Of a stretch of 64,000 nucleotides of DNA, positions 1-64,000 are shown in pieces. Source of the DNA: Rhizophagus irregularis. Lineage: Eukaryota. The stretch is from the NCBI RefSeq assembly GCF_026210795.1, contig NC_089433.1, forward strand, positions 1,922,001-1,986,000, given 5' to 3'. The position numbers were made by a program, and so were the translations under genes. Positions within the stretch are counted from its first letter, which is position 1, and every line of letters begins with the position of its first letter. The notes beneath the pieces were generated by a model. The model was not told the origin of the DNA and searched no databases. It saw nothing but the letters and a program-made list of their open reading frames with translations.

Positions 1-548
1 AAACATAAACACGTGAACATGAGTTTTATTATTATGGATAGAAATTCGCATGATTTCAATACTTACTCATTATACTAAACTAAGCAATTTTTCGTACAAG
101 TAATTAAAGTAGAATTTGCAGGAACTGCAGAAACCTTCGCATACTTAGTAGTAATAATTATGTCAGTCGTATCTTGCATGGAAACAATAAACATTAAAGT
201 TTTTCTTTGTACGATAAAAAATTTGTATAATTTCGAAAACATAAGCATGCATACACAAAATAAAAAATCTAATGATACCACTTCTGAGTGAAATAAAATT
301 CCAACTCATTATATATTAGTCAGGGTTGTTTGATCAGCATTTTTTGATCACGAATTTATTAGTTGGTATAACCGATCAGACATGAACAGTCTAACCAATA
401 AAAATAGAACAATTTACGCATTCAACCGTAACTTTACGGAAATCCATAAAACTTACCTTATCAAAAAAGGAAAAGTAATAGTCATATTTTAGATTTGTAA
501 CGTTATACAAGATATTAGTATCGCTGTCGTTAAATATAATAAACTTTA

Positions 549-3500
549 TTAAAATATGTATTTATTTACAAAATATTCATTTGTTTTATTAAACTGGGGT
601 ACTATATGTACGATATCTTGTATTGCTTCTATATCAATAAAGTTATAGATTTCAGTAATTTCTAGTAAGGGACACCCATAAAGATGTGGTTGATTTTGAA
701 ATTTGAAGTCATACCACTGAATTAATGCGAGATTTAATGGAATATTTTGATTCTTAAGTTCTATTTTCGCTATTAATAAAACCTTAATTTAAAAAATCAT
801 TTTTAAATTAGCAATATTATATAAATATGTAGTATCAAATCAATTAAAAAATTACCTGCCCGTAACAAATGCCTTGATCAGAAGCGTAATCAAATAATTC
901 ATCAGAATTCATACGAACAGACACATTACTATACCAAGGTCTGCCATAATAACTGTTAGTAGCACGCATTATTGCACCATTTTCTATTATAACTGATCTG
1001 TATATTGTCACTTGGCTTTCATTTGCAATACTTTCGTGATCCATATACAGATTTAAACATTCCAAAAAATTGTCAAATCCAGATCTCATTTTGTGGTCTA
1101 TATTAGCCTGTTCTACAAAAAAATCATGGGCATCTTTTAATAGAAATTTGAAAAGTATTGCTGTAAATTTAAATATACGAGGGATAGTAGCTGAATTTGG
1201 TAATCGATGGGTTATATTTGTTATTGATTGTCGCCGAATCTATAAAAATTAATTTTTTTTAGAAATTTAACATAGTATTGTGTATTTTATATAAATAATA
1301 TTTGCTATTTTCATTATTTGAACTTCAATATTTTTTTTATTACTTAATCGGTAGGGATTCTTAACGTATTCTTTGTGAAGACTTTCGTAAGTCTCCGTAG
1401 TATATCCATTAACTGCACCAAATGATCGAATCGAATCAATTATATGATATGCCCATGAATGCAGTTTTGGTAATTTTAACTCTGAGGGGGACATACATTG
1501 GAGAATTTTGATGAACATTTGAGACCAATTGTTTATAGATTCCTGAAATTATAATTTTAAGTATTAGTGGACAGGCGTTGTTTTATAATAATTATGTAGT
1601 ACATACCCTAAATTTGGCCAAATCACTTTCTTTGAAATTTTCATATCGACTAATTGCATACATTTCATTCCAAGCTTCGTAAAGTTTTGCCAGATCTTCA
1701 TTCTTTACAAAATTTTCATCATCCTCATTATTTACAAACAAATTGTCCACTACAAAAACCATTACTTTCATCAGATTGCGATACTCATTAGCTGTTAATC
1801 TGGCTATTGATTGTATGCCATTTGTAAAGATCTTCAAACCGGGAAATCTTGGTATTGTGGCTAATTGATGATCTACTTCATCAACTAAAGTTTTGCCACA
1901 TTGCGCCCCTAAAAGTTTTTTCGTATAATCGATTTGATAATGAAAGAGGCCTAAATCGAGATGATGCATTCTATCAGGCACTGTGGCTTGATAGATATTT
2001 ATATTACTTAATATAAATTAATAAAAATAAACTCATGTTAGTGTAATGCTTGTAATGCTTACGTGATTTGGTGAAATGGCTGGATGCCTAACAAATATTA
2101 TGTAAACTTATGGCAAATTCCAAAAAAAATTAGATATATTTTCAATGCAAACGGAATTTCCTGAGTTTTGATTAAAATACTGCTGCATATTAACATGAGT
2201 TCGTGGTGTTATATCATCAATTTGTAAATTAAGATCAGCAAGATTGTCTCTTGTGACTAGACAAAAATGACAAGGATGTTTCGACATTGGTGATTTGTAT
2301 GTAAGACAGTACGTTGCAGCTTCCGGCCAGTCAGATATTATAGCTGAAACTCTAGGATAAAACCAAATCATTTCGTTATTTAAAAATAGATTAATGCCAT
2401 TTTTATTTAATTTTAATAAAGGGTCTAGTAACAATTCCAAAGATTTATGGAAGCATTCGCGAACAGCAATCTTAAATGTTTCAGACTTCCTTTCAGTAAT
2501 ATTATTAGATTTTAAGATCGGCAGATACGCTAATAATTGCTTTGCATCTTTCTTACACAGGTCGAAAAGTGAAAAATCAGGCATCAATCAGTCACCAATC
2601 GGTCACCAATCAGGTACCTGATTGGTGACTGATTGGTGCCTGATTGGCATTTTCGCCAAATACCGTCACCAATCAGGCAGTTTGCTAACTTTTGATCCAG
2701 TGATCAGAAAAGGATGAAATATAGCTCATTGGAATCGTCTCAACAAGACGAATCTAATGGTAGTAAAATCGCATCTCTAGGATTAATATTTGATGAGAAA
2801 TTAAGTAAAATATAAAAATGAAAATGTATTATTTATATTTTATTTAATTTTTTATTAACTATTAATCCTAGAGATGCGATTTTACTACCATTAGATTCGT
2901 CTTGTTGAGACGATTCCAATGAGCTATATTTCATCTTTTTCTGATCACTGGATCAAAAGTTAGTAAACTGCCTGATTGGTGACGGTATTTGGCGAAAATG
3001 CCAATCAGTCACCAATCAGTCACCAATCAGTCACCAATCAGCTACCTGATTGGTGACTGATTGGTGCCTGATTTTTCACTTTTCGACCTGTGTTATTACG
3101 CCTCCAATTTTTAATATTACCAATAGACAAGTAAATGGGATGGAGTTGACTTTTTCCTAGTGTGTCAACATTTGTAGCGTCAGAATATAATATTAAAGAT
3201 AAAAGCCTGGCACCAGGTGGCAGGAATTTTTCCGCATTTTCCCACCATATCCCAGTATTTTGTTCGCTAAACTCCCTTTCACCGTTATGCTTTAAGTTTA
3301 TATGAAGATTAGTAAATATCCTATGATATTAAGTTGTATATTTCATACGAAAGTATAAATAATTACCTCAACTTTCTCAAAAGTTAACGCAAAATTTTGT
3401 GATATGTCCGAAATTGACAAAATATTTTTTATACAGTTTATTAAAGACTGATGATAAAGAAAATACTCATTATTATTATAATTCATTATACTAGTTTTAG

Positions 3501-4130
3501 TATAATTTAAATTTGGTAGTTTCATATTATCCATATATTTGCGGCCTTGTTCGATAGATCTTGGAAGAGGTGATTTATCTAAATTTGCATGTTTATTAAA
3601 GAATTTAATTATAGCATTTCCTGTTGCATTGTTAAGTTTATGTTTCGTAACTAATGCCATTAAATCACCATATGCTTCACTTGGGTAATTAACATTAATT
3701 TCTGGTTTGGATTTTTCTTCATTCAATTCTGAATCAGAATCTTCCAAGATATTTTCAAAGACATTTTCATTTTCATCGTGGTCTATTTCTTCTATATTTT
3801 GATCAATTTCACCAACCTCTGAAATTGACATCATACTTTGAAAACTCTGATTATTTATTTCCGAGTCTGTACTTTTATTATCAGAAAGATCTTCGCATGA
3901 ATCTTCACGGACCATCTATAAAATTAATTATGTTAAAAAAGAAATTCAAAAAATTTTATAATTTCCTATTTTCTTTACCTCAATATCATGATTATTAGTT
4001 TTATGTTCAAATTCTTCTAATTCTTCACTATCGCTACTATCGTTATTAGGCGGAGTACAAAAATTCTTATGTTGAGTGTATGCAGACCTTGTCTGAAGTA
4101 CCTTGGACAAAAAGGGCATTTATATGACAT
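549..4130 (-). pseudogene. Plavaka-family transposase, multi-exon, disrupted by a MITE and an N-terminal frameshift
   Basis: ORF-track exons 3343-3915, 2108-2587, 1592-1981, 1267-1518 and 844-1089. Motifs include LILYSDAT, IISDWPEAATYCL, PCHFC, PDRMHHLDLGLF and LPKLHSW..HIIDSIRSFGAVNGYTTETYESLHK. ATG at 4130 (MSYKCPFC); the stop follows KYIF at 549-551. Homologous to 46519-51031. Confidence 0.85.
2556..3092. mobile_element. Fold-back MITE (near-perfect 537-bp palindrome), CAC termini, 3-bp TSD TTA
   Basis: Runs CACAGGTCGAAAAGTGAAAAATCAGG...CCTGATTTTTCACTTTTCGACCTGTG, with TTA at 2553-2555 and 3093-3095. Removing it restores transposase WRRNKKDAK. Confidence 0.92.
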
Positions 4131-4726
4131 TTTTAAGAGTATTTTATTTACTTGAATTTAAACTTTACAAATTAATTAAAAAATTATTTGCTCATTTATG
4201 TCAATTTATAAACGTTTGCATAATGGTGTAGTTAGCCGAAAAATAATTAGCCACAACATGATCCGGCTCAGGCGTAGATCATTGTGAAAAGTTTACCTTT
4301 TTTTAAATTTTTCTACGAAAAGTGGCGTATTTCGATAATCATAAAGTGAGTTTTGGGCGAAGCTATATTTCAAATTTGAAACAAGCCTCGCCTAATATAA
4401 GCTAAAATCTCTAAAATCCTATTTTTGAAACTCTATAGATCAGATCATGTTAATGGAAACATAAGCCGGTTAATCAGATCTACAAAAATTGGTTTTTCCC
4501 CTGATCGATTTTAATTTTATAATAAATATAATAAACATAAGCTATTATGGATATATAACCAACCCGATCAATCAAAAATTGTGCTCAATTGTAACTGTGA
4601 TCTGGTTGGTTATACATTTTTTCGGTCAATAGTTGTGCATTAAAAGACCACAAGCATTTTTCTATATATTTATCAATTAATAAGCTTAGAACAATTTCGT
4701 TATAATCATGCACAGCTTATTATTTT

Positions 4727-5430
4727 ATAAAATCTGAATATTTATTGCGAGATATTTCGGATCTAGAAATATAGTAGGGCTTTGCATAAAAGATTGTCAT
4801 TTATTTATTAACTTTGTTGTAAATGTAAACGAAACCTTATAAAATCTGAATATTTATTGCGAGATATTTCGGATCTAGAAATATAGTAGGGCTTTGCATA
4901 AAAGATTGTCATTTATTTATTAACTTTGTTGTAAATGTAAACGAAACCTTATAAAATTTGAATATTTATTGCGAAATATTTCGGATCTAGAAATATAGTA
5001 GGGCTTTGCATGAAAGATTATCATTTATCTATTACTTTGTTGTAAATGTAAACGAAAACCTTATAAAATTTGAATATTTATTGCGAAATATTTCAGATCT
5101 AGAAATATTGTAGGCTTTGCATGAAAGATTGTCATTTATCTATTAACTTTAATGTAAACAAAAACCTTATAAAATTTGAATATTTATTGCGAAATATTTC
5201 GGATCTAGAAATATTGTAGGGCTTTACACGAAAGATTGTTATTTATCTATTAACTTTAATGTAAACGAAAACCTTATAAAATTTGAATGTTTATTCGGAT
5301 CTAGAAATATTGTAGGGCTTTGCATGAAAGATTGTCATTTATCTATTAACTTTGTTGTAAATATAATGAAAACCTTATATTTATTGCAAAATATTTCGAT
5401 CTAGAAATATATAGGCTTTGCATGAAATTA
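4727..5430. repeat. Tandem repeat, ~112-bp unit, about 6 copies, between the divergent genes of Plavaka copy 1
   Basis: Unit ATAAAATCTGAATATTTATTGCGAGATATTTCGGATCTAGAAATATAGTAGGGCTTTGCAT... starts at 4727, 4839, 4951 and onward. Confidence 0.9.
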
Positions 5431-5554
5431 AACTTGTTGTGTAATCGATCATTACGCATAATGATCAAATAATTTTTTTTAACAAACAACAGTATATAGA
5501 AAGATTTACAAACAATAAAATATATAAATATGCATTGTTTCTGTTCATCTTCTG

Positions 5555-6170
5555 TAGGCTTGGTCCTCATCTTTTTTGTCTGCAGATTTAGTCTCTCGAG
5601 CGTCTTGCTCATTTTTCATTTCATGCCTTTTTTCTTCTACTGGATTTGCAAATGTTCCCAGATTTTTTTTTTTTTTTTTTTTTAGAAATATATGCAAGTT
5701 CATGTCTTTTCTATTTTCTTTTTCACACCCCTTAACAAAATCCTTTTCAAAAAAAAAAATTTGCAACGCAATGCAAGTCCACTAACAGAAAAAAACTTAT
5801 GCTATTGTTTCACAGGCATCCTTTAAACTCTCCTTTATCCATTAACCAACCCCTTTCAATCTATCCGTTTAGGCTTGGTCCTCATCTTTTTTGTCTGCAG
5901 ATTTAGTCTCTCGAGCGTCTTGCTCATTTTTCATTTCATGCCTTTTTTCTTCTACTGGATTTGCAAATGTTCCCAGATTTTTTTTTTTTTTAGAAATATA
6001 TGCAAGTTCATGTCTTTTCTATTTCTTTTTCACACCCCTTAACAAATCCTTTCAAAAAAAAAAAAAAAAATTTTGCAACGCAATGCAAGTCCACTAACAG
6101 AAAAAAAACTCATGCTATTGTTTCACAGGGATCCTTCAAACTCTCCTTTATCCATTAACCAACCCCTTTC
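5555..6170. repeat. Direct duplication of ~310 bp upstream of the accessory gene
   Basis: TAGGCTTGGTCCTCATCTTTT...TCCATTAACCAACCCCTTTC occurs at ~5555-5860 and ~5870-6170. Confidence 0.9.
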
Positions 6171-6245
6171 TTTTCTCTCTCAATTCATCCGTTAAACTCC
6201 TTTCTTCTCTTCTATCCGTTAAATTTCTCTTTCATTTTTTCAATC

Positions 6246-7600
6246 ATGGACAAAAATAATAATAATAAAAAAAAAAAACACTGAAACAGTCGAGCATGTA
6301 GACAAACGGAGAAAAACCGACGAATCTTCCGATGAATCAATTAATGGTTGGTTAAATTATATATTTTTGAAAAATAAAAATAATTATTACTAATATATTA
6401 TTATTTATATTATTTATATTCTACTGTTATAAAGAAGCTTTAACAAAAATATTGCGCCAGAATACAAAAATTTTATCCAAACTGGATATAATTATTTCCA
6501 ACCAAAAGGCTTTAGAAAACAGAGTATCGAAAGTAGAAGAATCGGTCGACAAAAATAATGATAATAATCAAGGGGATGAAGAATATATAAAGGTAAGACC
6601 CAAAAATACAAATATTTACGTAAATCATGGTTGAACATTTAGTAGTAATTCCTCATTAAATCATTATATTCTTGATTATAGAAAATAATCAAAGAAGTTG
6701 CCAAAAAGTTACTTGAAGTTTCAATATATCCTACCCCGATGAACTTCAAGAGTTCACTAATAATTATATGAATGAAAACTACGACGATTTTATTAAACGG
6801 TTTAAAAGATATGATAAATGGATTATATTTTATGAAAAAAACATTGCTTCTTCCGTAAGTTTTGAGAAATTACGATTTTACATTAATTTATTGAAATTTA
6901 AATTTAAGATCTTTTCTTTAGCTTCTAGCTAAACATCGTAGTGCCTGGGGTTCTTTAGCTTCTAAAGTGAAAGACATAATGTATGTCGTTTTTAAAGAAT
7001 TTAACCTTCCCACAATCCCTGCCGTAAACACGGCATTAAAAGAAAGTGAAATAAGAAAATGGAAAGGGACCCCAGCCGTAAAAAATTGTTACGGTAATTT
7101 ATTTAAAAAAATCAAGAATCTGGATCCAGAGACATATATGTCGAGAATCCTCCAAATACTTAAAGGCAAAAATCAATTATCTAATATGCAAATTGCATAT
7201 GCAATAAGTATTTGTGAAATTATTTTAAATCTGAAAAATTTACATATTCAGGTTACAGAATCTGTCATAAAACCCGTTTTAACGAAGAATTTGGTAAGCA
7301 TTAGAAATTTGAATAAATAGTAATATTTAAAAACTAATTTTGTTTTACTTCTTAGAAAAAAATTACAAGTAAGGATAATTATTCATATTCCGATAATGAC
7401 GAAATAGAAGCTTCCCAAGAAGCTGAAGAGACAAACAGGAGTTGATGAAGCAGCAGAAGTTGATGAAGCAGAAGAAGTAGCTGACGAAGCAGAAGAAGTA
7501 CAAGAAGAGGAAGAAAACGAGATAAGAGAAGAAGATGAGGAGGAAGGTGGAAGAATTTATATAAGTAGTACAGATGAAGAGACAAAAGAAAGAATGAAGC
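6246..7600 (+). pseudogene. Plavaka accessory (second) gene, multi-exon, acidic C-terminus, function unknown; probably degenerate
   Basis: ATG at 6246, GT-AG introns, ORF pieces 6452-6634 and 6967-7320. Homologous to 52189-53550 (shared N..I+SKL++I..QK.LE.R and QIAYAISICE..LN). The end is approximate. Confidence 0.65.
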
Positions 7601-8124
7601 GATTAAAAAAACAATATAAAAAATAAAATAATAATTGACTACGCATATATTTTTTATATTTTAATATCCCCCCATATATTTTAATATCCCATTTATTTTA
7701 ATAAAGGAGATAATTTTCAAGTCAATAAATAAATACATGTTCGGGTAAAATATATTTGATCATTATATAGTTGGCCACTTTATTTTGTGTAAATGTGAAA
7801 TATTAAATAAGAATGATTATTTTAGAAACTTGAATTACCAGATGAGATAAGTTACGTAGCGTAATATAAGTTATTGAATTTATTACACAACTGAACGCAA
7901 CCATTTTCTGAACTTTTAGCCCGTTTTGAATACCAAAAACAACCAACCAAAATTAGATAATTTCTGTTTACGTGATATTTAAGAAAAAGACATAAGTTAT
8001 AATTTCCTTTTTAATCCTAACAAAATCAGTTACAGGAAATTCGAAAATAAAAAAATTTTATTGGATAATTTTTGTACAACAAAATCCGACCGAAAAATGT
8101 ACCCGACCGGAAATGAACAGGGCT

Positions 8125-10000
8125 AATATTTACGATCACGTATTATTACGGAATATTTTGACCGTAATACTTCGGAACATTTACGATATCGTATTATTAT
8201 GGAATATTTCGACCGTAATGCTTCAGAACATTTTTGATCACGTATTATTACGGAATATTTTGATCATAATGCTTCGGAACATTTTCAATCACGTATTATT
8301 ACGGAATATTTCGATCATAATGCTTCAAAACATTTTCGATCACGTATTATTACGGAATATTTCGATCGTAATATTTCGAAACATTTACGATCACGTATTA
8401 TTACGGAATATTTCGATCGTAATGCTTTGGAACAATTGCGATATCATAATTCTACGGAATATTTCGATCGTAATATTTCGAAACATTTACGATCACGAAT
8501 ATTTTGATCGTAATGCTTCAGAATATTTACAATATCGTAATTCTACGGAATATTTCGATCGTAATGCTTCAGAACAATTGCGATATCATATTATTACGGA
8601 ATATTTCGATCATAATGCTTCAGAACATTTACGATATCATAATTCTACAGAATATTTTGATCGTAATACTTCGGAATATTTACGATATCGTAATTCTACG
8701 GAATATTTCGATCGTAATGTTTCGAAACATTTACGATCACGTATTATTACGGAATATTTTGACCATAATGTTTCAAAACATTTGCGATCACGTATTATTA
8801 CGGAATATTTTGACTGTAATATTTCGAAACATTTGCGATCACGTATTATTACGGAATATTTTGACCGTAATGCTTCGAAACATTTACGATCACGTATTAT
8901 TACGGAATATTTCGATCGTAATGTTTCGGAACATTTACGATCACGTATTATTTTGGAATATTTTGATCGTAATACTTTGGAACATTTACGATCACGTATT
9001 ATTACGGAATATTTCAATCATAATGCTTCGGAACAATTGCGATATCATAATTCTACGGAATATTTTGACCGTAATGTTTCGAAACATTTACGATCACGTA
9101 TTATTATGGAATATTTTGACCGTAATGTTTCAAAACATTTGCGATCACGTATTATTACGGAATATTTTGACCGTAATGCTTCGAAACATTTACGATCACG
9201 TATTATTACGGAATATTTTGACCGTAATGCTTCAAAACATTTACGATCACGTATTATTATGGAATATTTCGACCGTAATGCTTCAGAACATTTTCGATCA
9301 CGTATTATTACAGAATATTTTGACCGTAATGTTTCGAAATATTTGCGATCACGTATTATTACAGAATATTTCGATCGTAATATTTCGGAACATTTACGAT
9401 CACGTATTATTTCAGAATATTTCGATCATAATGCTTCGGAATATTTACGATCACGTATTATTACGGAATATTTTGACCGTAATGTTTTGAAACATTTGCG
9501 ATCACGTATTATTACGGAATATTTCGATCGTAATGTTTCGGAACATTTACGATCATGTATTATTTTGGAATATTTCGATCATAATGCTTCGGAACATTTA
9601 CGATATCATATTATTACAGAATATTTTGACCGTAATGCTTTAAAACATTTACGATCCCGTATTATTTCGGAATATTTTGATCGTAATGCTTCGGAACATT
9701 TACGATCACGTATTATTACGGAATATTTCGATCGTAATGCTTCGGAACAATTGCGATATCATAATTCTACAGAATATTTTGACCGTAATGTTTCGAAACA
9801 TTTACGATCACGTATTATTACGGAATATTTCGATCGTAATGTTTCGGAACATTTACGATTATGTATTATTTCGGAATATTTCAATCGTAATGTTTCGGAA
9901 CATTTACGATATCATATTATTACAGAATATTTTGACCGTAATGCTTCGAAACATTTACGATCCCGTATTATTTTGGAATATTTCGATTGTAAAATTACGT
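8125..10000. repeat. Subterminal tandem array of Plavaka copy 1, 51-bp unit, ~36 copies
   Basis: Unit CGTATTATTACGGAATATTTCGATCGTAATGTTTCGGAACATTTACGATCA gives a 17-aa period in the spurious ORF. It lies just inside the terminus at 10108. Confidence 0.92.
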
Positions 10001-10108
10001 AGATTTACGGAAATCCGTAAATCTACGAAACATTATGCCGTAAATGTACGTAATTTTACGAAAATCCGTAAACTTACGGAACATTATGCCGTGTTTAAAT
10101 TCCTGATG

Positions 10109-13100
10109 AAGTTACTCACTTGTCTGAATCTGACTGCCACCTAATAACGAGAAGTATTTGATCTGTCGTGAAGCATAAAGCAAATTTTTCTCGTTCTTTA
10201 CCCAATTCCATTTTATTTTTGTCTCAAGCCTTGGGCTTAATTAATTTGTTTGCTCATCAACGACAATGTCATATTACTAATTTATTTTTAATGGCTAATT
10301 CTTCTTCTACATTTATTCAATCTCTTTTTATTTATAGATTATGTTCGATTCAATATAATTTTTTGATTCCTATTTCTCCTCTTTTAATTAAGGATTGGTC
10401 TATATGGTCTTCTCTTTTTTCTTTTAAGAAAGATTATATTGCATGCACTATTGCTCTCTTAGCTTATACTCCCTTTCATTTGCTTCATACTGAACTTTTG
10501 AAGCTTCCGAACTTATCCTTGATAGATAGACGCGTTCCTTTATTTAAATGCATGACGCCTAAAGCCTTCAAAGCCTATTTTCCCATCCTGCGTAAACAAA
10601 AGCTGTTTTATTTATCTCAGCTTATTACTCCTCAAGGAACTCATTTAATTGCCTGGAAGGCTTACTATGACAATTTGGTTAGACGACGTGGCCCTGGCCG
10701 TACCCCTTATTAGTACAAAGATATCCAACAAGCTACCACTGTTCCTGACTCCAATAATCGTTTGCTAGAGAAATTTATTACTATGCCTATGCTTGATTCT
10801 TCCTTTTATGAATTAGAACCTTGTCTTTCCTCTCCGCCCACTACTAAAAATTGGATTGTCACATTGGATGATCTTGGTTCTCCCATCTTTGGCAAACAAC
10901 TTTTGGTCCAAGCAAGTCGTGGTACTTGTTCTATCGTCCATTGGGTTTCTCCTGATTGTGAATCTTTGCCTGGTAATCTCATTAGACTTTCTCCTTGCCC
11001 TGGCTGCGCTGCTCATATTCCTTTACCTCCTTCCAAAAAACGGAATGCTGATTTAACCCTTTGTACATTTACGGTCTCATTACAACATTCACTTATTCTG
11101 CTCACTACCAATAAGCGGATCAGATGTAATACTTCTGAAGTAACTTCCCCTTTTACTTGGGCTGATATAGAAGACGGTGTCCGTCTTTATTACAGTAGCT
11201 TGGATTTTGATTTTGATTCCACTTCTGTCGATACCGTTGTAGCTCCTGCTACTCCTGTCACTATTGAATCCTCGGCTGCTGCTGTTTTTGCAAACTCCCC
11301 GTTGGTTGTTTCTCCAGACTCGCGTTATATCTTCTTCACTGATGGATCTCTTATTAATTTAGGCACTCCTGATGTTTCTATGGGCTGGTCCTGGATGCAA
11401 ATCGTTCCTGATGCAGGCTTTCCTAATTCAATTGCCACTTATGCTCATGGTCTCATTTGAGATAATCCTTCTTCTTCTCGAGCTGAAGTTGCTGCTATTT
11501 ATGCAGTTTTAACTATTTTTCCCCGCGACTCAGAAGTCATTATTTATACTGACTCGCAAACCGCTATTAATGGTCTTCAAAGCTGCTCTTCCTCTGTTTA
11601 CTCAAATAGTCGTTTGTACTACAAAACTACAAATTTTGAGCTTTGGGCTATCATCGAGCAAACCATCCTCTCCAAAAATTTGACGGTCTCTCCTATTAAA
11701 GTTAAAGCTCACTCTGGCAATTATTTAAACGATTTTGCTGACTTCTTGGCCAATACTGCTCATACCGCGTCATCCAGTATTTTGATTTCTGGAATGAACC
11801 TTGCCTGATTTTGTTTTAATTTATGACAATGATGTTGTTTGTGAATTCAATCCACGACATCTCCTCAAACAATATTATTAAACGCAGTTAATGTGTGATT
11901 TATTAAGTTTAACGCGGTTTCATTTTATTTCTTTACTATCACCTAATATAGATTATGTGGTTGACTGGAAACTTACTTGGTTCGCTTTAAATTTCAAGCC
12001 TTCTCACGATGCATCCTTCACTTATGAACATGCTTCAAGGCACCAAACCTTTAAATTCAAACTTTTTTTGGATGACTTACCTACGTTAGAAAAGCTTAAA
12101 CGGACTCGACCAGATTTATACATGGACGAATTGACTTGCCGTTCTTGTATTGACCGCATGGAAGACTTGATGCACCTTTTTATGTGCAAAAATCGTCGAC
12201 TGCCTATGCAACGAATTTTACAGTCTTATCAAAAACATTTGATTTCCAAAATTTTGGAAGCCGGTATATTGGCTGACATTGATCCTACTCCATTTATTGC
12301 TAAACTCACTTCTCTTTCATGCTGGTCCTTTTCTTCTACAAATTGGTCCTCCTATGCCCTGGTCCATGGTTGCTTACCCAAAATCTTTCTTGACTTATTT
12401 GTCGATTTATCCATTCTGAAGATTTCTGCGATAAAGGTTATCGCTGCCATTCATAATAATTTTGTCCAAAAATTCAGAAGACGAATTTGGAATCCGCGTT
12501 CTTATGAAAAATATAGATGGGAAAACGCGATGAACATTACCTATAAGTCGAAAACTACTCTGAAGCCTTCTAATTTGCCATTGTCCAAATACATACCCTA
12601 CTCATCTTTACCACCTCTGACCCTACATGATTCACGTGATTCCGATACAGATTGGTTGAAAAACTCGATGAAATATGGCACATGTCAAATGATCAAAAAT
12701 AGGCAAAAAAAATGGCGCAAATCGCATAAACTATTCGCAAATTTGTATAAACTATTTACAAATAGTATAGGTTAATTCGTAAATAGCCAAAAACAGCCAA
12801 GAATAGCCAAGAATAGCCACTGCTTTTCGCGCCATTTTTTTTGCCGATTTTTAGCATTTCAACCTGTGTGGTTTGCCTTGGTTTAATCACTTTTCGGGTT
12901 TTATGGGTCGTCTAACGGTGCTACTTGATAACAGCTTTTGCAGGATGGAGTGTCGATTTTTATAGTGGGCGCGCTATTCGTTATTTTGTTAGCATAGTTG
13001 CTTCTACTTTGGTTGGAATATATCAAGGAGGAAGATCTAGGGAAATTTAGTGTAATGCGATTTTTCTTTTTTTAGATTAATTTTTTACTTAATTTTTTCT

Positions 13101-13222
13101 TAGGAGACTATATAGTTTTGTTTTTAGTTAGTTTTATTTTTATATTTTTCTTTTTATGTTTGTAAATTGTAAAAGTTTGAATAAATATTAATAAAGATAA
13201 AGGCTACTATGCCACGTTTGCC
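10109..13222 (+). mobile_element. LINE family A, copy A1 (3' part: post-RT region, RNase H, C-terminal Cys/His finger, 3' UTR); degenerate
   Basis: Homologous to 18504-21653 and to the reverse complement of 61179-64000. Motifs FFTDGSL, KVKAHSGN and CRSCIDRMEDLMHLFMC. In-frame stops at 10711 and 11458. Confidence 0.92.
12679..12868. mobile_element. MITE, 190 bp, CAC termini, 3-bp TSD TGG
   Basis: Imperfect TIRs CACATGTCAAATG.../...CATTTCAACCTGTG, with TGG on both sides. Removing it restores AAATATGGTTTGCCTTGG as seen in copy A4. Confidence 0.88.
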
Positions 13223-13376
13223 TGGTTTTTGACTAGTAGTAGTAGTAGTAACTCTCTCCTGAATTTTTCAAAAATGAAAATTTCTGACGAAATAATTTTT
13301 ATTATTTTTAAAAAAATAATACAAGCTACTAATAAAATTTTATATTTTATATATTCCCAACTCAAAGCCTTCTATT

Positions 13377-15498
13377 ATGTCTGGTAACTATGCCAAGAGA
13401 GGCCGTAGAAGTCATAACCCTAACAGTAGGAAAGCTTCCCGTCAAGAACGAAAAAATAATAATAACTCTGATAATTTAAGCTCTGATGGTGAAAACACTA
13501 TCCAGCAAAAACGTAATCATACGATTACTGAAAATTCTATGGATGAAGACTACGTTGCCGATAACCAGACGGCTGACGTTGGAGTAGATGGACCTTCCTT
13601 TTCTCCTCAACAAAATATCTCTGGTGAAAATACTTTGACCTCCTTCCTGAACAAATCTGCTGCGCCAACTGCGCCCAGTCACGTCGCGTCTTCTGGAAAT
13701 GTGGACGCATCCATGCATGCACCTTCTAACAAAGACTTGCAACAACCCCTAACGCGTCGCCCAATTTAGATACCAATAATGCTCCAGATGGCGATTATAC
13801 TCCCGATCTAGTGGTGACCCTTGCCATAACTAGAGATGATTTTCAAGCTGCAGCTACGCCGAATGCAGCCCCTAAATCTCTCAAAAAATTCCCTACCAAT
13901 AAAGCCCTTATTGAGGCTGTCAATAACCTTTTTTTAGAAACATACGAGTCATTCACTGGAAAGGCTCGTATGACTGGTTCTGGCGAGGCCAAACGCCTCG
14001 TTATCCACTTCCATACCGCTGAAGCATGCGATTTGTGCGTTGGTTCCACTCATCTTGAGTTCCCTGACTTGATCTTTCATGCCCATGACCCTCGCCAACT
14101 CTGATCCAATGAAGATCTCCGGGCTATCCAAGTTACTGATATCCCTTTCTTCATCAAAAAAGACAACCTGATGGCTTATTTTAGAAAATTTGGTAACATC
14201 ACCTCTTGTCGCCTCTTCTCCAGCCCTAATGCCAAAGTCCAGCAAGCCCGTATTGTATATGATCACGCCGATTCAATTGCTCATTTTACCGATCAATGGG
14301 CTGTATACTGTTTCTCCACCTGCCTCAGAATCACTCCATGCTTTTACACTGTAGATCAAAAGGCTGCGCGCCGGCAATACGTCACCACTCTCACTCAGCT
14401 TCCCCTAATATTAAAGACATCAACTTGGCTCCTCTTACTCGTAACCTTAGCGCTAAAGCTGTTAATATGTTACTTTCTCTAAATTCTTACAAACCCAAAA
14501 GATGGGCTTACGTCACCTTCAACTCCCAAGAAACCATGGATGCTGCTATGGAACAAACTATCAGCTTCCAAGGCCATGTACTTTTCTAGTCCTCCCCAGA
14601 TAATACTAATAAACTTTGTCACAGATGTGGCAAATTAGGCTGTGCTCCGAATTTCTGCCCACTTAAACAAACCAGAGGTAGAAGTCGCACTCGCGACCCT
14701 GTTGCAAAACTTAAATTACGTTTTAATGTCAATCAACCTCACCGCTCTAATTCAAAGACTGCCAATGCACGTTCTTGCTCCCGATCTCGCTCCAAATCTA
14801 AAGATCGATCTGCTCCCAATTCTGGACGTGATAATAACATTTCCCACGACCGCACTAATAATGATAAAAATCATAACAAATCTGCTCCCAATATCTCCCA
14901 ACATGCCCGATATAATAGCAAAGAACGATCAGTCTCCTTTTCTTCGTCCTCTCATTCTACAGCACGTCCCTTGCCCTGACAAACTCCTAACTCCGCATTA
15001 TTTCCTGATGATGCTGATAACATTTTAAACCTTTTGCGTGAATTACAATGTGAAGTAGCCAAATTTCACAAACGCATATCCGCCCTTAAACTCGCTGACC
15101 AACGGATGACTCGTATTGAATCACACCTTGGCCTTGATCCACTTCCTTCGCCTAATGAGCCTGAACTGGATTTCATGCAAGAAGATGCCCCTATAACTCA
15201 TGTTCTGCTTAATATTCAGTCATCTGCTCAATCTTCTTCACCGTCCAAAAGTATTTTAACGTGACCTTCGCCTACATTCACTATTGCTTCTAACACGTCG
15301 CTTCCTCCTTCTCACCTTTTCCCAAATGCTTCTTCTTTTACCCCTATCTCCTCCACGCAAGAAGAAATTAACGATCTCAAAAATAGTAGAGTCGTTATTG
15401 AAAGTAAATTGGACCAACTCACTGGTCATATCAAACAATTCATTAGCTCCATTGGTGGTGCTCCCCTGGAACAAGCTGATTCAGCTTCTTCTAATTAA
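13377..15498 (+). pseudogene. LINE A2 ORF1 (gag-like: RRM-like segments, CX2CX4CX4C knuckle, RS-rich region, coiled coil)
   Basis: Fragments 13377-13769, 13811-14104, 14171-14482, 14296-14589 and 15034-15264. Motifs AIQVTDIPF, YFRKFGNI, RWAYVTF and CHRCGKLGCAPNFC. Contains frameshifts and stops. Confidence 0.85.
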
Positions 15499-15548
15499 CT
15501 TTCTTCTTCAACTTTCAACTCCTTGACTGTTCTTATCATTGTGTTTTA

Positions 15549-18500
15549 ATGTCGGACAATAATTTTAATTATGACACCTTTGTACAAAACCCTCCCAACC
15601 TTGACGAAGCTACTAAAATTTTTTCACATGAATCGTTATTCTCTTCCTTTAGTAACACCTCTCCTATCCCCAATTCATTTAATATTTCCTCCTTTAATGT
15701 TAATGGCCTCAAAATGTATGGTCAAACTAAACTAGAAGAAATTTCAACTTTTTTTTCCTTAAAACATATTTCTTTTAGTGGTATCGTTGATACTCATCTT
15801 CATCCTAAACAAATGAAGTTTTTATCCAAGCGCATTCTAATTATACTGTATTCTCTTCTGATTTGGATACTTCTAAACAAATTCTTTCTTCTGGTGGTGT
15901 TTCTCTTTTTATTGAAAACTCCCATGCTTCACATATACAAGATTTTAAATCTCATTCTTCACGTTTACTTTCCGTTAATTTATATTTCAAAGGCAATGTT
16001 AAATTGCGCATATTTGTTATTTATATTCCTCCTCCTGCTGAAAGTGTTTTGTGCTCTGACACTATTGAATTGCTAATTCAGCAACTTTCCTCTACTAAAC
16101 AAGCTGGTTTTTACCATGCTGTTTGTGGCAATTTTAATATGCATTTAGATAAATATTATTCTATTTATTTTAATCAACCCCAAATTGCTTCAAAACATAT
16201 TCACCGCCTTTTTTTTCATCTCCTCTCTCATGGATATGAAGACTGTACTCCTGTTAATCTTTCTGATTCCTTAGGTACCTTTCATCGCAATGACCTAGTT
16301 ACTCGTGTTGATTATGTATGGTCCTGCCCTCTTCTCAAAGGATTTGCTCTTACTGCTTGCATCTTTGATGCTCAAGACATTTGCACATCTGATCATAACT
16401 CTGTTATCACATACTATGATATGTCTTTACTTTTTGCCTCTACTAAATTGGCTTGCGCTTGACAACTTAAGCGCCAAACCCGTCGCGTCTTCAAATTTGA
16501 TTCTGTAACTGATATTCAATGGACGGAATTCACTGACAAAGCTGATGCTTTATGTGACGTTTCACCTTTAATCTTTTTCTCCTGGCATATCAATCAAATG
16601 TGCGAATATCTTCAATCACGAATCCTCAAAGCTGCCAATGCTACTTTACTTTCTTCTATTGTTGGCAACAATTATACTCCTAAGGTCCCTAAAGATCTGG
16701 AAATTTTAACTCAACATTATTGTTTTTTAAATTGCCTGCTGCATTCGATACGTATATTGCGCAAACATCCTTCAACTTATTCTGCTGCCCATGAACATAA
16801 GTGGTCTACTCATTTAATTAGACTTCAAAACATTTTACAATTGTATAAGAAAGTATTTACTTTCACTCCTATTTTGCCCTCCTCCCTTTTATCATGTCGA
16901 CAAGATAATTTCAAATTACTCCTTGATGATTTATCTACTATTTCAAAATCCTTACGAGGATTTCAGTTGCTTCAAGAAAAAGAATTTCAAGATTCCTCCA
17001 TTCGTGCTCATTTGAATGATAGAAATAATAATTTTGAAACTGACCTTTCCTCCTTTATTGATTCAGCGCTTTCTCGCACCCGTCGCTATATCACTCTGGA
17101 TCGTATTTTTATTAACCATCCCATTCACCCTCAGTTGTTAACTGATCCTAAGGACATAGATGTTGCGGTTATTAACCATTTCCAAAACTTTGTACCTATC
17201 AAGTCCACTCCACCGGTGTCTATTGATACATTACCTGATAGATGGTCTGCTGCCTACCAACCTATAGATGATGTGTCTTCCTCCATCTATGATTCTTTAA
17301 TGAATCCCCCTACCCTTGACGAATGGTTATCCACCGTTTCTTCCACTCCTAATAGTAAAGCCTCTGGTCCTTCTATGATTACTTATGAAATGCTCAAACA
17401 TCTTGAAACTCGCACCTCGGCTCTGCTACTTATTTTAATTCAAACATGCCTCTCCAAAGCTGATATTCCTGATTTATGGCGACAAGCAATGGTTTTTCCC
17501 ATCCCTAAGCCTCACGAATGGAAATGTCAACTAAAAAACACTCGCCCTATTACTCTACTTGAAGTGATCAGAAAATCTCTTGTCAAACTTTTTTATAATC
17601 GCCTTTCTACTATTATGGCTTCACATGATGTCCTTAAAGGTGGTAACTTCGCTGGTCTTCCAAGTGGTTCTTGTCGCGACCCTATTATTACTCTAGAATC
17701 TATTATCCATGATGCTGATATCAATAAAAACCCACTCTGGATTCTCTCCCAAGATATTTCTAAAGCTTTTGACTCGGTCGATTTAACAATGTTACGTTTT
17801 GCTCTTGAACGTATACATCTTTCAGCTTCCGCTGTCAAGTTTATCCTTTCGCTCTTCACAAAACGCATTAATCGCATTTTCACTGCTCATGGATCTACAC
17901 CTGCTTATAGGGTTCGCATTGGTATTGACCAAGGCGAAGTTATTTCTCCTCTTTTATGGATTATTTATATTGATCCCTTACTCACTGTTTTGAAGAATGA
18001 AATGATAGACCCTTATGTTCTTTCTACACCGTCTTTAATTGATTCTCCAAATCCTTCTCTTGATTTGAAGATTAATAATTTAGTATTTATGGATGACTCT
18101 ACTCTTATTTCCTCGTCAAAAGCTGGCATGGAATTTATGTTATCCATTACTGAAGAATTTTATCAGATCAATAACACTTCTGCCAATCATAACAAATATG
18201 TGTTAATTACTAATTCATTGCCCTTGACTATGAATTCTACTTTATCTCCTATTACTTTTAATTTGGATTTATCCTCTTTAAATAGTATTCCTTCCATTAC
18301 TATTACCCCAATTTCCATGACAACTTCTTTTCATTTTCTAGGTGTTTGGTTTAACATTAAGAGCTCCCAGGATTTTGTCAAAAAGCAACTCAAACGCGAA
18401 TGCTGCTTTTTTGCTGCAACCATCCGCCCCGCAAAGCTCTCTTCTAAACAAGTTATGTATCTCCATAATACTGTCCTTATACCAAAACTTGAATATCGGA

Positions 18501-21395
18501 TGCAAGTTACTCACTTGTCTGAATCTGACTGCCACCTAATAACAAGAAGTATACGATCTGTTGTGAAGCATAAAGCAAATTTTTCTCGTTCTTTACCCAA
18601 TCCCATTTTGTTTTTGTCTCAAGCCTTGGGCTTGATTAATTTGTTTGCTCATCAACGCCAATATCATATTACTAATTTATTTTTAATGGCTAATTCTTCT
18701 TCTTTTTTTATTCAATCCCTTTTTATTTACCGATTGTGTTTAATTCAATATAATTTTTTGATTTCTATTTCTCCTCTTTTAATTAAGGATTGGTCTATAT
18801 GGTCTTCTTTACTTCTTTTTAAGAAAGATTATATCGCTTGCACTATTGCTCTCTTAACTTCTACTCCTTTTCGTTTGCTTCATACTCAATTTTCGAAACT
18901 TCTGAACTTATCCTTGTTAGATGAACACGTTCCTTTATTTTAATGCATGACACCTAAGGCCTTTAAAGCCTATTTTCCTATTTTGCGAAAGTGACAACTG
19001 TTGTACTTATCTCAGCTCGTTACTCCCCAAGGATCTCATTTAATTTCCTGGAAGGCTTACTATAACAATTTGGTTGGACGACGTGGCCCTGGCCGTATTC
19101 CTTTTTGGTACAAAGATATCCAACAAGTTACTACTGTTCCTGACTCCAATAACCGCCTGCTGGATCGTTTTATTGTTACGTATATGAATGACTCTTCATC
19201 TTATGATTTGGCTTCTTGCCTATCTTCTCCTCCCACTACAAAAAATTGGATTGTCACATTGGACGATTATGGTTCTCCCATTTTTGGCAAACAACTTTTG
19301 GTCCAAGCAAGTCGTGGTACTTGTTCTATTGTCCATTGGATTTCTCCTGATTGTGAATCTTCGCCTGGTGATCTTATCAGACTTGCTCCCTGCCTTGGCT
19401 GCGCTGCTCACATTCCTTTGCCTCCTTCCAAAAAACGGAATGCTGATTTAACCATTTGTACATCTACGGTCTCTCTCCAACATTCGTTTATTCTGCTCAC
19501 TACTAATGAGCGGATTAGACGTAATACTTCTGAAGTGACTTCCTCTTTTACTTGGACTGATATAGAAGATGGTGTCCGTCTTTATTATAGTAGATTGGAT
19601 TTTAATTTTGATTCTCCTCCTGCTGATACTGATGTAGCTCCTTTTACTATTGAATCCTCAGCTGCTGCTGTTTTTGCAAATTCCCCGTTGGTCATGTCTT
19701 CAGACTCACGTTACATTTTTTTCACTGATGGGTCTCTTATTAATTTAAACGCTCCTGATGTTTCTATGGGCTAGTCCTGGATGCAAATTGTTCCTGATGC
19801 AGGTTTTCCTAACTCTATTGCCACTTATGCTCACAGCCTTATTCGAGATAATCCTTCTTCTTCTCGAGCTGAAGCTGCCGCTATTTACGCAGTTTTAACC
19901 GTTTCTTCTCACGACTCAGAAGTTACTATATATACTGACTCGCAAAGTGCCATTGACGGCCTTCGAAGTTGTTCTTCCTATGTATACTCAAATAGCCGTC
20001 TTTACTACAAAATAACAAATTTTGAGCTTTGGGCCATTATTGAATGAACCATCCTTTCCAAGAATTTGACAGTCCTTCCTGTCAAAGTTAAAGCTCACTC
20101 TGGCAACTATTTAAACGATTTTGCCGATTCCTTGGCCAATACCGCTCACACTGCGTTATCCAGTATTTTGATTTCTGGCATGGACCTTGCTTCTGCCCAT
20201 GATCTTGTCTTAATTTATGACAATGATGTCGTTTGTGAATCTAATCCGTAACACCTTCTCAAACAATATTATCAAACGCAGTTAATGCGTGATTTGTTAA
20301 ATTTAACGCGATTTCACTTTACTTCTCTATTATCATCTAATATAGATTATATTGTTGACTGGGAACTTACTTGGTTCACTTTAAATTTCAAGCCTTCTCA
20401 CGACGCATCCTTCACTCATGAACATGCTTCAAGGTACCTAACCTTTAAGTTCAAACTTTTCTTGGATGATTTACCTACATTAGAAAAGCTTAAACGGACT
20501 TGACCTGACTTATACATGGACGAATTAACTTGCCGTTATTGTATCGACCGTATGGAAGACTTGATGCACCTTTTTATGTGCAAACATCGTCATCTGCCTA
20601 TGCCACAAATTTTACAATCTTATCAAAAACATTTGATTTCCAAAATTTTGGAAGCCGGTAAATTGGCTGATATTGATCCTACTCCATTTATTGCTAAACT
20701 CACTTCTCTTTCATGCTAGTCCTTTTCTTCTACAAATTGGTCCTCATACGCTCTTGTCCGTGATTGTTTACCCAAACTTTTTATCAACTTATTTGTCGAC
20801 CTATCCATTCCAAGAACTTCTGCGATAAAGGTTATCGCTGCTATTCATAATAATTTTGTTCAGAAATTCAGTAGACGAATTTGGAATCTGCGTTCTTATG
20901 AAAAAAGTAGATGGGAAAACGCGATGAATATTACTTATAAATTGAAAACTACTCTGAAGCCATCTAATTTGCCATTGTCAACGTACATACCTTACTCATC
21001 TTTACTACCTCCGACCCTACACGATTCACGTGACTCCAGAACTGATTGGTTGAAGAACTCAATGAAATATGGATTGCCTTGGTTTAATCACTTTTCGGGT
21101 TTTATGGGTCGTCTAACGGTGCTACTAGGACCCCGAAAAATACATATGGAGGTCATAAATGATCGGCAAGATTTTGGCCTAAAATAAGCAACTTTTCAGG
21201 ACCGGAATTATAATAATGCTAGCCAGTATCAAAACGGACAATAAAATTTAGGCCGGCACTATCCAAAAAAGGCAAGATTTTCATGAAAATTTAGGTTCTT
21301 TTTAAGCAAACTCAAATGTGACCTTTTTATGTATTTTTCGGGGTCCTGTGCTACTTAATAACAGCTTTTGCAGGATGGAGTGTCGATTTTTATAG
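15549..21395 (+). pseudogene. LINE A2 ORF2 (APE endonuclease - reverse transcriptase - RNase H - C-terminal zinc finger)
   Basis: APE: SFNVNGL, CGNFN, RVDYVW, SDH. RT: KASGPS, NTRPITLL, QDISKAFDSV, GIDQGEVISPLLW, FMDDSTL, FLGVW. RNase H: FTDGS, RAEAAAI, YTDSQ, KVKAHSGNYLNDFADSLA. Several stops and frameshifts. Confidence 0.92.
21127..21347. mobile_element. AGGACCCCG-family MITE (221 bp), 8-bp TSD GTGCTACT
   Basis: Runs AGGACCCCGAAAAATACATA...TATGTATTTTTCGGGGTCCT, with GTGCTACT at 21119-21126 and 21348-21355. Confidence 0.9.
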
Positions 21396-21679
21396 TGGGC
21401 GCGCTATTCATTATTTCGTTAGCATAGTTGCTTTTACTTTGGTTGGAATATATCAAGGGGGAAGATCTGGGGAAATTTAGTGTAATGCGATTTTTCTTTT
21501 TTTTAGATTAATTTTTTTTACTTTATTTTTTCTTAGGAGACTATATAGCTTTGTTTTTAGTTAGTTTTATTTTTTATTTTTCCTTTTATTTTTTGTAAAT
21601 TGTAAATTTTGAATAAATTTAATAAAGATAAAGGCTACTATGCCACGTTTGCCTGGTTTTTGACTAGTGCTGATCCTAC

Positions 21680-21973
21680 AAAAAAGAAAGAACGGTTATT
21701 AGTAACTATTTGTAATAAAAAAAATAAAAAAAAATTGATAAAGATTCACACTTACGAATCTTTATCTTTGGATTTTCGTTTCTTGGAAACCCACCCGAAC
21801 CTAAAAAATAAAGAAAAGAACGGTTATTAGTAACCGTTAATAATATTAAAAAACAAAAAAAAAATTGATAAAGATTTATATTTACGAATCTTTATCTTTA
21901 GGTTTTTGTTCTTCAGAAGCCCACCCGAACCTAAAAAATAAAGAAAAGAATGGTTATTAGTAATCGTTAATAA
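21680..21973 (-). repeat. ~130-bp tandem units resembling exon/intron modules on the minus strand
   Basis: CCACCCGAACCTAAAAAATAAAGAAAAGAA occurs at 21791 and 21921. The minus strand reads polyT-TAG / short exon / GTAAGT or GTAAAT. Confidence 0.65.
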
Positions 21974-21975
21974 TA

Positions 21976-22271
21976 CAGTCAACTCATTCTATAGTCACTC
22001 CCGTTATAGTCACATTCTACTATATAGTCACACCAGTTAAATGTTCAAAACACTTTATTATTAAAATCTATCCTATATAGTCACAATTTATCTATAGTCA
22101 CTATCACACCTATCCTCAAAAATCTTATATTAAAAAGAACCATTTATAATTACAGTTATATAAAGAATATATTAAATAACTTGGCATCTAATAATCGTAC
22201 AAAGATGTACCATAGCTTGTTAGAATCGTCTCACTGAAACGAATTGAATGGTGGTAGTTTTATCCTTTTAC
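21976..22271 (+). mobile_element. Left end of a putative Tc1/mariner-pogo-like non-autonomous element; hosts the LINE-B/SINE target site
   Basis: Starts TA|CAGTCAACTC with repeated ATAGTCAC motifs, then the dyad GAATCGTCTCACTGAAACGAATTGAATGG and the target TTTTATCCTTTTAC (22258-22271). No right end found. Confidence 0.5.
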
Positions 22272-24569
22272 TTTACTATGTTTACGGCCAGACCACCCAT
22301 TGCCTCTTTTTGAGACTAATCTCGGGTCTGTGTCCTATCATCTTCAATGGGCAACCATTATATCGAGTACTTAATTCCTCAGGTAACAGCACCACTATAG
22401 AAGACATCTCCCATCGGGCCACTTTAGGCTGATCTGAAGCTAGGTACACGCCGCCTACTCATCCTATACCCATTGCATGATACTGATACTCAATTTATTT
22501 TACGACCTTTAGAGAGCATCTACTTTCATGGAGGACTTTCGACAGGTAACATCAACCATCTAGTACCCTTTCATACTACCATTTTAGGTACTAAGTCTCA
22601 CTCAAAGGCCACTACAGCCCCGATTACCTAGCACCGATAGTACAGTTGTTTACCCCAAGTGGTATACTTTGTAGTAACCTAACCATGACAGGAAGTAGCA
22701 GGCATTTGTCCAGGATCACCCCTTATAGTGGGTATCAACCACCAGGGATCACTAACCAAAATCTAAAGAGTAGGAAATCAAACCCCATAACCATGCTACC
22801 TGTTCTGTGCACTGGTCAAAATCAATACTATCAGGTACATATCGGGTACCTGATATGTGTATAATATATGTGATATATGTGTATGATATTTAACAATACT
22901 ACACATATCAGGTACCCGATATGTGTAGTAGAAATGTAGAAAATCGGTGACATATACTGTAAACATCACATATACATCTTACACATATCGGGTAGTCAAA
23001 TATCGGTGACATATCTTGTAAACATCATGTATATATCTTATACATATCGGGTAGTCAAATATCGGTGACATATCTTGTAAATATCACGTATATATCTTAT
23101 ACATATCGGGTAGTCAAATATCAGTGATATATATTATAGATATCATATACTTAACACACATATATCGGGTAGTTAGCTATAAATTTCATATTAAAACTAA
23201 TAGATATATATCTTTTTTTTATTTTAATTCAGATAAAATGAAATTCAACTTTATTAAAATTTAAACAATAATACAAGTCTTACTCTATCTACTACATACG
23301 TAAAATCAAATAAAGTTGAACATTAAAAATAAATAATTATACTATGTAATATGTAAAGTTCTACTGAAAGTAGCAATGATAATAAAATTATCTGTTTAAC
23401 ATTTAAAAAAAATATTAATGAAAATATTAGTAAGTATATTAATTAATAAGAGAAATAAAAATAGAAATGTTAATAAAAACGTTAGTGGTAAAAATATAGA
23501 AAATGTTAGTAAAAATGTTAGTAGAAAGAAAGAAAAGTTAGTAAAATAGAAAATATTAATACGAGAATGTTAATAAAAACATGTTAGTAGTATTTAATAT
23601 TAATAGAAAATGTTAATAAGTGGTAAAAAACATTAGTGAGAGAAAAGAAAAAAAGTATTAGAACGTCAATAGAAAATGTATATATATAAAAGAAAAAAAC
23701 AAGCATAATGAAAATATACCTTTATGTTTATTTCTAATATAAAAATAAATAAAAAAATATAATAATATTATTATTTCATAATAACTAAGTAAAGAGTTTG
23801 TTTTAAATAAAAAGTAAAAAGTTTAAGAGAAAGGTTTTTACGAAAGGAAAAAAAAAAATAAACAAAGTGCGAAATATAAATACCGAAATCATGTGATCAA
23901 TCGCTTGATTACAACAACAAATTCTGATTGGGCCATAATTTTAACCCCGGGTTATTATAATTTATAATAGAATTACACTGCAAGTTAAACTCTTTATTGC
24001 TTTAAATTACCAATTAGTCACATATCGGGTACCTATCGGTAACCTATCATGCATATACCAGTCAACAAGTTAAATCACTGATTTTTCGTAATATCACAAT
24101 AATAAATATTAATTTAGAATCTCCTTCATCCACTCAACTTACAGTTTGTATTATTATCCAAGAATCCATGCACTGGTTGAATGATGGCATATCAGGTCAT
24201 AAGATATCATGGCATATTGGTTAAATATCAGAAACCTGATATAGCTTGATATGTAATATTAAAAATCATATACATATCAGTAACCCAATATGACAATGAT
24301 TTGTTACCATAAGAGATATCGGTATTCTAATAGGTTGTTGAAATCTATATGAAAATAATCTGATTTATAAGTTACTCTTAAGTAGCTTTAATTGATTGAT
24401 CGGCAAAGAGAAACTTTAGTTTTGGAACGGTTTAATCCATCTGAAGTATATTGTTTCATTTAATAACGGAAATACTTATTTATCATAAATATAAATATTT
24501 TTTTTTTTCCTTTTTTAGGGTAAATATTTTTATTTTTATTATTCATTTATTTGATTTTTTAACTTACAG

Positions 24570-27500
24570 TTCAGTTTTCTTGCAGGTTTCGTTCTCATTG
24601 GAAATAGATTTTGGTAAGTTTATTTTACATTTTTTCCCCTATATTTAATCCCTTTAATTTTATATTTCTTAACAAACTTTATTAATTGTTCATTATTTTC
24701 TTTCTATTTTAGGTGGATTTTCGGTCTTCTTTAGGACTTCGGAACTCGGAAGTTAACTTCCTTAACTTCAGTTGATATTAGACAAAACTTTTTGTAGATC
24801 GGTATCCTGGAATGAAACAGTAAGTTTCAGAGTATTTCATTTTACTTCAAAACTTTTTAAAATTTATCTTATCTTTATTAGTATTTTTTTTGTAGGTATC
24901 GATAGAGTGAGTTTCTTGGATCGTTTTTTTAAATTTGCTTTGAAGAAACTAATTATTTCTTCTTTTGTCAAGTTTGTAGGGTTCGTCTTCAATTATCAGG
25001 TCAGTTCTTTGGTAAGTTTTGAATTGAAACTAAAAGGAATTTTTTTTTTTTAACGAGCATTGCTAACGTTTCGTTAATATATTTTTTTTAGGTTTTGGGT
25101 TCAACTGGACTCCTTCAGTGAGTTTCTATTCGAACTTTTAGAAAAATCAAATTTCTTTTTAGCTAACATTTCATTGTTATTTTTTTTTAGGTTTCAGGTT
25201 CAACTGGATGACTGGATTCCCCTCCGTTCTTCAGTGTATTTCGTTCCAAACTAAAAAAAATTTTTTTTTAACGAAATTTCGCTAATGGTGGTAAATCCGT
25301 AATGATCATCACATTAATCTGATTTGTAATTGCCGATATCGATAATCTAATTTTAATTCTTCTTCAGTTTTATTTTTTTTTTCATTTAACTGAAAAAATT
25401 TTAGTAAATAATTGGTGAAGTTTTTTTATTTCTATTTTATTTTTATTCCTTTTATTATATTTTCTTTTTTATCTTTAGGGATATCTCTCAGACTTGGAGC
25501 TCAGCCCTTTATTTCAATTTGAGAACATTATTAACGTTCCCTTTCTTTTTTTTCTTTAGGGACAGTGAGACGCGGACTTCGGCCTCTTGGATACCGGGCT
25601 TTGGAATGGTAATTAGAATGGGAGAGGATTCTTTTTTTTTGATTTGAGAACATTACTAACGATCCCTTACTTTTTTCTTTAGGGATAGCGAGTCGTGGAA
25701 TTTGGTCTTGAATGCTGGACTTCGGAATGGTAACTAGAATAGGAGAGCAGGAAGGGGATTTTTTTGATTTGGGAACGTTACTAATATTCCGTTTCTTTTT
25801 TTCTTTTGTAGATTCCGGAACCCGTTGGACACCATTTCGAAAGGACCCCGAATAATACTAATATAACTCACAAATGATCGGCATGCATTTACTATTAACT
25901 CTACGCAACTTTTTTTTTATAGTAACGCTACGCAAATCCAAATCTTAGTTCAAAAAAATTTTTGTTACTAATATAATTCATTTCACATTTTTTCTATTAA
26001 AATATTAATAAAATCATGCAAACCTCACCATTTTATATTAAAATAGTGTAGTTCGCACTTTTTTCTATTAAAATATTAATAAAATGGTGCGAAAATCACC
26101 ATTTATTTGTTAAAATGGTGCGTTTCGCACTTTTTCTATTAAAATATTAATAATATCATGCGAAACTCACCATTTATTTGTTAAAATAGTGCGTTTCGCA
26201 CTTTTTTATAATAAAATATTAATAAAATGGTGTGAAACTCTCCATTTATTTGTCAAAATGGTGCGTTTCGCACTTTTTTATATTAAAATATTAATAAAAT
26301 GGTGCGAAACTCTCCATTTATTTGTCAAAATGGTGCGTTTCGCACTTTTTTATATTAAAATATTAATAAAATGGTGCGAAACTCCATTTTTTTGTTAAAA
26401 TGGTGCGTTTCGCACTTTTTTATATTAAAATATTAATAAAATGTGCGAAACTCCCGATTTTTTTGTTAAAATGGTGTGTTTCGCACTTTTCTATTAAATT
26501 ATTAATAAAATGGTGCATTTCGCACTTTTTCTATTAAAATATTAATAAAATGGTGCGAAACTCTCCATTTATTTGTCAAAATGGTGCGTTTCGCACTTTT
26601 TTATATTAAAATATTAATAAAATGGTGCGAAACTCCATTTTTTTTGTTAAAATGGTGCGTTTCGCACTTTTTTCTATGAAAATATTAATAAAATGGTGCG
26701 AAATTCACCATTTTTTGTTAAAGTAGTGCATTTCGCACTTTTTTTTTATTAAAAAATATTAAAATAATGCGAAATGCATTACTTTTTGTTACTATATACA
26801 ATTAATTACCAAAATCCGTAATATTGCAAATTTCATAAATATATTACGGACCCATCCTTAATGGTTTTGCGCAACTTAATTTTTATCAATATTATACAAT
26901 TGATCAACATATATTTATAAACTCTACGCAAACGTGATATGTGAGTTATCCCAAAATTGACCGATCTACGCAAACTCAATTTATGGGTTTAAAAAGTAAT
27001 TTCATATAAACTCTACGCAAACCCGTTTGTGAGTTATATCAGTATTATTCGGGGTCCTATTTCGAACCAGTAAGTAAAAAAAAAAAATACTTTAAAAAGA
27101 AGGCGTATAGATATATACTAACCTTCTATTTTCTTTTTTTTTTGTAGGTTCCGGACGCCATTTCGAACCGGTAAGTTAAAAATCGTTCTAATAGAAGGCG
27201 TATAGATATATACTAACCTTTTATTTTCTTTTTTTTGTAGATTCTGGACCCTATTCGTTCTTATTTTTTGTAGGTTCAGAATGCCGAAGATACACATTTC
27301 GAAGGTAACTTCAGTTTATTTTATTTATTTTTTTGTTATATTCAAGCGAAACGTTACTAATGCTTCGATTTTTTTTTTAGGGTTTCGGCTCTCTGGAACT
27401 CTCCTGGGCGGAATTTCGAAGGTATTTCTTTGAAATTAATTTATTTCTTTGTTTTATTTAAATGAAACGTTAACTTAAACGTTTCAATTTTCTCTTTTTA

Positions 27501-28870
27501 TAGGTCCATGGCTTCCCGAGCGGCATTTCGAAGGTAAAACTTCAAAAACTTTTATTTTTATTTTTATTCAATGAACATTAATTAACGTTCGTTCTATTTT
27601 TTGTAGGTCCAGAACACCGAAGGTATAGTGACGGACTCCACTTCGAAGGCAAAACCATCGAAGTTTTTTAATTTTATTTAATGAAACGTTGGCTAACGTT
27701 TCATTTGTGTTTTTTTTATAGGTTTTGTAGGTCCACGGCTTTCCGGACGCGAATTTTGAAGGTAAAACTTTGAAATTAAAATTTTTTTTTATTTTAATTT
27801 GATGAACGTTAACTAATGTTCGTTTTGATTTTTTGTAGGTCAAGACATTGCCGGGTTCTATTTTGAAGGTGAAAGTTCGAAATGATTTTTTTTATTTTTT
27901 AACGAACATTATACTAATGTTCATTTTTCTTTTATTTTTGTAGGTCAGGACGCTGCCAGACTCCATTTTAAAGGTATTTTCTTTGAAAGTTTTTTTTTAT
28001 TAATTTATTTAACGAATGTTAGCTAACGTTCGTTCTTATTTTTTGTAGGTCCAGAATACCGAAGGTGCGATTCTGGATCCATTTTGAAGGTAACTTCAAT
28101 TTTTTTTTTTTTTTCAGCTAAACGTTCCTAATGTTTCAGTTTTTCTTTTTTAGGTATTTGGCTCTCCGAAATTCTCCTGGATGGAATTTTGAAGTTACTT
28201 CTTTGAAATCATTTTACTTTTTATTTTATTTTGTTATATTTTAGCAAAACGTTACTAACTTTTCGTGTCTTTTTTTTTAGGATCAGGAAGTTGAAGCACT
28301 CCCATTTCGAAGGTGAAACTTTTATTTATTTTTTATGTTTTATTAATGAAATGTTTTTATTAATGAAAGGTACTAACATTTTATTTTATTCTTTTTGTGA
28401 GAACCCAGCCGTCACTACTGCCATTTCGAAGGTAAAACTTCGAAGTCTGTTGTTTTTTTTTATATTTATTTAAACGAAATGTTGACTAACATCTCGACGT
28501 TTTGTTTCCTCTTTTTGTAGGTTTTTGACTCTCTGGACGCAGAATTTCGAAGGTAATACTTCGAAATTCTTTTTTTTTACTTTCTTCTAACGAACGTTAT
28601 ACTAACATTTATTTATTTTATTTTTTAGGTTCCAGGTTCCCTTTCAAACATTTCGAAGATGACAATTCGAAATGTCATTTGTTTTATTTTGTTTTTAACG
28701 AACGTTTGCTAAAGTTCGTTTTTCTTTTCTATATGGAAACCCGGGACCTAAAAAGTAAAAGTTCGAAGGTAAAGCTTCAAGATTGAGTTTTTCTTTTTTT
28801 CTTTATTTCTCTATAACGAAACTTTATTTCTTTTGTAGGTCCTGGACACCGTTTCAAAAGAATTGAATAG
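24570..28870 (+). other. Array of micro-exon/intron modules (putative spliced transcript 1 of the CACTG element)
   Basis: Repeated pattern: CTAAC branch, polyT, TAG | ~10-50 nt GC-richer exon | GT. About 14 consecutive exons at 27273-28768 end in TT(C/T)GAAG or close variants. Confidence 0.7.
25842..27058. mobile_element. AGGACCCCG-family element (1217 bp) with internal 69-bp repeats, 8-bp TSD ATTTCGAA
   Basis: TIR AGGACCCCGAATAATACT.ATATAACTCACAAA. ATTTCGAA at 25834-25841 and 27059-27066. Confidence 0.92.
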
Positions 28871-30590
28871 TTGTTTGCTGGAATCGAACCAACTGGAACA
28901 ATGTTCCAAACCATTAACAACATAATGTAGATAGATAGATAGAATAGGATAAATGAATGTAATTTATGTATAATAATGAAATAAAAAATATACGTTTAAA
29001 TAAATAAATAAATAAATAAATAATGTATATAAAATAAATAAATAATAAGAATAATAAGAAATCAGGTTTCGATGTAGCAAATATGCAACTAATATTATAG
29101 ACAGTTCGGTAAGGATTAAGATTGCTAAAATTCTTCCGATATTCATATTACACTTACCCGATGCTGCTTGACCCAAAAGTCACATGACTTATACCTGATC
29201 TGCGCCGAGAACCGGTCACAAATCAGGTGGACTGATCAGCTCCCATTCAGGTTAAAATCGAAAACAAATAATAGGGGCTATCGGGTATATGAAATTTACC
29301 CGGTAGCCCTTCATTTAACTAGTGAAAGGTAATGAAGTATGTGGTCATTGTGGTGTGAATGGTGTTAGGAATTCCACTAATGCCATTTCTTTATCTTTTT
29401 TAGGTTTTTAAGCAGTTTTTAAACAGCTCTTAGACAAACGGCATGTAATGGAGTGTATATATATATATAGTTGAGTGTGGTATTGCTAATGGTGTTATAA
29501 AAAATAATAACTAGTAACGCCACTATTTTTTATTTTTAGGATTCTTGATAGTTCCTGGATAATCCTTCGCGGTAGGTCTTTTGGTTGGGTATTAATGGCG
29601 TTATTAAACTATATAATAATGCCTTTTTTATTTTTTTTTAGGTTTTAAGTCAGACGATTATTTGCAATAAGTTTCTTTGGGTGATTATATGGAGCGATAT
29701 TAACACCTTTTACTTCTTTCTTTTTTGATTTTTAGACGATTCGTTGATAACTGTTTATGGTAAGTCTTTCGGGTGGGTGTTAATACAGTAGTACTATTAA
29801 ACTATAATAACACCTTTTTTTTTGTTTTTAGGTTTTAAAATAGTTTCTGGATGTCTCCTTGCAGTATGTTTCTTTGAGTAGTTATGTGGTGATATTAATG
29901 GCATATTAAATCCATTTGTTTTTTTTTTCGTTAGGTTTCTGAATGGTTTTTGTGGATAAAAAACACAGATTTCTGTACTGGTAATAAGTTTCTTTTGGTT
30001 GGTATGTGAATGTTAATGACGTTAGGATGCAGTACTAACATAATTTCTTCTATTTTTTAGGTTCTTGGACAATGCTTTGAACGATTTTTGGATAAAACAT
30101 TATGGTAGGTTCTTTTGTTAATGCAATAATGGTATTATTAAACAAAGCTAACACTTTTTTTTTATTTTTTTATGTTTCTTGGATTAAAACGCGTAATGTA
30201 GATCAGACATGATCGTAATGTCAAGATCAACTAAGACGTGACATCTGATATTAGAACTTAGAAGTTGCTTGTTGGAATCGAACCAACTGGAACAATGTTC
30301 CAAACTATTAAAACATAATGTAAATAGATAGAATAGGATAAATTAATGAACAATTTAAATATAATAATGAAATAAATATATTATATGTTAAATAAATAAA
30401 TAAATAAATAAATAATAGTACATATAAATGAATAAATAATAAAAAGAAATCAGGTTTCGACATAGCAAATATACACCTGATATCATAAATAGTTCAGTAA
30501 GGATTAAGAGAAATATCGGATTGCTGAAATTCTCCCGATATTCATATAACACTTACCGTTATGTTCTGACCTGAAAGTCATATGACAAAT
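28870..30590 (+). repeat. Diverged direct repeat (~320 bp; ~28870-29195 and ~30263-30590) closing each micro-exon array; a second exon array lies between the copies (~29400-30180)
   Basis: Both copies contain TGGAATCGAACCAACTGGAACAATGTTCCAAAC, AATAAA-rich tracts and GAAATCAGGTTTCGA...GTAAGGATTAAGA. Confidence 0.8.
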
Positions 30591-31285
30591 CATTTGACCT
30601 GTGATTAGTACCTGATATATATTAGAAATATATCGGTGACATATTGGGCGATATATATCTGATTATATAGGTGCCCGAAATATACCAGTGTATATCGGTG
30701 ACATATTGGGTACCCGATGTTGTACCCGATATATGTAAATGCCCGATATATATCTGATTAGTCACCGATATATAGGTGCCTGATATATACCCGATAGCAT
30801 AGATTTTGACCAGTGGTGTACGAACACTTTGGTTGGTCTAAGACCTAACAGAAGGTCAAACTACCACTAAGACATTGCACTCTCAGCCCTCAGCTTTACC
30901 ATTTAGGACGACCATCTAGCTATTACTGACTCCAAGTGGTATCGTAGAGTGACCACCTGGACAGGAAGTCTCCCCCAAGGTATAGTAGTGACCTCAAGAA
31001 CAGGACTGCGCACATACCAATGGCCTCATAGGGAACGTTAGAAAGACACCATGACCCTTAGTTGAAATGTGCGGTCTAACCGTACACACTAATTCACCAT
31101 GATGCAGTCCAACTACACTAATCCCTGTACTTTCATGCTATTGGTTGTAGCGTCCGCAGTAAAATTCTTTTTATTTCCGTGGTCATGGGAATCGAACCTG
31201 CGACCTCACCATACTCAGGCTTAATGAGGGACTCAGTTACTATCTACCGAAATAGGGTGACCAACCTTTAGTTTTATCCTTTTAC

Positions 31286-33721
31286 TTTGCTATATTTACG
31301 GCCAGACCACCTATTGCCTCTTTTTGAGGCTAATCTCGGGTCTGTGTCCTATTATCTTCAATGGGCAACCATTATACCGAGTACTTAATTCCTCAGGTAA
31401 CAGCACCACTATAGAAGACATCCCACATCGGGCCATTTTAGGCTGATCTGAAGCTAGGTACACACCGCCTACTCATCCTATACCCATTGCATGATACTGA
31501 TACTCAATTTATTTTACGATCTTTAGAGAGCATCTACTTTCATGGAGGACTTTTGACAGGTAACATCAACCATCTAGTACTCTTCCATACCACTATTTTA
31601 GGTACTAAGTCTCACTCAAAGGCCACTACAGCTCGCGATTACCTAGTACTGATAGTACAGTTGTTTACCCCAAGTGGTATACTTTGTAGTGACCACTCAG
31701 ACAGGAAGTAGCAGGCATCTGTCCAGGATCACCCCTTATGGTGGGTATCAACCACCAGGGATCACCAACCAGGACCCAAAGAGTAGGGAATCGAACCCCA
31801 TAACCATGCTACCTGTTCTGTGCACGAACACCTTGGTTGGTCTATGACCTAACAGAAGGTCAAACTACCACTAAGACATTGCACCCTCAGCTTTACCATC
31901 TAGGACGACCATCTAGCTATTACTGACCCCAAGTGGTATCGTGGAGTGACCACAGGACCCCGAATAATACTAATATAACTCACAAATGATCGGCATGCAT
32001 TTACTATTAACTCTACACAACTTTTTTTTCATAGTAACGCTACGCAAATCCAAATCTTAGTTCAAAAAAATTTTTGTTACTAATATAATTCATTTCACAT
32101 TTTTTCTATTAAAATATTAATAAAATCATGCAAACCTCACCATTTTATATTAAAATAGTGTGTTTCACACTTTTTTCTATTAAAATATTAATAAAATGGT
32201 GCGAAAATCACCATTTATTTGTTAAAATGGTGCGTTTTGCACTTTTTCTATTAAAATATTAATAATATCATGCGAAACTCACCATTTATTTGTTAAAATA
32301 GTGCGTTTCGCACTTTTTTATATTAAAATATTAATAAAATTGTGCGAAACTCTCCATTTATTTGTCAAAATGGTGCGTTTCGCACTTTTTTATATTAAAA
32401 TATTAATAAAATGGTGCGAAACTCTCCATTTATTTGTCAAAATGGTGCGTTTCGCACTTTTTTATATTAAAATATTAATAAAATGGTGCGAAACTCTCCA
32501 TTTATTTGTTAAAATGGTGCGTTTCGCACTTTTTTATATTAAAATATTAATAAAATGGTGCGAAACTCTCCATTTATTTGTCAAAATGGTGCGTTTCGCA
32601 CTTTTTTATATTAAAATATTAATAAAATGGTGCGAAACTCTCCATTTTTTTGTTAAAATGGTGCGTTTCGCACTTTTTTATATTAAAATATTAATAAAAT
32701 GTGCGAAACTCCCAATTTTTTTGTTAAAATGGTGCGTTTCGCACTTTTTTATATTAAAATATTAATAAAATTTGCGAAACTCCCAATTTTTTTGTTAAAA
32801 TGGTGCGTTTCGCACTTTTTTATATTAAAATATTAATAAAATGGTGCGAAACTCTCCATTTATTTGTCAAAATGGTGCGTTTCGCACTTTTTTATATTAA
32901 AATATTAATAAAATGGTGCGAAACTCTCCATTTTTTTGTTAAAATGGTGCGTTTCGCACTTTTTCTATTAAAATATTAATAAAATGGTACGTTTCGCACT
33001 TTTTTATATTAAAATGTTAATAAAATGGTGCGAAATTCACCATTTTTTGTTAAAGTAGTGCATTTCGCACTTTTTTTTTATTAAAAAATATTAAAATAAT
33101 GCGAAATGCATTACTTTTTGTTACTATATACAATTAATTACCAAAATCCGTAATATTGCAAATTTCATAAATATATTACGGACCCATCCTTAATGGTTTT
33201 GTGCAACTTAATTTTATCAATATTATACAGTACAATTGATCAACATATAATGCAATATATTTAAAAACTCTACGCAAACGTGATATGTGAGTTATCCCAA
33301 AATTGACCTATCTACGCAAACTCAATTTATGGGTTTAAAAAGTAATTTCATATAAACTCTACGCAAACCCGTTTGTGAGTTATATTAGTATTATTCGGGG
33401 TCCTGTGACCACCTGGACAGGAAGTCCCCCCTAAGGTATAGTAGTGACCTCAAGGACAGGACTGCGCACATGCCAATGGCCTCATAGGGAATGTTAGAAG
33501 GACACCATGACCCTTAGTTGAAATGTGCGGCCTAACCGTACACACTAATTCACCATGATGCAGTCCAACTACACTAATCCCTGTACCTTCACGCTATTGG
33601 TTGTAGCGTCCACAGTAAAATTCTTTTTATTTCCGTGGTCATGGGAATCGAACCTGCGACCTCACCATACTCAGGCTTAATGAGGGTCTCAGTGACTAAC
33701 CACTAAGATAGGATGACCAAC
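31286..33721 (-). mobile_element. tRNA-derived SINE copy 2 (interrupted by an AGGACCCCG element)
   Basis: Same ~970-bp sequence. Two B boxes on the minus strand (31787-31797 and ~33644-33654). Target copies at 31272-31285 and 33725-33738. Confidence 0.87.
31954..33404. mobile_element. AGGACCCCG-family element (1451 bp) with expanded 69-bp repeats, 8-bp TSD GTGACCAC
   Basis: Near-identical to 25842-27058 apart from repeat number. GTGACCAC at 31946-31953 and 33405-33412. Confidence 0.92.
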
Positions 33722-33738
33722 TTGTTTTATCCTTTTAC

Positions 33739-34945
33739 TTTGCTATGTTAATGGCCAAACCACCCATTGCCTCTTTTTGAGACTAATCTCGGGTTTGTGT
33801 CCTATCATCTTCAATGGGCAACCATTATACCGAGTACTTAATTCCTCAGGTAACAGCAATACTATAGAAGACATCCCCCATCGGGCCACTTTAGGCTGAT
33901 CTGAAGCTAGGTACACGCCGCCTACTCATCCTATACCCATTGCATGATACTGATACTCAATTTATTTTACGACCTTTAAAGAGCATCTACTTTCATGGAG
34001 GACTTTCGACAGGTAACATCAACCATCTAGTACCCTTCCATACCACCATTTTAGGTACTAAGTCTCACTCAAAGGCCACCACTGGTAAAAAATGATTTAT
34101 CCTACACATATCTTACACATATTGGGTACTCAAAATGTAGAAAATCATACACAAATAATACACATATCATACACATATCGGATACTAATATATATATCAT
34201 ACATATATCAGGTACCTGATAGGTATACTATATATATAAGTACCCGATATGTGTATGATATGTATATTATTTGTGTATGATTTTCTACATTTTGAGTACC
34301 CGATATATGTAAGATATGTGTAGGATATGTGTAGGATAGACCATTTTTTTACCAGTGCACTACAGCCCGCGATTCACCACAGGTACCGATAGTACAGTTG
34401 TTTATCCCAAGTGGTATACTTTGTAGTGACCACTCGGACAGGAAGTAGCAGGCATCTGTCCAGGATCACATTTTATGGTGGGTATCAACCAATAACCATG
34501 CTACCTGTTCTGTGCACGAACACCTTGGTTGGTCTATGACCTAACAGAAAGTCTAACTACCACTAAGACATTACACCCTCAGCTTTACCATCTAGGACGA
34601 CCATCTAGCCATTATTGACCCCAAGTGGTATCGTGGAGTGACCACCCGGACAGGAAGTCTCCCCCAAGGTATAGTAGTGACCTCAAGGACAGGACTGTAC
34701 ACATGCCAATGGCCTCATAGGGAACGTTAGAAGGACACCATGACGCCCGTTGAAATGTGCAGCCTAACTGTACACACTAATTCACCATAATGCAGTCTAA
34801 CTACACTAATCCCTCCCCGTACCTTCACGCTATTGGTTGTAGCGTCCACAGTAAAATTCTTTTTATTTCCGTGTCATGGGAATCGAACCTGCGACCTCAC
34901 CATACTCAGGCTTAATTTATGTGATAGCGACTAACCACTGAGATC
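33739..34945 (-). mobile_element. tRNA-derived SINE copy 3 (MITE insertion, internal deletion, head slightly truncated)
   Basis: Aligns with the other copies. Target at 33725-33738 and 34947-34960. Confidence 0.85.
34080..34357. mobile_element. CACTG MITE (278 bp), 3-bp TSD CAC
   Basis: Runs CACTGGTAAAAAATG...CATTTTTTTACCAGTG, with CAC on both sides. Largely palindromic. Confidence 0.9.
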
Positions 34946-34960
34946 ATTTTATCCTTTTAC

Positions 34961-36163
34961 TTTGCTTATGTTTACGGCCAGACCACCTATTGCCTCTTTT
35001 GGACTAATCTCGGGTTTATGTCTCTATCATCTTCAATGGGCAACCATTATACCGAGTACTTAATTCCTCAGGTAACAGCACCACTATAGAAGACATCCCC
35101 CATCGGGTCCACTTTAGTCGATCTGAAGCCAGGTACACGCCGCCTACTCATCCTATACCCATTGCATGATACTGATACTCAATTTATTTTACAACCTTTA
35201 AAGAGCATCTACTTTCATGGAGGACTTTCGACAGGTAACATCAACCATCTAAGTACCCTTCCATACCACCATTTTAGGTACTAAGTCTCACTCAAAGGCC
35301 ACCACTGGTAAAAAATGATTTATCCTACACATATCTTACACATATTGGTACTCAAAATGTAGAAAATCATACACAAATAATACACATATCATACACATAT
35401 CGGATACTAATATATATATCATACATATATCAGGTACCTGATAGGTATACTATATATATAAGTACTCCCGATATGTGTGTGATACGTATATTATTTGTGT
35501 ATGATTTTCTACATTTTGAGTATCCGATATATGTAAGATATGTGTAGGATATGTGTAGGATAGACCATTTTTTTACCAGTGCACTACAGCCCGCGATTAC
35601 CTAGTACCGATAGTACAGTTGTTTACCCCAAGTGGTATACTTTGTAGTGACCACTCGGACGGAAGTAGCAGGCATCTGTCCAGGATCACATTTTATGGTG
35701 GGTATCAACCAATAACCATGCTACCTGTTCTGTGCACGAACACCTTGGTTGGTCTATGACCTAACAGAAAGTCTAACTACCACTAAGACATTACACCCTC
35801 AGCTTTACCATCTAGGACGACCATCTAGCCATTATTGACCCCAAGTGGTATCGTGGAGTGACCACCCGGACAGGAAGTCTCCCCCAAGGTATAGTAGTGA
35901 CCTCAAGGACAGGACTGTACACATGCCAATGGCCTCATAGGGAACGTTAGAAGGACACCATGACCCTTAGTTGAAATGTGCAGCCTAACTGTACACACTA
36001 ATTCACCATAATGCAGTCTAACTACACTAATCCCTGTACCTTCACGCTATTGGTTGTAGCGTCCACAGTAAAATTCTTTTTATTTCCGTGGTCATGGGAA
36101 TCGAACCTGCGACCTCACCATACTCAGGCTTAATGAGGGTATTAGTGACTAACCACTGAGATC
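34961..36163 (-). mobile_element. tRNA-derived SINE copy 4 (near duplicate of copy 3)
   Basis: Same MITE at the same site, same internal deletion and same head truncation as copy 3. Target at 36165-36178. Confidence 0.85.
35303..35581. mobile_element. CACTG MITE, duplicate of 34080-34357, TSD CAC
   Basis: Same termini and same insertion point within the SINE. Confidence 0.9.
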
Positions 36164-36178
36164 ATTTTATCCTTTTAC

Positions 36179-37152
36179 TTTCGCTATGTTTACGGCCAGA
36201 CCACCTATTGCCTCTTTTTGGACTAATCTCGGTCTGCGTCCTATCATCTTCAATAGGCAACTATTATACCGAGTACTTAATTCCTCAGGTAACAGCACCA
36301 CTATAGAAGACATCCCCCATCGGGCTACTTTAGGCTGATCTGAAGCTAGGTATACGCCGCCTACTCATCCTATACCCATTGCATAATACTGATACTCAAT
36401 TTATTTTACGACCTTTAGAGAGCATCTACTTTCATGGAGGACTTTTGACAGGTAACATCAACCATCTAGTACCCTTCCATACCACCATTTTAGGTACTAA
36501 GTCTCACTCAAAGGCCACTACAGCCCACGATTACCTAGCACCGATAGTACAGTTGTTTACCCCAAGTTGTATACTTTGTAGCGACCACTGACAGGAAGTG
36601 GCAGGCATCTGTCCAGGATCACCCCCTTATGGTGGGTATCAACCACCAGGGATCACCAACCAGGACCCAAAGAGTAGGGAATTGAACCCCATAACTATGC
36701 TACCTGTTCTGTACACGAACACCTTGGTTGGTCTAAGACCTAACAGAAGGTCTAACTACCACTAAGACATTGCACCCTCAGCTTTACCATCTAGGATGAC
36801 CATCTAGCCATTACTGACTCCAAGTGGTATCGTAGAGTAACCACCCGGACAGGAAGTCCCCCCAAGGTATAGTAGTGACCTCAAGAACAGGACTGCGCAC
36901 ATGCCAATGGCCCCATAGGGAACGTTAGAAGGATCTGTGACTCGGATTGAAATGTGCAGCCTAACTGTACACACTAATTCACCATGATGCAGTCCAACTA
37001 CACTAATCCCTGTACCTTCACGCTATTGGTTGTAGCGTCTGCAGTAAAATTCTTTTTATTTCCGTGGTCATGGGAATCGAACCTGCGACCTCACCATACT
37101 CAGGCTTAATGAGGGTCTCAGTGACTAACCACCGAGATAGGGTGACCAACCC
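36179..37152 (-). mobile_element. tRNA-derived SINE copy 5, uninterrupted (~974 bp)
   Basis: Minus-strand head GGTCACCCTATCTCGGTGGTTAG...GGTTCGATTCCCATGACCA (B box 37073-37083). Flanked by the target at 36165-36178 and 37156-37169. Confidence 0.88.
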
Positions 37153-37420
37153 TTATTTTATCCTTTTACTGTGCAAACAGTCTTTTGACTTTATCTTTTA
37201 TTCATATTTTAACATCGAAAATTGACGAACAATATTACAAAAATAAGAAAATAAACTAATAAAAAATAAAAAGAGTAGCTTCACGACTCATATAAGTAAA
37301 GAAATCTAAACTAAAATAAAATTAAAGCAAAGAAAAACTAAACTATTACAGAATCGCATACCCCAACTTTACCCGAAGGCCAGTGTGAGTCAACTATCCA
37401 ACGTCCAAAAATCCAGTCCG

Positions 37421-40400
37421 TTACCAGAAAGAAATCCTAAGAGGTTGAACTGTTAAGCGGCGCAGAAAATCCAAGTGCGAGATCCATGATCCGCCCCGAA
37501 TTATAGAAGAGGATATCCAAGAAATCCAGGAATCCTGAGAGACTGACGCCAAAGAAGAGTTGTGAATATGTGAAGAAATAGCAGTAAAAGGAGGATTTGA
37601 AGATGGGCCACGTAATTTGGAAGCAGCCGAGATACCCTGTGACTCTTCCCAAGCATGGAAAAGAATATTACGACATAACCAAATTTCACCATATAGTTCG
37701 ATCTGGAAGTCGTTAAGAAGAGTCGAAATAGTCTTATAAATAACCGAAAGAGGGAAATATTGTTTCAGAAAATTCGTCAAATGCGCAGGTAACAATCCTC
37801 TAGTAAGCCAAAGATAGGATGAAGAAGGAGTTTCATAGTTCCAACAATCAAGAGCAGAGAATGCAACATGGAAATTAGAGTCCAAAGGTTTCAAGGACAA
37901 AAATGAGGATAGACACGAATCTCTGAATTTAACAACTTCAGAACGATGTGTCGAACATGGATTAAGTTCTGGAAGAATATAAGGACAAGTCCAAAGATGG
38001 TTCAAATCTTCAGGAGCGGAATTGCATTGTGGACAAAGCCAATCCGGAGAGTATAAATAAGGTTTGCGTTGTTGAAGAGTAGTTAAAGTGGGCAGCATAT
38101 CCAGAAGAAGTTTGATACGGAAGATCCAGAATTCAGGACGACCATTCTTATGCGAAGCAAAGCCTTTAATTTGCGAAAGGCAAAAGTATATACCAGCCCA
38201 ATCAAAAAGTGATGGAGAGCCAAGAGCAGTGAATCGTGCCATTGAACAAAAAGATAAAAGTGCGCAAGCATCTGCTATAGACCGGAGGAAGTGCCGAATA
38301 TTCATGTCAATAGGCAAAGAATTAAAAGTTAAAAAGCATGGGACATGACAAAATGCCAAAGGTGAGACGGTAGGTTGCGAAGACAAATGAGAAGCTTTTG
38401 CCAAAGAGTCCACTTGTACATTGTAGAAATCATCACCATGAGCAGGGACTTTAATCAAATTGACAATAAGCTTACGATCTTTGATCAGTTGTCGAATAGA
38501 AAGCCAAAGAAGGTGATTGTGTTCACGAAGCAACTTCGGTGAGAAGGGAACATCAACAAAGCGTTTCCATAATGAAATTAACTGACTACAGTCGGTATAA
38601 ACAGAGATTGAAGAACCATGGGAAAGAGCGTTTAGCCCTAATACAATAGCATAGATCTCAGAACGTAAGGCTGAAGGGAAACATGAAGGAATTTGTAAAG
38701 ATGAAGATTCAAGGATAAGTCCGTCATCATCAAGAGCAAGCCAGGCAGAAGCCATGGAAGAAGGTGAAGAGTCTGTAGCAGTATGAAAAGAACCATCAGT
38801 ATACAAAGATTGCACAGAAAGTGGCAAAACTTTATCATCAGTCGTATCCATAAAGGGAGAAGAGAGGGCGGAAAAAGTAGGTAAAGACGGGTTTGTCAAA
38901 TGAACAAGAGCCAGAGAAGTAGCATAACTTCATGAAGTAGATAAAGTTATGGGAAGATAAGCCGCAAATACTTTGGCATTTCTGGTAGGATAACCTACGG
39001 TATCTGATAAGATCACATTAAAAAAGCATTTCTCACTATTACAGCGTTGTTTGATTGCAGATTTCTTGGATAGAGCGGGGATATTAAAGGAACAACCAGG
39101 ACAAGGATTATAAGATCGTTCATCAGCAGAAGAAGATACAGAGAGCCAATGAGACATGATAGCAGAGTTTTGTTTCTTGTAGGTAATACAAACATGGCCT
39201 ACGGATAGAGTTTGGGTAGCAGAATCAAAATTGATAGCCCATTGAGGATAAAAGTGATAATCTTTAACAGTATGATCTAATAAACAAGGTGAAGCTAAAG
39301 TAAAAGAAGAATTAATAAAATACAAGGGTAAAAATAAAGAAGAAGAAGAAGAAGAAAGAAAATTATTTTTAATAAAGTTAAACCAAATAGGGATCCGTCC
39401 TTTACGGCCCACAATACCAAGATAACGAAGGTCAGACCAATTCATAAGATAACGTCCACAAGGAGAAGCCAACTGGGCAAGTACGAAGATATTCAAATGT
39501 TTCCAAAGTTTCCAACTTATTTGAAAAATTGATTGTGGTAAAACAGTTCGGAGTGGTAACGCTAATTGTAAATCCTGCCTCGGAGGTTGGAAGGGAAGGG
39601 ACCACGTGATACTTAGACGCGAAGAAAATAATAATGAATTAAACAAAGTATGCGTCCGAAGAGAGACGACCTGTGACCATGGTTCCAAGTTGATAGTAGT
39701 TGGGCAACTTTCAGCACCCAAATATCCTTGAAGATAGGAGATAGCATAGAGGGCAAAATCTTTGAAATCAGGATGAGTGAAAATTTTTTGCCAAGATGCA
39801 ATATGGGAAGAAAGAAATCGATAAAAAGCATTCTGAATCGAAAAGGGAAGTTTAAAAAATAACAAGGCCAATGGAGTAGTCGCAGCAAGTCCAGCTTTTC
39901 TTCGAAGTACTGAAAACATAGGCTTGACTATTGAGTGAATAGTACTGTCAGAGAAAAGGGTGGTTTGAAGACGAAATTCCAATCGCGGAAGAAGGACAGC
40001 GTTATAGAGATAGGCCACATGTTGTGCTAATAGTTTCTTTGGACCCAGAAGAGCAGCCATATCTTTAACCATGGAGCGCGCTTGTTTAAGAACAAAAGCA
40101 GAAGAGGCGGATAAGGAAAACCAAACACCTAAAAAGCGAAAGGAAGTATTAAGAGATAAAGAAGAGAGAGAAAGAAAGGTATTGGAAATTAAACATGAAG
40201 GTGAAAGTTCGAAGGTAATCTTCGAAGAAGGAGAAGAGGATGAAAGAAGAACATATTTTGCTGAATTGGCTTGAACATTATTTAAAGTATAAAATTCAGC
40301 AGTAATAGAAAGGCAATCTTCAATTCCAGATTTTGAAGAAGCAATAAGGGTAGAATCGTCCATGAACGTCAAATGTGAAATTGGTAAAGAATGTTGTTCA

Positions 40401-42807
40401 AATTCAAGTGGAGAATAAGTTAAAAGAGCTGAAGATTTTAAAATAAAAGGATCTCGTGCTTCACAATTCAAAACAGTAAGTAAAGGGTCCAAGTAAATAA
40501 CCCAGAGAAGAGGGAAAATAATTTCTCCTTGATCGATACCAACACGTACTCGATAAGCAGCTGTATCACCGTGACAAGTAATTATCTTATTATTTCATCG
40601 TGTAAAAAGATTCAAAATAAATTGCACTAAAAGTGCAAGGATATGTAATCTATCTAAAGCTAATTTAAGCATATTTAAGTCCATGGAATCAAAAGCTTTA
40701 GAGATATCTTGAGAAACGATCCATAATTCCTGATCATCAGTAGAGTCATGTTTTTGTTGATGGATAATCGCATCAAGCATTTTGATAGGGACATCCGTAG
40801 AACCACCAGGTAAACCAGCAAAATTACCACCTTGGAGAATTTTATTATCAGCAAGGATGTTGGAGAGACGATTCGTGACGACCTTAACTACACATTTACG
40901 AACTGTTTCCAGAAGAGTAATGGGTCGAGTGTTCTTAAGTTGAGCATCAAAATCATGAGGTTTAGGAATAGGATAAACTACAGCCTCACGCCAGTCAGCA
41001 GGGATATCACCGCGAGAAAGGCAGGTATTCGCAAGTAAAAGAGAGAAATCCAAGGCTTCACCGGATAAATGCTTTATTATTTCATAAGAAATTTTTGAAG
41101 GGCCAGAAGCTTTGTTATTAGGCATGGAAGAAATCACATCAGACCATTCTTGTAGAAAAATGGGTGCCAAAACAGGGTTATATAATGAGGCAGACACATC
41201 GGAGAGAGGGTGTAAGCTTGTTGCCAACGAACAGGAAATGAAGCAATAGAAGAGTAGTGGACCAACGGAGGAGAAACAATTGATTGGAAATGAGTAATAG
41301 CAGCTTGCTTAATATCCGAAGGATCCGTTAATAAAGTAGGAGTAGAATCCAGGACAACTAGGACGCGGTCGAGAACAATCGAACGTTTTTCTACTGATAA
41401 GGCAGAATCTATAAAAGTGCCAAGTGAGTTCGAAAAGTGTTCATCACGTAAGGCAGTGTAGTATTCCACGGAGTCCGTAAGATGTTGGGCAAATTTAGTA
41501 GATAGAAAGGCAGAAACTAAATTCTTTTGCGATCGTAAAAATGATTTAAATCCAGATACGGGAGTAGTAGAATAAGTAGGAACTGAATAATCAGGAAGCA
41601 AGGATGCAAGATTCATTAGATGAGTAGGCAAAGCAGCAGTCATTTGTGACAGTTGAGTAGGCCGATTAGGACGACGAGTTGTAAGACAATATAAAAATCG
41701 ATCTAAAAACTTGTTAATGGCAATAAGTTTAGTTAATTCAGGAGAGTACGAATGTCGGTGTGTATTGGAGACTTTTTGAAAGGGTAAAGTTTCAATTGCA
41801 GCACTGAGTATGGTGGCTTTCAATGCATGCCACATACGATCAAGAGAAAGAGAGGAGAAATCAAAATTGGGGTGATATTGCTTGTCTAAATATACTCCAA
41901 GAGAATCATCTACTTACGTGGTAAAATTATTCCATTGTTCAACTGAAGTGGAAGTATAAGAAAAAATAGTACGCGTTTCTTTTTTTTGTTTAAGACGAGA
42001 TTTAGCTAAAATAGCCAGACAAGAACTGAAGTCAAAAACAGTTGTAAGAACTTTGTGATCTGTAAAAGGACGATCAAGGAGATTGGGGCAAGTAACCACT
42101 TGCGAAAAGAGACCAGGAGCGGGAAAACCAGGTGAAGACCAGATATAATCCAGTCTAGAAGATCCATTATCATGAAAAAAGATAGGATCAGGACCATCAA
42201 TAGAAGAATAGGCTTGATGATCGGTAAAAAATCGAGAAGAAAGTAAACGAAGGAGTTTAAAATGATTGGGGGGATAATTAGAATGAGCAACTTCATCAAT
42301 ATTGAAGTCACCAAGTATTATTACAAAATAATTATTAGTACGTGCATGATCAAGCCAAGAAAGAAGTTTGGCAATAAGATCATTGCAAATAGATTGATAA
42401 ATAGAACCAGAAGGGGGATAATATATAGAAATAATAGAGATTTTAATTTGATGAAAAAATAAATCTAATTTAAGAAGTCGACCTTTCCAAGGATCGATTG
42501 TTTGAACATGTTTATGAAGGGGGTTACGTAATAAAATGCCAACACCATCATGAGGATGAGAGGAGGATGAGCAGGCCCAATAGGACTGAAAATGATGTTG
42601 GGAGTGTTCGTTTTTAAAAATAAATTTAGTATTAGAAGGGGAAAGGCGGGTATTATTAACAGATAGAGCACCAAAAGAAGAATGAAGAAAAAAATTAAGC
42701 AAATGTTGTTGTTGAACAGAGGAACATAATCCATTTACATTAATTTGACCAAATTTAATAAGGGGAGAAGGGTGGGGAGAAAAATTATGTTTATTGTTGT
42801 CCATCAT
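37421..42807 (-). pseudogene. LINE B ORF2 (APE - RT - RNase H - C-terminal zinc finger)
   Basis: APE: QINVNGL, ILGDFN, RLDYIW, TDH. RT: KASGPS, NTRPITLL, QDISKAFDS, FMDDSTL, FLGVW. RNase H: LYTDGS, RSEIYAI, YTDC, KVPAHG. Finger: CPQC...HLWTC. Split by stops and frameshifts. Confidence 0.92.
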
Positions 42808-44164
42808 TATTACACACTGATAAAACGGTAATAAAGAAGGGGAAAGAAAAACAACAATTATTGATTAGCTTGGCCATGTTGGCGAGCTAAGATGAGGTTG
42901 TTTTGTTGGATTCCTTCTTTAATTGAACCAGCCAAAGAGGCAACAGTATCAGAAAGAGAGGAGAGACGCTGTTCCATATCAATAGGAGAGGAAGGAGCGA
43001 CGTTGGAAGGTGGAATAGGAGCAAATTGAGGAATCGGAGTAAATCCACTTGTTGATTGTAAAGGAGGAGAATTAATATCAACAAGGATATTGTTATTAGT
43101 ATTGTTCACTAAATCATCCCATCCTTGCATAGAGGAAGGGATGTAGGAGGGCGGTTTTGCGACAAAAGGTCCTGGAACAGGAGCACAAGCAGCCATAGCA
43201 GATTCCAATTTGGTGATGCGGCTGTTCATGGTAGCAAATTGTGTGGTAAGAAGGGCTAATTCTTCAACTACTTTTTCAAGAGCAGCACCGATAGATTTCC
43301 AATCAGTAAGCACAGTAGGAGGGGCAGGGTATGTAATATTCATGCCATCAGCATAGTGATCAAGTTCATTTGCATCAGGAATACGACGATGTTGATTATT
43401 GTTGTGCTTATTATTAAGATTATCACGATTCTATGGTCGGCGTTGAGAGCGAGAACGAGATTGTTATCGATTATTAGGTCTGGAATTAGAACGATGGCGA
43501 GAAGCACTAGTATGGTGATGTCCATCATTATTATTATCAGGGCGGGCAAAACGATTATGTCGTTTAGCAGGATGAGAAGGAGGCAAATGCTTATTATATA
43601 AAGCACGTAATTTATCATTAGATTGCCAAGGGCGAGAAGGGCGATTAGGTCTAGATGAAGAACCACATCGGTCAGGGTTACAATTAGGGCGACCACATCG
43701 ATGACAAAGAAAAGTGACTTCATCCGGAGAATGCCAGGTAAGGCCAACATTCTTGAGGGTGCATAAAATAGATTTTGCATTTTCCATAGCCGTTTCAGAG
43801 GCAAAATGGCAATAGGCATAAGGCTTGGGATTATAAGAATTCATAGAGAAGGGAACATTAATAGATTTAGCGGAAATTTCATCAGCAATTTCGGCAAGAT
43901 CGACCGCAATAGTACCACGCGGAAGACCAGCAAGTAAAGCAACAAAAGCGCGTCTTTCAGCGCGTTGGTCAGGTGAGAAAGTAGCGGGGCAGACGCGTAA
44001 GCAATGTCCACCACAAAGGACGCCCCAAGTAGAGTCGAGGTTCTGTAATGCACCAGTAGATTCAAAGGTAATGTATGCAGTACGATAAAGTTTAGATAAA
44101 TGGGTATGGCAGCGAGTAATATTGCCATAACGACATCAGGAAATTTTATAGCGCAAAAAATTGC

Positions 44165-44700
44165 GTAAGTTTACGATTTTGTAAGTTTATGAAAGTTTAT
44201 GGCATAATATTTCGAAAAATTTCAAAATATTACGTAAGTTTACAATTTCGTAAGATTTATGTGATATTACGGTTAAAATATTACGTAAGTTTACAATATC
44301 GTAAGATTTACGCAATATTATGGTCAAAATATTCTGCAAATTTACGAAACTGTAAACCTGCGTAATATTACGGTTGAAATATTTCGAAAATTTACGAAAC
44401 TGTAAACCTGCGTAATATTACGGTTGAAATATTTTGAAAATTTACGAAACTGTAAACCTGCGTAATATTACGGTTAAAATATTTCGAAAATTTACGAGAC
44501 TGTAAACCTGCGTAATATTACGGTTGAAATATTTCGAAAATTTACGAGACTGTAAACCTGCGTAATATTACGGTTAAAATATTTCGAAAATTTACGAAAC
44601 TGTAAACCTGCGTAATATTACGGTTGAAATATTTCGAAAATTTACGAGACTGTAAACCTGCGTAATATTCCGTTTCGAAAATTTACGAGATTGTAAACTG
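44165..44700. repeat. Left subterminal array of Plavaka copy 2 (50-bp unit)
   Basis: TTTACGAAACTGTAAACCTGCGTAATATTACGGTTGAAATATTTCGAAAA recurs every 50 bp from 44341 to ~44670, with degenerate copies upstream. Confidence 0.9.
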
Positions 44701-45067
44701 CGTATGCAGTAGAACGTATACAAGGGGCATGTGATACTATTGAATAATCAAAAATAATATAAACACCTTTTCTTTTATATAAACACCTTTTTTTTAAGTT
44801 TGGGAAAGCAAATTTATTTTTATTTACGAATTTTTTATTATTTACAATTTTTATGTTAAAAATTAAAGTAAATTCTAATTTTTATTATAACTTAATAAAA
44901 AAATATACATTTGATACTTGTTCGCTACTATTTTATAAAATAGTACCCAGGCTGTACGGCGTGGACGTCAGTATCAGTCACAGCCCAAAAAAAACGTGAG
45001 TCTCCAGCCGATATTTGGTACGGACTGGGCCTAGCTACTCACTTAATAAATAAAAAAATAAAAATAA

Positions 45068-45709
45068 TTATCTTCTACGATACGTAGGTAAGTTTCTCCT
45101 TCTCCTACGATCATCACGCGTATCTAAAATTGATCAAATTTATCAAATTTAAAATGTGAACGTAAAATAGAATGTAATATTAATTATAAAATTTTATTAT
45201 AGTATAATTACCCGGCCTCTCCCAAAATCTCGTTCTAAATTCGCGATAATATCTTTGGCCGGTACGCGTCCACAGCCGCCGCCCAGGCCGATCAGGGGTA
45301 CCATTACGATAAAGGACATAGTTCTAAATATCAAAATCAGTTTGAATATTCGGTAAATACATTTAATTTAAATGAATGTAATTTTATTTATTTACTTACA
45401 TGGTAATCCCTGACGAGGTTCCTCCACTTTTGGCTGCACTGTTGCCCGGAAACCCTCGTTCGAAATATTCTATTTATTCTGATTCAATTAAATGGATTGG
45501 TTAATTTGAATTTAAATTCTTTCTTAAAGAAAATTATAGATATTAGTCATATGAACCTATTGGCAACAGAGTCCCCAAAAATCATGGCGGCTTCTACCAT
45601 TAATATTATGGTAGGCGCGGTTTCTGTCGCGGCGTATGTCGACAAGTTCGTCCATCATAGCCCAGTTCCAATGGACGTTATAGGAACGATGACGTGTTTG
45701 ACGAGGCAT
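45068..45709 (-). pseudogene. Four-exon Myb/SANT-like (trihelix-type) DNA-binding protein gene, ~132 aa, one 1-nt frameshift
   Basis: Exons 45709-45557, 45478-45400, 45323-45212 and 45123-45068, all with GT-AG introns and consistent phases. Product is MPRQ..VHWNWAMMDELVDIRR..HDFW(fs)DSVANRINRIFRTRVSGQQCSQKWRNLVRDYH..FWERPD..RRR*. Confidence 0.78.
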
Positions 45710-46220
45710 TATTAGATTTGATTTTATTTTTATAATTTGATTTTGGGATGAGTAAAAATTTGAAAGAAAGTCGTAAAATGTCACTTTAAATAAAATTTGA
45801 ACAATACCTCTTTGGTTTGATTTTATTTCTCGTTTCAATTAAAATTTAATTTATTAGACTTTTCATCATTAAACATATTAATTAAATCTCATGCGGATAT
45901 GGATTATCTAAATATAAATATCATGATTCTAAATATAGATATAAATCACTTAATTTATTTTAATTTTTTTTTAAAAAAAAATCTTAGTTTGATTTCAATT
46001 AAAAATAATTAAAAATCATGTACATGTTTTGGTTATTTAAATATAAATATCAATATATTATATTTAAAAATAAAACAATTTATTATTAGCACATTCTATT
46101 GAATTTTAAAAAAAAATCATCAATATATCATATTTAAAAATAAAACAATTATATTCTGATTAAATATTTTGCGTACATTTCTTAAAAAAATCATAAAAAA
46201 AATCTTGTACGTCGTACATG

Positions 46221-46420
46221 CAATTACTAAATATCATCCCCTTGTGATAAATAAAAAATTACGCAACACAAATTCAACACAAACTCAACACAAATTTAAC
46301 AAATTTAACGAAATTTGGCCAAAATTAACAAATTTTTTACTAGAATTATCAACACAAATTGAACACAAATTTCAGTCACGATTTATTTATGTCACGCCCG
46401 TGTTGTTAATAATTAAATAA
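46221..46420 (+). repeat. Internal inverted repeat, left arm (partner 54052-54238)
   Basis: CAATTACTAAATATCATCCCCTTGTGATAAAT...GTCACGCCCGTGTTGTTAA is the reverse complement of 54052-54238 with few differences. Confidence 0.9.
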
Positions 46421-46518
46421 ATAAATCTGCATTTTATTTATGATATGGAAAACGTGACCATAAATTCTTTTAAGGATATAATTTTATTAAAATAAATCAA
46501 AACTCCTATATCAAGTGA

Positions 46519-49500
46519 CTAAAAAATATATTTATTTACGAAATATTCATTTTGTTTATCAAATCGGGGTACTATGTGAACGACACCATGTATAGACTCT
46601 ATAGCTACAAAGTTATATAATTCTATTAATTTTAAGTGAGGACATCCATATAAATATGGGTTCCTTTTAGATTTAAAATCGTACCATTGAATTAATGCAA
46701 GATTTAGCGGTGGGTCTGTTAATACTTCTGCTAACAATAAGGCCTATAAATAATAAATATTTATTAATACTTTTATAATAAATTATTACATAAATTGGAA
46801 AAATACCTGTCCATAACAAAGTCCTTTGTCTGATATATAATCATTTGATTCTTCAGAATCCATTGAAATAGCTATGTCGCTAAACCATACTTTATTATGA
46901 TACCTGTTTGTGGCACACATTATGGCACCATTTTCCAGTGTTACCGATCTGTATATGTTTATTCGGATTTCACCAATAATTGTGAAACCATCAAGTAAAT
47001 CTAGATATGAATCCAGACAACTTATAAATCTAGCAAAACCAGTCTGCATTTTATTGTCTACGGAATCTTTTTTTTCATTAAAAAATGTATTTGCATTTTG
47101 TAAAGAGAATTCAAAGAGTCTTGCAGAAAATTTACAAGTGTGAGGTGTTTTTGCCGGATTCACTGAATGTTGAGACATTCTAATAGATATTGCTTGACGT
47201 TTTATCTATTAATTTAATTTCCATCTTAAGTTATATAATAAATATATACAATAAATAAAATTTTCAAATACTTACAGTTCGTAAAATCTGAGGTTTGACA
47301 TCTTTTTTATTGCTAATTCGGTAGGGTATTTTAACGAAATATTTGTGAAGACTTTCGTAAGTTTCTGTAGTATAGCCATTTATTACGCCATAAGATCGTA
47401 TTGAGTCAATAATATGATAAACCCATGAATGCAATTTAGGTAACTTCAAATTGGAAGGAGAAACAAATTTAAAAGCCTTGACAAACATCCGAGCCCATCT
47501 ATGTATTGCATTCTAAAACTTAAATGTTAATTTAATTTATTTAATTTAAATTTTCAATTTTACTAAAATTTTAATACATACATTAAATTTCTCCAAGTCA
47601 CTTTCACTAAATTCTTCATATCTACTTAAAATATACATTTCATTCCAATATTCGTACAATTTCGTAAGATCATCATTATTTACAAAATTATCTACTTCAT
47701 TGTTATTTTCATCATATAAATTATCAATAACAAATATCATGACTTTCATCAAACTTCGATATTCATTAGCAGTTAATCTTGCAATTGACTGCAGTCCATT
47801 GGAAAAAATTTTAATGGCGGGAAAACGTGGGATTGCTGCTAGACGGTGATCTACTTCTTCAACTAATTTATTACCATTAACATGTTGCAATTTTAAGATA
47901 TCGCACGTGAAGATAATTTGATAACGAAATAAACCTAAATCTAAATGATGCATTCTGTCAGGAACAGTAGCCAAGTAGATATTTATATTCCTTGATAATA
48001 TAAATATTTATAATTAATAGATATATATGTTATTATAATTATTTCTACTTTTGCATACTTACGGTAAATCCCAAAAAAAATTATGTACAGATTCTATGCA
48101 AACAGATCTTTGTGTATCATTTTCAAAATGTTTACGCATTTCATCATGAGTTCTTAGTATTACATCGTTAACCGATAAGTCTATATTTGCAAGATTTTCC
48201 CTTTTAACTAAACAGGAGTGACATGGAAGGTTTGAATTGGAGGATTTATAAACTAAACAAAAACTTGCGGCTTTCGGCCAATCTGCAATAATAGTTGAAA
48301 CTCTAGGATAAAACCAGGTATTTTCATTATTTATAAAAAGGTCTATACCATCTTTTAATAAAATAATAGGTTCTAGTAAATGACGTAAAGATTTATGAAA
48401 GGTATCACGAACCAGATCTTTATTTGCAGCTTCTAAAATTGGTAAATATCCCAAAAGTTGCTTTGCATCCTGTTTATTACGACGCCATATTGGGATATTA
48501 CCTAATGTAATATATATTGGATGCAATTGACTTTTTCCTAATGTATCTGTAGTTGTTGCATCTGAATATAAAATAATTGATAATAATTTGGAACCAGTAG
48601 GTAAGGATTCTTGTGTAGTTTTCCACCATTTTCCAGTGTTTTGTTCACTGTAAATACTTTCTCTATTATACTATAAAATAATATAAATAAATTAAAATAA
48701 ATATTATTTAAATTATTGAATTAACTAATATTTACTATTTACCTCATAGTTTTCGTAAGATAGCGCAAAATTTTGTGTTATGTCAGGAACAGTTAAGATA
48801 TTTTTGATGCACTGTATTAAGTTTTGATAATAAAGAAAATAATCTTTATCTTTATGTTTTGTTATAAGAACTTTACTAAATTTTAAATTAGAAAACTTCA
48901 TATTATTCATAAATGCTCGTCAGGACCCCGAAAAATACATATAAAGGTCACATGTAAGTTTGCTTAACCATATTAGTAAAATTTCCAAAAGTCATAAAAT
49001 TTTATTTGCATAGATTTTGAGATTTTTTAAAAGGTTATATATATAGTTTGCGTAATAACAATCATTTTTATATATGTCATATATTTTAATTTGTGTAGTC
49101 AACGGTATTTTTTAATAAAATATATATATATATATAATTCCAGCAGTCTTCTACTAATTAGCAGCATAACGCCTTGGAATTCCAGCAATTTTCTACTAAT
49201 TAGCAGCATAACGCCTTGAAATTCCAGCAATTTTCTACTAATTAGCAGTATAACGCCTTGGAATTCCAGCGATTTTCTACTAATTAGTAGCATAACGCCT
49301 TGGAATTCCAGCGATTTTCTACTAATTAGCAGCATAATGCCTTGGAATTCCCTAATAAGCAGCATTACGCATAGTATAATATATAAATTTTTGAAAATAC
49401 ATAATTGACAGCTAATCTGATTGATAATAGATAATTTTTTTTTCAATTTTTTGACTTTTAACAGACCGTTTTATTGAAAGAAAAAAATAAAATAATTTTT

Positions 49501-51031
49501 TTTGGTCTGTAACAAACCGTTTTATTCAATAAAATTTTTTTTTTGGCCTTTACTGTTATATTTTTTTAACAACAGGCCATTTTATTAAAAAAAAAATATT
49601 TGATTTAGAATGTTATTAATATTCCTTTTTATTATTTTTCTTTAAAAGTAACTTCTTAAATCTAAAATTTATTATTTTAGATACCAATATCTTGGAAAAA
49701 TATGAGTTAAGAGAAAAGTATAGTCAATTTTTTTGGGAATATTACCATACTAATATTCCTTTTACTTTTTTCTTAGGAACTTGGAATTTAGACTGGAACT
49801 CCAATGCTCACTGTAAGTAAAGAATTTTTTAGCTTTATTTTATTTATTTTAGAAGTATTATTAACATTTCTATTGTTTTTTCTATTAGAAATAGTTTTTA
49901 GATTAAAACTAAACTGAAATTTTTAGTAAGTTGAGAATAGGGTGGAATTTTTTTTGTTTTATATGTGAAGTAGTATTAATATTTTTTTTCTTTAGAAATA
50001 GAATCTTCTTTTAGAAATGATTTTATAAATTATATTCTAAGTTTTTGTTATAATTTATAAAAAAATAATGAACAATCTTTTTGTTTTAGTGTTAATACTT
50101 GAATTATCAAATAATTAAATATAGTAGTATAAATAAATACGTCAGTACAAATTAATTTATGCAATTTGGCATTATGCTAGCAATTGAAAATCAATTATAC
50201 TGGAAGTATATTCTAAATACAACTAATTAAATTAAAAAAAAAGCCATGATTTCATTTTTTTAATATACAAATGTCATAAAAAAAATTTGCTTATTCTAAT
50301 ATAAATTATAAAGTCAGAAGTCAACTTTGCGTATTGATCTTAGTAAAAACATTTGCTTATTTTAAAGCAAAATTTTGCCGATCATCTCTGACTTTTATAT
50401 GTATTTTTCGGGGTCCTTGCTCGTCCCTGTTCGATATTTTTTGGTAATGGTGATTCTGTAAGATTTGAATGTTTATTAAAAAAACGTATTATTTCATTAC
50501 CACCTTTATTATTTATTTTATATTTCGTTACTAATAACATTAGATTTTTATGAGCATCATTAGGAAATTCTGTGCAAGTTTTGGTATTGAGATTTTTGGG
50601 TTCTTCAAAAATTTCAGGCTCTTCAGAAATTTCAAGCTCTTCAGATGAATCTAATATATTTTCAAAGTTACTATCTTCAAGGCTCATCTCTGATATTGCA
50701 CTTCCAATACTGTCAAATGACATATTTTGTACATCATTATCATCATCCACCTAAAATTATAAACCAAATGAGTTAGTATAATTTGAGCTTTTTTCTTAAG
50801 AGCTTTAAAAAGAATAATCTGGAATAACATAATTACCTCAACTTTATCATTTTCATATTCACTACTTAGATTACTTCTTGTATCCATTTCACTGCTATAT
50901 TTTTCACTATCATTATTATCATCATCTTCTTCTACTTCTAATTCTACATTTTTTAAGCATTTTTGGGCGTGTTGAATATATGCAAAGCGTTGACTGAATA
51001 TTCGCATACAAAGGGGGCATTTAAAACTCAT
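46519..51031 (-). pseudogene. Plavaka-family transposase, multi-exon, interrupted by an AGGACCCCG element
   Basis: MSFKCPLC..HAQKC N-terminal finger, IILYSDATT, HPIYITLGNIP.WRRNK, IIADWPK, ATVPDRMHHLDLGLF, LPKLHSW, GYTTETYESLHK and terminal VNKYIF. Confidence 0.88.
48922..50417. mobile_element. AGGACCCCG-family element (1496 bp), 8-bp TSD TGCTCGTC; internal 39-bp repeats and exon/intron-like modules
   Basis: Runs AGGACCCCGAAAAATACATATAAA...TTTATATGTATTTTTCGGGGTCCT. TSD at 48914-48921 and 50418-50425. 39-bp repeats at ~49138-49365. Confidence 0.92.
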
Positions 51032-51185
51032 GTTGCTAAATTAACGCGTCAAATTTGATGAAAAGTATCAATTCACTATTCAATTTATAAGATTTTGTGT
51101 GCTAATAAAATTATATTGCAAATTTATTGTAAAAATTTAATGAATTATTGAATGGATTACAATTGATTGAGTTATTTGAATAGAT

Positions 51186-51462
51186 ACAACTACGCAAATT
51201 TACGCATTAATGAATGGAACTAAGGCTGTAGAATGCTGATGGCTAATGTCGCGAGAATAATTAGCAAATTTACGCATTATATGAAATTCAAAATATGCGA
51301 AACACTCAGCAATTTTGCTGCCAGTACAACTACGCAAATTTACGCATTAATGAATGGAACTGGCTGTAAGAATCTGGTGGCTAATGTCGCGGAATAATTC
51401 GCAAATTTACGCATTATAGCAAAATTTAAAATATGCGAAATACTCAGCAATTTTGCTGCCAG
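51186..51462. repeat. Tandem duplication (~140-bp unit) between the divergent genes of Plavaka copy 2
   Basis: TACAACTACGCAAATTTACGCATTAATGAATGGAACT...CTCAGCAATTTTGCTGCCAG occurs twice. Confidence 0.85.
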
Positions 51463-52188
51463 GAACTTGCCGAGTTCGTGGGCTGGCAAATTTTGAATTT
51501 GCTGTAACGGGCTGTAAGAATCCGGATGGCTAATACGGCTTATTCAATCGGCTAATCATCTGATAATCAGCCGCAAATTTATTGGCTTAATACATTTTAC
51601 AATAATGGACGGATGATCAGTTACAAATTTATGCGATAATCAGTTATAAGCGTTCAAGATCACTATCAATCTAATCAGCCAAATGAATTCACTCGCTGCA
51701 ACTTTTTTTTGCCATGCATACAAGCCCCAACATGTGTAACATGTTATTTTTTTATAAATGGATGTTGATTAATACTTCAATTGTACTATATGCTTTTACG
51801 AGAGTTTTTTTAAAAATTCTCTCATGAAAGTGTTACAATTTTTTTTCGTAATATCACAATGCAAAATTTTTGCATTAGTTCATTCATTTTTCGTAATATT
51901 TCGCATTAGTTCATCCATTTTTCGCAATATTTCGCAAGTTTTTTTTCTTTTTTAGTATAGAATGGCGGAAATGACGTTATGACAACTTCCTCCTTTTTCT
52001 GAACCTCTGGTTCACGTATTCCCCCTTTTTCGTATTTTTAGTTCCTCATTTTCAAATTTCTGATTCATGTCTTTCCCTTTTTCTCATATTTTTCTCCTTT
52101 CGTATTTCTAGTTCCTCTTCAAATTTCTAGTAATATCTTTTTCTCCCTTTCGAGTCTAGTTCATATCTCCTCCTACAATATTATCCCG

Positions 52189-53551
52189 ATGGCTACAAAA
52201 CGTGGTGAAAAATGAAATATTGATGATAATGAAAGAATCTCAAGACGTAATACTGAGAAGAGTAGTGAAGCCGAGAAACGAATAAGATTATCAGACGATA
52301 ATGTTGAAGGTATATATGACATGATATATATCATATTTTTTATAAGAAATTATATAATATATAGTAATTATATTTTATTGTTAAAGTTAATAAAAAAACA
52401 ATAAAAAAACTATTAAGAACCAATTCGCAGATAATTTCTAAGCTTGAAGTTCTTATTACCGGACAAAAAAATCTTGAAACCCGTCTCTCGGGTATAGAAA
52501 AAAAGCTCAACGATGATAACAAAAATAATAATACAATAGATACAGAGTATATAAAGGTAATAAAGATGAATATTATTTAATGTAAACCTGAAATGCTAAT
52601 CTCATTTGATTAGGAGCTCGTTAAGAAGGTGTCAAAAATTTTATTTGAAAATTTTGTTTATCCTTCGCAAGAAGAGTACAGACTTGCTACCGAAAAATAT
52701 TTAAAAGACGAAAATCCAGAATTTATACGCCAGTTCAAAAAAAATCAATGGATTCTTTTTTTCGAAAAAAAAATTGCCCCAACTGTAAGTTAAAGCAATT
52801 ATGAATTTTATTAAATTTCATACTAATATTTTTTTTAATAGTTAGTACAACAACATAGGAGTATAAGAGGGACGTTCACGTCCAGAGTAAAAGATGTAAT
52901 GTATTCTGTTTATGAAGTAACTGGGCATAAATTACCGTCCATTAACACTCAGGCTAGTCCGTCAAAGATTCAGGAATGGAAGAGTAAGCCGGAGGTGAAA
53001 AGATGTTACAACATCCTATTTAAAAAGGTTAAAGATGGACAACCTACGACATATATGTCGCTGATAATTGATAAGTTGCGAAAAGATAATAAAAATCCCT
53101 CAAAAACACAAATAGCGTATGCGATTAGCATATGTGAAACGTACTTAAATCCTAATAATCAAAACATTCAAATGAGTGAAAGTATAATGAAGTCGAAGAT
53201 AATCAACAACTTAGTAAGTTTTTAATTTACAATTTGCAAAATGTGAATTATTTGAATTACAGTTTATTTATTTATTTGTTGATTTTTAGCAAAAGTTGGA
53301 AAATAGGGATAAATTTATACATTCGGACGATGATTCTCATGATGGTAATGATGTAGATGATGGTGGTAATGGAGCAGCTGAAGGTGCTGCGACTAACGAT
53401 GGAGCAGATGCTGCGGTTAACGATGGAACAGGTGCTGCGGTTAACGATGGAACAGGTGCTGCGACTAACGATGGAGCAGGTGCTGCGGTTAATGATGGCA
53501 TAGCTGACGATGATATACTTTCTAGTGACTCTTATAATACAGAGGAGGAAG
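52189..53551 (+). pseudogene. Plavaka accessory gene copy 2, multi-exon, early TGA; C-terminal (NDGxGAA)n acidic repeats
   Basis: ATG at 52189, TGA at 52213, GT-AG introns, ORF pieces 52899-53225 and 53296-. Homologous to 6246-7600. The 3' end is uncertain. Confidence 0.68.
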
Positions 53552-53593
53552 GTCGGTATGTAGATAGTTTATTAGAGAATTATGGGTTGCATA

Positions 53594-53957
53594 CTTTACT
53601 AAAAATGGCCAATTTTTTGAAATGATTTTGTAATAATTTTAAAATACTACAAAAATACATTTAATACATCAAAATGTTTTTATTATATTTTTGCTATTAT
53701 TTTGTAATTATATTATATCTAGGTCTATAAAAATAACTTAAAATAATATCACAATAATTTTTTAATGTTTTTGTTATTATTTTATTATTATAATATAATT
53801 AACTTTAATATTATTTTAATATTTTAATCTCAAAAAATACCTCAAATATATCTTGATATATTTTAAAAATTTTACAAAATAATTGCACAATTGTTTTGAA
53901 AGTTATTGTATCTAGATCTATAAAAATATTTCAAAAAATTGGCCATTTTTAGTAAAG
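53594..53957. mobile_element. MITE (~364 bp) with ~30-bp TIR, flanked by TA
   Basis: TA|CTTTACTAAAAATGGCCAATTTTTTGAAAT ... ATTTCAAAAAATTGGCCATTTTTAGTAAAG|TA. Confidence 0.8.
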
Positions 53958-54051
53958 TAGGAAATAAAAGAAATAAATATTATTTTTTATATATATCACA
54001 CGTAATAGCATTTTTTTTACTATAATAATATAGTTTTAATAAATAAAATGG

Positions 54052-54238
54052 TTATTAATTCTTAACAATACGGGTGTGACATAAATAAATCGTGGCTGAA
54101 ATTTGTGTTCAATTTGTGTTGATAATTCTGGTAAAAAATTTGTTAATTTTGGCCAAATTTCGTTAAATTTGTTAAATTTGTGTTGAATTTGTGTTGATAA
54201 TTTTTAATTTATCACGAGGGGATGATATTTAGTAATTG
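54052..54238 (-). repeat. Internal inverted repeat, right arm (partner 46221-46420)
   Basis: Reverse complement of 46221-46420. Confidence 0.9.
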
Positions 54239-55079
54239 TTTTTCTGGCCAATCAAAATTAGGCTGATCCTTGCATGTGATTTAATCATTTAATCATGCAC
54301 GCGTTTTTTGTCTTATTTATTTTTGTCTCTTATTTCTTTATTCTTTTGTTCAATATTTTTAATTTTTTTGTCTCTTCTTTCTATTATTTCTTTAATTATA
54401 TACAAACAATATATTTACATATATTTCATAATTTATTGTTTTGCAGGTATAGAAATATTTGTTTATTAATACTAATTATTTTCATTTTTTTTTACCTCTT
54501 TGTTACTTTGTATCGTAATACTAACAATAATATCCATGTTTTCTTTATTCCTTTTTACTTGTACTTTAATACTAACGATACTAACAATACTAACAACATG
54601 TTTATTTTTTTTTCTCTTTATTTCTTTATTCTTTTGTTCAATTACTTTGCAGGTATAGAAATATTTATTTATTAATACTAATTATTTTAATATTAACGCG
54701 TTTTTTTTACCTCTTTGTTACTTTATGTCGTAATACTAACAATACTATCTACGTTTCCTTTATTCCTTTTTACTTGTACTTTAATACTAACGATAATATC
54801 CATGTTTCTTTTACTCCTTTTACTGTTTCTTTAACTCTTTTTACCTTAATACTAACAATATTTCTTTTATCTTTATATCTAATACTAACGTTACTATAGC
54901 TGTTTCTCTTCTTTTTACGTCTAATAATATTGTTACTCTTTACTCTTTCTTTTTTTTACTTTTATGTATTCTGTATATTAATAAATACTTGTAATTTTTT
55001 ATGGTTTAATAAAATTATATCTAATAAAACATACATTATATAAACTTATAGTACAGAAAATGAAGTATTATTTTTGAAA

Positions 55080-55500
55080 CATTACGAAATATTAAGTTGT
55101 GTAAAATCACAGAATATTACGAATCGTCAAATTATAGAGCATTACGCATCATAGAATTTCGAAATATTTTAAAAAGTTGCGAAGTATTACGCAGTAAAAT
55201 TACGGAATATTACGAATCGTAAAATTACGAAGCCTTGCATATAGTAATATTTCGAAATATTTTAAAAAGTTACAAAATATTACACTTACGCAAACTTGCG
55301 GCGGGTCTGAAAACTTACGAAATATTATGTAAAATTACGAAATATTGCGAACTGCAAAATTACGGAATATTACAAATCGTAAAATTACGAAGCTTTGCAT
55401 ATCGTAATATTTCGAAATATTTTAAAAAGTTACGAAATATTACGCTTACGCAAACTTGCGGCGGGTCTGAAAGCTTACGAAATATTATGATGTGTAAACT
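55080..55500. repeat. Right subterminal repeats of Plavaka copy 2
   Basis: Repeated ATTACGAA/AATATTACG/TTTCGAAATATTTT motifs. CTTACGCAAACTTGCGGCGGGTCTGAAA occurs twice. Confidence 0.8.
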
Positions 55501-56422
55501 TGCGCAACTTTTCGCACTATATAATTTCCTGATGGAAAGAAGGTGCCACGCAAAAGCGCGTCAGTAATGAAAAGGGGAATATCAGTAACCACCAGGGTAC
55601 GTGCGTGTTCGTCTGCCTTAATAGCCTTGGGGTCATATGCATGGAAATGTAAGCTGAACAAAGAATCCATAGGGGAAGCTGTGGCTTTGTCAAGATCTTC
55701 CTTTTTCCGGAAGTGTACGATGATCCTCTTCAAATCGTTGGATCCACTACATGTGGCACGACTACCATAAGAGGAGAACAAGGAAAGTTATCAATCAACC
55801 GCGTTGCACGCGTCACGGTTCGAAGCGAAGTGAGTCCAAAAGCCTTCGACGTCATTAGGAGCGGCCGAGGCGTAATAGAGTGTAGGTTGAGATTGTACTG
55901 CAGCTTGGGACGCGTCCAGGAAGGCAGCACGTTCTGGGAAGGAGACTACAGGAGTAATTTCTGGGCTTTTGCCTTTATCATTATTATTAGCAGGGGCGTG
56001 TTGAGAAGCGTCAAGAGAAGAGGTATCAGGTTGAGAAGGTATCTCAGCGGAAGTTGTCTCAACAGGGCCAGGAGGCGTGAGAGGTTTATCAACATTCATG
56101 ACAGAGTCGTCAGCACTGACTCTGGTACGTTTATTAGTAGAGGTGGTCGAAAGTGGAGTGTTCAAAGTGTCAGGTAAAGCGGAACCTTGACCAGAAACGT
56201 TGCCGGCTGGAGAGCTAGAGGCAGGACGTTTAGAAGTAGTATCTTTGTTAGACTTGTTATTTTGTTTCTTGTTATCTTTAGCCATGTCGTAGAGTGTCGT
56301 AGTTATCTAAAATAAAGAAAATATAAAGAAAAAGTAATAAAAAACTTCGAAAAAATTTTTTATTTTTTCCGTAAATATTGTCAAGTGAGCAGAACGGGAG
56401 AGAGTTCCGTTTTATCCTTTTA

Positions 56423-56461
56423 CGATCATTTGTGAGTTATATTAGTATTATTCGGGGTCCT
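56423..56461 (-). mobile_element. Orphan terminus of an AGGACCCCG-family element
   Basis: CGATCATTTGTGAGTTATATTAGTATTATTCGGGGTCCT is the reverse complement of the first 39 bp of 25842 and 31954. Confidence 0.85.
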
Positions 56462-59400
56462 GAGAGAATCCAGAGTGGGTTTTTATTGATATCAGCATCA
56501 TGGATAATAGATTCTAGAGTAATAATAGGGTCACGACAAGAACCACCAGGAAGACCAGCGAAGTTACCACCTTTAAGGACATCATGTGAAGCCATAATAG
56601 TAGAAAGGCGATTATAAAAAAGTTTGACAAGAGATTTTCTGATCACTTCAAGTAGAGTAATAGGGTGAATGTTTTTTAGTTGACTCTTCCATTCGTGAGG
56701 CTTGGGGATGGGAAAAACCATTGCTTGTCACTATAAATCAAAAATATCAGCTTTGGAGAGGCATGTTTGAATTAAAATAAGTAGCAGAGCTGAGGTGCGA
56801 GTTCCAAGATGTTTGAGCATTTCATAAGTAATCATAGAAGGACCAGAGGCTTTACCGTTAGAAGTGGAAGAAACGGTGGATAACCATTCGTCAAGGGTAG
56901 GGGGATTCATTAAAGAATCATAGATGGAGGAAGACACATCATCTATAGGTTGGTAGGCAGCAGACCATCTATCAGGTAATGTATCAATAGACACCGGTGG
57001 TGTGGACTTGATAGGTACAAAGTTTTGGAAATGATTAATAACTGCAGCATCTATATCCTTAGGATCAGTTAACAACTGAGGGTGAATGGGATGGTCGATA
57101 AAAATACGATTCAGAGTGATACAGCGACGGGTGCGAGAAAGCGCTGAATCAATAAAGGAGGAAAGGTCAGTTTCAAAATTATTATTTCTATCATTCAAAT
57201 AAGCACGAATGGAGGAATCTTGAAATTCTTTTTCTTGAAGCAACTGAAATCCTCGTAAGGATTTTGAAATAGTAGATAAATCATCAAGGAGTAATTTGAA
57301 ATTATCTTGTCGACATGATAAAAGGGAGGAGGGCAAAATAGGAGTGAAAGTAAATACTTTCTTATACAATTGTAAAATGTTTTGAAGTCTAATTAAATGA
57401 GTAGACCACTTATGTTCATGAGCAGCAGAATAAGTTGAAGGATGTTTGCGCAATATACGTATCGAATGCAGCAGGCAATTTAAAAAACAATAATGTTGAG
57501 TTAAAATTTCCAGATCTTTAGGGACCTTAAGAGTATAATTGTTGCCAACAATAGAAGAAGGTAAAGTAGCATTGGCAGCTTTGAGGATTCGTGATTGAAG
57601 ATATTCGCACATTTGATTGATATGCCAGGAGGAAAAGATTAAAGGTGAAACGTCACATAAAGCATCAGCTTTGTCAGTGAATTCCGTCCATTGAATATCA
57701 GTTACAGAATCAAATTTGAAGATGCGACAGGTTTGGCGCTTAAGTTGTCGAGCGCGAGCCAATTTAATAGAGGCAAAAAGTAAAGACATATCATAGTATG
57801 TGATAACAGGGTTATGATCAGATGTGCAAATGTCTTGAGCATCAAAGATGCAAGTAGTAAGAGCAAATCCTTTGAGAAGAGGGCAGGACCATACATAATC
57901 AACACGAGTAATACGGTCATTGCGATGAAAGGTACCTAAGGAATCAGAAAGATTAACAGGAGTACAGTCTTCATATCCATGAGAGAGGAGATGAAAAAAA
58001 AGGCGGTGGATATGTTTTGAAGCAATTTGAGGTTGATTAAAATAAATAGAATAATATTTATCTAAATGTATATTAAAATCGCTACAAACAGCATGGTAAA
58101 AACCAGCTTGTTTAGTAGAGGAAAGTTGCTGAATAAGCAATTCAATAGTGTCAGAGCGCAAAACACTTTCAGCAGGAGGAGGAATATAAATAACAAATAT
58201 GCGCAATTTAACATTACCTTTGAAATATAAATTAACGGAAAGTAAACGTGAAGAATGAGATTTAAAATCTTGTATATGTGAAGCATGGGAGTTTTCAATA
58301 AAAAGAGAAACACCACCAGAAGAAAGAATTTGTTTAGAAGTATCCAAATCAGAAAAGAATACAGTATAATTAGAATGCGCTTGGATAAAAACTTCATTTG
58401 TTTAGGATGAAGATGAGTATCAACGATACCACCAAAAGAAATATGTTTTAAGGAAAAAAAAGTTGAAATTTCTTCTAGTTTAGTTTGACCATACATTTTG
58501 AGGCCATTAACATTAAAGGAGGAAATATTAAATGAATTGGGGATAAGAGAGGTGTTACTAGAGGAAGAGAATAACGATTCATGTGAAAAAATTTTTGTAA
58601 CATTATCGGGGTTGGGAGGATTTCGTACAAAGGTATCATAATTAAAATTATTGTCTGACATTAAAACACAATGATAAGAACAGTCGGGGAGTTGAAAGTT
58701 GAAGAAGAAAGTTAATTAGAAGAAGCTGAATCAGCTTGTTCCAGGGGAGCACCACCAATGGAACTAATGAATTGTTTGATATGACCAGTGAGTTGGTCCA
58801 ATTTACTTTCAATAACGACTCTACTATTTTGAGATCGTTAATTTCTTCTTGCGTGGAGGAGATAGGGGTAAAAGAAGGAGCATTCGGAAAAGGTGAGAAG
58901 AAGAAAGCGACGTGTTAGAAGCAATAGTGAATGTAGGCGAAGGTCACGTTAAAATACTTTTGGACGGTAAAGAAGATTGAGCAGATGACTGAATATTAAG
59001 CGGAACATGAGTTATAGGGGCATCTTCTTGCATGAGATCCAGTTCAGGTTCATTGGGTTTAGGAAGTGGATCAAGGCCAAGGTGTGATTCAATACGAGTC
59101 ATCCGTTGGTCAGCAAGTTCAAGAGCGGAGATGCGTTTGTGAAAGTTAGCAACTTCACATTGTAATTCTCGCAAAAGGTTTAAAATGTTATTAGCATCGT
59201 CAGGAGATAATGCAGAGTTAGGAGTTTGTCGGGGTAAAGGACGTGCTGTAGAACGAGAGGAGGAAGAAAAGGAGACCGATCGTTCTTTGCTATTATGACG
59301 GGCACGTTGGGAGGTATTGGGAGGGGGTTTATTATGATTATTATCATTATTAGTACGGTCGTGGGAAACGTTATTGGCTCGTCCAGAATTGGAAGCATAT

Positions 59401-61146
59401 CGATCTTTAGATTTGGAGCAAGATCGAGAGTGAGAACGTGCATTGGCGGTATTGGAATTGGAGCGGCGAGGTTGATTAACATTGAATCGTTCTTTGAGTT
59501 TGGCAACAGGGTCGCGAGTGCGACTTCTACCTCTGGTTTGCTTGAGTGGGCAAAAATTCGGAGCACAACCTAATTTGCCACATCTGTGACAAAGTTTATT
59601 AGTATTATCCGAGGAGGACCAGAAAAGCACTTTGCCTTGGAAGCTGACAGTCTGTTCCATAGCAGCATCCATAGTTTCTTGGGAATTGAATATACATGCT
59701 GCCCAAATTATTTTGGGATGCCATAATTATAATTTGGGATGCCATAATTCATTCGGTTTATATATAATTTACTATGTAAAGTGCCAAAATAATTTGGGAT
59801 GCCATAATTGAATTTGGGATTTTACTTATAATTATGGCAGTCCAAAATAATTTGGGTGGCATGTATAGAATTGAAGTTGACGTAAGCCCATCTTTTGGGT
59901 TTGTAGGAATTTAAAGAAAGCGGAACATTAACAGCCTTAGCGCCAAGGTCACGGGTAAGAGGAGTCAAATTAATATCCTTAACATTGGGGGGAAGTTGAG
60001 TGAGGGTGGCAACGTATTGACGGCGCGCAGCCTTTTGTTCCACGGTATAGAAACATGGAGTAATTCTGAGACAGGTGGAAAAACAGTATACAGCCCATTG
60101 ATCGGTGAAATGAGCGATTGAATCGGCGTGATCATACACAATGCGGGCTTGCTGGACTTTAGCATTGGGCCTGGAGAAGAGGCGGCAAGAGGTAATATTA
60201 CCAAATTTTTTGAAATAAGCCATGAGGTTATCCTTCTTAATAAAGAAAGGGATATCAGTAACTTGGATAGCCCGGAGGTCTTCATTGGATCGGAGTTGGC
60301 GAGGGTCATGTGCATGAAAGATCAAGTCAGGGAACTCAGGATGAGAGGAACCAACGCATAAGTCGCGTGCTTCAGCGGTATGGAAGTGGATAACGAGGCG
60401 TTTAGCCTCACCAGAACCAGTCATATGAGCTTTTCCAGTGAATGACTCGTATGTTTCTAAAAAAAGGTTATTCACAGCCTCAATAAGGGCTTTATTGGTA
60501 GGGAATTTCTTGAGAGATTCAGGGGCAGCATTCGGCGCAGCCGCAGCCTGAAAATCATCTTTGGTTATGGCAAAGGTCACCACTGGATCAGGAGTTTGAT
60601 CGTCAACTGGAGCACCATTGGTATCCAAATTGGGCGACGCGTTAGGGGGTTGTTGCAAGTCTTTGTTTGAAGGTACATGCATGGATGCGTCCACATTTCC
60701 AGAAGACGCGACGTGACTGGGCGCAGTTGGCACAGCAGAATTTTTCAGGGAGGAGGTCAAAGTATTTTTGCCAGAGATATTTTGTTGAGGAGAAGAGGAA
60801 GGTCCATCTACTCCAACGTCAGCCGTCTGGGCATCGGCAACGTAGTCTTCTTCCATAGAATTTTCAGTAATCGTACGATTACGTTTCTGCTGAATAGTGT
60901 TTTCACCATCGGAGCTTGAATTATCGGAGTTATTATTATTTTTTCGTTCTTGACGGGAAGCTTTCCTACTGTTAGGGTTATGACTTCCACGGCCTCTCTT
61001 GGCATAGTTACCAGACATAGTAGAGGGCTTTGAGTTGGGAATATATAAAATATAAAATTTTATTAGTAGCTTGTATTATTTTTTAAAAATAATAAAAAAT
61101 TATTTTCGTCGGAAATTTTCGTTTTTGAAAAATTCAGGAGAGAGTT
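56462..61146 (-). mobile_element. LINE family A, copy A3 (5' UTR, ORF1, APE and first part of RT; 3'-truncated)
   Basis: ORF1 61018 to ~58714 and ORF2 from 58661. Homologous to 13250-17748; broken at PLWILS by the orphan terminus. Confidence 0.92.
59691..59867. mobile_element. MITE (177 bp), ~40-bp TIR, 8-bp TSD GAATTGAA (hAT-like TSD length)
   Basis: Left TATACATGCTGCCCAAATTATTTTGGGATGCCATAATTATAA; right TTATAATTATGGCAGTCCAAAATAATTTGGGTGGCATGTATA. TSD at 59683-59690 and 59868-59875. Confidence 0.9.
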
Positions 61147-61178
61147 ACTAATCAAAAACCACTGCTAGTTAAAAACCA

Positions 61179-64000
61179 GGCAAATGTGGCATAGTAGCCT
61201 TTATCTTTATTAAATTTATTCGAACATTACAATTTACAAAAAATAAAAAGAAAAATATAAAAATAAAACTAACTAAAAACAAAGCTATATAGTCTCCTAA
61301 GAAAAAATAAAGTAAAAAAATTAATCTAAAAAAGAAAAATCGCATTACACTAAATTTCCCCAGATCTTCTCCCTTGATATATTCCAACCAAAGTAGAAGC
61401 AACTATGCTAACAAAATAACGAACAGCGCGCCCACTATAAAAATCGACACTCCATCCTGCAAAAGCTGTTATTAAGTAGCACCGTTAGACGACCCATAAA
61501 ACCCGAAAAGTGATTAAACCAAGGCAAACCATATTTCATCGAGTTTTTCAACCAATCGGTTCCGGAGTCACGTGAATCGTGTAGGGTCGGAGGTGGTAAA
61601 GATGAGTAAGGTATGTATATTGACAAAGGCAAATTAGATGGCTTCGGAGTAGTTTTCAATTTATAGGTGATATTCATCGCGTTTTCCCATCTACATTTTT
61701 CATAAGAACGCGGATTCCAAATTCGTCTTCTGAATTTTTGAACAAAATTATTGTGAATAGCAGCGACAACCTTAATCGCAGAAAATCTTGGAATGGATAA
61801 ATCGACAAATAAGTCGATAAAAAGTTTGGGTAAACAACCACGGACAAGGGCAAAAGAGGACCAATTTGTAGAAGAAAAGGACCAGCATGAAAGAGAAGTG
61901 AGTTTAGCAATAAATGGAGTAGGATCAATGTTAGCCAATATACCGGCATCCAGAATTTTGGAAATCAAATGTTTTTGATAAGATTGGAGAATTTGTTGCA
62001 TAGGTAGACGACGTCTTTTGCACATAAAAAGGTGCATTAGGTCTTCCATGCGGTCGATACAAGAACGGCAAGTTAATTCGTCTATGTATAAGTCAGGTCG
62101 GGTCCGTTTAAGCTTTTCCAATGTAGGCAAATCATCCAAGAAGAGTTTGAATTTAAAGGTTAAATGTCTTGAAGCGTGCTCGAGAGTAAAAGATGCGTCA
62201 TAAGAAGGTTTGAAATTCAAAGTGAACCAAGTAAGTTCCCAGTCAACAATATAATCTGTATTAGATGATAATAAAGAAATAAAGTAAAATCGCGTTAAAT
62301 TTAACAAGTCACGCATTAACTGCGTTTGATAATATTGTTTGAGGAGGTGTCGTGGATTAGATTCACAGACTATATCATTGTCATAAGTTAAAACAAAATC
62401 ATGGGCAGAGGCTAGGTCCATTCCAGAAATCAAAATACTGGATGACGCAGTATGAGCAGTGTTGGCCAAGGAATCAGCGAAATCATTTAAATAGTTGCCA
62501 GAGTGAGCTTTAACTTTGACAGGAAGAACTGTCAAATTCTTGGAAAGGATGGTCCGTTCAATAATAGCCCAAAGCTCAAAATTGGAAGTTTTATAGTACA
62601 AACGACTATTCAAGTAGACGGAGGAAGAGCAACTTCGAAGACCATCAATGGCAGTTTGCGAGTCAGTATAAATAGTAACTTCTGAGTCGCGAGGGGAAAT
62701 GGTTAAAACTGCGTAAATAGCGGCAGCTTCAGCTCGAAAAGAAGAAGGATTATCTCGAATAAGGCCATGAGCATAAGTGGCAATGGAGTTGGGAAAACCA
62801 GCATCTGGAACAATTTGCATCCAGGACCAGCCCATGGAAACATCAGGGGTGCCTAGATTAATAAGGGACCCATCAGTGAAAAAGATATAACGTGAGTCTG
62901 AAGACACAACCAACGGGGAATTTGAAAAAACAGCAGCAGCTGAGGATTCTATAGTGATAGGAGGAGCAAAAGCTTCAACAATATCATCAGAAGAAGAGAC
63001 AAAATCAAAATCCAATCGACTATAATAAAGACGGACACCATCTTCTATATCAGCCCAAGTAAAAGAAGAAGTCACTTCAGAAGTGTTGCGTCTAATTCGC
63101 TCATTGGTGGTCGGCAAAATAAGCGAATGTTGTAAAGAAACCGTAGGCGTGCAAAGGGTTAAATCAGCATTCTGTTTTTTGGAAGGAGGCAAAGGAGTAT
63201 GAGCAGCGCAACCAGGGCAAGGAGAAAGTCTAATGAGATCACCAGGTGAAGATTCACAATCAGGAGAAATCCAATGGACAATAGAACAAGTACCACGACT
63301 TGCTTGGACCAAAAGCTGTTTGCCAAAGAGGGGAGAGCCGTAGTCGTCTAACGTGACAATCCAATTTTTAGTAGTGGGAGGAGAGGATGTGCAAGGAGCC
63401 AATTCATAAAATGAAGAGTCAATCGTAGGCGTAGCAATAAACTGAGCCAGCAAACGATTGTTGGTGTCAGGAATAGTGGTAGCTTGCTGGATATCTTTAT
63501 ACCAATAGGGGATACGGCCAGGGCCACGTCGTCCAACCAAATTATCATAATAGGCTTTCCAGGAAATTAAATGAGTTCCTTGAGGAGTGACAAGCTGAGA
63601 TAGATAAAACAATTGACATTTTCGCAAAATAGGAAAATACGCTTTGAAGGCCTTAGGTGTCATGCATTCGAATAAAGGAACGCGTCCATTCAACAAAGTT
63701 AGGTTCGGAAGCTTCGAAAGTTGAGTATGAAGCAAACGAAAAGGAGTAGAAGATAAGAGAGCAATAGTGCATGCGATATAATCTTTCTTAAAAGAAAAAA
63801 AGAGAAGACCATATAGACCAGTCCTTAATTAAAAGAGGAGAAATAGGAATTAAAAAATTATATTGTATCAAACTCAATCTATAAATAAAAAGAGATTGAA
63901 TAAAAGAAAAAGAAGAATTAGCCATTAAAAATAAATTAGTAATATGACATTGTCGTTGATGAGCAAACAAATTAGTCAAGCCTAAGGCTTGAGATAAAAA
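61179..64000 (-). mobile_element. LINE family A, copy A4 (3' part; continues beyond the window)
   Basis: Homologous to A1 and A2, including the 3' UTR. Abuts the 5' end of A3 through duplicated target-like sequence. Confidence 0.92.
61435..63735 (-). CDS. C-terminal open segment of LINE A4 ORF2 (RNase H and zinc finger)
   Basis: 766-aa open frame with FFTDGSL, RAEAAAIY, IYTDSQ, KVKAHSGNYLNDFADSLA and CRSC..HLFMC. It is part of a longer ORF2 that is frameshifted upstream. Confidence 0.75.
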   Translation of the reverse strand: MLHTQLSKLPNLTLLNGRVPLFECMTPKAFKAYFPILRKCQLFYLSQLVTPQGTHLISWKAYYDNLVGRRGPGRIPYWYKDIQQATTIPDTNNRLLAQFIATPTIDSSFYELAPCTSSPPTTKNWIVTLDDYGSPLFGKQLLVQASRGTCSIVHWISPDCESSPGDLIRLSPCPGCAAHTPLPPSKKQNADLTLCTPTVSLQHSLILPTTNERIRRNTSEVTSSFTWADIEDGVRLYYSRLDFDFVSSSDDIVEAFAPPITIESSAAAVFSNSPLVVSSDSRYIFFTDGSLINLGTPDVSMGWSWMQIVPDAGFPNSIATYAHGLIRDNPSSFRAEAAAIYAVLTISPRDSEVTIYTDSQTAIDGLRSCSSSVYLNSRLYYKTSNFELWAIIERTILSKNLTVLPVKVKAHSGNYLNDFADSLANTAHTASSSILISGMDLASAHDFVLTYDNDIVCESNPRHLLKQYYQTQLMRDLLNLTRFYFISLLSSNTDYIVDWELTWFTLNFKPSYDASFTLEHASRHLTFKFKLFLDDLPTLEKLKRTRPDLYIDELTCRSCIDRMEDLMHLFMCKRRRLPMQQILQSYQKHLISKILDAGILANIDPTPFIAKLTSLSCWSFSSTNWSSFALVRGCLPKLFIDLFVDLSIPRFSAIKVVAAIHNNFVQKFRRRIWNPRSYEKCRWENAMNITYKLKTTPKPSNLPLSIYIPYSSLPPPTLHDSRDSGTDWLKNSMKYGLPWFNHFSGFMGRLTVLLNNSFCRMECRFL

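Follow-up and report, generated by a model that had tools for sequence, protein, structure and literature searches.

A LINE family of Rhizophagus irregularis that probably inserts at the tips of CACTA-type DNA transposons

Family A, a Rhizophagus-type, APE-type non-LTR retrotransposon (LINE), is probably a sequence-specific element aimed at the tips of CACTA-type DNA transposons. Four copies of it, whole or partial, lie in the window, that is, the stretch of 64,000 nucleotides of R. irregularis DNA that was analysed (Table 1). Sequence-specific insertion at a 15-bp motif is well supported and, because this 15-mer matches a CACTA-type tip, the family appears likely to live parasitically on the ends of another transposon. 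Both parts had been proposed in an initial annotation of the same DNA. Its 15-mer and junction coordinates were all confirmed, and the proposal itself stood in part: insertion at the 15-mer held, and the likeness to CACTA rose to 12/12 bases with the consensus of public sequencing runs, but no LINE-free CACTG end in the window carries the exact target (0/6).

Table 1. Positions of LINE copies, junction motifs and comparison elements in the window
Feature	Position	Strand	Remarks
LINE A1, 3' half	10109..13222	+	self-alignment; tblastn with intact ORF2 P0002
15-bp motif TGGTTTTTGACTAGT, A1/A2 junction, without terminal G	13223..13237	+	
(AGT)4 at A2 5' junction	13238..13249	+	directly before AACTCTCTCC at 13250
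LINE A2, full length, decayed	13250..21653	+	self-alignment; tblastn with intact ORF2 P0002
A2 ORF1: RRM, CCHC-like knuckle; frameshifted	13377..15480	+	
A2 ORF2: AP-endonuclease, reverse transcriptase (FMDD motif), RNase H, C-terminal CCHC	15549..21395	+	
15-bp motif with terminal G, 3' of A2	21654..21669	+	reads CACTAGTCAAAAACCA from outside
Tandem ~1-kb SINE-like units, tRNA-like head	22255..37170	-	each flanked by B's 15-bp target
8-kb non-coding CACTG element, termini CACTGGTCAAAA, LINE-free ends	22810..30815	.	3-bp duplication GTG
278-bp CACTG miniature element, termini CACTGGTAAAAA	34080..34357	.	3-bp duplication CAC
CACTG miniature element, second copy	35303..35581	.	
LINE B, 15-bp target GTAAAAGGATAAAAC on both sides	37171..56406	-	
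LINE A3, 5' half; starts AACTCTCTCC at 61146	56462..61146	-	self-alignment; tblastn
A4/A3 junction: two degenerate 15-mers, AG between	61147..61178	-	
LINE A4, 3' part, leaves window	61179..64000	-	self-alignment; tblastn

Family A has an ORF1 with an RRM, an ORF2 with AP-endonuclease, reverse transcriptase and RNase H, and no LTRs. Pfam matches were obtained for RVT_1, RNase_H (E 1.2e-10) and RRM_1, and Exo_endo_phos_2 scored below the cut-off in the window frame and level with it in P0020. PDB matches included L1 ORF2p and R2; the endonuclease profile matched L1 endonuclease chains (E about 1e-14), and no R1Bm or TRAS1 endonuclease chain was among the best 60 of 74 profile matches, a ranking by similarity and not a tree. 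A2 ends in ...CACGTTTGCC without a poly(A) tail, and its ORF2 is disrupted by stops, one frameshift and a 221-bp hAT-like insertion (21127-21347). The 5' half of A1 was removed by a Plavaka-type DNA transposon that ends at 10108 and whose other end precedes the window, and A3 lacks its 3' half, the break lying at a hAT-like end (56461). Intact ORF2 relatives are numerous in Rhizophagus assemblies, and A-like tandems also exist in Rhizophagus clarus, as the gene models P0058 and P0059 read from ORF2 into the next ORF1. No transposase domain was found in the N-terminal extra parts of gene models P0048, P0049 and P0059.

In the window, the motif stands 3' of all three intact A 3' ends and 5' of both A 5' ends; A2 is flanked by it at either end, although A1 precedes A2 in tandem. 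Behind A2, the 15-mer (21654-21668, + strand) is followed by G and then CTG, and this end would be the outer tip of a CACTA-type host. The 3-bp duplication of that host is predicted to be CTG and, like the partner terminus, lies outside the window. At the A4/A3 junction (- strand), which recurs letter for letter in one contig of run X1, the two 15-mers have two mismatches (61178-61164) and one mismatch (61161-61147). With up to two mismatches allowed, the 15-mer has exactly four matches in the window versus 0.31 expected, and none of 100 shuffles reached four, although this comparison is inflated by the homology of the family A copies.

The sequence CACTAGTCAAAA (21669-21658, - strand) agrees at 11 of 12 bases with the 8-kb element at either terminus (22810 and 30815), exactly as initially annotated, and a match of this quality at one given place has a probability of 2.4e-6. 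The pattern CACTRGTMAAAA has seven matches in the window (0.04 expected; 0/100 shuffles), six of which coincide with termini belonging to three CACTG elements and one with the A2 3' junction. Exact empty sites at 31814, 34506 and 35726 and a variant at 36705 identify the 8-kb element as a genuine insertion of CACTG type; unless its genes are spliced, it is non-autonomous or decayed, as no transposase of its own was found (longest stop-free frame 108 aa). Empty sites of the miniature elements lie at 22604, 31618 and 36510. All of these elements thus have the CACT(A/G) inverted repeats and, in comparison with empty sites, the 3-bp duplications of CACTA (CMC-EnSpm) transposons. The window has six LINE-free CACTG ends, and all of them depart from the exact target CACTRGTCAAAAACCA, either at base 8 or beginning with base 13; an A copy sits in none of them.

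The junctions were followed further in public runs, from which contigs (X1, X3, X5) and RNA reads (X23) were compared with 61108-61205; the counts refer to partly aligned contigs or reads at one place, and contigs are not equal to counted insertions. The runs are non-independent samples, since loci are shared between them (an identical 209-nt contig occurs in X1 and X5). Sequence was conserved past the A 3' end up to ...GACCAGTG and random beyond (X1, X3, X23). The break, at 61171 with the consensus end CACTGGTC (+ strand), was found in 7/16 partly aligned contigs of X1 (agreement 0.60), 8/14 of X3 (0.63) and 54/82 partly aligned reads of X23 (0.57). Simulated ends of 8 fixed and 22 random letters gave agreements of 0.60-0.62 for seven to eight sequences and 0.53-0.55 for 54; because the observed values are about as high, conservation halts at the terminal G and the flanks are diverse. 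X5 is an exception, with a consensus A instead of G after GACCAGT (7/12 contigs). Read from outside, the consensus is identical to the verified terminus of the 8-kb element over 12/12 bases, and a variant starting with TAG (X3, X5) matches the right end of that element at 15/16. The presumed host of A therefore has a CACT(A/G) terminus, and conservation goes no further than its terminal base; in X5 the last base differs.

It is most improbable that the motif has nothing to do with CACTA and resembles a transposon tip by chance, being instead some other fixed target or tail, for example a TAG microsatellite tail or a Helitron-like CTAG end. The window motif does end in CTAG-T, and TAG triplets follow at one junction, but the form met more often outside the window is GACCAGTG, which is not CTRR, the 12/12 identity ends exactly at the terminal base of the element, and the 11/12 match is itself very rare by chance. 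Furthermore, the 3' end of A has no significant hairpin (z -0.77), the 3'-end hairpins of A, B and C being no more stable than those of shuffles, and no Rfam or tRNA match was found; as those scans were empty, a small-RNA gene as the target was also dropped.

The motif is separable from A, since eight X1 and four X2 contigs diverge at 13223, the LINE's own end. Among the loose ends listed, X1 contigs leaving the A 3' end divide into eight with the motif and eight without it, and in two X1 contigs a 5' end lacks the 15-mer and adjoins an unrelated flank, one of these pieces differing from A3 in 5/39 letters and perhaps representing a sister subfamily. Given such motif-free ends, either the specificity is less than absolute or the contigs include sister families that have other targets. 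Eight X1 contigs diverge after the 15-mer, with G as the consensus first letter and an agreement at the random level (0.48). The RNA run has 105 reads over the A 3' end and barely any at the 5' end, with first mates on both strands, and no poly(A) loose end occurs among the loose ends listed.

On the 5' side, tandem junctions take at least six forms and mostly lack the terminal G: (AGT)4, a doubled 15-mer, (AGT)2 with A6, (AGT)2, and the full terminus with AGT, in addition to further junction lengths of 24-38 nt (gap counts); the number of AGT units also varies among other 5' junctions in the public runs. The depth of 5'-end contigs is sustained to 61150 (TAGT before AACTCTCTCC) in 3/3 contig runs, and in an X5 contig with a depth of 1340 (single-locus depth there is about 250-320) the 15-mer immediately precedes the 5' end. 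Other 5' ends, with a CTCTCC motif, adjoin the same 15-mer in two contigs of X3, one each of X1 and X5, and 19 mixed reads of X23. Among the junctions listed, no contig has a CACTG interior upstream of the 15-mer, and 4/4 readable motif-bearing 5'-side junctions are of the tandem type or too short. The initial annotation had set against its own proposal the case of a 15-mer confined to A 3' ends; the outcome is mixed, in that the motif also lies directly 5' of A copies but the readable junctions are nearly all tandem. One X1 contig joins a 5' end and the 15-mer to 39 letters that do not align to the A 3' end, an observation that is suggestive only.

The neighbouring LINE B, which starts with AACTCTCTCC as A does and is split by a Plavaka-type element (44134-55534), has in common with an unrelated SINE-like unit a different 15-bp target that lies 39 bases inside a hAT-like end. 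In B, this target is duplicated around a lone copy that is not part of a tandem. The array serves as an internal control for such motifs being targets and not element ends. A distant soil-metagenome relative, family C (L001 and L002, 35-37% ORF2 identity to A), is likewise bordered by a fixed sequence: GTGTTACATTT(G/A)AC precedes the L001 5' end and stands directly 3' of the L002 3' end (13/14; 0/20000 shuffles), and the DNA upstream of L001 is not a LINE 3' end. A CACTA at base 1 of L001 was rejected as a terminus, as it lies at the contig edge and resembles an intron branch point and acceptor.

These observations bear on two further explanations. In the first, the 16 bases would by now belong to A itself, as a 3' end picked up by a single read-through at a CACTG terminus. 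Founders would then land anywhere and later copies would aim at the motif that ends earlier ones, with no CACTA hosts required. We consider this unlikely, even though all readable motif-bearing 5' junctions listed are of the tandem kind, an unrelated flank adjoins a 5' end at one X1 place, 54 RNA reads cross the motif into diverse flanks, and the exact LINE-free target was not found at the six CACTG ends of the window; it is opposed by the sharp motif-free boundary at the LINE end in the X1 and X2 contigs, by the motifs of the sister families B and C being true targets, and by the X1 contig with unaligned letters. In addition, the last G is nearly always absent from inner copies and kept in outer ones, the pattern given by a duplication that ends one base inside the terminus. 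In the second explanation, which seems less probable still, A entered a CACTG end by chance long ago, once or a few times, and a DNA transposase then multiplied the resulting composite elements, so that the common junction would be a product of copying and not of targeting. This would agree with an outer terminus left intact by insertion and with the diversity of flanks immediately behind the G, the expected trace of DNA transposition, but arrays with at least six junction structures require repeated retrotransposition at the same base, the same site is used by 5' ends of other elements, and families B and C give parallels. Hitch-hiking on a DNA transposon thus cannot replace targeting, to which it may be an addition.

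Under the preferred reading, targeted insertion into CACTA tips, the 15-bp target would form the extreme outer part of the terminal inverted repeat in a CACTA-type (CACTG/CACTA) transposon, and LINE-free host elements would end in TRGTTTTTGACYAGTG. We infer both the specificity of the AP-type endonuclease, predicted to recognise and cut the transposon end, and its nick positions, about 16 bases inside the end on the bottom strand and one base from the end on the top strand (GACYAGT/G). Target-primed reverse transcription would then insert a tail-less LINE and duplicate 15 bases, so that the outer motif copy would retain the complete terminus CACTRGTCAAAA and the inner copy would lack the last base. 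The first copy of each array presumably landed in a pre-existing CACTG element; as two usable targets would be present after each insertion, more copies could enter and head-to-tail arrays form, and related LINEs or SINEs probably also insert at the regenerated targets. The mostly absent last G at tandem junctions fits repeated target-primed insertion. The AGT-ended primer might slip and so place (AGT)n, or another 15-mer, at 5' junctions, and the (AGT)4 before A2 may have arisen in this way during second-strand synthesis.

A broader reading is held only tentatively: Glomeromycotina-type, RNase H-bearing, L1-like LINEs may have radiated, as a whole lineage, by redirecting their endonuclease to the ends of different DNA-transposon superfamilies, as a fourth origin of strict targeting beside RLE, Tx1 and R1. 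The targets would be the last 16 bases of CACTA ends for A, a site 39 bases inside a hAT-like end for B and the SINE, and a CAGTG-starting end for C. As a cut one base inside the tip would leave the host's outer end intact, A could travel with a moving DNA transposon.

Searches elsewhere yielded little of this kind. The A 3'-end pattern had no match in viral contigs, metagenome contigs or prokaryote genomes, protein-based locus searches found nothing in viral contigs or prokaryote genomes, and none of the metagenome candidate stretches (18 of 146) was family A, L001 and L002 alone giving usable ends of a close-clade element. In viral contigs, the target patterns of B and C had no match and one match, respectively, and the 45 matches of the CACTG terminus pattern were taken as chance (0/45 like the window). 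Literature searches, with Repbase reports, subscription journals and supplements outside their scope, returned neither a target-specific LINE of mycorrhizal fungi nor a LINE aimed at CACTA termini.

If the targeting reading is true, a fungal RNase H-bearing lineage comprises several families, each on a different site of 14-16 bases at or near DNA-transposon ends, and both the lineage and this kind of target, at the extreme end of a terminal inverted repeat, would be new. Families about one-third identical with different targets would be a natural series for how AP-endonucleases gain specificity for long sequences, which bears on tools for targeted insertion. Such targeting would also account for part of the nested repeat blocks in mycorrhizal genomes, and it predicts that LINE insertion disables CACTA elements or loads them with cargo.

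Among known systems, CMC-EnSpm (CACTA) transposons have the CACT(A/G) termini, 3-bp duplications and subterminal repeats seen in the window's LINE-free elements, and the presumed host of A can be compared with them over one 16-bp end. Like the R1 clade (R1Bm, TRAS/SART), A has an AP-endonuclease and a fixed target, and it shares RNase H with the wider I group. R1-clade LINEs form tandem arrays via regenerated targets. Unlike that clade, A has an L1-like endonuclease and a target at a transposon end, not in rDNA or telomeres. R. irregularis repeats have been labelled "LINE R1" (PMC8647823), and, in the sections of PMC4640811 concerned, RNase H is present in the wider I group. The APE-RT-RNase H layout is also that of Proto1 and plant L1, RNase H-bearing clades for which, unlike A, those sections state no target specificity; most reported target-specific LINEs fall there into the early RLE, Tx1 and R1 groups.

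LINEs that target DNA-transposon ends are known in animals (Tx1L/Tx1D, Tx1-Mar), and no fungal case was found in the literature searched. According to the relevant parts of PMC4494074, a LINE is sequence-specific when more than 20% of insertions have the same flank, and A exceeds this proportion in the window (3/3) and in contigs (7/16, 8/14, 7/12; in X1, eight with versus eight without the motif). The same parts describe crocodilian Tx1 families whose preferred DNA transposons differ and whose targets are shared by SINE partners: Tx1-Mar and SINEU target Mariner-N4_AMi, and Tx1-9_AMi targets Harbinger ~300 bp from the 5' end. LINE B and the SINE-like array resemble such pairs; unlike that of A, the crocodilian targets, in animal hosts, are not described there as terminal inverted-repeat bases, and no CACTA is named. 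A close parallel is Tx1L of Xenopus laevis, which inserts into Tx1D, a non-autonomous piggyBac-type DNA transposon, and belongs to a clade described as found in animals (PMC4494074, PMC1950540, PMC6719617). The Tx1 clade is absent from the RNase H-bearing clades listed in the sections of PMC4640811 concerned, whereas A has this domain. A is, like Tx1L, an AP-endonuclease LINE with an L1-type endonuclease and a fixed target inside a DNA transposon; unlike Tx1L, it is fungal, has RNase H and the FMDD motif, forms long head-to-tail arrays, and would be aimed at the final 16 bases of an inverted repeat of the CACTA type.

The initial annotation had proposed that LINE family A (copies A1-A4) is sequence-specific and targets the terminal inverted repeat of a CACTA-type transposon, and its positions for the 15-mer between A1 and A2 (13223-13237), after A2 (21654-21668) and at the A4/A3 junction (61147-61178) all held on re-examination. 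In this window of 33.5% G+C, in which transposons are nested in transposons, the 15-mer is followed by (AGT)4 at A1/A2 and by G and then CTG downstream of A2, and the two 15-mers at A4/A3 are both degenerate. Genuine CACTG insertions are represented by the LINE-free 8-kb element and by two miniatures of 278 bp, which have 3-bp duplications and for which the window also contains empty sites; LINE-free elements bearing the exact A target would be expected to end in TRGTTTTTGACYAGTG. The motif CACTRGTMAAAA occurs seven times in the window, versus 0.04 expected, namely at the six ends of these three elements and at the 3' junction of A2, and it is highly improbable that the likeness of the A target to a CACTA terminus is due to chance. 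A short way downstream of A2 there is probably a breakpoint, left by a deletion or an inversion, so that the flank of A2 on that side may not stay intact for long. Missing near 21670-22254 and 56462 are the 3' half of A3 and the other end of the hAT-like host element.

Five of twenty-four public runs were compared. At 12950-13600, where 1295, 1464, 1071 and 592 contigs of four runs aligned, at least eight contigs of run X1 depart after the 15-mer, with a consensus that starts with G (agreement 0.48), and at least eight of X1 and at least four of X2 depart at 13223, which is A's own end. At 61108-61205 (88, 103 and 49 contigs of three runs, and 105 RNA reads), the main loose end among partly aligned sequences is CACTGGTC followed by random letters in X1 (7 of 16), X3 (8 of 14) and the RNA run X23 (54 of 82), and TACTGGTC in X5 (7 of 12 contigs). 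The agreement of 0.57-0.63 fits simulated ends of 8 fixed and 22 random letters (0.53-0.62). Because the loose ends share fixed letters and then turn random, the usual 3' junction of A is TTTGCC, TRGTTTTTGACCAGTG and then locus-specific DNA. The TRGTTTTTGACCAGTG junction is identical to the verified CACTG terminus at 12 of 12 bases, and a variant starting with TAG matches the right end of the 8-kb element at 15 of 16; that composites hitch-hiking by themselves account for such junctions is improbable. It should be noted that the run counts are not independent, since some loci recur from run to run (one 209-nt contig is the same in X1 and X5, and the window's own A4/A3 junction is present in X1), and that the X23 reads pass through the motif with strand and origin indistinguishable.

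On the 5' side, contig depth is kept through TAGT and falls at 61150-61152 in all three contig runs. One X3 junction consists of the A 3' end, the 15-mer, (AGT)2 and A6, and one in X5 of the A 3' end, the 15-mer and (AGT)2. The motif is doubled at 5' junctions in X1, X3 and X5, gap counts give spacers of 24, 27, 28, 29, 32 and 38 bases, and the final G is missing from most of the 5' junctions listed. That A once captured a terminus and now targets itself is an unlikely reading of these junctions. A further X3 junction holds the complete terminus with G and AGT, on a contig too short to reveal the preceding DNA, and an X5 contig of depth 1340 carries the intact 15-mer immediately before the A 5' end. 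In another X1 record (5), the 5' end and 15-mer are accompanied by 39 more letters, unread, that are unmatched to the A 3' end, with no joint listed, which would fit a first A copy within its host element. Two X1 contigs, in which the A 5' end adjoins unrelated flank without the motif, count against specificity. Various CTCTCC-bearing 5' ends come after the same 15-mer, which suggests that A's site is common to other families. Taken together, A is very probably sequence-specific for the 15-base motif, and we favour, with less assurance, a CACTA-type end as its primary target.

Insertion at such an end would proceed by target-primed reverse transcription, with predicted nicks about 16 bases inside the CACTG tip on the bottom strand and one base from the end on the top strand. 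Each insertion would duplicate 15 bases, the regenerated targets would give rise to arrays, and slippage would generate (AGT)n; the exact nick positions are uncertain if A RNA reads through the target.

The neighbouring LINE B has a duplication of equal length (15 bases). The B motif is a target and not an element end, because it is common to B and an unrelated tRNA-headed unit, which it trails, is present on both sides of B in the window, and starts 39 bases inside a hAT-like terminus. The upstream GTAAAAGGATAAAA(C) copy of the array lies 39 bases inside a AGGACCCC-type end (8-bp duplication, hAT-like); after the last copy comes TACCACCATTC..., likely the continuation of the host element. B tandems exist elsewhere too, since the database gene models P0061 and P0113 fuse B-like ORF2 with the following ORF1; many of these LINE proteins carry host-gene annotation in databases.

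Features in the window and in two soil-metagenome contigs (L001, L002)
Feature	Coordinates	Strand	Remarks
Array of LINE B with about five SINE-like units (~1 kb each, tRNA-headed)	22255-56461	-	units each bounded by GTAAAAGGATAAAA(C)
CACTG element, 8 kb	22810-30815
AGGACCCC-ended elements	21127-21347, 25842-27058, 31954-33404, 48922-50417		8-bp duplications: GTGCTACT, ATTTCGAA, GTGACCAC, TGCTCGTC
Plavaka-transposase elements, two	44134-55534 (inside LINE B), 1-10108 (inside LINE A1)		CATCAGGAA termini; ~50-bp subterminal arrays; apparent 2-bp duplication (GA)
Fixed motif of third family, GTGTTACATTT(G/A)AC	L001:131-160, L002:5551-5564

The third family is represented by L001 and L002, which are 97% identical to each other and 35-37% identical to A in ORF2. 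One 14-base motif precedes a 5' end that is not in tandem, at a distance of 15 bases, and immediately follows a 3' end (13 of 14 bases; 0 of 20000 shuffles, for a single pair picked after being seen). In L001 the motif is preceded by CA, giving a CAGTG that resembles a DNA-transposon tip, and in L002 the DNA after it shares a 15-base word with a hAT-like miniature inside A2. A related LINE on another soil contig (L012:500-2419) is interrupted by an element with many intron-like repeats, of a type that also occurs inside the 8-kb CACTG element. Gene models reveal A-like tandems in R. clarus; these, like B and L001/L002, are analogies for A and not proof. It is conceivable, if still tentative, that a fungal LINE lineage has radiated onto the ends of DNA transposons from several superfamilies.

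In family A, an RRM and a CCHC-like knuckle are encoded by ORF1; ORF2 combines an AP-endonuclease with RT (FMDD) and RNase H domains and has a CCHC at its C terminus. The A2 RT frame matched 144 of 4767 candidate proteins at E <= 1e-30, the best (85-91% identity) labelled Rhizophagus irregularis and the next R. clarus; to judge from these labels, the family resides in a mycorrhizal fungus of Rhizophagus type. A profile of 13 relatives, compared with structure chains, matched L1 ORF2p and L1 endonuclease chains (endonuclease E about 1e-14), with no TRAS1 or R1Bm endonuclease among the best 60 of 74 matches; A is therefore, by similarity and not by a tree, an L1-like LINE with RNase H. Its 3' end, ...CACGTTTGCC, is tail-less, and its 5' end is AACTCTCTCC. 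This start is common to A, B and the metagenome relative (13250, 61146, 56406; L001:161) despite only about one-third ORF2 identity, and is likely an internal initiator motif. The ORF2 end of A1 carries an insertion of ~190 bp (12679-12868), within which 10-bp repeats occur.

Most target-specific families belong to the RLE, Tx1 and R1 groups (PMC4640811), and target choice in such elements is set by the endonuclease (PMC4494074, PMC1950540). An assignment of A to R1 was not adopted, given the profile matches, nor was one to Tx1, from which A is set apart by its RNase H rather than by a tree. R. irregularis repeats include LINE and CMC elements, in an account whose passages on these do not mention targeting by the LINEs (PMC8647823), and no description of such a CACTA-end LINE was found among the open-access journal articles searched. 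DNA transposons are already known as targets of other LINEs, namely Tx1L in Tx1D, Tx1-Mar with SINEU in Mariner-N4_AMi, and Tx1-9_AMi in Harbingers (PMC4494074, PMC6719617), and the phenomenon seen in A is itself real; family A would work in the same way as Tx1L of Xenopus.

Follow-up and report, generated by a model that had tools for sequence, protein, structure and literature searches.

The stack of repeats at the locus

The window analyzed here, a 64-kb stretch of the Rhizophagus irregularis genome, contains a stack of repeats in which neighboring elements are separated by copies of one 14-mer, TTTTATCCTTTTAC, hereafter called M. Exact copies of M were found on the plus strand at 22258, 31272, 33725, 34947, 36165, 37156 and 56410, and none on the minus strand of the window. 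An order-2 Markov model predicts 0.007 copies per window, and allowing up to two mismatches added a single, unrelated match at 54810. The initial annotation had placed seven exact 14-mers at these positions, and this was borne out. The features are:

2555..3093, no strand assigned: palindromic MITE; its two arms are uninterrupted homologues of the putative target module (15/19 and 16/19 to M+GATCA)
21976..22257, plus strand: left flank; end of a repeat starting with TA and then CAGTCAAC; its last ~80 bp are a quasi-palindromic module and the likely left part of the target
22258..22271, plus strand: M copy 1, on the target side, continuous with the module arm
22272..31271, minus strand: SINE S1, split by a ~8-kb nested DNA transposon with CACTGG ends (22810-30815), itself with further repeats
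31272..31285, plus strand: M copy 2, preceded by TAG, the same three bases as in the left flank of the target
31286..33724, minus strand: SINE S2, split by a MITE with AGGACCCC TIRs (31954-33404) and an 8-bp TSD
33725..33738, plus strand: M copy 3, preceded by G
33739..34946, minus strand: SINE S3, with a 5' truncation of ~16 nt, a 45-nt deletion and a palindromic MITE (34080-34357); duplicate or hybrid of S4
34947..34960, plus strand: M copy 4, exact motif
34961..36164, minus strand: SINE S4, with 5' start, deletion and MITE (35303-35581) as in S3
36165..36178, plus strand: M copy 5, exact motif
36179..37155, minus strand: SINE S5, uninterrupted, 977 nt
37156..37169, plus strand: M copy 6, between the 3' end of LINE B and the 5' end of S5
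37170..56409, minus strand: LINE B, decayed, with ORF1 and ORF2 (APE, RT and RNase H region); 7,835 bp when its insert is left out
44136..55540, no strand assigned: nested DNA-transposon insert of 11.4 kb in LINE B ORF1, with CATCAGG ends and Plavaka transposase remnants
56410..56423, plus strand: M copy 7, at the 5' end of LINE B, preceded by G
56424..56461, plus strand: right flank; GATCA(TT), from the module arm, and overlapping it the 38-bp truncated end of a MITE with AGGACCCC

The five related repeats S1 to S5 are 923-993 nt long when M and the nested inserts are set aside, and share 92.5-96.6% pairwise identity. Their bodies contain no ORF of 150 aa or more, and nested DNA transposons interrupt 4 of the 5. 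All lie on the minus strand. As the initial annotation had described, the 3' ends abut M precisely and without poly(A), and the 5' junctions vary; G or AG stands directly before M at three of the six 5' junctions in the window.

S3 and S4 begin at the same 5' position, lack the same 45 nt and carry one and the same MITE, 274/277 identical and inserted at an identical base; they are therefore not independent insertions. The 3' third of S3 is 96.6% identical to S1, compared with 94.9% to S4. The two copies are one insertion followed by duplication or unequal crossover, so that recombination has also lengthened the stack and there were at most four SINE events. The earlier picture of five SINEs and one LINE B on the minus strand between the motifs stands, with the corrections that one of the five SINEs arose by duplication and that LINE B is dead.

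The head of S5 carries a T-arm/B-box-like motif, GGTTCGATTCC, and a second such box is found internally. This 11-13-nt T-arm match is the only similarity of the SINE head to a tRNA: ARAGORN and Rfam (at gathering score) gave no tRNA gene in the head, and folding gave no cloverleaf. The reading as A and B boxes, and with it the label “tRNA-derived”, is tentative.

LINE B is full-length and carries in-frame stops, a frameshift and the DNA-transposon insert in ORF1; due to the stops and the frameshift this copy is dead. The APE domain of ORF2 lies at 41914-42864 (Exo_endo_phos, E 3.4e-9), the RT is matched by RVT_1 in two pieces that are each under the curated cut-off, and RNase H (PF00075) is found in close relatives of the C-terminal region. 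Tx1-clade ORF2 proteins are not known to carry RNase H, and because of the RNase H in these relatives we do not assign LINE B to Tx1. ORF1 aligns to the RRM-bearing ORF1 of a second LINE family in the window, LINE A, and is thus RRM-like by homology; no Pfam zinc finger was found in the LINE B ORF1 pieces. The 3' end of LINE B has no poly(A). At the other end, LINE A and LINE B share the opening sequence AACTCTCTCC, evidence that 56409 is close to the real 5' end of LINE B. This sequence, found at the starts of LINE A (13250) and LINE B (56405), might also be a conserved internal initiator.

Relatives of LINE B are many and diverged (43-88% identity in the C-terminal region). Rhizophagus irregularis is the named source of 64 of the 67 relatives of the endonuclease and of 119 of the 120 listed relatives of the C-terminal region. 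Among solved structures, the APE profile comes nearest to the L1-endonuclease-like chain 2v0s, a weak match (E 4e-5), and a single-sequence AlphaFold model of this domain had a pLDDT of 36 and was unusable. At the APE position (41914-42864) that matches the catalytic Glu of L1 (QET), the LINE B family reads NDT or NNT and LINE A reads VDT, i.e., Asp for Glu. With the LINE A RT as query, the R2 and L1 RTs in the PDB scored alike (57-69 bits).

LINE A (10105-21670 and 56462-64000) has 49% RT identity to LINE B. Its copies, too, lie head to tail, with TAG repeats at the joints (13234-13250, and a similar one at ~61165), and the family may target or end in (TAG)n. An inverted duplication of LINE A (10216-17748 against 64000-56462, 88-96%) has its edge exactly at the truncated AGGACCCC MITE end at 56461, which suggests a transposon-mediated rearrangement. 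Four MITEs with AGGACCCC TIRs and 8-bp TSDs belong to two subfamilies (21127-21349, 25842-27058, 31954-33404 and 48922-50417), and two of the four contain 72-bp tandem arrays. Two decayed Plavaka transposase elements (550-3538 and 46520-48914) are 67-69% alike, and one of them is nested in the LINE B insert. A 51-bp tandem array of ~37 copies at 8125-10092 gives long spurious ORFs, and related 50-bp arrays are found at 44155-44704 and 55072-55489. In the gene model P0100, a helix-turn-helix transposase-like N-terminus is fused to a LINE B RNase H, perhaps the trace of a LINE B copy that inserted into an autonomous DNA transposon.

The probable target module and junctions at other loci

The repeat that ends in the left flank begins with what we take to be a Tc1/mariner-like terminus. 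Left-flank sequence is also found at another R. irregularis locus, P0068, with 94-96% identity; a short peptide search of the flank returned P0068 only, which stops before M. The last 80 bp of the flank match both arms of the MITE at 2555-3093 (71-73%) and a metagenome contig pair, L001/L002. Matches to M+GATCA of at least 14/19 occur six times in L001, where shuffled sequence gives a mean of 0.2, and twice in the window MITE, where it gives 0.05. Across the six uninterrupted module arms listed, the distance from AATG to GATCA (GATTA in one) is 25 nt, and joining the left flank, one M and the right flank gives the same arm spacing. In addition, one of the 17 matches of the translated-module search, P0198, reads NDRKRMKLPP and MVVVSSFYGH over the junction in two frames, with 9/10 and 8/10 agreement to the peptides inferred from the window. 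The restored 25-nt spacing, as in an uninterrupted module, suggests that M is likely part of a pre-existing target module and a target-site duplication rather than an element tail.

The initial annotation had named, as a case against its reading, other copies with the 14-mer only on the 3' side; in the window, M is also found at the 5' end of LINE B and is followed there by GATCA. The empty site it had proposed to look for was not found as exact DNA. Target patterns gave no matches in genome and viral contigs, and in metagenome contigs they gave two overlapping loci (L001/L002) in which the module is present and M is absent in that arm. Immediately behind GGTAGTTT these contigs part from the window sequence, and the arm that comes after GGTAG differs from M. 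M-like arms are present in them behind a different 11-mer, AATGAGCTA, and not behind AATGGTGGTAG.

On the right side, the flank keeps only about 8 nt of the target before the truncated MITE end, and the remaining target was likely lost by microhomology deletion or rearrangement. The right flank was also considered as a whole host transposon; this was rejected, the flank being a 38-bp truncated MITE end.

The module itself is ~70-100 bp long, has a core of inverted repeats on either side of a 5-6-nt spacer, and forms alternating arrays (L001:500-1417; window 2690-2950 and 22177-22271). This quasi-palindromic module is not confined to one DNA-transposon family, and many spurious protein predictions (P0194-P0210) arise from it. 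The layout is reminiscent of a recombinase or transposase site.

For junctions outside the window, we compared the stretch 36100-37235, in which LINE B is represented by its final 66 nt, with the contig sets of runs X2, X6 and X9 and with one RNA run, X24 (4 of 24 runs). The SINE is short, non-coding and multicopy, with 5'-truncated copies (1,624-5,132 contig records per run on this stretch, with truncation joints; summed contig depth is not taken as copy number). At least eight distinct joints in X2, X6 and X9 have 5'-truncated or full SINEs or LINEs abutting M or its TTTTCC variant; five come from one set of 15 joints, of which the remaining ten are internal deletions or contain unknown letters, and three from another. 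Among the contig joints listed, SINEs cut at 36369 (three runs), 36492, 36625 and 37085 run into M and the 3' end of LINE B, SINEs ending at 36460, 37153 and 37159 run into M (or TTTTCC) and the 3' end of another SINE, and a LINE cut at 37209 runs into M and a LINE 3' end. G or AG precedes M, as in the target flank, in 5 of the 6 listed M joints with printed letters. The same arrangement is seen in 2 of 188 gene models, P0142 (EXX58266.1) and P0103 (PKK60606.1), which read from a SINE 3' end through M into LINE B with different internal LINE B starts; both are predictions and could be spliced. The SINE 3' pattern gave no matches in viral and metagenome contigs.

Across loci there are thus independent insertions that agree in their 3' junction and differ in how far the 5' end is truncated. 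The claim of repeated LINE B and SINE insertion at one 14-bp site extends to other loci through the contig joints, P0142 and P0103, and the specificity might be only a preference. Loci differ in the final two bases of M: CC accounts for 62-83% of contig depth at 37168, compared with AC in all seven window copies, which fits M having been copied from the local target. RNA depth in X24 fell from 60 reads at 37185 to 35 at 37168, a drop that may reflect copies lacking M. For loose ends, the comparison covered 18 of 550 rows. As the X24 reads show no pile-up of ends and lie in both orientations, they do not define transcript ends.

Proposed mechanism and alternative explanations

We consider it probable that the stack consists of non-LTR insertions at one reused site, where an APE-RT-RNase H LINE family likely inserts itself and, in trans, the ~1-kb SINE. 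The insertion point would be a fixed position in the quasi-palindromic module carried by DNA transposons, with 14-17 bp duplicated each time. The ORF2 protein would make the first nick on the plus strand right after M (TTTTAC^GATCA), priming reverse transcription of LINE or SINE RNA, and a second nick, 14-17 nt further left, would cut the opposite strand. The module core and M would then be regenerated on the left, and GATCA would be dispensable after the first insertion. Since the left part of the site is regenerated, later elements would land between M and the 3' end of the prior element, and the stack would grow leftwards.

The precise 3' ends may be explained by pairing of SINE RNA, read through M, with the nicked target. 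The sense strand of the SINE contains no T5 run, and the first lies 136 nt beyond the 3' end of S1. Lacking this terminator, SINE transcripts would read through M, and such pairing would give precise 3' ends without poly(A) or a common tail. Read-through RNA pairs with the target in R1 and SART1, whose targets are rDNA or telomeric repeats. A bolder reading, to which we give slightly less than even chances, is that a fungal RNase H-bearing LINE lineage independently evolved a sequence-specific APE for a module found in several families of DNA transposon, and that read-through RNA pairing brings a tail-less SINE of ~1 kb to the identical base. This would be the first base-precise fungal LINE/SINE pair, with strain-polymorphic stacks at one safe-haven site.

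The same pairing could also act without any sequence-specific endonuclease, so that the apparent targeting is a preference arising from read-through M at T-rich, L1-type TTTT/A nicks and from the abundance of the module. M contains TTTTA, the APE profile is closest, if weakly, to the L1-endonuclease-like 2v0s, and both the missing T5 run and the variable last two bases of M agree with this explanation. We regard it as unlikely, with some weight left to it: TTTTA is abundant in the window, which is 66% AT, yet every SINE and LINE B end (6/6 elements) is at M, and independent truncated copies elsewhere hit the same base.

A different question is whether LINE B is the partner. Mobilization of the SINE by another LINE family with the same target, either LINE A or an unseen relative, would agree with the lack of tail homology between SINE and LINE B and with the many diverged LINE B relatives. 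We find this improbable, as LINE A 3' ends are in TAG repeats and not at M in all three cases in the window, and LINE B is found at M both here and at two other loci.

If M were instead a 3' tail common to LINE B and the SINE, stacks could form through template jumping, or through insertions behind tails already in place, with no prior target. M does follow the 3' end of every element, 12 X6 contigs (among the matches listed) contain the LINE B 3' end and M and then diverge, and the exact empty site was not found in DNA. This account is very improbable given that M also lies at the 5' end of LINE B, followed by the GATCA of the module, that the 25-nt arm spacing is restored and module-like peptides bridge the junction, and that the minority AC ending is common to all seven local copies. 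Nor was a 3' tail common to SINE and LINE B found; the best match was 11 nt (E 0.35), and there is no similarity upstream of M.

A single insertion followed only by local tandem duplication, or by unequal crossing-over between the 14-bp repeats, would fit the truncation, deletion and MITE common to S3 and S4 and the S1-like 3' third of S3, as in a crossover hybrid, and is barely credible for the stack as a whole, where S1, S2, S5 and S3/S4 differ in 5' junctions and nested inserts, as it cannot put a LINE and a SINE at one site or explain variably truncated copies at M elsewhere.

Comparison with known systems and implications

The preferred reading, repeated insertion of LINE B and the SINE at one reused site, has a close published precedent. 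In crocodilians, SINEU-3 and Tx1-Mar share a site in Mariner-N4_AMi, with a 16-bp TSD and tandem SINEs that sandwich the TSD, according to the accessible text of the report (Kojima, 2015; PMC4494074). The 5'-truncated copies also lie on the target there, the partnership was inferred from the common target, and elements were called target-specific when >20% of copies were flanked by the target (PMC4494074). Due to this precedent, the locus is not a new kind of system; by analogy, it is likely a fungal case of the LINE/SINE target sharing known from crocodilians. Both systems have a LINE and a SINE at one site, here probably in a DNA transposon, a similar TSD (~16 bp there and 14-17 bp proposed here), tandem SINEs around the TSD, which is putative here, 5'-truncated copies at the site, and a partnership deduced from the common target. 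Unlike the crocodilian system, the present one has a fungal host and a SINE of ~1 kb that carries a tRNA-like box where the crocodilian SINE has a U1/U2 head. LINE B also differs from Tx1-Mar in its RNase H, and its putative target is a quasi-palindromic module of more than one transposon family.

Xenopus Tx1L, which inserts in the non-autonomous piggyBac element Tx1D (PMC4494074, accessible text), resembles LINE B as an APE-type LINE inserted into a DNA transposon. It differs in belonging to the animal Tx1 clade, in its piggyBac target and in that this account of Tx1L mentions no partner SINE. Among fungi, Grem-LINE1 of Mucoromycotina is described, in the part of the preprint consulted, as a two-ORF APE-RT LINE that has a zinc finger in ORF1, ends with a poly(A) signal and is targeted to pericentromeric regions (bioRxiv 10.1101/706580). 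Grem-LINE1 and LINE B are both two-ORF APE-RT LINEs of early-diverging fungi clustered in repeat-rich regions. In contrast to Grem-LINE1, LINE B has an RRM-like ORF1, RNase H and no poly(A), and a base-precise site instead of regional targeting.

The curated TE library of R. irregularis includes SINE, L1-Tx1, L1-R1 and I families, as given in the main text (Oliveira et al., 2024; PMC11075540), and LINE B and the SINE may be among the families of this library. The accessible text of the AMF TE surveys contains no discussion of targeting (PMC11075540 and PMC11952901), and the word “target” occurs 0 times in the main text of the former. In the same way, the accessible parts of the Glomhopper paper do not describe the module (PMC13465315), and those of PMC11952901 and PMC3747384 contain no fungal target-specific LINE/SINE pair. 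Our literature search found no base-precise fungal LINE/SINE pair; Repbase, subscription journals and survey supplements lay outside this search and might already contain the elements.

The logic of parasites hiding in another transposon, with tandem SINEs around a TSD, has already been published for crocodilians, which limits the surprise. Should the specificity prove real, the known range of APE retrotransposition that is sequence-specific and has a partner SINE would widen from animals to fungi, in a LINE of different architecture. LINE B would then provide a new endonuclease for asking how APE domains gain specificity, and the SINE a test case for targeting without a common tail. Under the same premise, repeated insertion at this site would explain part of the nested repeat structure in an important plant symbiont, and the length of the stack would be usable as a strain marker.

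Follow-up and report, generated by a model that had tools for sequence, protein, structure and literature searches.

In a window of 64,000 nt from Rhizophagus irregularis (GCF_026210795.1, NC_089433.1, 1,922,001-1,986,000 of the forward strand; positions below are those of the window), we identified a non-autonomous DNA transposon whose interior holds two units of tandem micro-exon modules, about 34 in all. Two features appear to be new here: predicted hairpins framing the splice signals at the donor and branch sites, and a conserved antisense tRNA-like terminal element. Our preferred reading, held tentatively and at somewhat less than even probability, is that of a transposon-borne cassette of spliced non-coding RNA, probably directed in cis against silencing, this last purpose being hypothetical.

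The transposon extends over 8,006 bp (22810-30815) between CACTG inverted ends, the left terminal repeat (22810-22856, plus strand) matching its right partner (30770-30815, minus strand) at 85% over 47 nt. It is flanked by a 3-bp target site duplication (TSD), GTG, at 22807-22809 and 30816-30818, and sister copies of the host repeat carry a single GTG at the empty site. Subterminal repeats, a feature of plant CACTA elements, are also present: repeat comparison delineated a palindrome with 59-bp tandem repeats (22837-23173), similar to the ends of a small CACTG MITE at 34080-34357 (75% over 87 nt), and further motif copies lie near 30600-30770. A Pfam search with 20 of the longer ORFs in the element, none exceeding 108 aa, returned no match to an EnSpm transposase or to any other family. 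By its ends, TSD and subterminal repeats, this is an EnSpm/CACTA (CMC) element, and it is non-autonomous. A first-pass annotation had rightly recognized a transposase-less CACTG element, and had placed its start at 24570, 1.8 kb to the right of the true one.

Fungal EnSpm elements are characterized in PMC12730594 by 5'-CAC..GTG-3' termini and a 3-bp TSD, and the CMC-EnSpm families of R. irregularis are presented as young and expressed in PMC8647823. The element resembles fungal non-autonomous members of this group in its ends and TSD, whereas its interior consists of two micro-exon arrays with antisense tRNA-like ends rather than a deleted transposase; the passages on fungal EnSpm in these two papers mention no such cargo. 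Plavaka was rejected, as its ends should be TGT..ACA or CATCA..TGATG according to PMC12730594, those observed being CACTG..CAGTG; the Plavaka matches at 2111 and 48062 are located in different elements. A 1.2-kb MITE with 72-bp tandem repeats (25842-27058) is nested within the transposon, where it interrupts one exon of unit 1; the length of its TSD (8 bp, at 25834-25841 and 27059-27066) suggests a hAT-like element, and a sister copy lies at 31954-33404.

The interior had been described as holding more than 30 plus-strand modules, a figure reached here both by hand curation (about 34 exons) and by a polypyrimidine-YAG scan, which retrieved 34 plus-strand acceptors versus a single minus-strand one in 24001-31000, and 30 plus-strand acceptors in the remaining 57 kb of the window. 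CTAAY stands upstream of 17 of these 34 acceptors, against 4 elsewhere in the window, and a strict module pattern gave 4 matches for 0.00 expected (100 shuffles). Array exons measure 23-42 nt (24-46 nt in array B) and introns 64-89 nt. Unit 1 is preceded by possible Pol II promoter motifs (TATAAA, TCATGTGA and GATTGG; 23875-23931, plus strand) drawn from a motif list, and similar motifs lie upstream of the arrays in loci L122, L130 and L133. The unit opens with a 5' group of approximately 10 modules (24586-25841, plus strand; acceptor scan and hand list), one devoid of donor and the last split by the nested MITE; part of this group (25507-25811) is 67-72% similar to the array of locus L131, and no read covers it in the RNA runs used. 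Array A (27148-28768, plus strand), defined by module list and hairpin folds, comprises 15 micro-exons, the 14 of 27274-28768 ending in TT(C/T)(G/A)AAG, just as a common end had been noticed for about 14 consecutive exons. An AATAAA-rich tail and spacer (28925-29188, plus strand), duplicated at 30320-30586, closes the unit. Array B (29404-30104, plus strand) contains seven micro-exons without donor hairpins, behind which a last exon begins at 30202. Each array ends, as first described, in a repeat of about 320 bp (28869-29188 and 30263-30586, 80% identical), with eight AATAAA counted in each stretch. Build-up by tandem exon duplication is likewise supported. Some modules are damaged: 3 of the 14 array-A donors are not GT (one being GC) and the acceptors at 28737 and 30165 are damaged, broken signals that count against the cassette reading for this copy.

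Both units are likely to be non-coding. The lengths of 40 array-A-type exons leave a remainder of 0, 1 and 2 on division by three in 9, 12 and 19 cases, despite homologous boundaries; since 31 of the 40 are not multiples of three, homologous repeats are read in changing frames, in agreement with the earlier remark that exon lengths do not keep frame. Array-B isoforms assembled in silico display stops in every frame and Met-started frames of at most 30 codons. The non-coding status first proposed is thus upheld by exon phase and by the array-B stops, and less firmly in unit 1, which when spliced in silico keeps a borderline stop-free run of 162 codons (p 0.034), reduced to 108 codons (p 0.27) by another acceptor choice. 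This run (151-162 codons with two of the three exon choices, p 0.03-0.05) and an exon GC content of 0.51, above that of introns, are what could be expected from a decayed or variable peptide gene similar to Schistosoma MEGs, or from a multi-exon second gene of the CACTA element. We regard this as the least probable of the readings weighed, given the changing frames, Met-started frames reaching only 54-65 codons, the lack of Pfam matches among the 20 ORFs and the absence of a significant open frame in seven relatives (p 0.11-0.70, on automatic and incomplete exon calls). MEGs, in the account given by PMC8293314, possess symmetric exons of at most 36 nt and encode secreted proteins. Very short exons in strings and a TE-rich setting are common to both systems, as probably is exon skipping, but the lengths found here break the frame and no protein was found; with only 9 of 40 exons divisible by three and in silico Met-started frames not exceeding 65 codons, a Schistosoma-type micro-exon gene was rejected. 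Array-type loci, even if neutral, are a source of false multi-exon gene models.

Splicing was detected in array B, where five GT..AG joints each occur in all three raw-read runs (X21/X22/X24, unstranded libraries): 29469>29540 (7/12/44 reads), 29570>29641 (11/12/50), 29758>29831 (24/22/148), 29979>30060 (3/3/73) and 30103>30201 (7/6/89). A joint leaving out exon 29642 is supported by 13/12/49 reads, and skipping of this exon is likely in array-B relatives; joints for skipping and inclusion are both present and could stem from two paralogs. Array-B reads depart consistently from the window sequence (29411, for example, is A>G in 42/42 X21 reads) and therefore originate from another allele or paralog. 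In array A, none of the 15 joints listed of 41 is GT-AG and the reads match intron stretches, which argues against the cassette reading. Of the heavily spliced transcripts initially proposed, that of array B is accordingly confirmed, in a related copy, as a spliced TE transcript, and that of array A is not among the joints listed. TE-derived spliced lncRNAs of Blumeria hordei, as summarized in PMC10648671, average 2.3 exons, less than 1.9% having over five, and are antisense to TE genes. They share with the present units a fungal host, a location on transposons, splicing and, in all likelihood, a non-coding nature and alternative splicing, whereas the latter are set apart by tandem micro-exons numbering 8-25 in each unit, by their structured splice sites and by the conserved RNA-like element at their end.

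In array A, one predicted hairpin joins exon and intron and displays the 5' splice site in its loop, and another predicted hairpin holds the branch site; 12 hairpins were found in 27070-28860, versus 1.1 in shuffles. Donor and branch hairpins covary across array-A relatives: two-sided changes number 22 versus 6.0 for 48 donor hairpins, and 29 versus 10.5 for 38 branch hairpins, values attained in none of 5000 shuffles. Donor-in-loop stems recur (p<0.05) in arrays of other sequence, namely at 5/5 donors in L124, 2/2 at window positions 21755/21885 and 2/4 in L131. Several observations run counter to the cassette reading: no donor stem reached significance at 7 donors of array B or 3 of L128, and in the donor hairpins of the window copy two-sided changes are not in excess (3 versus 1.9). 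Furthermore, mismatches in the branch hairpins are symmetric between strands (G-U 14, A-C 15) and array-A modules fold equally well on both strands, as DNA-level palindrome repair would give, and locus L122 contains a run of these array-A palindromes without introns.

These last observations are those expected from the main rival explanation, a neutral by-product: internal palindromic repeats of DNA transposons multiply in tandem, template switching at the DNA level makes them perfect, and T-rich units are spliced by chance when transcribed, with no selection at the RNA level except perhaps on an inherited tRNA-derived fragment. The window copy, decaying and struck by a MITE, fits this scenario, and the covariation counts are inflated because related modules are not independent. 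We consider it possible, if unlikely, as GT donors coincide with hairpin loops in three arrays of different sequence, array B is spliced precisely and the terminal element is nearly invariant between loci whose flanks mostly do not align. Splice signals, as stated in the first-pass annotation, which overlooked the hairpins around them, are also more conserved than the inner parts of exons: pair identity exceeds that of shuffles by 0.48 at exon ends, by 0.17-0.21 in intron zones and, near shuffle level, by 0.06 inside exons, and donors are GT in 33/37 and acceptors AG in 36/37, all 37 exons having been selected for their splice signals, which biases the comparison.

The conserved core of the 320-bp repeat, previously missed, is a predicted tRNA-like RNA without D-stem, on the strand opposite to splicing. 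Element 1 (52 nt, 28870-28921, minus strand), opposite the last exon of unit 1, is predicted to form an acceptor-like stem, an AAUGGUU linker, a short-loop middle stem and a T-arm with a UUCGAUU loop; element 2 (30264-30314, minus strand, predicted fold) is slightly decayed. In 16 copies, minus-strand pairing is complete (265/265 cells), a conservation count limited by the 24 of 52 nt that the search pattern fixes, and all four varying stem pairs change to G-U, i.e. A-C on the plus strand; the fold thus favours the minus strand and splicing the plus strand. No two-sided change was seen in the stem pairs of these copies, again to the detriment of the cassette reading. Across 14 metagenome loci, the element lies behind intron arrays in 9 and behind intron-poor purine-rich repeats in 5, and, of 23 viral loci, 2 have a 17-nt stretch of it as the T-arm region in phage tRNA-Tyr. 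A cloverleaf tRNA gene was rejected, the predicted fold having neither D-stem nor 7-nt anticodon loop; ARAGORN reported no gene and RF00005 gave no match up to E 1. The predicted T-arm, acceptor-like stem and GG at the D-loop position are mascRNA-like, as are, by the description in PMC11693755 of mascRNA/menRNA, the compact-loop middle stem, the size (about 52-58 nt) and the 3'-terminal position in a long non-coding unit. Yet mascRNA, in the same description, shares the strand of its lncRNA, from which RNase P/Z releases it, whereas the predicted element is antisense to the spliced RNA, with a 6-bp closing stem and no D-stem.

RNA depth peaks over element 1 (28820-28944). Molecule ends pile up in three runs (6-9 molecules each) at 28948, 27 nt upstream of this element on the minus strand, which is free of T runs over 5 from 28921 to 27100. 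The pile-up and the lack of T runs, together with the opposed strands of splicing and fold and with small-RNA loci of R. irregularis matching TEs (49%) and unannotated DNA (41%) in PMC8647823, could suggest a small-RNA source. Plus-strand spliced RNA would then overlap a minus-strand Pol III transcript that begins close to the tRNA-like element, or inefficiently spliced hairpin introns would stall the spliceosome, feeding RdRP/Dicer/AGO siRNAs against the family or in trans. Such an origin seems improbable: the pile-up may equally be a plus-strand 3' end, and the stems, at 7-12 bp, fall short of a usual Dicer substrate.

Alternatively, the tRNA-like element, with its T-arm/B-box and A-box-like linker, could head a SINE-like retroelement of the minus strand, the reversed array forming its A-rich variable 'tail' and plus-strand introns being retained since the mobile RNA runs antisense to them. 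One head with differing repeats behind it, LINEs within the window (RVT_1 match) and the SINEs that PMC11075540 lists for R. irregularis are compatible with this view. It is nonetheless very unlikely, as about 270 nt upstream of the head are common to both window copies (about 300 nt for L122/L124), which retroposition would not copy, no TSD was seen around the cassette and the cassette sits inside a DNA transposon; among the few loci available, on short contigs, no copies starting at the head with TSDs were found.

Non-coding snoRNA or mirtron host genes have short, poorly conserved exons and better conserved introns. Exons are likewise short and less conserved than introns here, but the introns are repeats of a single sequence and lack an end-to-end fold; a snoRNA host gene was rejected, with a C or D box in 0/14 introns and no Rfam match reaching the gathering level. 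Fungal introner-like elements and sister stwintrons, in the treatment of PMC8469720, also form families of short spliceosomal introns that resemble one another and contain inverted repeats. They are dispersed in coding genes and symmetric end to end, whereas here exon and intron are repeated together in tandem, with a single hairpin bridging the boundary between them. The literature searched contained no description of such a cassette.

Under the cassette reading, Pol II would transcribe each unit from an internal promoter, polyadenylation taking place in its AATAAA tail, and modules would multiply by tandem DNA duplication. The many short introns may load spliceosomes on the nascent RNA, while donor hairpins could weaken or tune splice-site use, leading to skipping and retention. 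The terminal element, through its B-box-type T-arm and A-box-like linker, might bind TFIIIC/Pol III or yield a small tRNA mimic, and could close each unit as a boundary or roadblock. The cassette would, hypothetically, keep the element transcribed and shielded from silencing. In Cryptococcus, stalled splicing reportedly can trigger rather than prevent RNAi, which speaks against this reading. At one of the 14 loci (L129), a TET/JBP dioxygenase gene lies downstream (PF12851, E 4.5e-9), a cargo proposed in PMC12730594 to help fungal transposons evade methylation silencing. More doubtfully, AM fungi may harbour a widespread modular non-coding RNA cassette as cargo of different DNA transposons, with interchangeable arrays (hairpin-loop micro-exons or purine-rich repeats) leading to one conserved antisense tRNA mimic, thereby coupling spliceosome loading to the Pol III/tRNA machinery and steering the silencing of the element.

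About half of Rhizophagus genomes consists of repeats, two-thirds of them unclassified according to PMC11075540, and the 52-nt seed and module grammar offer a way of finding, counting and testing one class of these. If functional, the cassette would represent a transposon strategy consisting solely of signals for RNA processing. It would also supply hundreds of structured splice sites, a natural library in which to study the effect of donor and branch hairpins on micro-exon inclusion. Were the wider proposal true, the cassette would stand for a new class of anti-silencing devices made of RNA only, and part of the orphan multi-exon 'genes' of AM fungal genomes would be accounted for.

The 8.0-kb element at 22810-30815 is bounded by CACTG inverted ends that match at 85% over 47 nt, and is flanked by a GTG duplication whose uninterrupted site is seen in sister copies of the 1.2-kb host repeat. 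In the sections of PMC12730594 consulted, CAC..GTG ends and a 3-bp target-site duplication (TSD) are given as marks of fungal EnSpm elements; its ends and TSD thus place the element among the non-autonomous EnSpm/CACTA transposons. No ORF inside it exceeds 108 aa and the 20 ORFs tested had no Pfam match, so that the description of a CACTG element lacking a transposase, made in the first-pass annotation, holds.

The surrounding window is rich in transposons, with LINE and Plavaka remnants. The host repeat (22255-22809 and 30816-37174) is a GC-richer tandem repeat of approximately 1.2 kb, containing B-box-like GGAATCGAACC motifs and possibly of tRNA-derived origin, which received several insertions: the 8-kb element, a 1.4-kb MITE and two 280-bp MITEs. 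The two palindromic MITEs of approximately 280 bp (34080-34357 and 35303-35581) end in CACTG, are flanked by duplicated CAC target sites and share subterminal motifs with the 8-kb element; the same transposase likely moved all three. Another MITE, which has TSDs of 8 bp and contains 72-bp tandem repeats, occurs at 25842-27058 and 31954-33404, and one more of its end motifs lies near 56460. Two decayed Plavaka elements (844-3915, with PF18759 at 2111-2587; 46274-54197, with PF18759 at 48062-48670) each carry a divergent second gene, of a family with dozens of copies in Rhizophagus annotations, and a protein fragment at 52842-53222 shows 94-98% identity to proteins of Rhizophagus irregularis and R. 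clarus. Long tandem arrays at 8128-9992 (51-bp) and 44264-44669 (50-bp) are partly mutually complementary, with several frames open.

Within the element, the more than 30 plus-strand splice modules described at the outset were borne out: between 24 and 31 kb we counted 34 acceptors on the plus strand versus one on the minus strand, and 30 plus-strand ones in the remaining 57 kb. The modules form two plus-strand units. Unit 1 comprises about 10 exons (5' group, 24586..25841), then array A (15 exons, 27148..28768) and a last exon starting at 28839; the 1.2-kb MITE at 25842-27058, flanked by its 8-bp TSD, splits one exon by insertion. Unit 2 consists of array B (7 exons, 29404..30104) and a last exon from 30202. 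As claimed for about 14 exons, 14 of the 15 array A exons end in TT(C/T)(G/A)AAG. Among 37 exons of the array A type, from the window and four relatives, donors are GT in 33, acceptors AG in 36 and a branch-like motif is present in 36. Identity above shuffles reaches 0.48 at exon ends and 0.17-0.21 in intron zones versus 0.06 in exon interiors, in agreement with the proposed better conservation of splice signals, these figures being biased upward since the exons were chosen by these very signals. At 21683-21975 (-) there is a third, short micro-exon array, unrelated in sequence and with a 130-bp period; it is of the same kind as that of the metagenome relative L124, and has donor-in-loop and branch hairpins and no adjoining tRNA-like element. 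A spacer-acquisition system was considered and left no sign, the exons having no matches elsewhere in the window. In viral contigs, matches to a loose module pattern were no more than single and scattered over 120 stretches, and we took them as chance.

Three raw RNA runs labelled as R. irregularis and one contig set, the libraries behind the joint counts being unstranded, were mapped onto 27070-30815 at 88% likeness. Among the 15 joints shown of 41, eight fall on array B at predicted introns; five array B joints have GT..AG ends, each supported by 3 to 148 reads in every one of the three raw runs, and one array B joint skips exon 29642. The reads over array B carry fixed differences from the window and a different upstream exon, and thus come from another allele or paralog, not from the window copy. 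In array A, no GT-AG joint appears among the same 15 of 41, and reads there match intron stretches; since spliced reads of diverged paralogs would fail to map on it, the absent joints are not evidence of non-splicing. The spliced transcripts claimed at the outset are therefore supported for array B, through allele or paralog reads, and lack a GT-AG joint for array A among those shown.

Exon lengths break the frame as had been stated: among 40 exons with homologous boundaries, length modulo 3 equals 0, 1 and 2 in 9, 12 and 19 cases, so that copies of one repeat fall into different frames. Spliced in silico, the array B isoforms have no Met-started frame above 30 codons, and seven relatives yielded nothing significant for open frames. 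Unit 1 stays free of stops for 162 codons (p 0.034 versus within-exon shuffles); leaving out the split exon shortens this run to 151 (p 0.048), and choosing another acceptor to 108 (p 0.27). The Met-started frame of unit 1 spans 54-65 codons. Protein searches found nothing, either with the read-through ORF or with the exon-peptide alignment against proteins of 5-132 aa and against 1.84 billion representatives, all three being weak as the profile is dominated by one read-through sequence. The micro-exon transcripts are likely non-coding, as proposed, with the long run of unit 1 counting against it, and a peptide gene is highly improbable.

In array A, the predicted folds pair the exon end with the intron start, leaving the GT in a loop, and place the branch motif inside a second hairpin; there are 12 such hairpins versus 1.1 in shuffles. 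With relatives included, two-sided changes number 22 versus 6.0 expected in 48 donors and 29 versus 10.5 in 38 branch sites, counts in which modules are related to one another and the arms were positioned to give the best pairing; L129, which nearly duplicates L121, was not counted among the donors. Donors lying in a loop were also seen, in other sequence contexts, in L124 (5/5), at 21755/21885 in the window (2/2) and in L131 (2/4); this layout was found in none of seven array B donors, none of three in L128 and only one of eight in the 5' group. As a strand test, G-U versus A-C mismatches were 9 versus 4 in an unanchored count (not significant) and 20 versus 6 in donor hairpins (p 0.009; unique pairs 16 versus 6, p 0.05); branch hairpins showed no asymmetry, 4 of 42 rows having been dropped as mis-anchored or near-duplicate. 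These mismatch types fit upkeep of the hairpins by RNA or by DNA and do not decide between them, and the window copy's own donor hairpins look decayed. Neutral repeat turnover, the main rival to the purpose favoured for the cassette, is somewhat unlikely. Positions 600-1700 of L122 consist of the branch-site palindrome repeated over 1.1 kb, with loops in either orientation and no exons, which suggests DNA-level amplification and loop inversion.

The 52-nt tRNA-like sequence, antisense to the units, has only two copies in the window (28870..28921 and 30264..30314, both minus strand). A 24-mer common to both 320-bp repeats retrieved 14 metagenome loci, all with the same element, preceded in nine by intron arrays, which fall into four types by sequence, and in five by purine-rich repeats; the opposite flank aligns only within small groups. 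None of the 14 matches the ends of the 8-kb element or array B, and prokaryotic genome contigs do not contain the 24-mer. GAA/GGGA repeats are what replaces the intron arrays in L123, L125, L127, L132 and L134. In the predicted minus-strand fold (z -1.5 to -2.7, versus -1.0 to -1.9 for the plus strand), which is closed by a 6-bp stem, the AAUGGUU linker is followed by a 6-bp stem whose loop measures 3 nt and by a T-arm of 5 bp with UUCGAUU in its loop. All 265 stem cells pair and the four varying pairs all change to G-U, with 24 of the 52 nt fixed by the search sequence and no two-sided change in stems; RNA reads add a fifth G-U variant (30274 G>A). By comparison with consensus motifs, parts of the element may be read as a B-box and an A-box. 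Identity as a tRNA gene was rejected, ARAGORN (0 genes) and Rfam being negative; the Rfam search gave only sub-threshold miRNA-type matches, on palindromes. A SINE-like origin is very unlikely. A 17-mer matched 23 viral loci, none fitting the model below E 0.077 and two being tRNA-Tyr. Twelve phage loci (L135, L136, L139-L141, L145, L147, L151, L153, L155-L157) have in common a conserved non-tRNA sequence that contains a T-arm-like motif, lies close to a tRNA gene and is unrelated to the micro-exon cassette.

In the raw runs X21, X22 and X24, read depth over unit 1 is highest at the terminal element, and several different upstream sequences in the reads indicate that several loci transcribe through it. 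Downstream of it, L128 has an inverted second copy of its micro-exon array (790-1250), which would allow a long fold-back RNA; as a purpose of the cassette, a source of siRNAs is quite improbable.

The micro-exon cassette is real and was not found in the literature searched: the parts consulted, among them passages of the principal papers on TEs and annotation in R. irregularis and of PMC10234402, do not describe it, and PMC8216456 nowhere mentions Rhizophagus or 'Glomero-'. The element may be present as an unclassified repeat in the supplements or TE libraries of these papers. Compared with published accounts, as far as consulted, it works like the TE-derived spliced lncRNAs of Blumeria, its exons being far more numerous, tandem and structured; it is not a MEG, as its exons are asymmetric, nor mascRNA, its tRNA-like element lying on the opposite strand, nor an introner family, its modules being tandem. 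That it represents a new class of RNA device is an unlikely, though conceivable, reading.

Each unit would be transcribed by Pol II into a non-coding RNA; built up through tandem duplication and transported as cargo by DNA transposons, it would end over the antisense tRNA-like element. In L129 (981-2501 and 3200-3674), a single locus, a TET/JBP dioxygenase gene (PF12851), split by an in-frame stop, sits downstream of the terminal element, between it and a further micro-exon-like array whose sequence differs; TET/JBP cargo is tied to escape from methylation in the consulted sections of PMC12730594. The purpose that we tentatively favour, as a possibility, is cis-acting protection from silencing, which may come from transcription and dense spliceosome loading and from a boundary of the TFIIIC/Pol III type where the unit ends.

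Follow-up and report, generated by a model that had tools for sequence, protein, structure and literature searches.

Organization of the locus

The window (the whole 64,000-nucleotide stretch analyzed here) is AT-rich fungal repeat DNA that carries LINE open reading frames, with APE endonuclease, reverse transcriptase (RT), RNase H and RRM domains, together with Plavaka transposases. With four nested DNA transposons set aside, its minus strand reads from 56423 to 22258 as word-LINE-word-A-word-B-word-C-word-D-word-E-word-flank, where A to E denote five copies of a repeat unit and the word is the 14-letter sequence GTAAAAGGATAAAA. Six elements (one LINE and five units) are in this way separated and flanked by seven words, an n+1 arrangement; the word has no other exact copy in the 64 kb, each of the seven lies at a junction and on the minus strand, and 100 shuffles yielded no match. 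The features, in the order in which the minus strand is read, are:

56410..56423, minus strand: first putative target word, immediately followed by the LINE 5′ end
37170..56409, minus strand: decayed full-length LINE, candidate partner; ORF1 split by an 11.4-kb insertion
44134..55534, no strand assigned: nested DNA transposon in the LINE ORF1; CATCAGGAAA inverted ends, TC duplication, Plavaka gene inside
37156..37169, minus strand: target word GTAAAAGGATAAAA, LINE/A junction (3′ end of the LINE); probably a target-site duplication
36179..37155, minus strand: candidate SINE copy A, full length, the subject of this report
37064..37151, minus strand: module 1 of copy A, decayed tRNA-like head; A-box-like TATCTCGGTGG at 37139-37129, perfect B box at 37083-37073
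36667..36769, minus strand: module 2 of copy A; A-box-like TGTCTTAGTGG at 36769-36759, B box GGTTCAATTCC with 1 mismatch at 36688-36678, T-arm-like stem
36165..36178, minus strand: target word, A/B junction
34961..36164, minus strand: SINE copy B; lacks 15 nt of the head and, through a 45-nt deletion, B box 2
34947..34960, minus strand: target word, B/C junction
33739..34946, minus strand: SINE copy C; head deletion, 45-nt deletion and MITE (34357-34080) as in B
33725..33738, minus strand: target word, C/D junction
31286..33724, minus strand: SINE copy D; split by a ~1.45-kb CAGGACCCCG-ended element (33405-31953)
31272..31285, minus strand: target word, D/E junction
22272..31271, minus strand: SINE copy E; interrupted by an 8-kb transposon (30815-22810; CACTGGTCAAAA inverted ends, CAC duplication)
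22258..22271, minus strand: last target word, followed by the flank CTACCACCATTC
22177..22257, minus strand: downstream target flank; resembles palindromic MITE arms, recurs in contigs of another run

The letters after the successive words are C for the LINE, T for copies A, B and C, C for D and CT for E, and finally the flank CTACCACCATTC. Those standing between a word and the next 5′ end (C, CT or CTACC) correspond to the start of the downstream flank, CTACCACC. Over 80 nt, this flank matches each arm of a MITE at 2555-3093 with 71–72% identity (e-values 4e-7 and 2e-5), which indicates that the target probably lies within a repeat, likely a repeated element of the DNA-transposon type. The MITE itself is a near-perfect palindrome of 540 bp with 262-nt arms (92%), sits inside a Plavaka gene and is distantly related to the target flank. 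The data examined contained no empty target site. Upstream of the first word, the 40-bp end of a CAGGACCCCG-ended transposon (56462-56423) replaces the original flank; with that flank lost, the word could in part be the elements' own tail.

Promoter-like boxes and tRNA resemblance of the unit

Copy A runs from 37155 to 36179 on the minus strand and, at 977 nt, is full length. The first-pass annotation had described the unit as non-coding and GC-richer than its surroundings, and both hold: its GC content is 46.4% versus 33.5% in the window, and its longest stop-free frame has 85 codons (60–90 across the copies). A blastn self-comparison (E up to 1) recovered no internal repeat, and TG...CA ends are absent; along with a duplicated word of at least 14 bp, this agrees with the annotation's choice of a SINE rather than an LTR.

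The minus-strand head with an A-box-like motif and perfect B box, and the second module downstream of it, are likewise present as had been proposed. By eye, module 1 can be drawn with a D-stem TCTC/GAGA and a CTCA/TGAG stem closing the 7-nt loop TTAAGCC. In module 2, where the A and B boxes are spaced 81 nt apart, the B box mismatched in copy A is perfect in copy D (31797-31787), and a 45-nt deletion removes it from two of the five copies, B and C. Of 2000 shuffled versions of the unit, 2 contained a perfect B box and 1 contained two B boxes; the B boxes of the unit exceed chance. Conservation of the boxes across copies, which the annotation had expected of a genuine SINE, is uneven: B box 1 is perfect in all five copies, surrounded by 69 columns (unit positions 46–114) that are invariant in all five, a run reached by 27 of 5000 permutations, but A box 1, with one or two mismatches, falls in the most variable part of the unit (21 of 45 head columns) and B box 2 is lost in the two copies just mentioned. 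The transcribed strand indeed has no run of five Ts (T5), as had been pointed out, and a T4 lies at unit position 107; since 1544 of 2000 shuffles also lack T5, its absence carries no weight as evidence. Separately, A-box-like motifs are in excess on the sense strand (six in A and eight in D versus a mean of two, counts matched by 14 of 1000 and 1 of 1000 shuffles, respectively), and this surplus may hint at further decayed heads.

Comparison with tRNA covariance models cuts both ways. ARAGORN finds no tRNA in the unit, and the Rfam matches to the tRNA clan are all sub-threshold (15.2 bits for head A, 12.0 for head D and 13.2 for module 2); the best is to tRNA-Sec (15.2 bits, e-value 1.1, versus a gathering score of 47), an identity that we dropped because its e-values of 1.1–5.5 fall short of significance. 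With a custom tRNA model built from 20 annotated phage tRNAs, and thus phage-based and roughly calibrated, the head of copy D nevertheless ranks first in the window (17.8 bits, e-value 0.0015), and seven of the top nine window hits are modules of this repeat family. Two B-box-like sites outside the family, at 30271-30287 and 28869-28921, attain 13.2 and 11.7 bits, as high as most family modules. Module 2 scores 11.8–12.6 bits, over its 3′ part only, and self-BLAST finds no similarity between modules 1 and 2. A third hit of the model (36666-36610, 9.1 bits) is a hairpin devoid of boxes and was rejected as a module. The modules do not fold better than shuffles (z from −1.55 to +0.73), nor does the whole unit (z −0.54), and BLAST of the head against phage sequences returned only 19–33 nt matches (e-values 0.3–3) to Ile, Arg, Pro and Thr tRNAs, giving no isotype.

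When copy D is aligned to the tRNA model, its anticodon stem reads CCUCA, the loop begins with UU, and the CAT triplet that the annotation had placed at an anticodon-like position falls at positions 30–32, the anticodon positions 34–36 reading AAG; the tRNA-Met origin that had been proposed is therefore unsupported, and Leu(AAG) would be a weak lead to the source of module 1. The acceptor-like GGTCA/TGACC pairing does exist but is displaced by ~3 nt from the 7-bp acceptor register. We read the head as a decayed cloverleaf and the unit as a putative SINE with a tRNA-type head; the tRNA match is weak, and the reading is supported by the conserved B box, the weak but top-ranked tRNA-model hit, the high copy number, the 5′ truncation and the duplicated target word. 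The proposed dimeric structure is plausible, in that the tRNA model picks up module 2 and most of the depth in other runs has a perfect B box 2 (see below); the 81-nt spacing and the deletion in B and C speak against it. Module 2 probably descends from the head of a second SINE-like unit, of which it is a relic; it may act as an extra TFIIIC site and is dispensable for presence in the array.

Five copies and their nested transposons

Pieces of the unit detected by BLAST span 37174 down to 22255, and inverted ends and short duplications identify them as five whole copies broken by DNA transposons; with the nested elements removed, the copies measure 922–991 nt and are 92.4–96.2% identical to one another. 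Copy B houses a CACTG-type MITE of ~280 bp (35581-35303) with a 3-bp duplication. Copies B and C have one MITE and two deletions in common and differ at 8 of 634 central positions, and the MITE carries a T6 run on the sense strand that would stop Pol III; on these grounds, copy C is likely a local DNA-level duplication of B. The tail of B is unlike that of A, contrary to the prediction of simple unequal crossover. Copy D has both the best tRNA-model head (17.8 bits) and the perfect B box 2. The CAGGACCCCG-ended element that splits it (31954-33404) has a second copy at 25842-27058, and these elements contain a 72-bp internal minisatellite. The two halves of copy E belong to one copy, as the CACTGGTCAAAA inverted ends and the CAC duplication of the 8-kb transposon between them indicate. 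Within this transposon there is a 320-bp repeat in which a perfect B box is set in a T-arm-like stem, in two copies (30271-30287 and 28869-28921, minus strand).

The LINE beside the array

The LINE combines an RRM-type ORF1 with an ORF2 that encodes APE endonuclease, RT, RNase H-like and zinc-binding domains, and its copy in the window is broken. We treat its halves as one element with a 5′ end at ~56409, given the inverted ends and TC duplication of the intervening transposon, the 306-codon frame that stays open across the ORF1 join once the insertion is removed, and the alignment of the ORF1 halves to adjacent segments (residues 206-288 and 290-403) of the ORF1 of the neighboring LINE. The word is present at both ends of the LINE, 19 kb apart. 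Its protein is ~90% identical over the whole query to Rhizophagus irregularis proteins, and most of the 98 hits come from R. irregularis. Close homologs contain RNase H (PF00075), and the window's own ORF gives no Pfam RNase H hit; as Tx1 elements, to our knowledge, lack RNase H, its presence in the close homologs argues against membership in Tx1. A PDB search assigns the LINE to no clade.

Neither blastn nor tblastx recovers a common 3′ tail or body sequence between the SINE and the LINE beyond the word, so it is solely their common target that ties the two as candidate partners. The A-rich word may itself serve as the SINE's tail. A putative short A-loop hairpin is found near both 3′ ends (AGTC-AAAA-GACT in the LINE and G(T/C)CTC-AAAAA-GAGGC in the SINE).

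The repeat in other sequencing runs

The unit or part of it was found in 20 of 24 listed sequencing runs from 13 studies, most of which represent one organism. Contigs matching the stretch number 8664 in run X1 and 4463 in run X8, counts that do not equate to a copy number, and the run with the best match may be the window's own source; this is a large, high-copy family. Contig comparison covered positions 35950-37200 in 4 of the 24 runs, and among the joints listed (15 of 18 and 12 of 22) there are at least eight in which the element follows immediately on the word or a close variant of it. Six of these lie inside the unit, at 36325, 36369, 36376, 36477, 37061 and 37066, and two at its head, at 37153 and 37154, each joint being based on little data and four of them on one contig each; in several, C, CT or CTACC stands between word and element. 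The other joints lack the word and reflect internal deletions or the doubled head in the compared stretch. In addition, 11 X1 contigs run on at 37156 into an unaligned end, ATATCACTGAAAAGAATCGAATGGTGGTAG (agreement 0.65), which corresponds to the flank that follows copy E.

At 36683, a perfect B box 2 makes up ~95% of the depth in X1 and >99% in X8. A diverged variant in other runs keeps its core while the neighboring stem is changed, which suggests that B box 2 functions as a promoter element rather than as part of a tRNA. Two RNA runs from two studies, X15 and X16, yielded contigs over 36304-37122 and 36319-37132; because these are metatranscriptome contigs with no silent-stretch control, we do not count them as transcription. 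Pattern scans found nothing in metagenome contigs, prokaryote genomes or viral contigs, and a scan of metagenomes with the LINE protein gave a single weak locus (36% over 54 residues) that was not used.

Proposed insertion into a common target word, and alternative readings

The unit belongs to a tandem of five copies of a high-copy, non-coding repeat with a tRNA-like head, and we consider it probable that this repeat is a SINE inserted by a sequence-specific LINE into the LINE's own target word. The seven words around six elements and the internal starts behind the word are signs of target-primed reverse transcription, the evidence for target specificity being drawn from one full locus and short contigs. 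In the mechanism that we envisage, transcription by RNA polymerase III would begin near 37154, ~15 nt ahead of A box 1, and continue through the unit; the APE endonuclease of the LINE would nick the 5′ side of the word, and the LINE machinery would copy the SINE RNA from its 3′ end. A second cut 0–5 nt past the word would then duplicate it, leaving a copy that is often 5′-truncated. Because each insertion would regenerate the target site, later insertions could stack head to tail and arrays could grow. The array would accordingly comprise four SINE insertions (A, B/C, D and E) and one DNA-level duplication (B to C), a process that, judging from these two copies, also acts on the array. With the target in a repeated element, the SINE-LINE pair could spread at little cost to genes.

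The order of word and unit could also arise if the word were a common 3′ tail of LINE and SINE, with copies inserting behind an existing tail or by template jumping, a reading that we judge unlikely. It would account for every unit ending in the word and for the similar LINE and SINE ends before it (TTTGCACA versus TAGCAAA, and TTGCAAAAG in contigs), and an older element may have stood where the flank before the first word is now lost. However, the flank after the last word recurs in the 11 contigs of another run, and it is the first letters of this flank (C, CT or CTACC) that intervene between the word and the next 5′ end, as duplication of target DNA gives.

Less probable still is a ~1-kb satellite or other DNA-level repeat amplified by unequal crossover, in which the tRNA-like boxes would be a relic and the LINE would merely have inserted at the edge. 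The head-to-tail arrangement with its high identity between copies would suit it, as would B and C with their common MITE and deletions and few central differences. Such a satellite leaves unexplained that the LINE has the word at both distant ends, that A, B/C, D and E have different letters at their junctions, that several 5′ truncation points lie behind the word in other runs and that the B box 1 region is invariant.

Least probable of all, and largely refuted, is a solo LTR, a Helenus-type TRIM (with tRNA-derived sequence within its LTRs) or an array of functional Pol III RNA genes: fungal LTRs can carry A and B boxes, as in Helenus (PMC10886601), and the sense strand has surplus A-box-like motifs and many hairpins, but the unit has neither TG...CA ends nor an internal direct repeat at E up to 1, its copies are 5′-truncated with a duplicated word of at least 14 bp instead of 4–6 bp, and an RNA gene is at odds with the lack of an Rfam family match or folding excess and with copies freely disrupted by transposons.

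Relationship to known SINEs and SINE-LINE pairs

In crocodilians, SINEU-3 and Tx1-Mar LINEs both use one site of another repeat, where tandem SINEs sandwich a ~16 bp duplication inside a non-autonomous DNA transposon (Kojima, 2015; PMC4494074). The copies at that target include 5′-truncated ones; the account given there of these elements reports no LINE sharing the 3′ end of SINEU-1 and states that the common 3′ tail of SINE and LINE holds 'with some exceptions' (PMC4494074). Our locus resembles this system in having a SINE and a LINE at the same target, tandem copies that sandwich a word, and 5′ truncation, and differs from it in the fungal host, the length of 977 nt and a tRNA-like head with A and B boxes in place of U1/U2 snRNA. 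The family of the window's LINE carries RNase H, a domain that Tx1 elements are not known to have. By this analogy, the unit would work like SINEU-3 with Tx1-Mar while standing outside that family.

Viewed against SINE2, the unit has a tRNA-related head (weak, Rfam being below threshold), a non-coding body, neither LTRs nor inverted ends, and many copies. Among fungal tRNA-derived SINEs (SINE2), Mg-SINE and SINE2-1_BG each have the 3′ tail of their LINE (PMC3747384), and AfuSINE2 is a low-copy element of 140–493 bp (PMC5063351). The unit has in common with all three a tRNA-type internal promoter, a non-coding body and target-site duplication; unlike them, it has a second module, and unlike Mg-SINE and SINE2-1_BG, it has no tail in common with its candidate LINE beyond the word. 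The portions of PMC3747384 and PMC5063351 devoted to these three SINEs describe no target specificity.

The first-pass annotation had called the unit unusually long and SINEs rare in fungi. This is overstated, given that Egh24 and Eg-R1 of Blumeria reach 884 bp and 657 bp (PMC10648671) and that SINE families are listed for R. irregularis, alongside LINE/L1-Tx1, L1-R1 and I families (Oliveira et al., 2024; PMC11075540). For Egh24 and Eg-R1, the relevant text of PMC10648671 describes no target specificity. They are, like the unit, long, high-copy SINE-class repeats of an obligate biotrophic fungus. We know of no tRNA head in either. In R. irregularis, which is the species of the window or closely related to it, SINEs are among the upregulated elements and two-thirds of the repeats are unclassified, and the corresponding sections of the same study describe no individual SINE (PMC11075540); the unit's family may be contained in that repeat library, unannotated for structure or target.

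Helenus TRIMs are, like the unit, non-autonomous elements of fungi whose A and B boxes derive from tRNA, but have LTRs, a primer-binding site and 4–6 bp duplications, none of which was found in the unit (Kojima, 2024; PMC10886601); the parts of that paper on Helenus do not mention Rhizophagus. A target-specific element as such has a precedent in fungi, the telomere-targeted non-LTR element cited in PMC4640811. In the open literature, outside Repbase, Dfam, SINEBase and most subscription journals, we found no description of a target-specific fungal SINE or SINE-LINE pair, or of this family.

Implications

The result that stands out is the target site common to SINE and LINE, of which the earlier annotation had said nothing; the SINE class, the length and the two modules come as less of a surprise. 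APE-type LINEs that insert at specific sequences are known mainly from the Tx1 and R1 clades (PMC4640811), and the single target-specific SINE that we came across in print is crocodilian (PMC4494074). We lend about equal credence to either side of the broader proposition that arbuscular mycorrhizal fungi harbor a lineage of sequence-specific LINEs with APE and RNase H, aimed at DNA-transposon motifs, one of which brings a two-module tRNA SINE of high copy number to its own 14–19 bp site. If true, this fungal tRNA-type case would represent a further origin of the strategy of hiding inside other transposons, would explain nested repeat blocks in R. irregularis and would provide a natural site-directed insertion system for a symbiont without genetic tools. 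We know of no stable transformation of R. irregularis, a beneficial symbiont, for which gene delivery could start from a site-specific retroelement whose multicopy target is harmless. With a SINE that has no tail in common with the LINE, the pair would also test how a LINE picks its RNA cargo.

A second LINE family and other repeats in the window

A second LINE family is also arranged head to tail, at 13224-13260 (plus), 21655-21668 (plus) and 61177-61140 (minus), and its 3′ ends run into GGTTTTT(G/A)A(C/T)TAG, which is doubled at the 61177 junction. This motif has four matches in the window, a number reached by 5 of 100 shuffles; its opposite strand reads CACTAGTCAAAAACC, like the end of a CACTA-type transposon, and on that basis the family may likewise be a LINE that targets transposons. 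AACTCTCTCC stands at the start of both LINE families (at 56408, minus; 13250, plus; and 61143, minus) despite an ORF1 identity of ~35%. Tandem arrays of 51-bp (7998-10100) and 50-bp (44200-44730) repeats, ~66% alike, are probably subterminal repeats of Plavaka/CACTA elements; the 51-bp array gives rise to long repetitive open frames of 668 and 338 codons.
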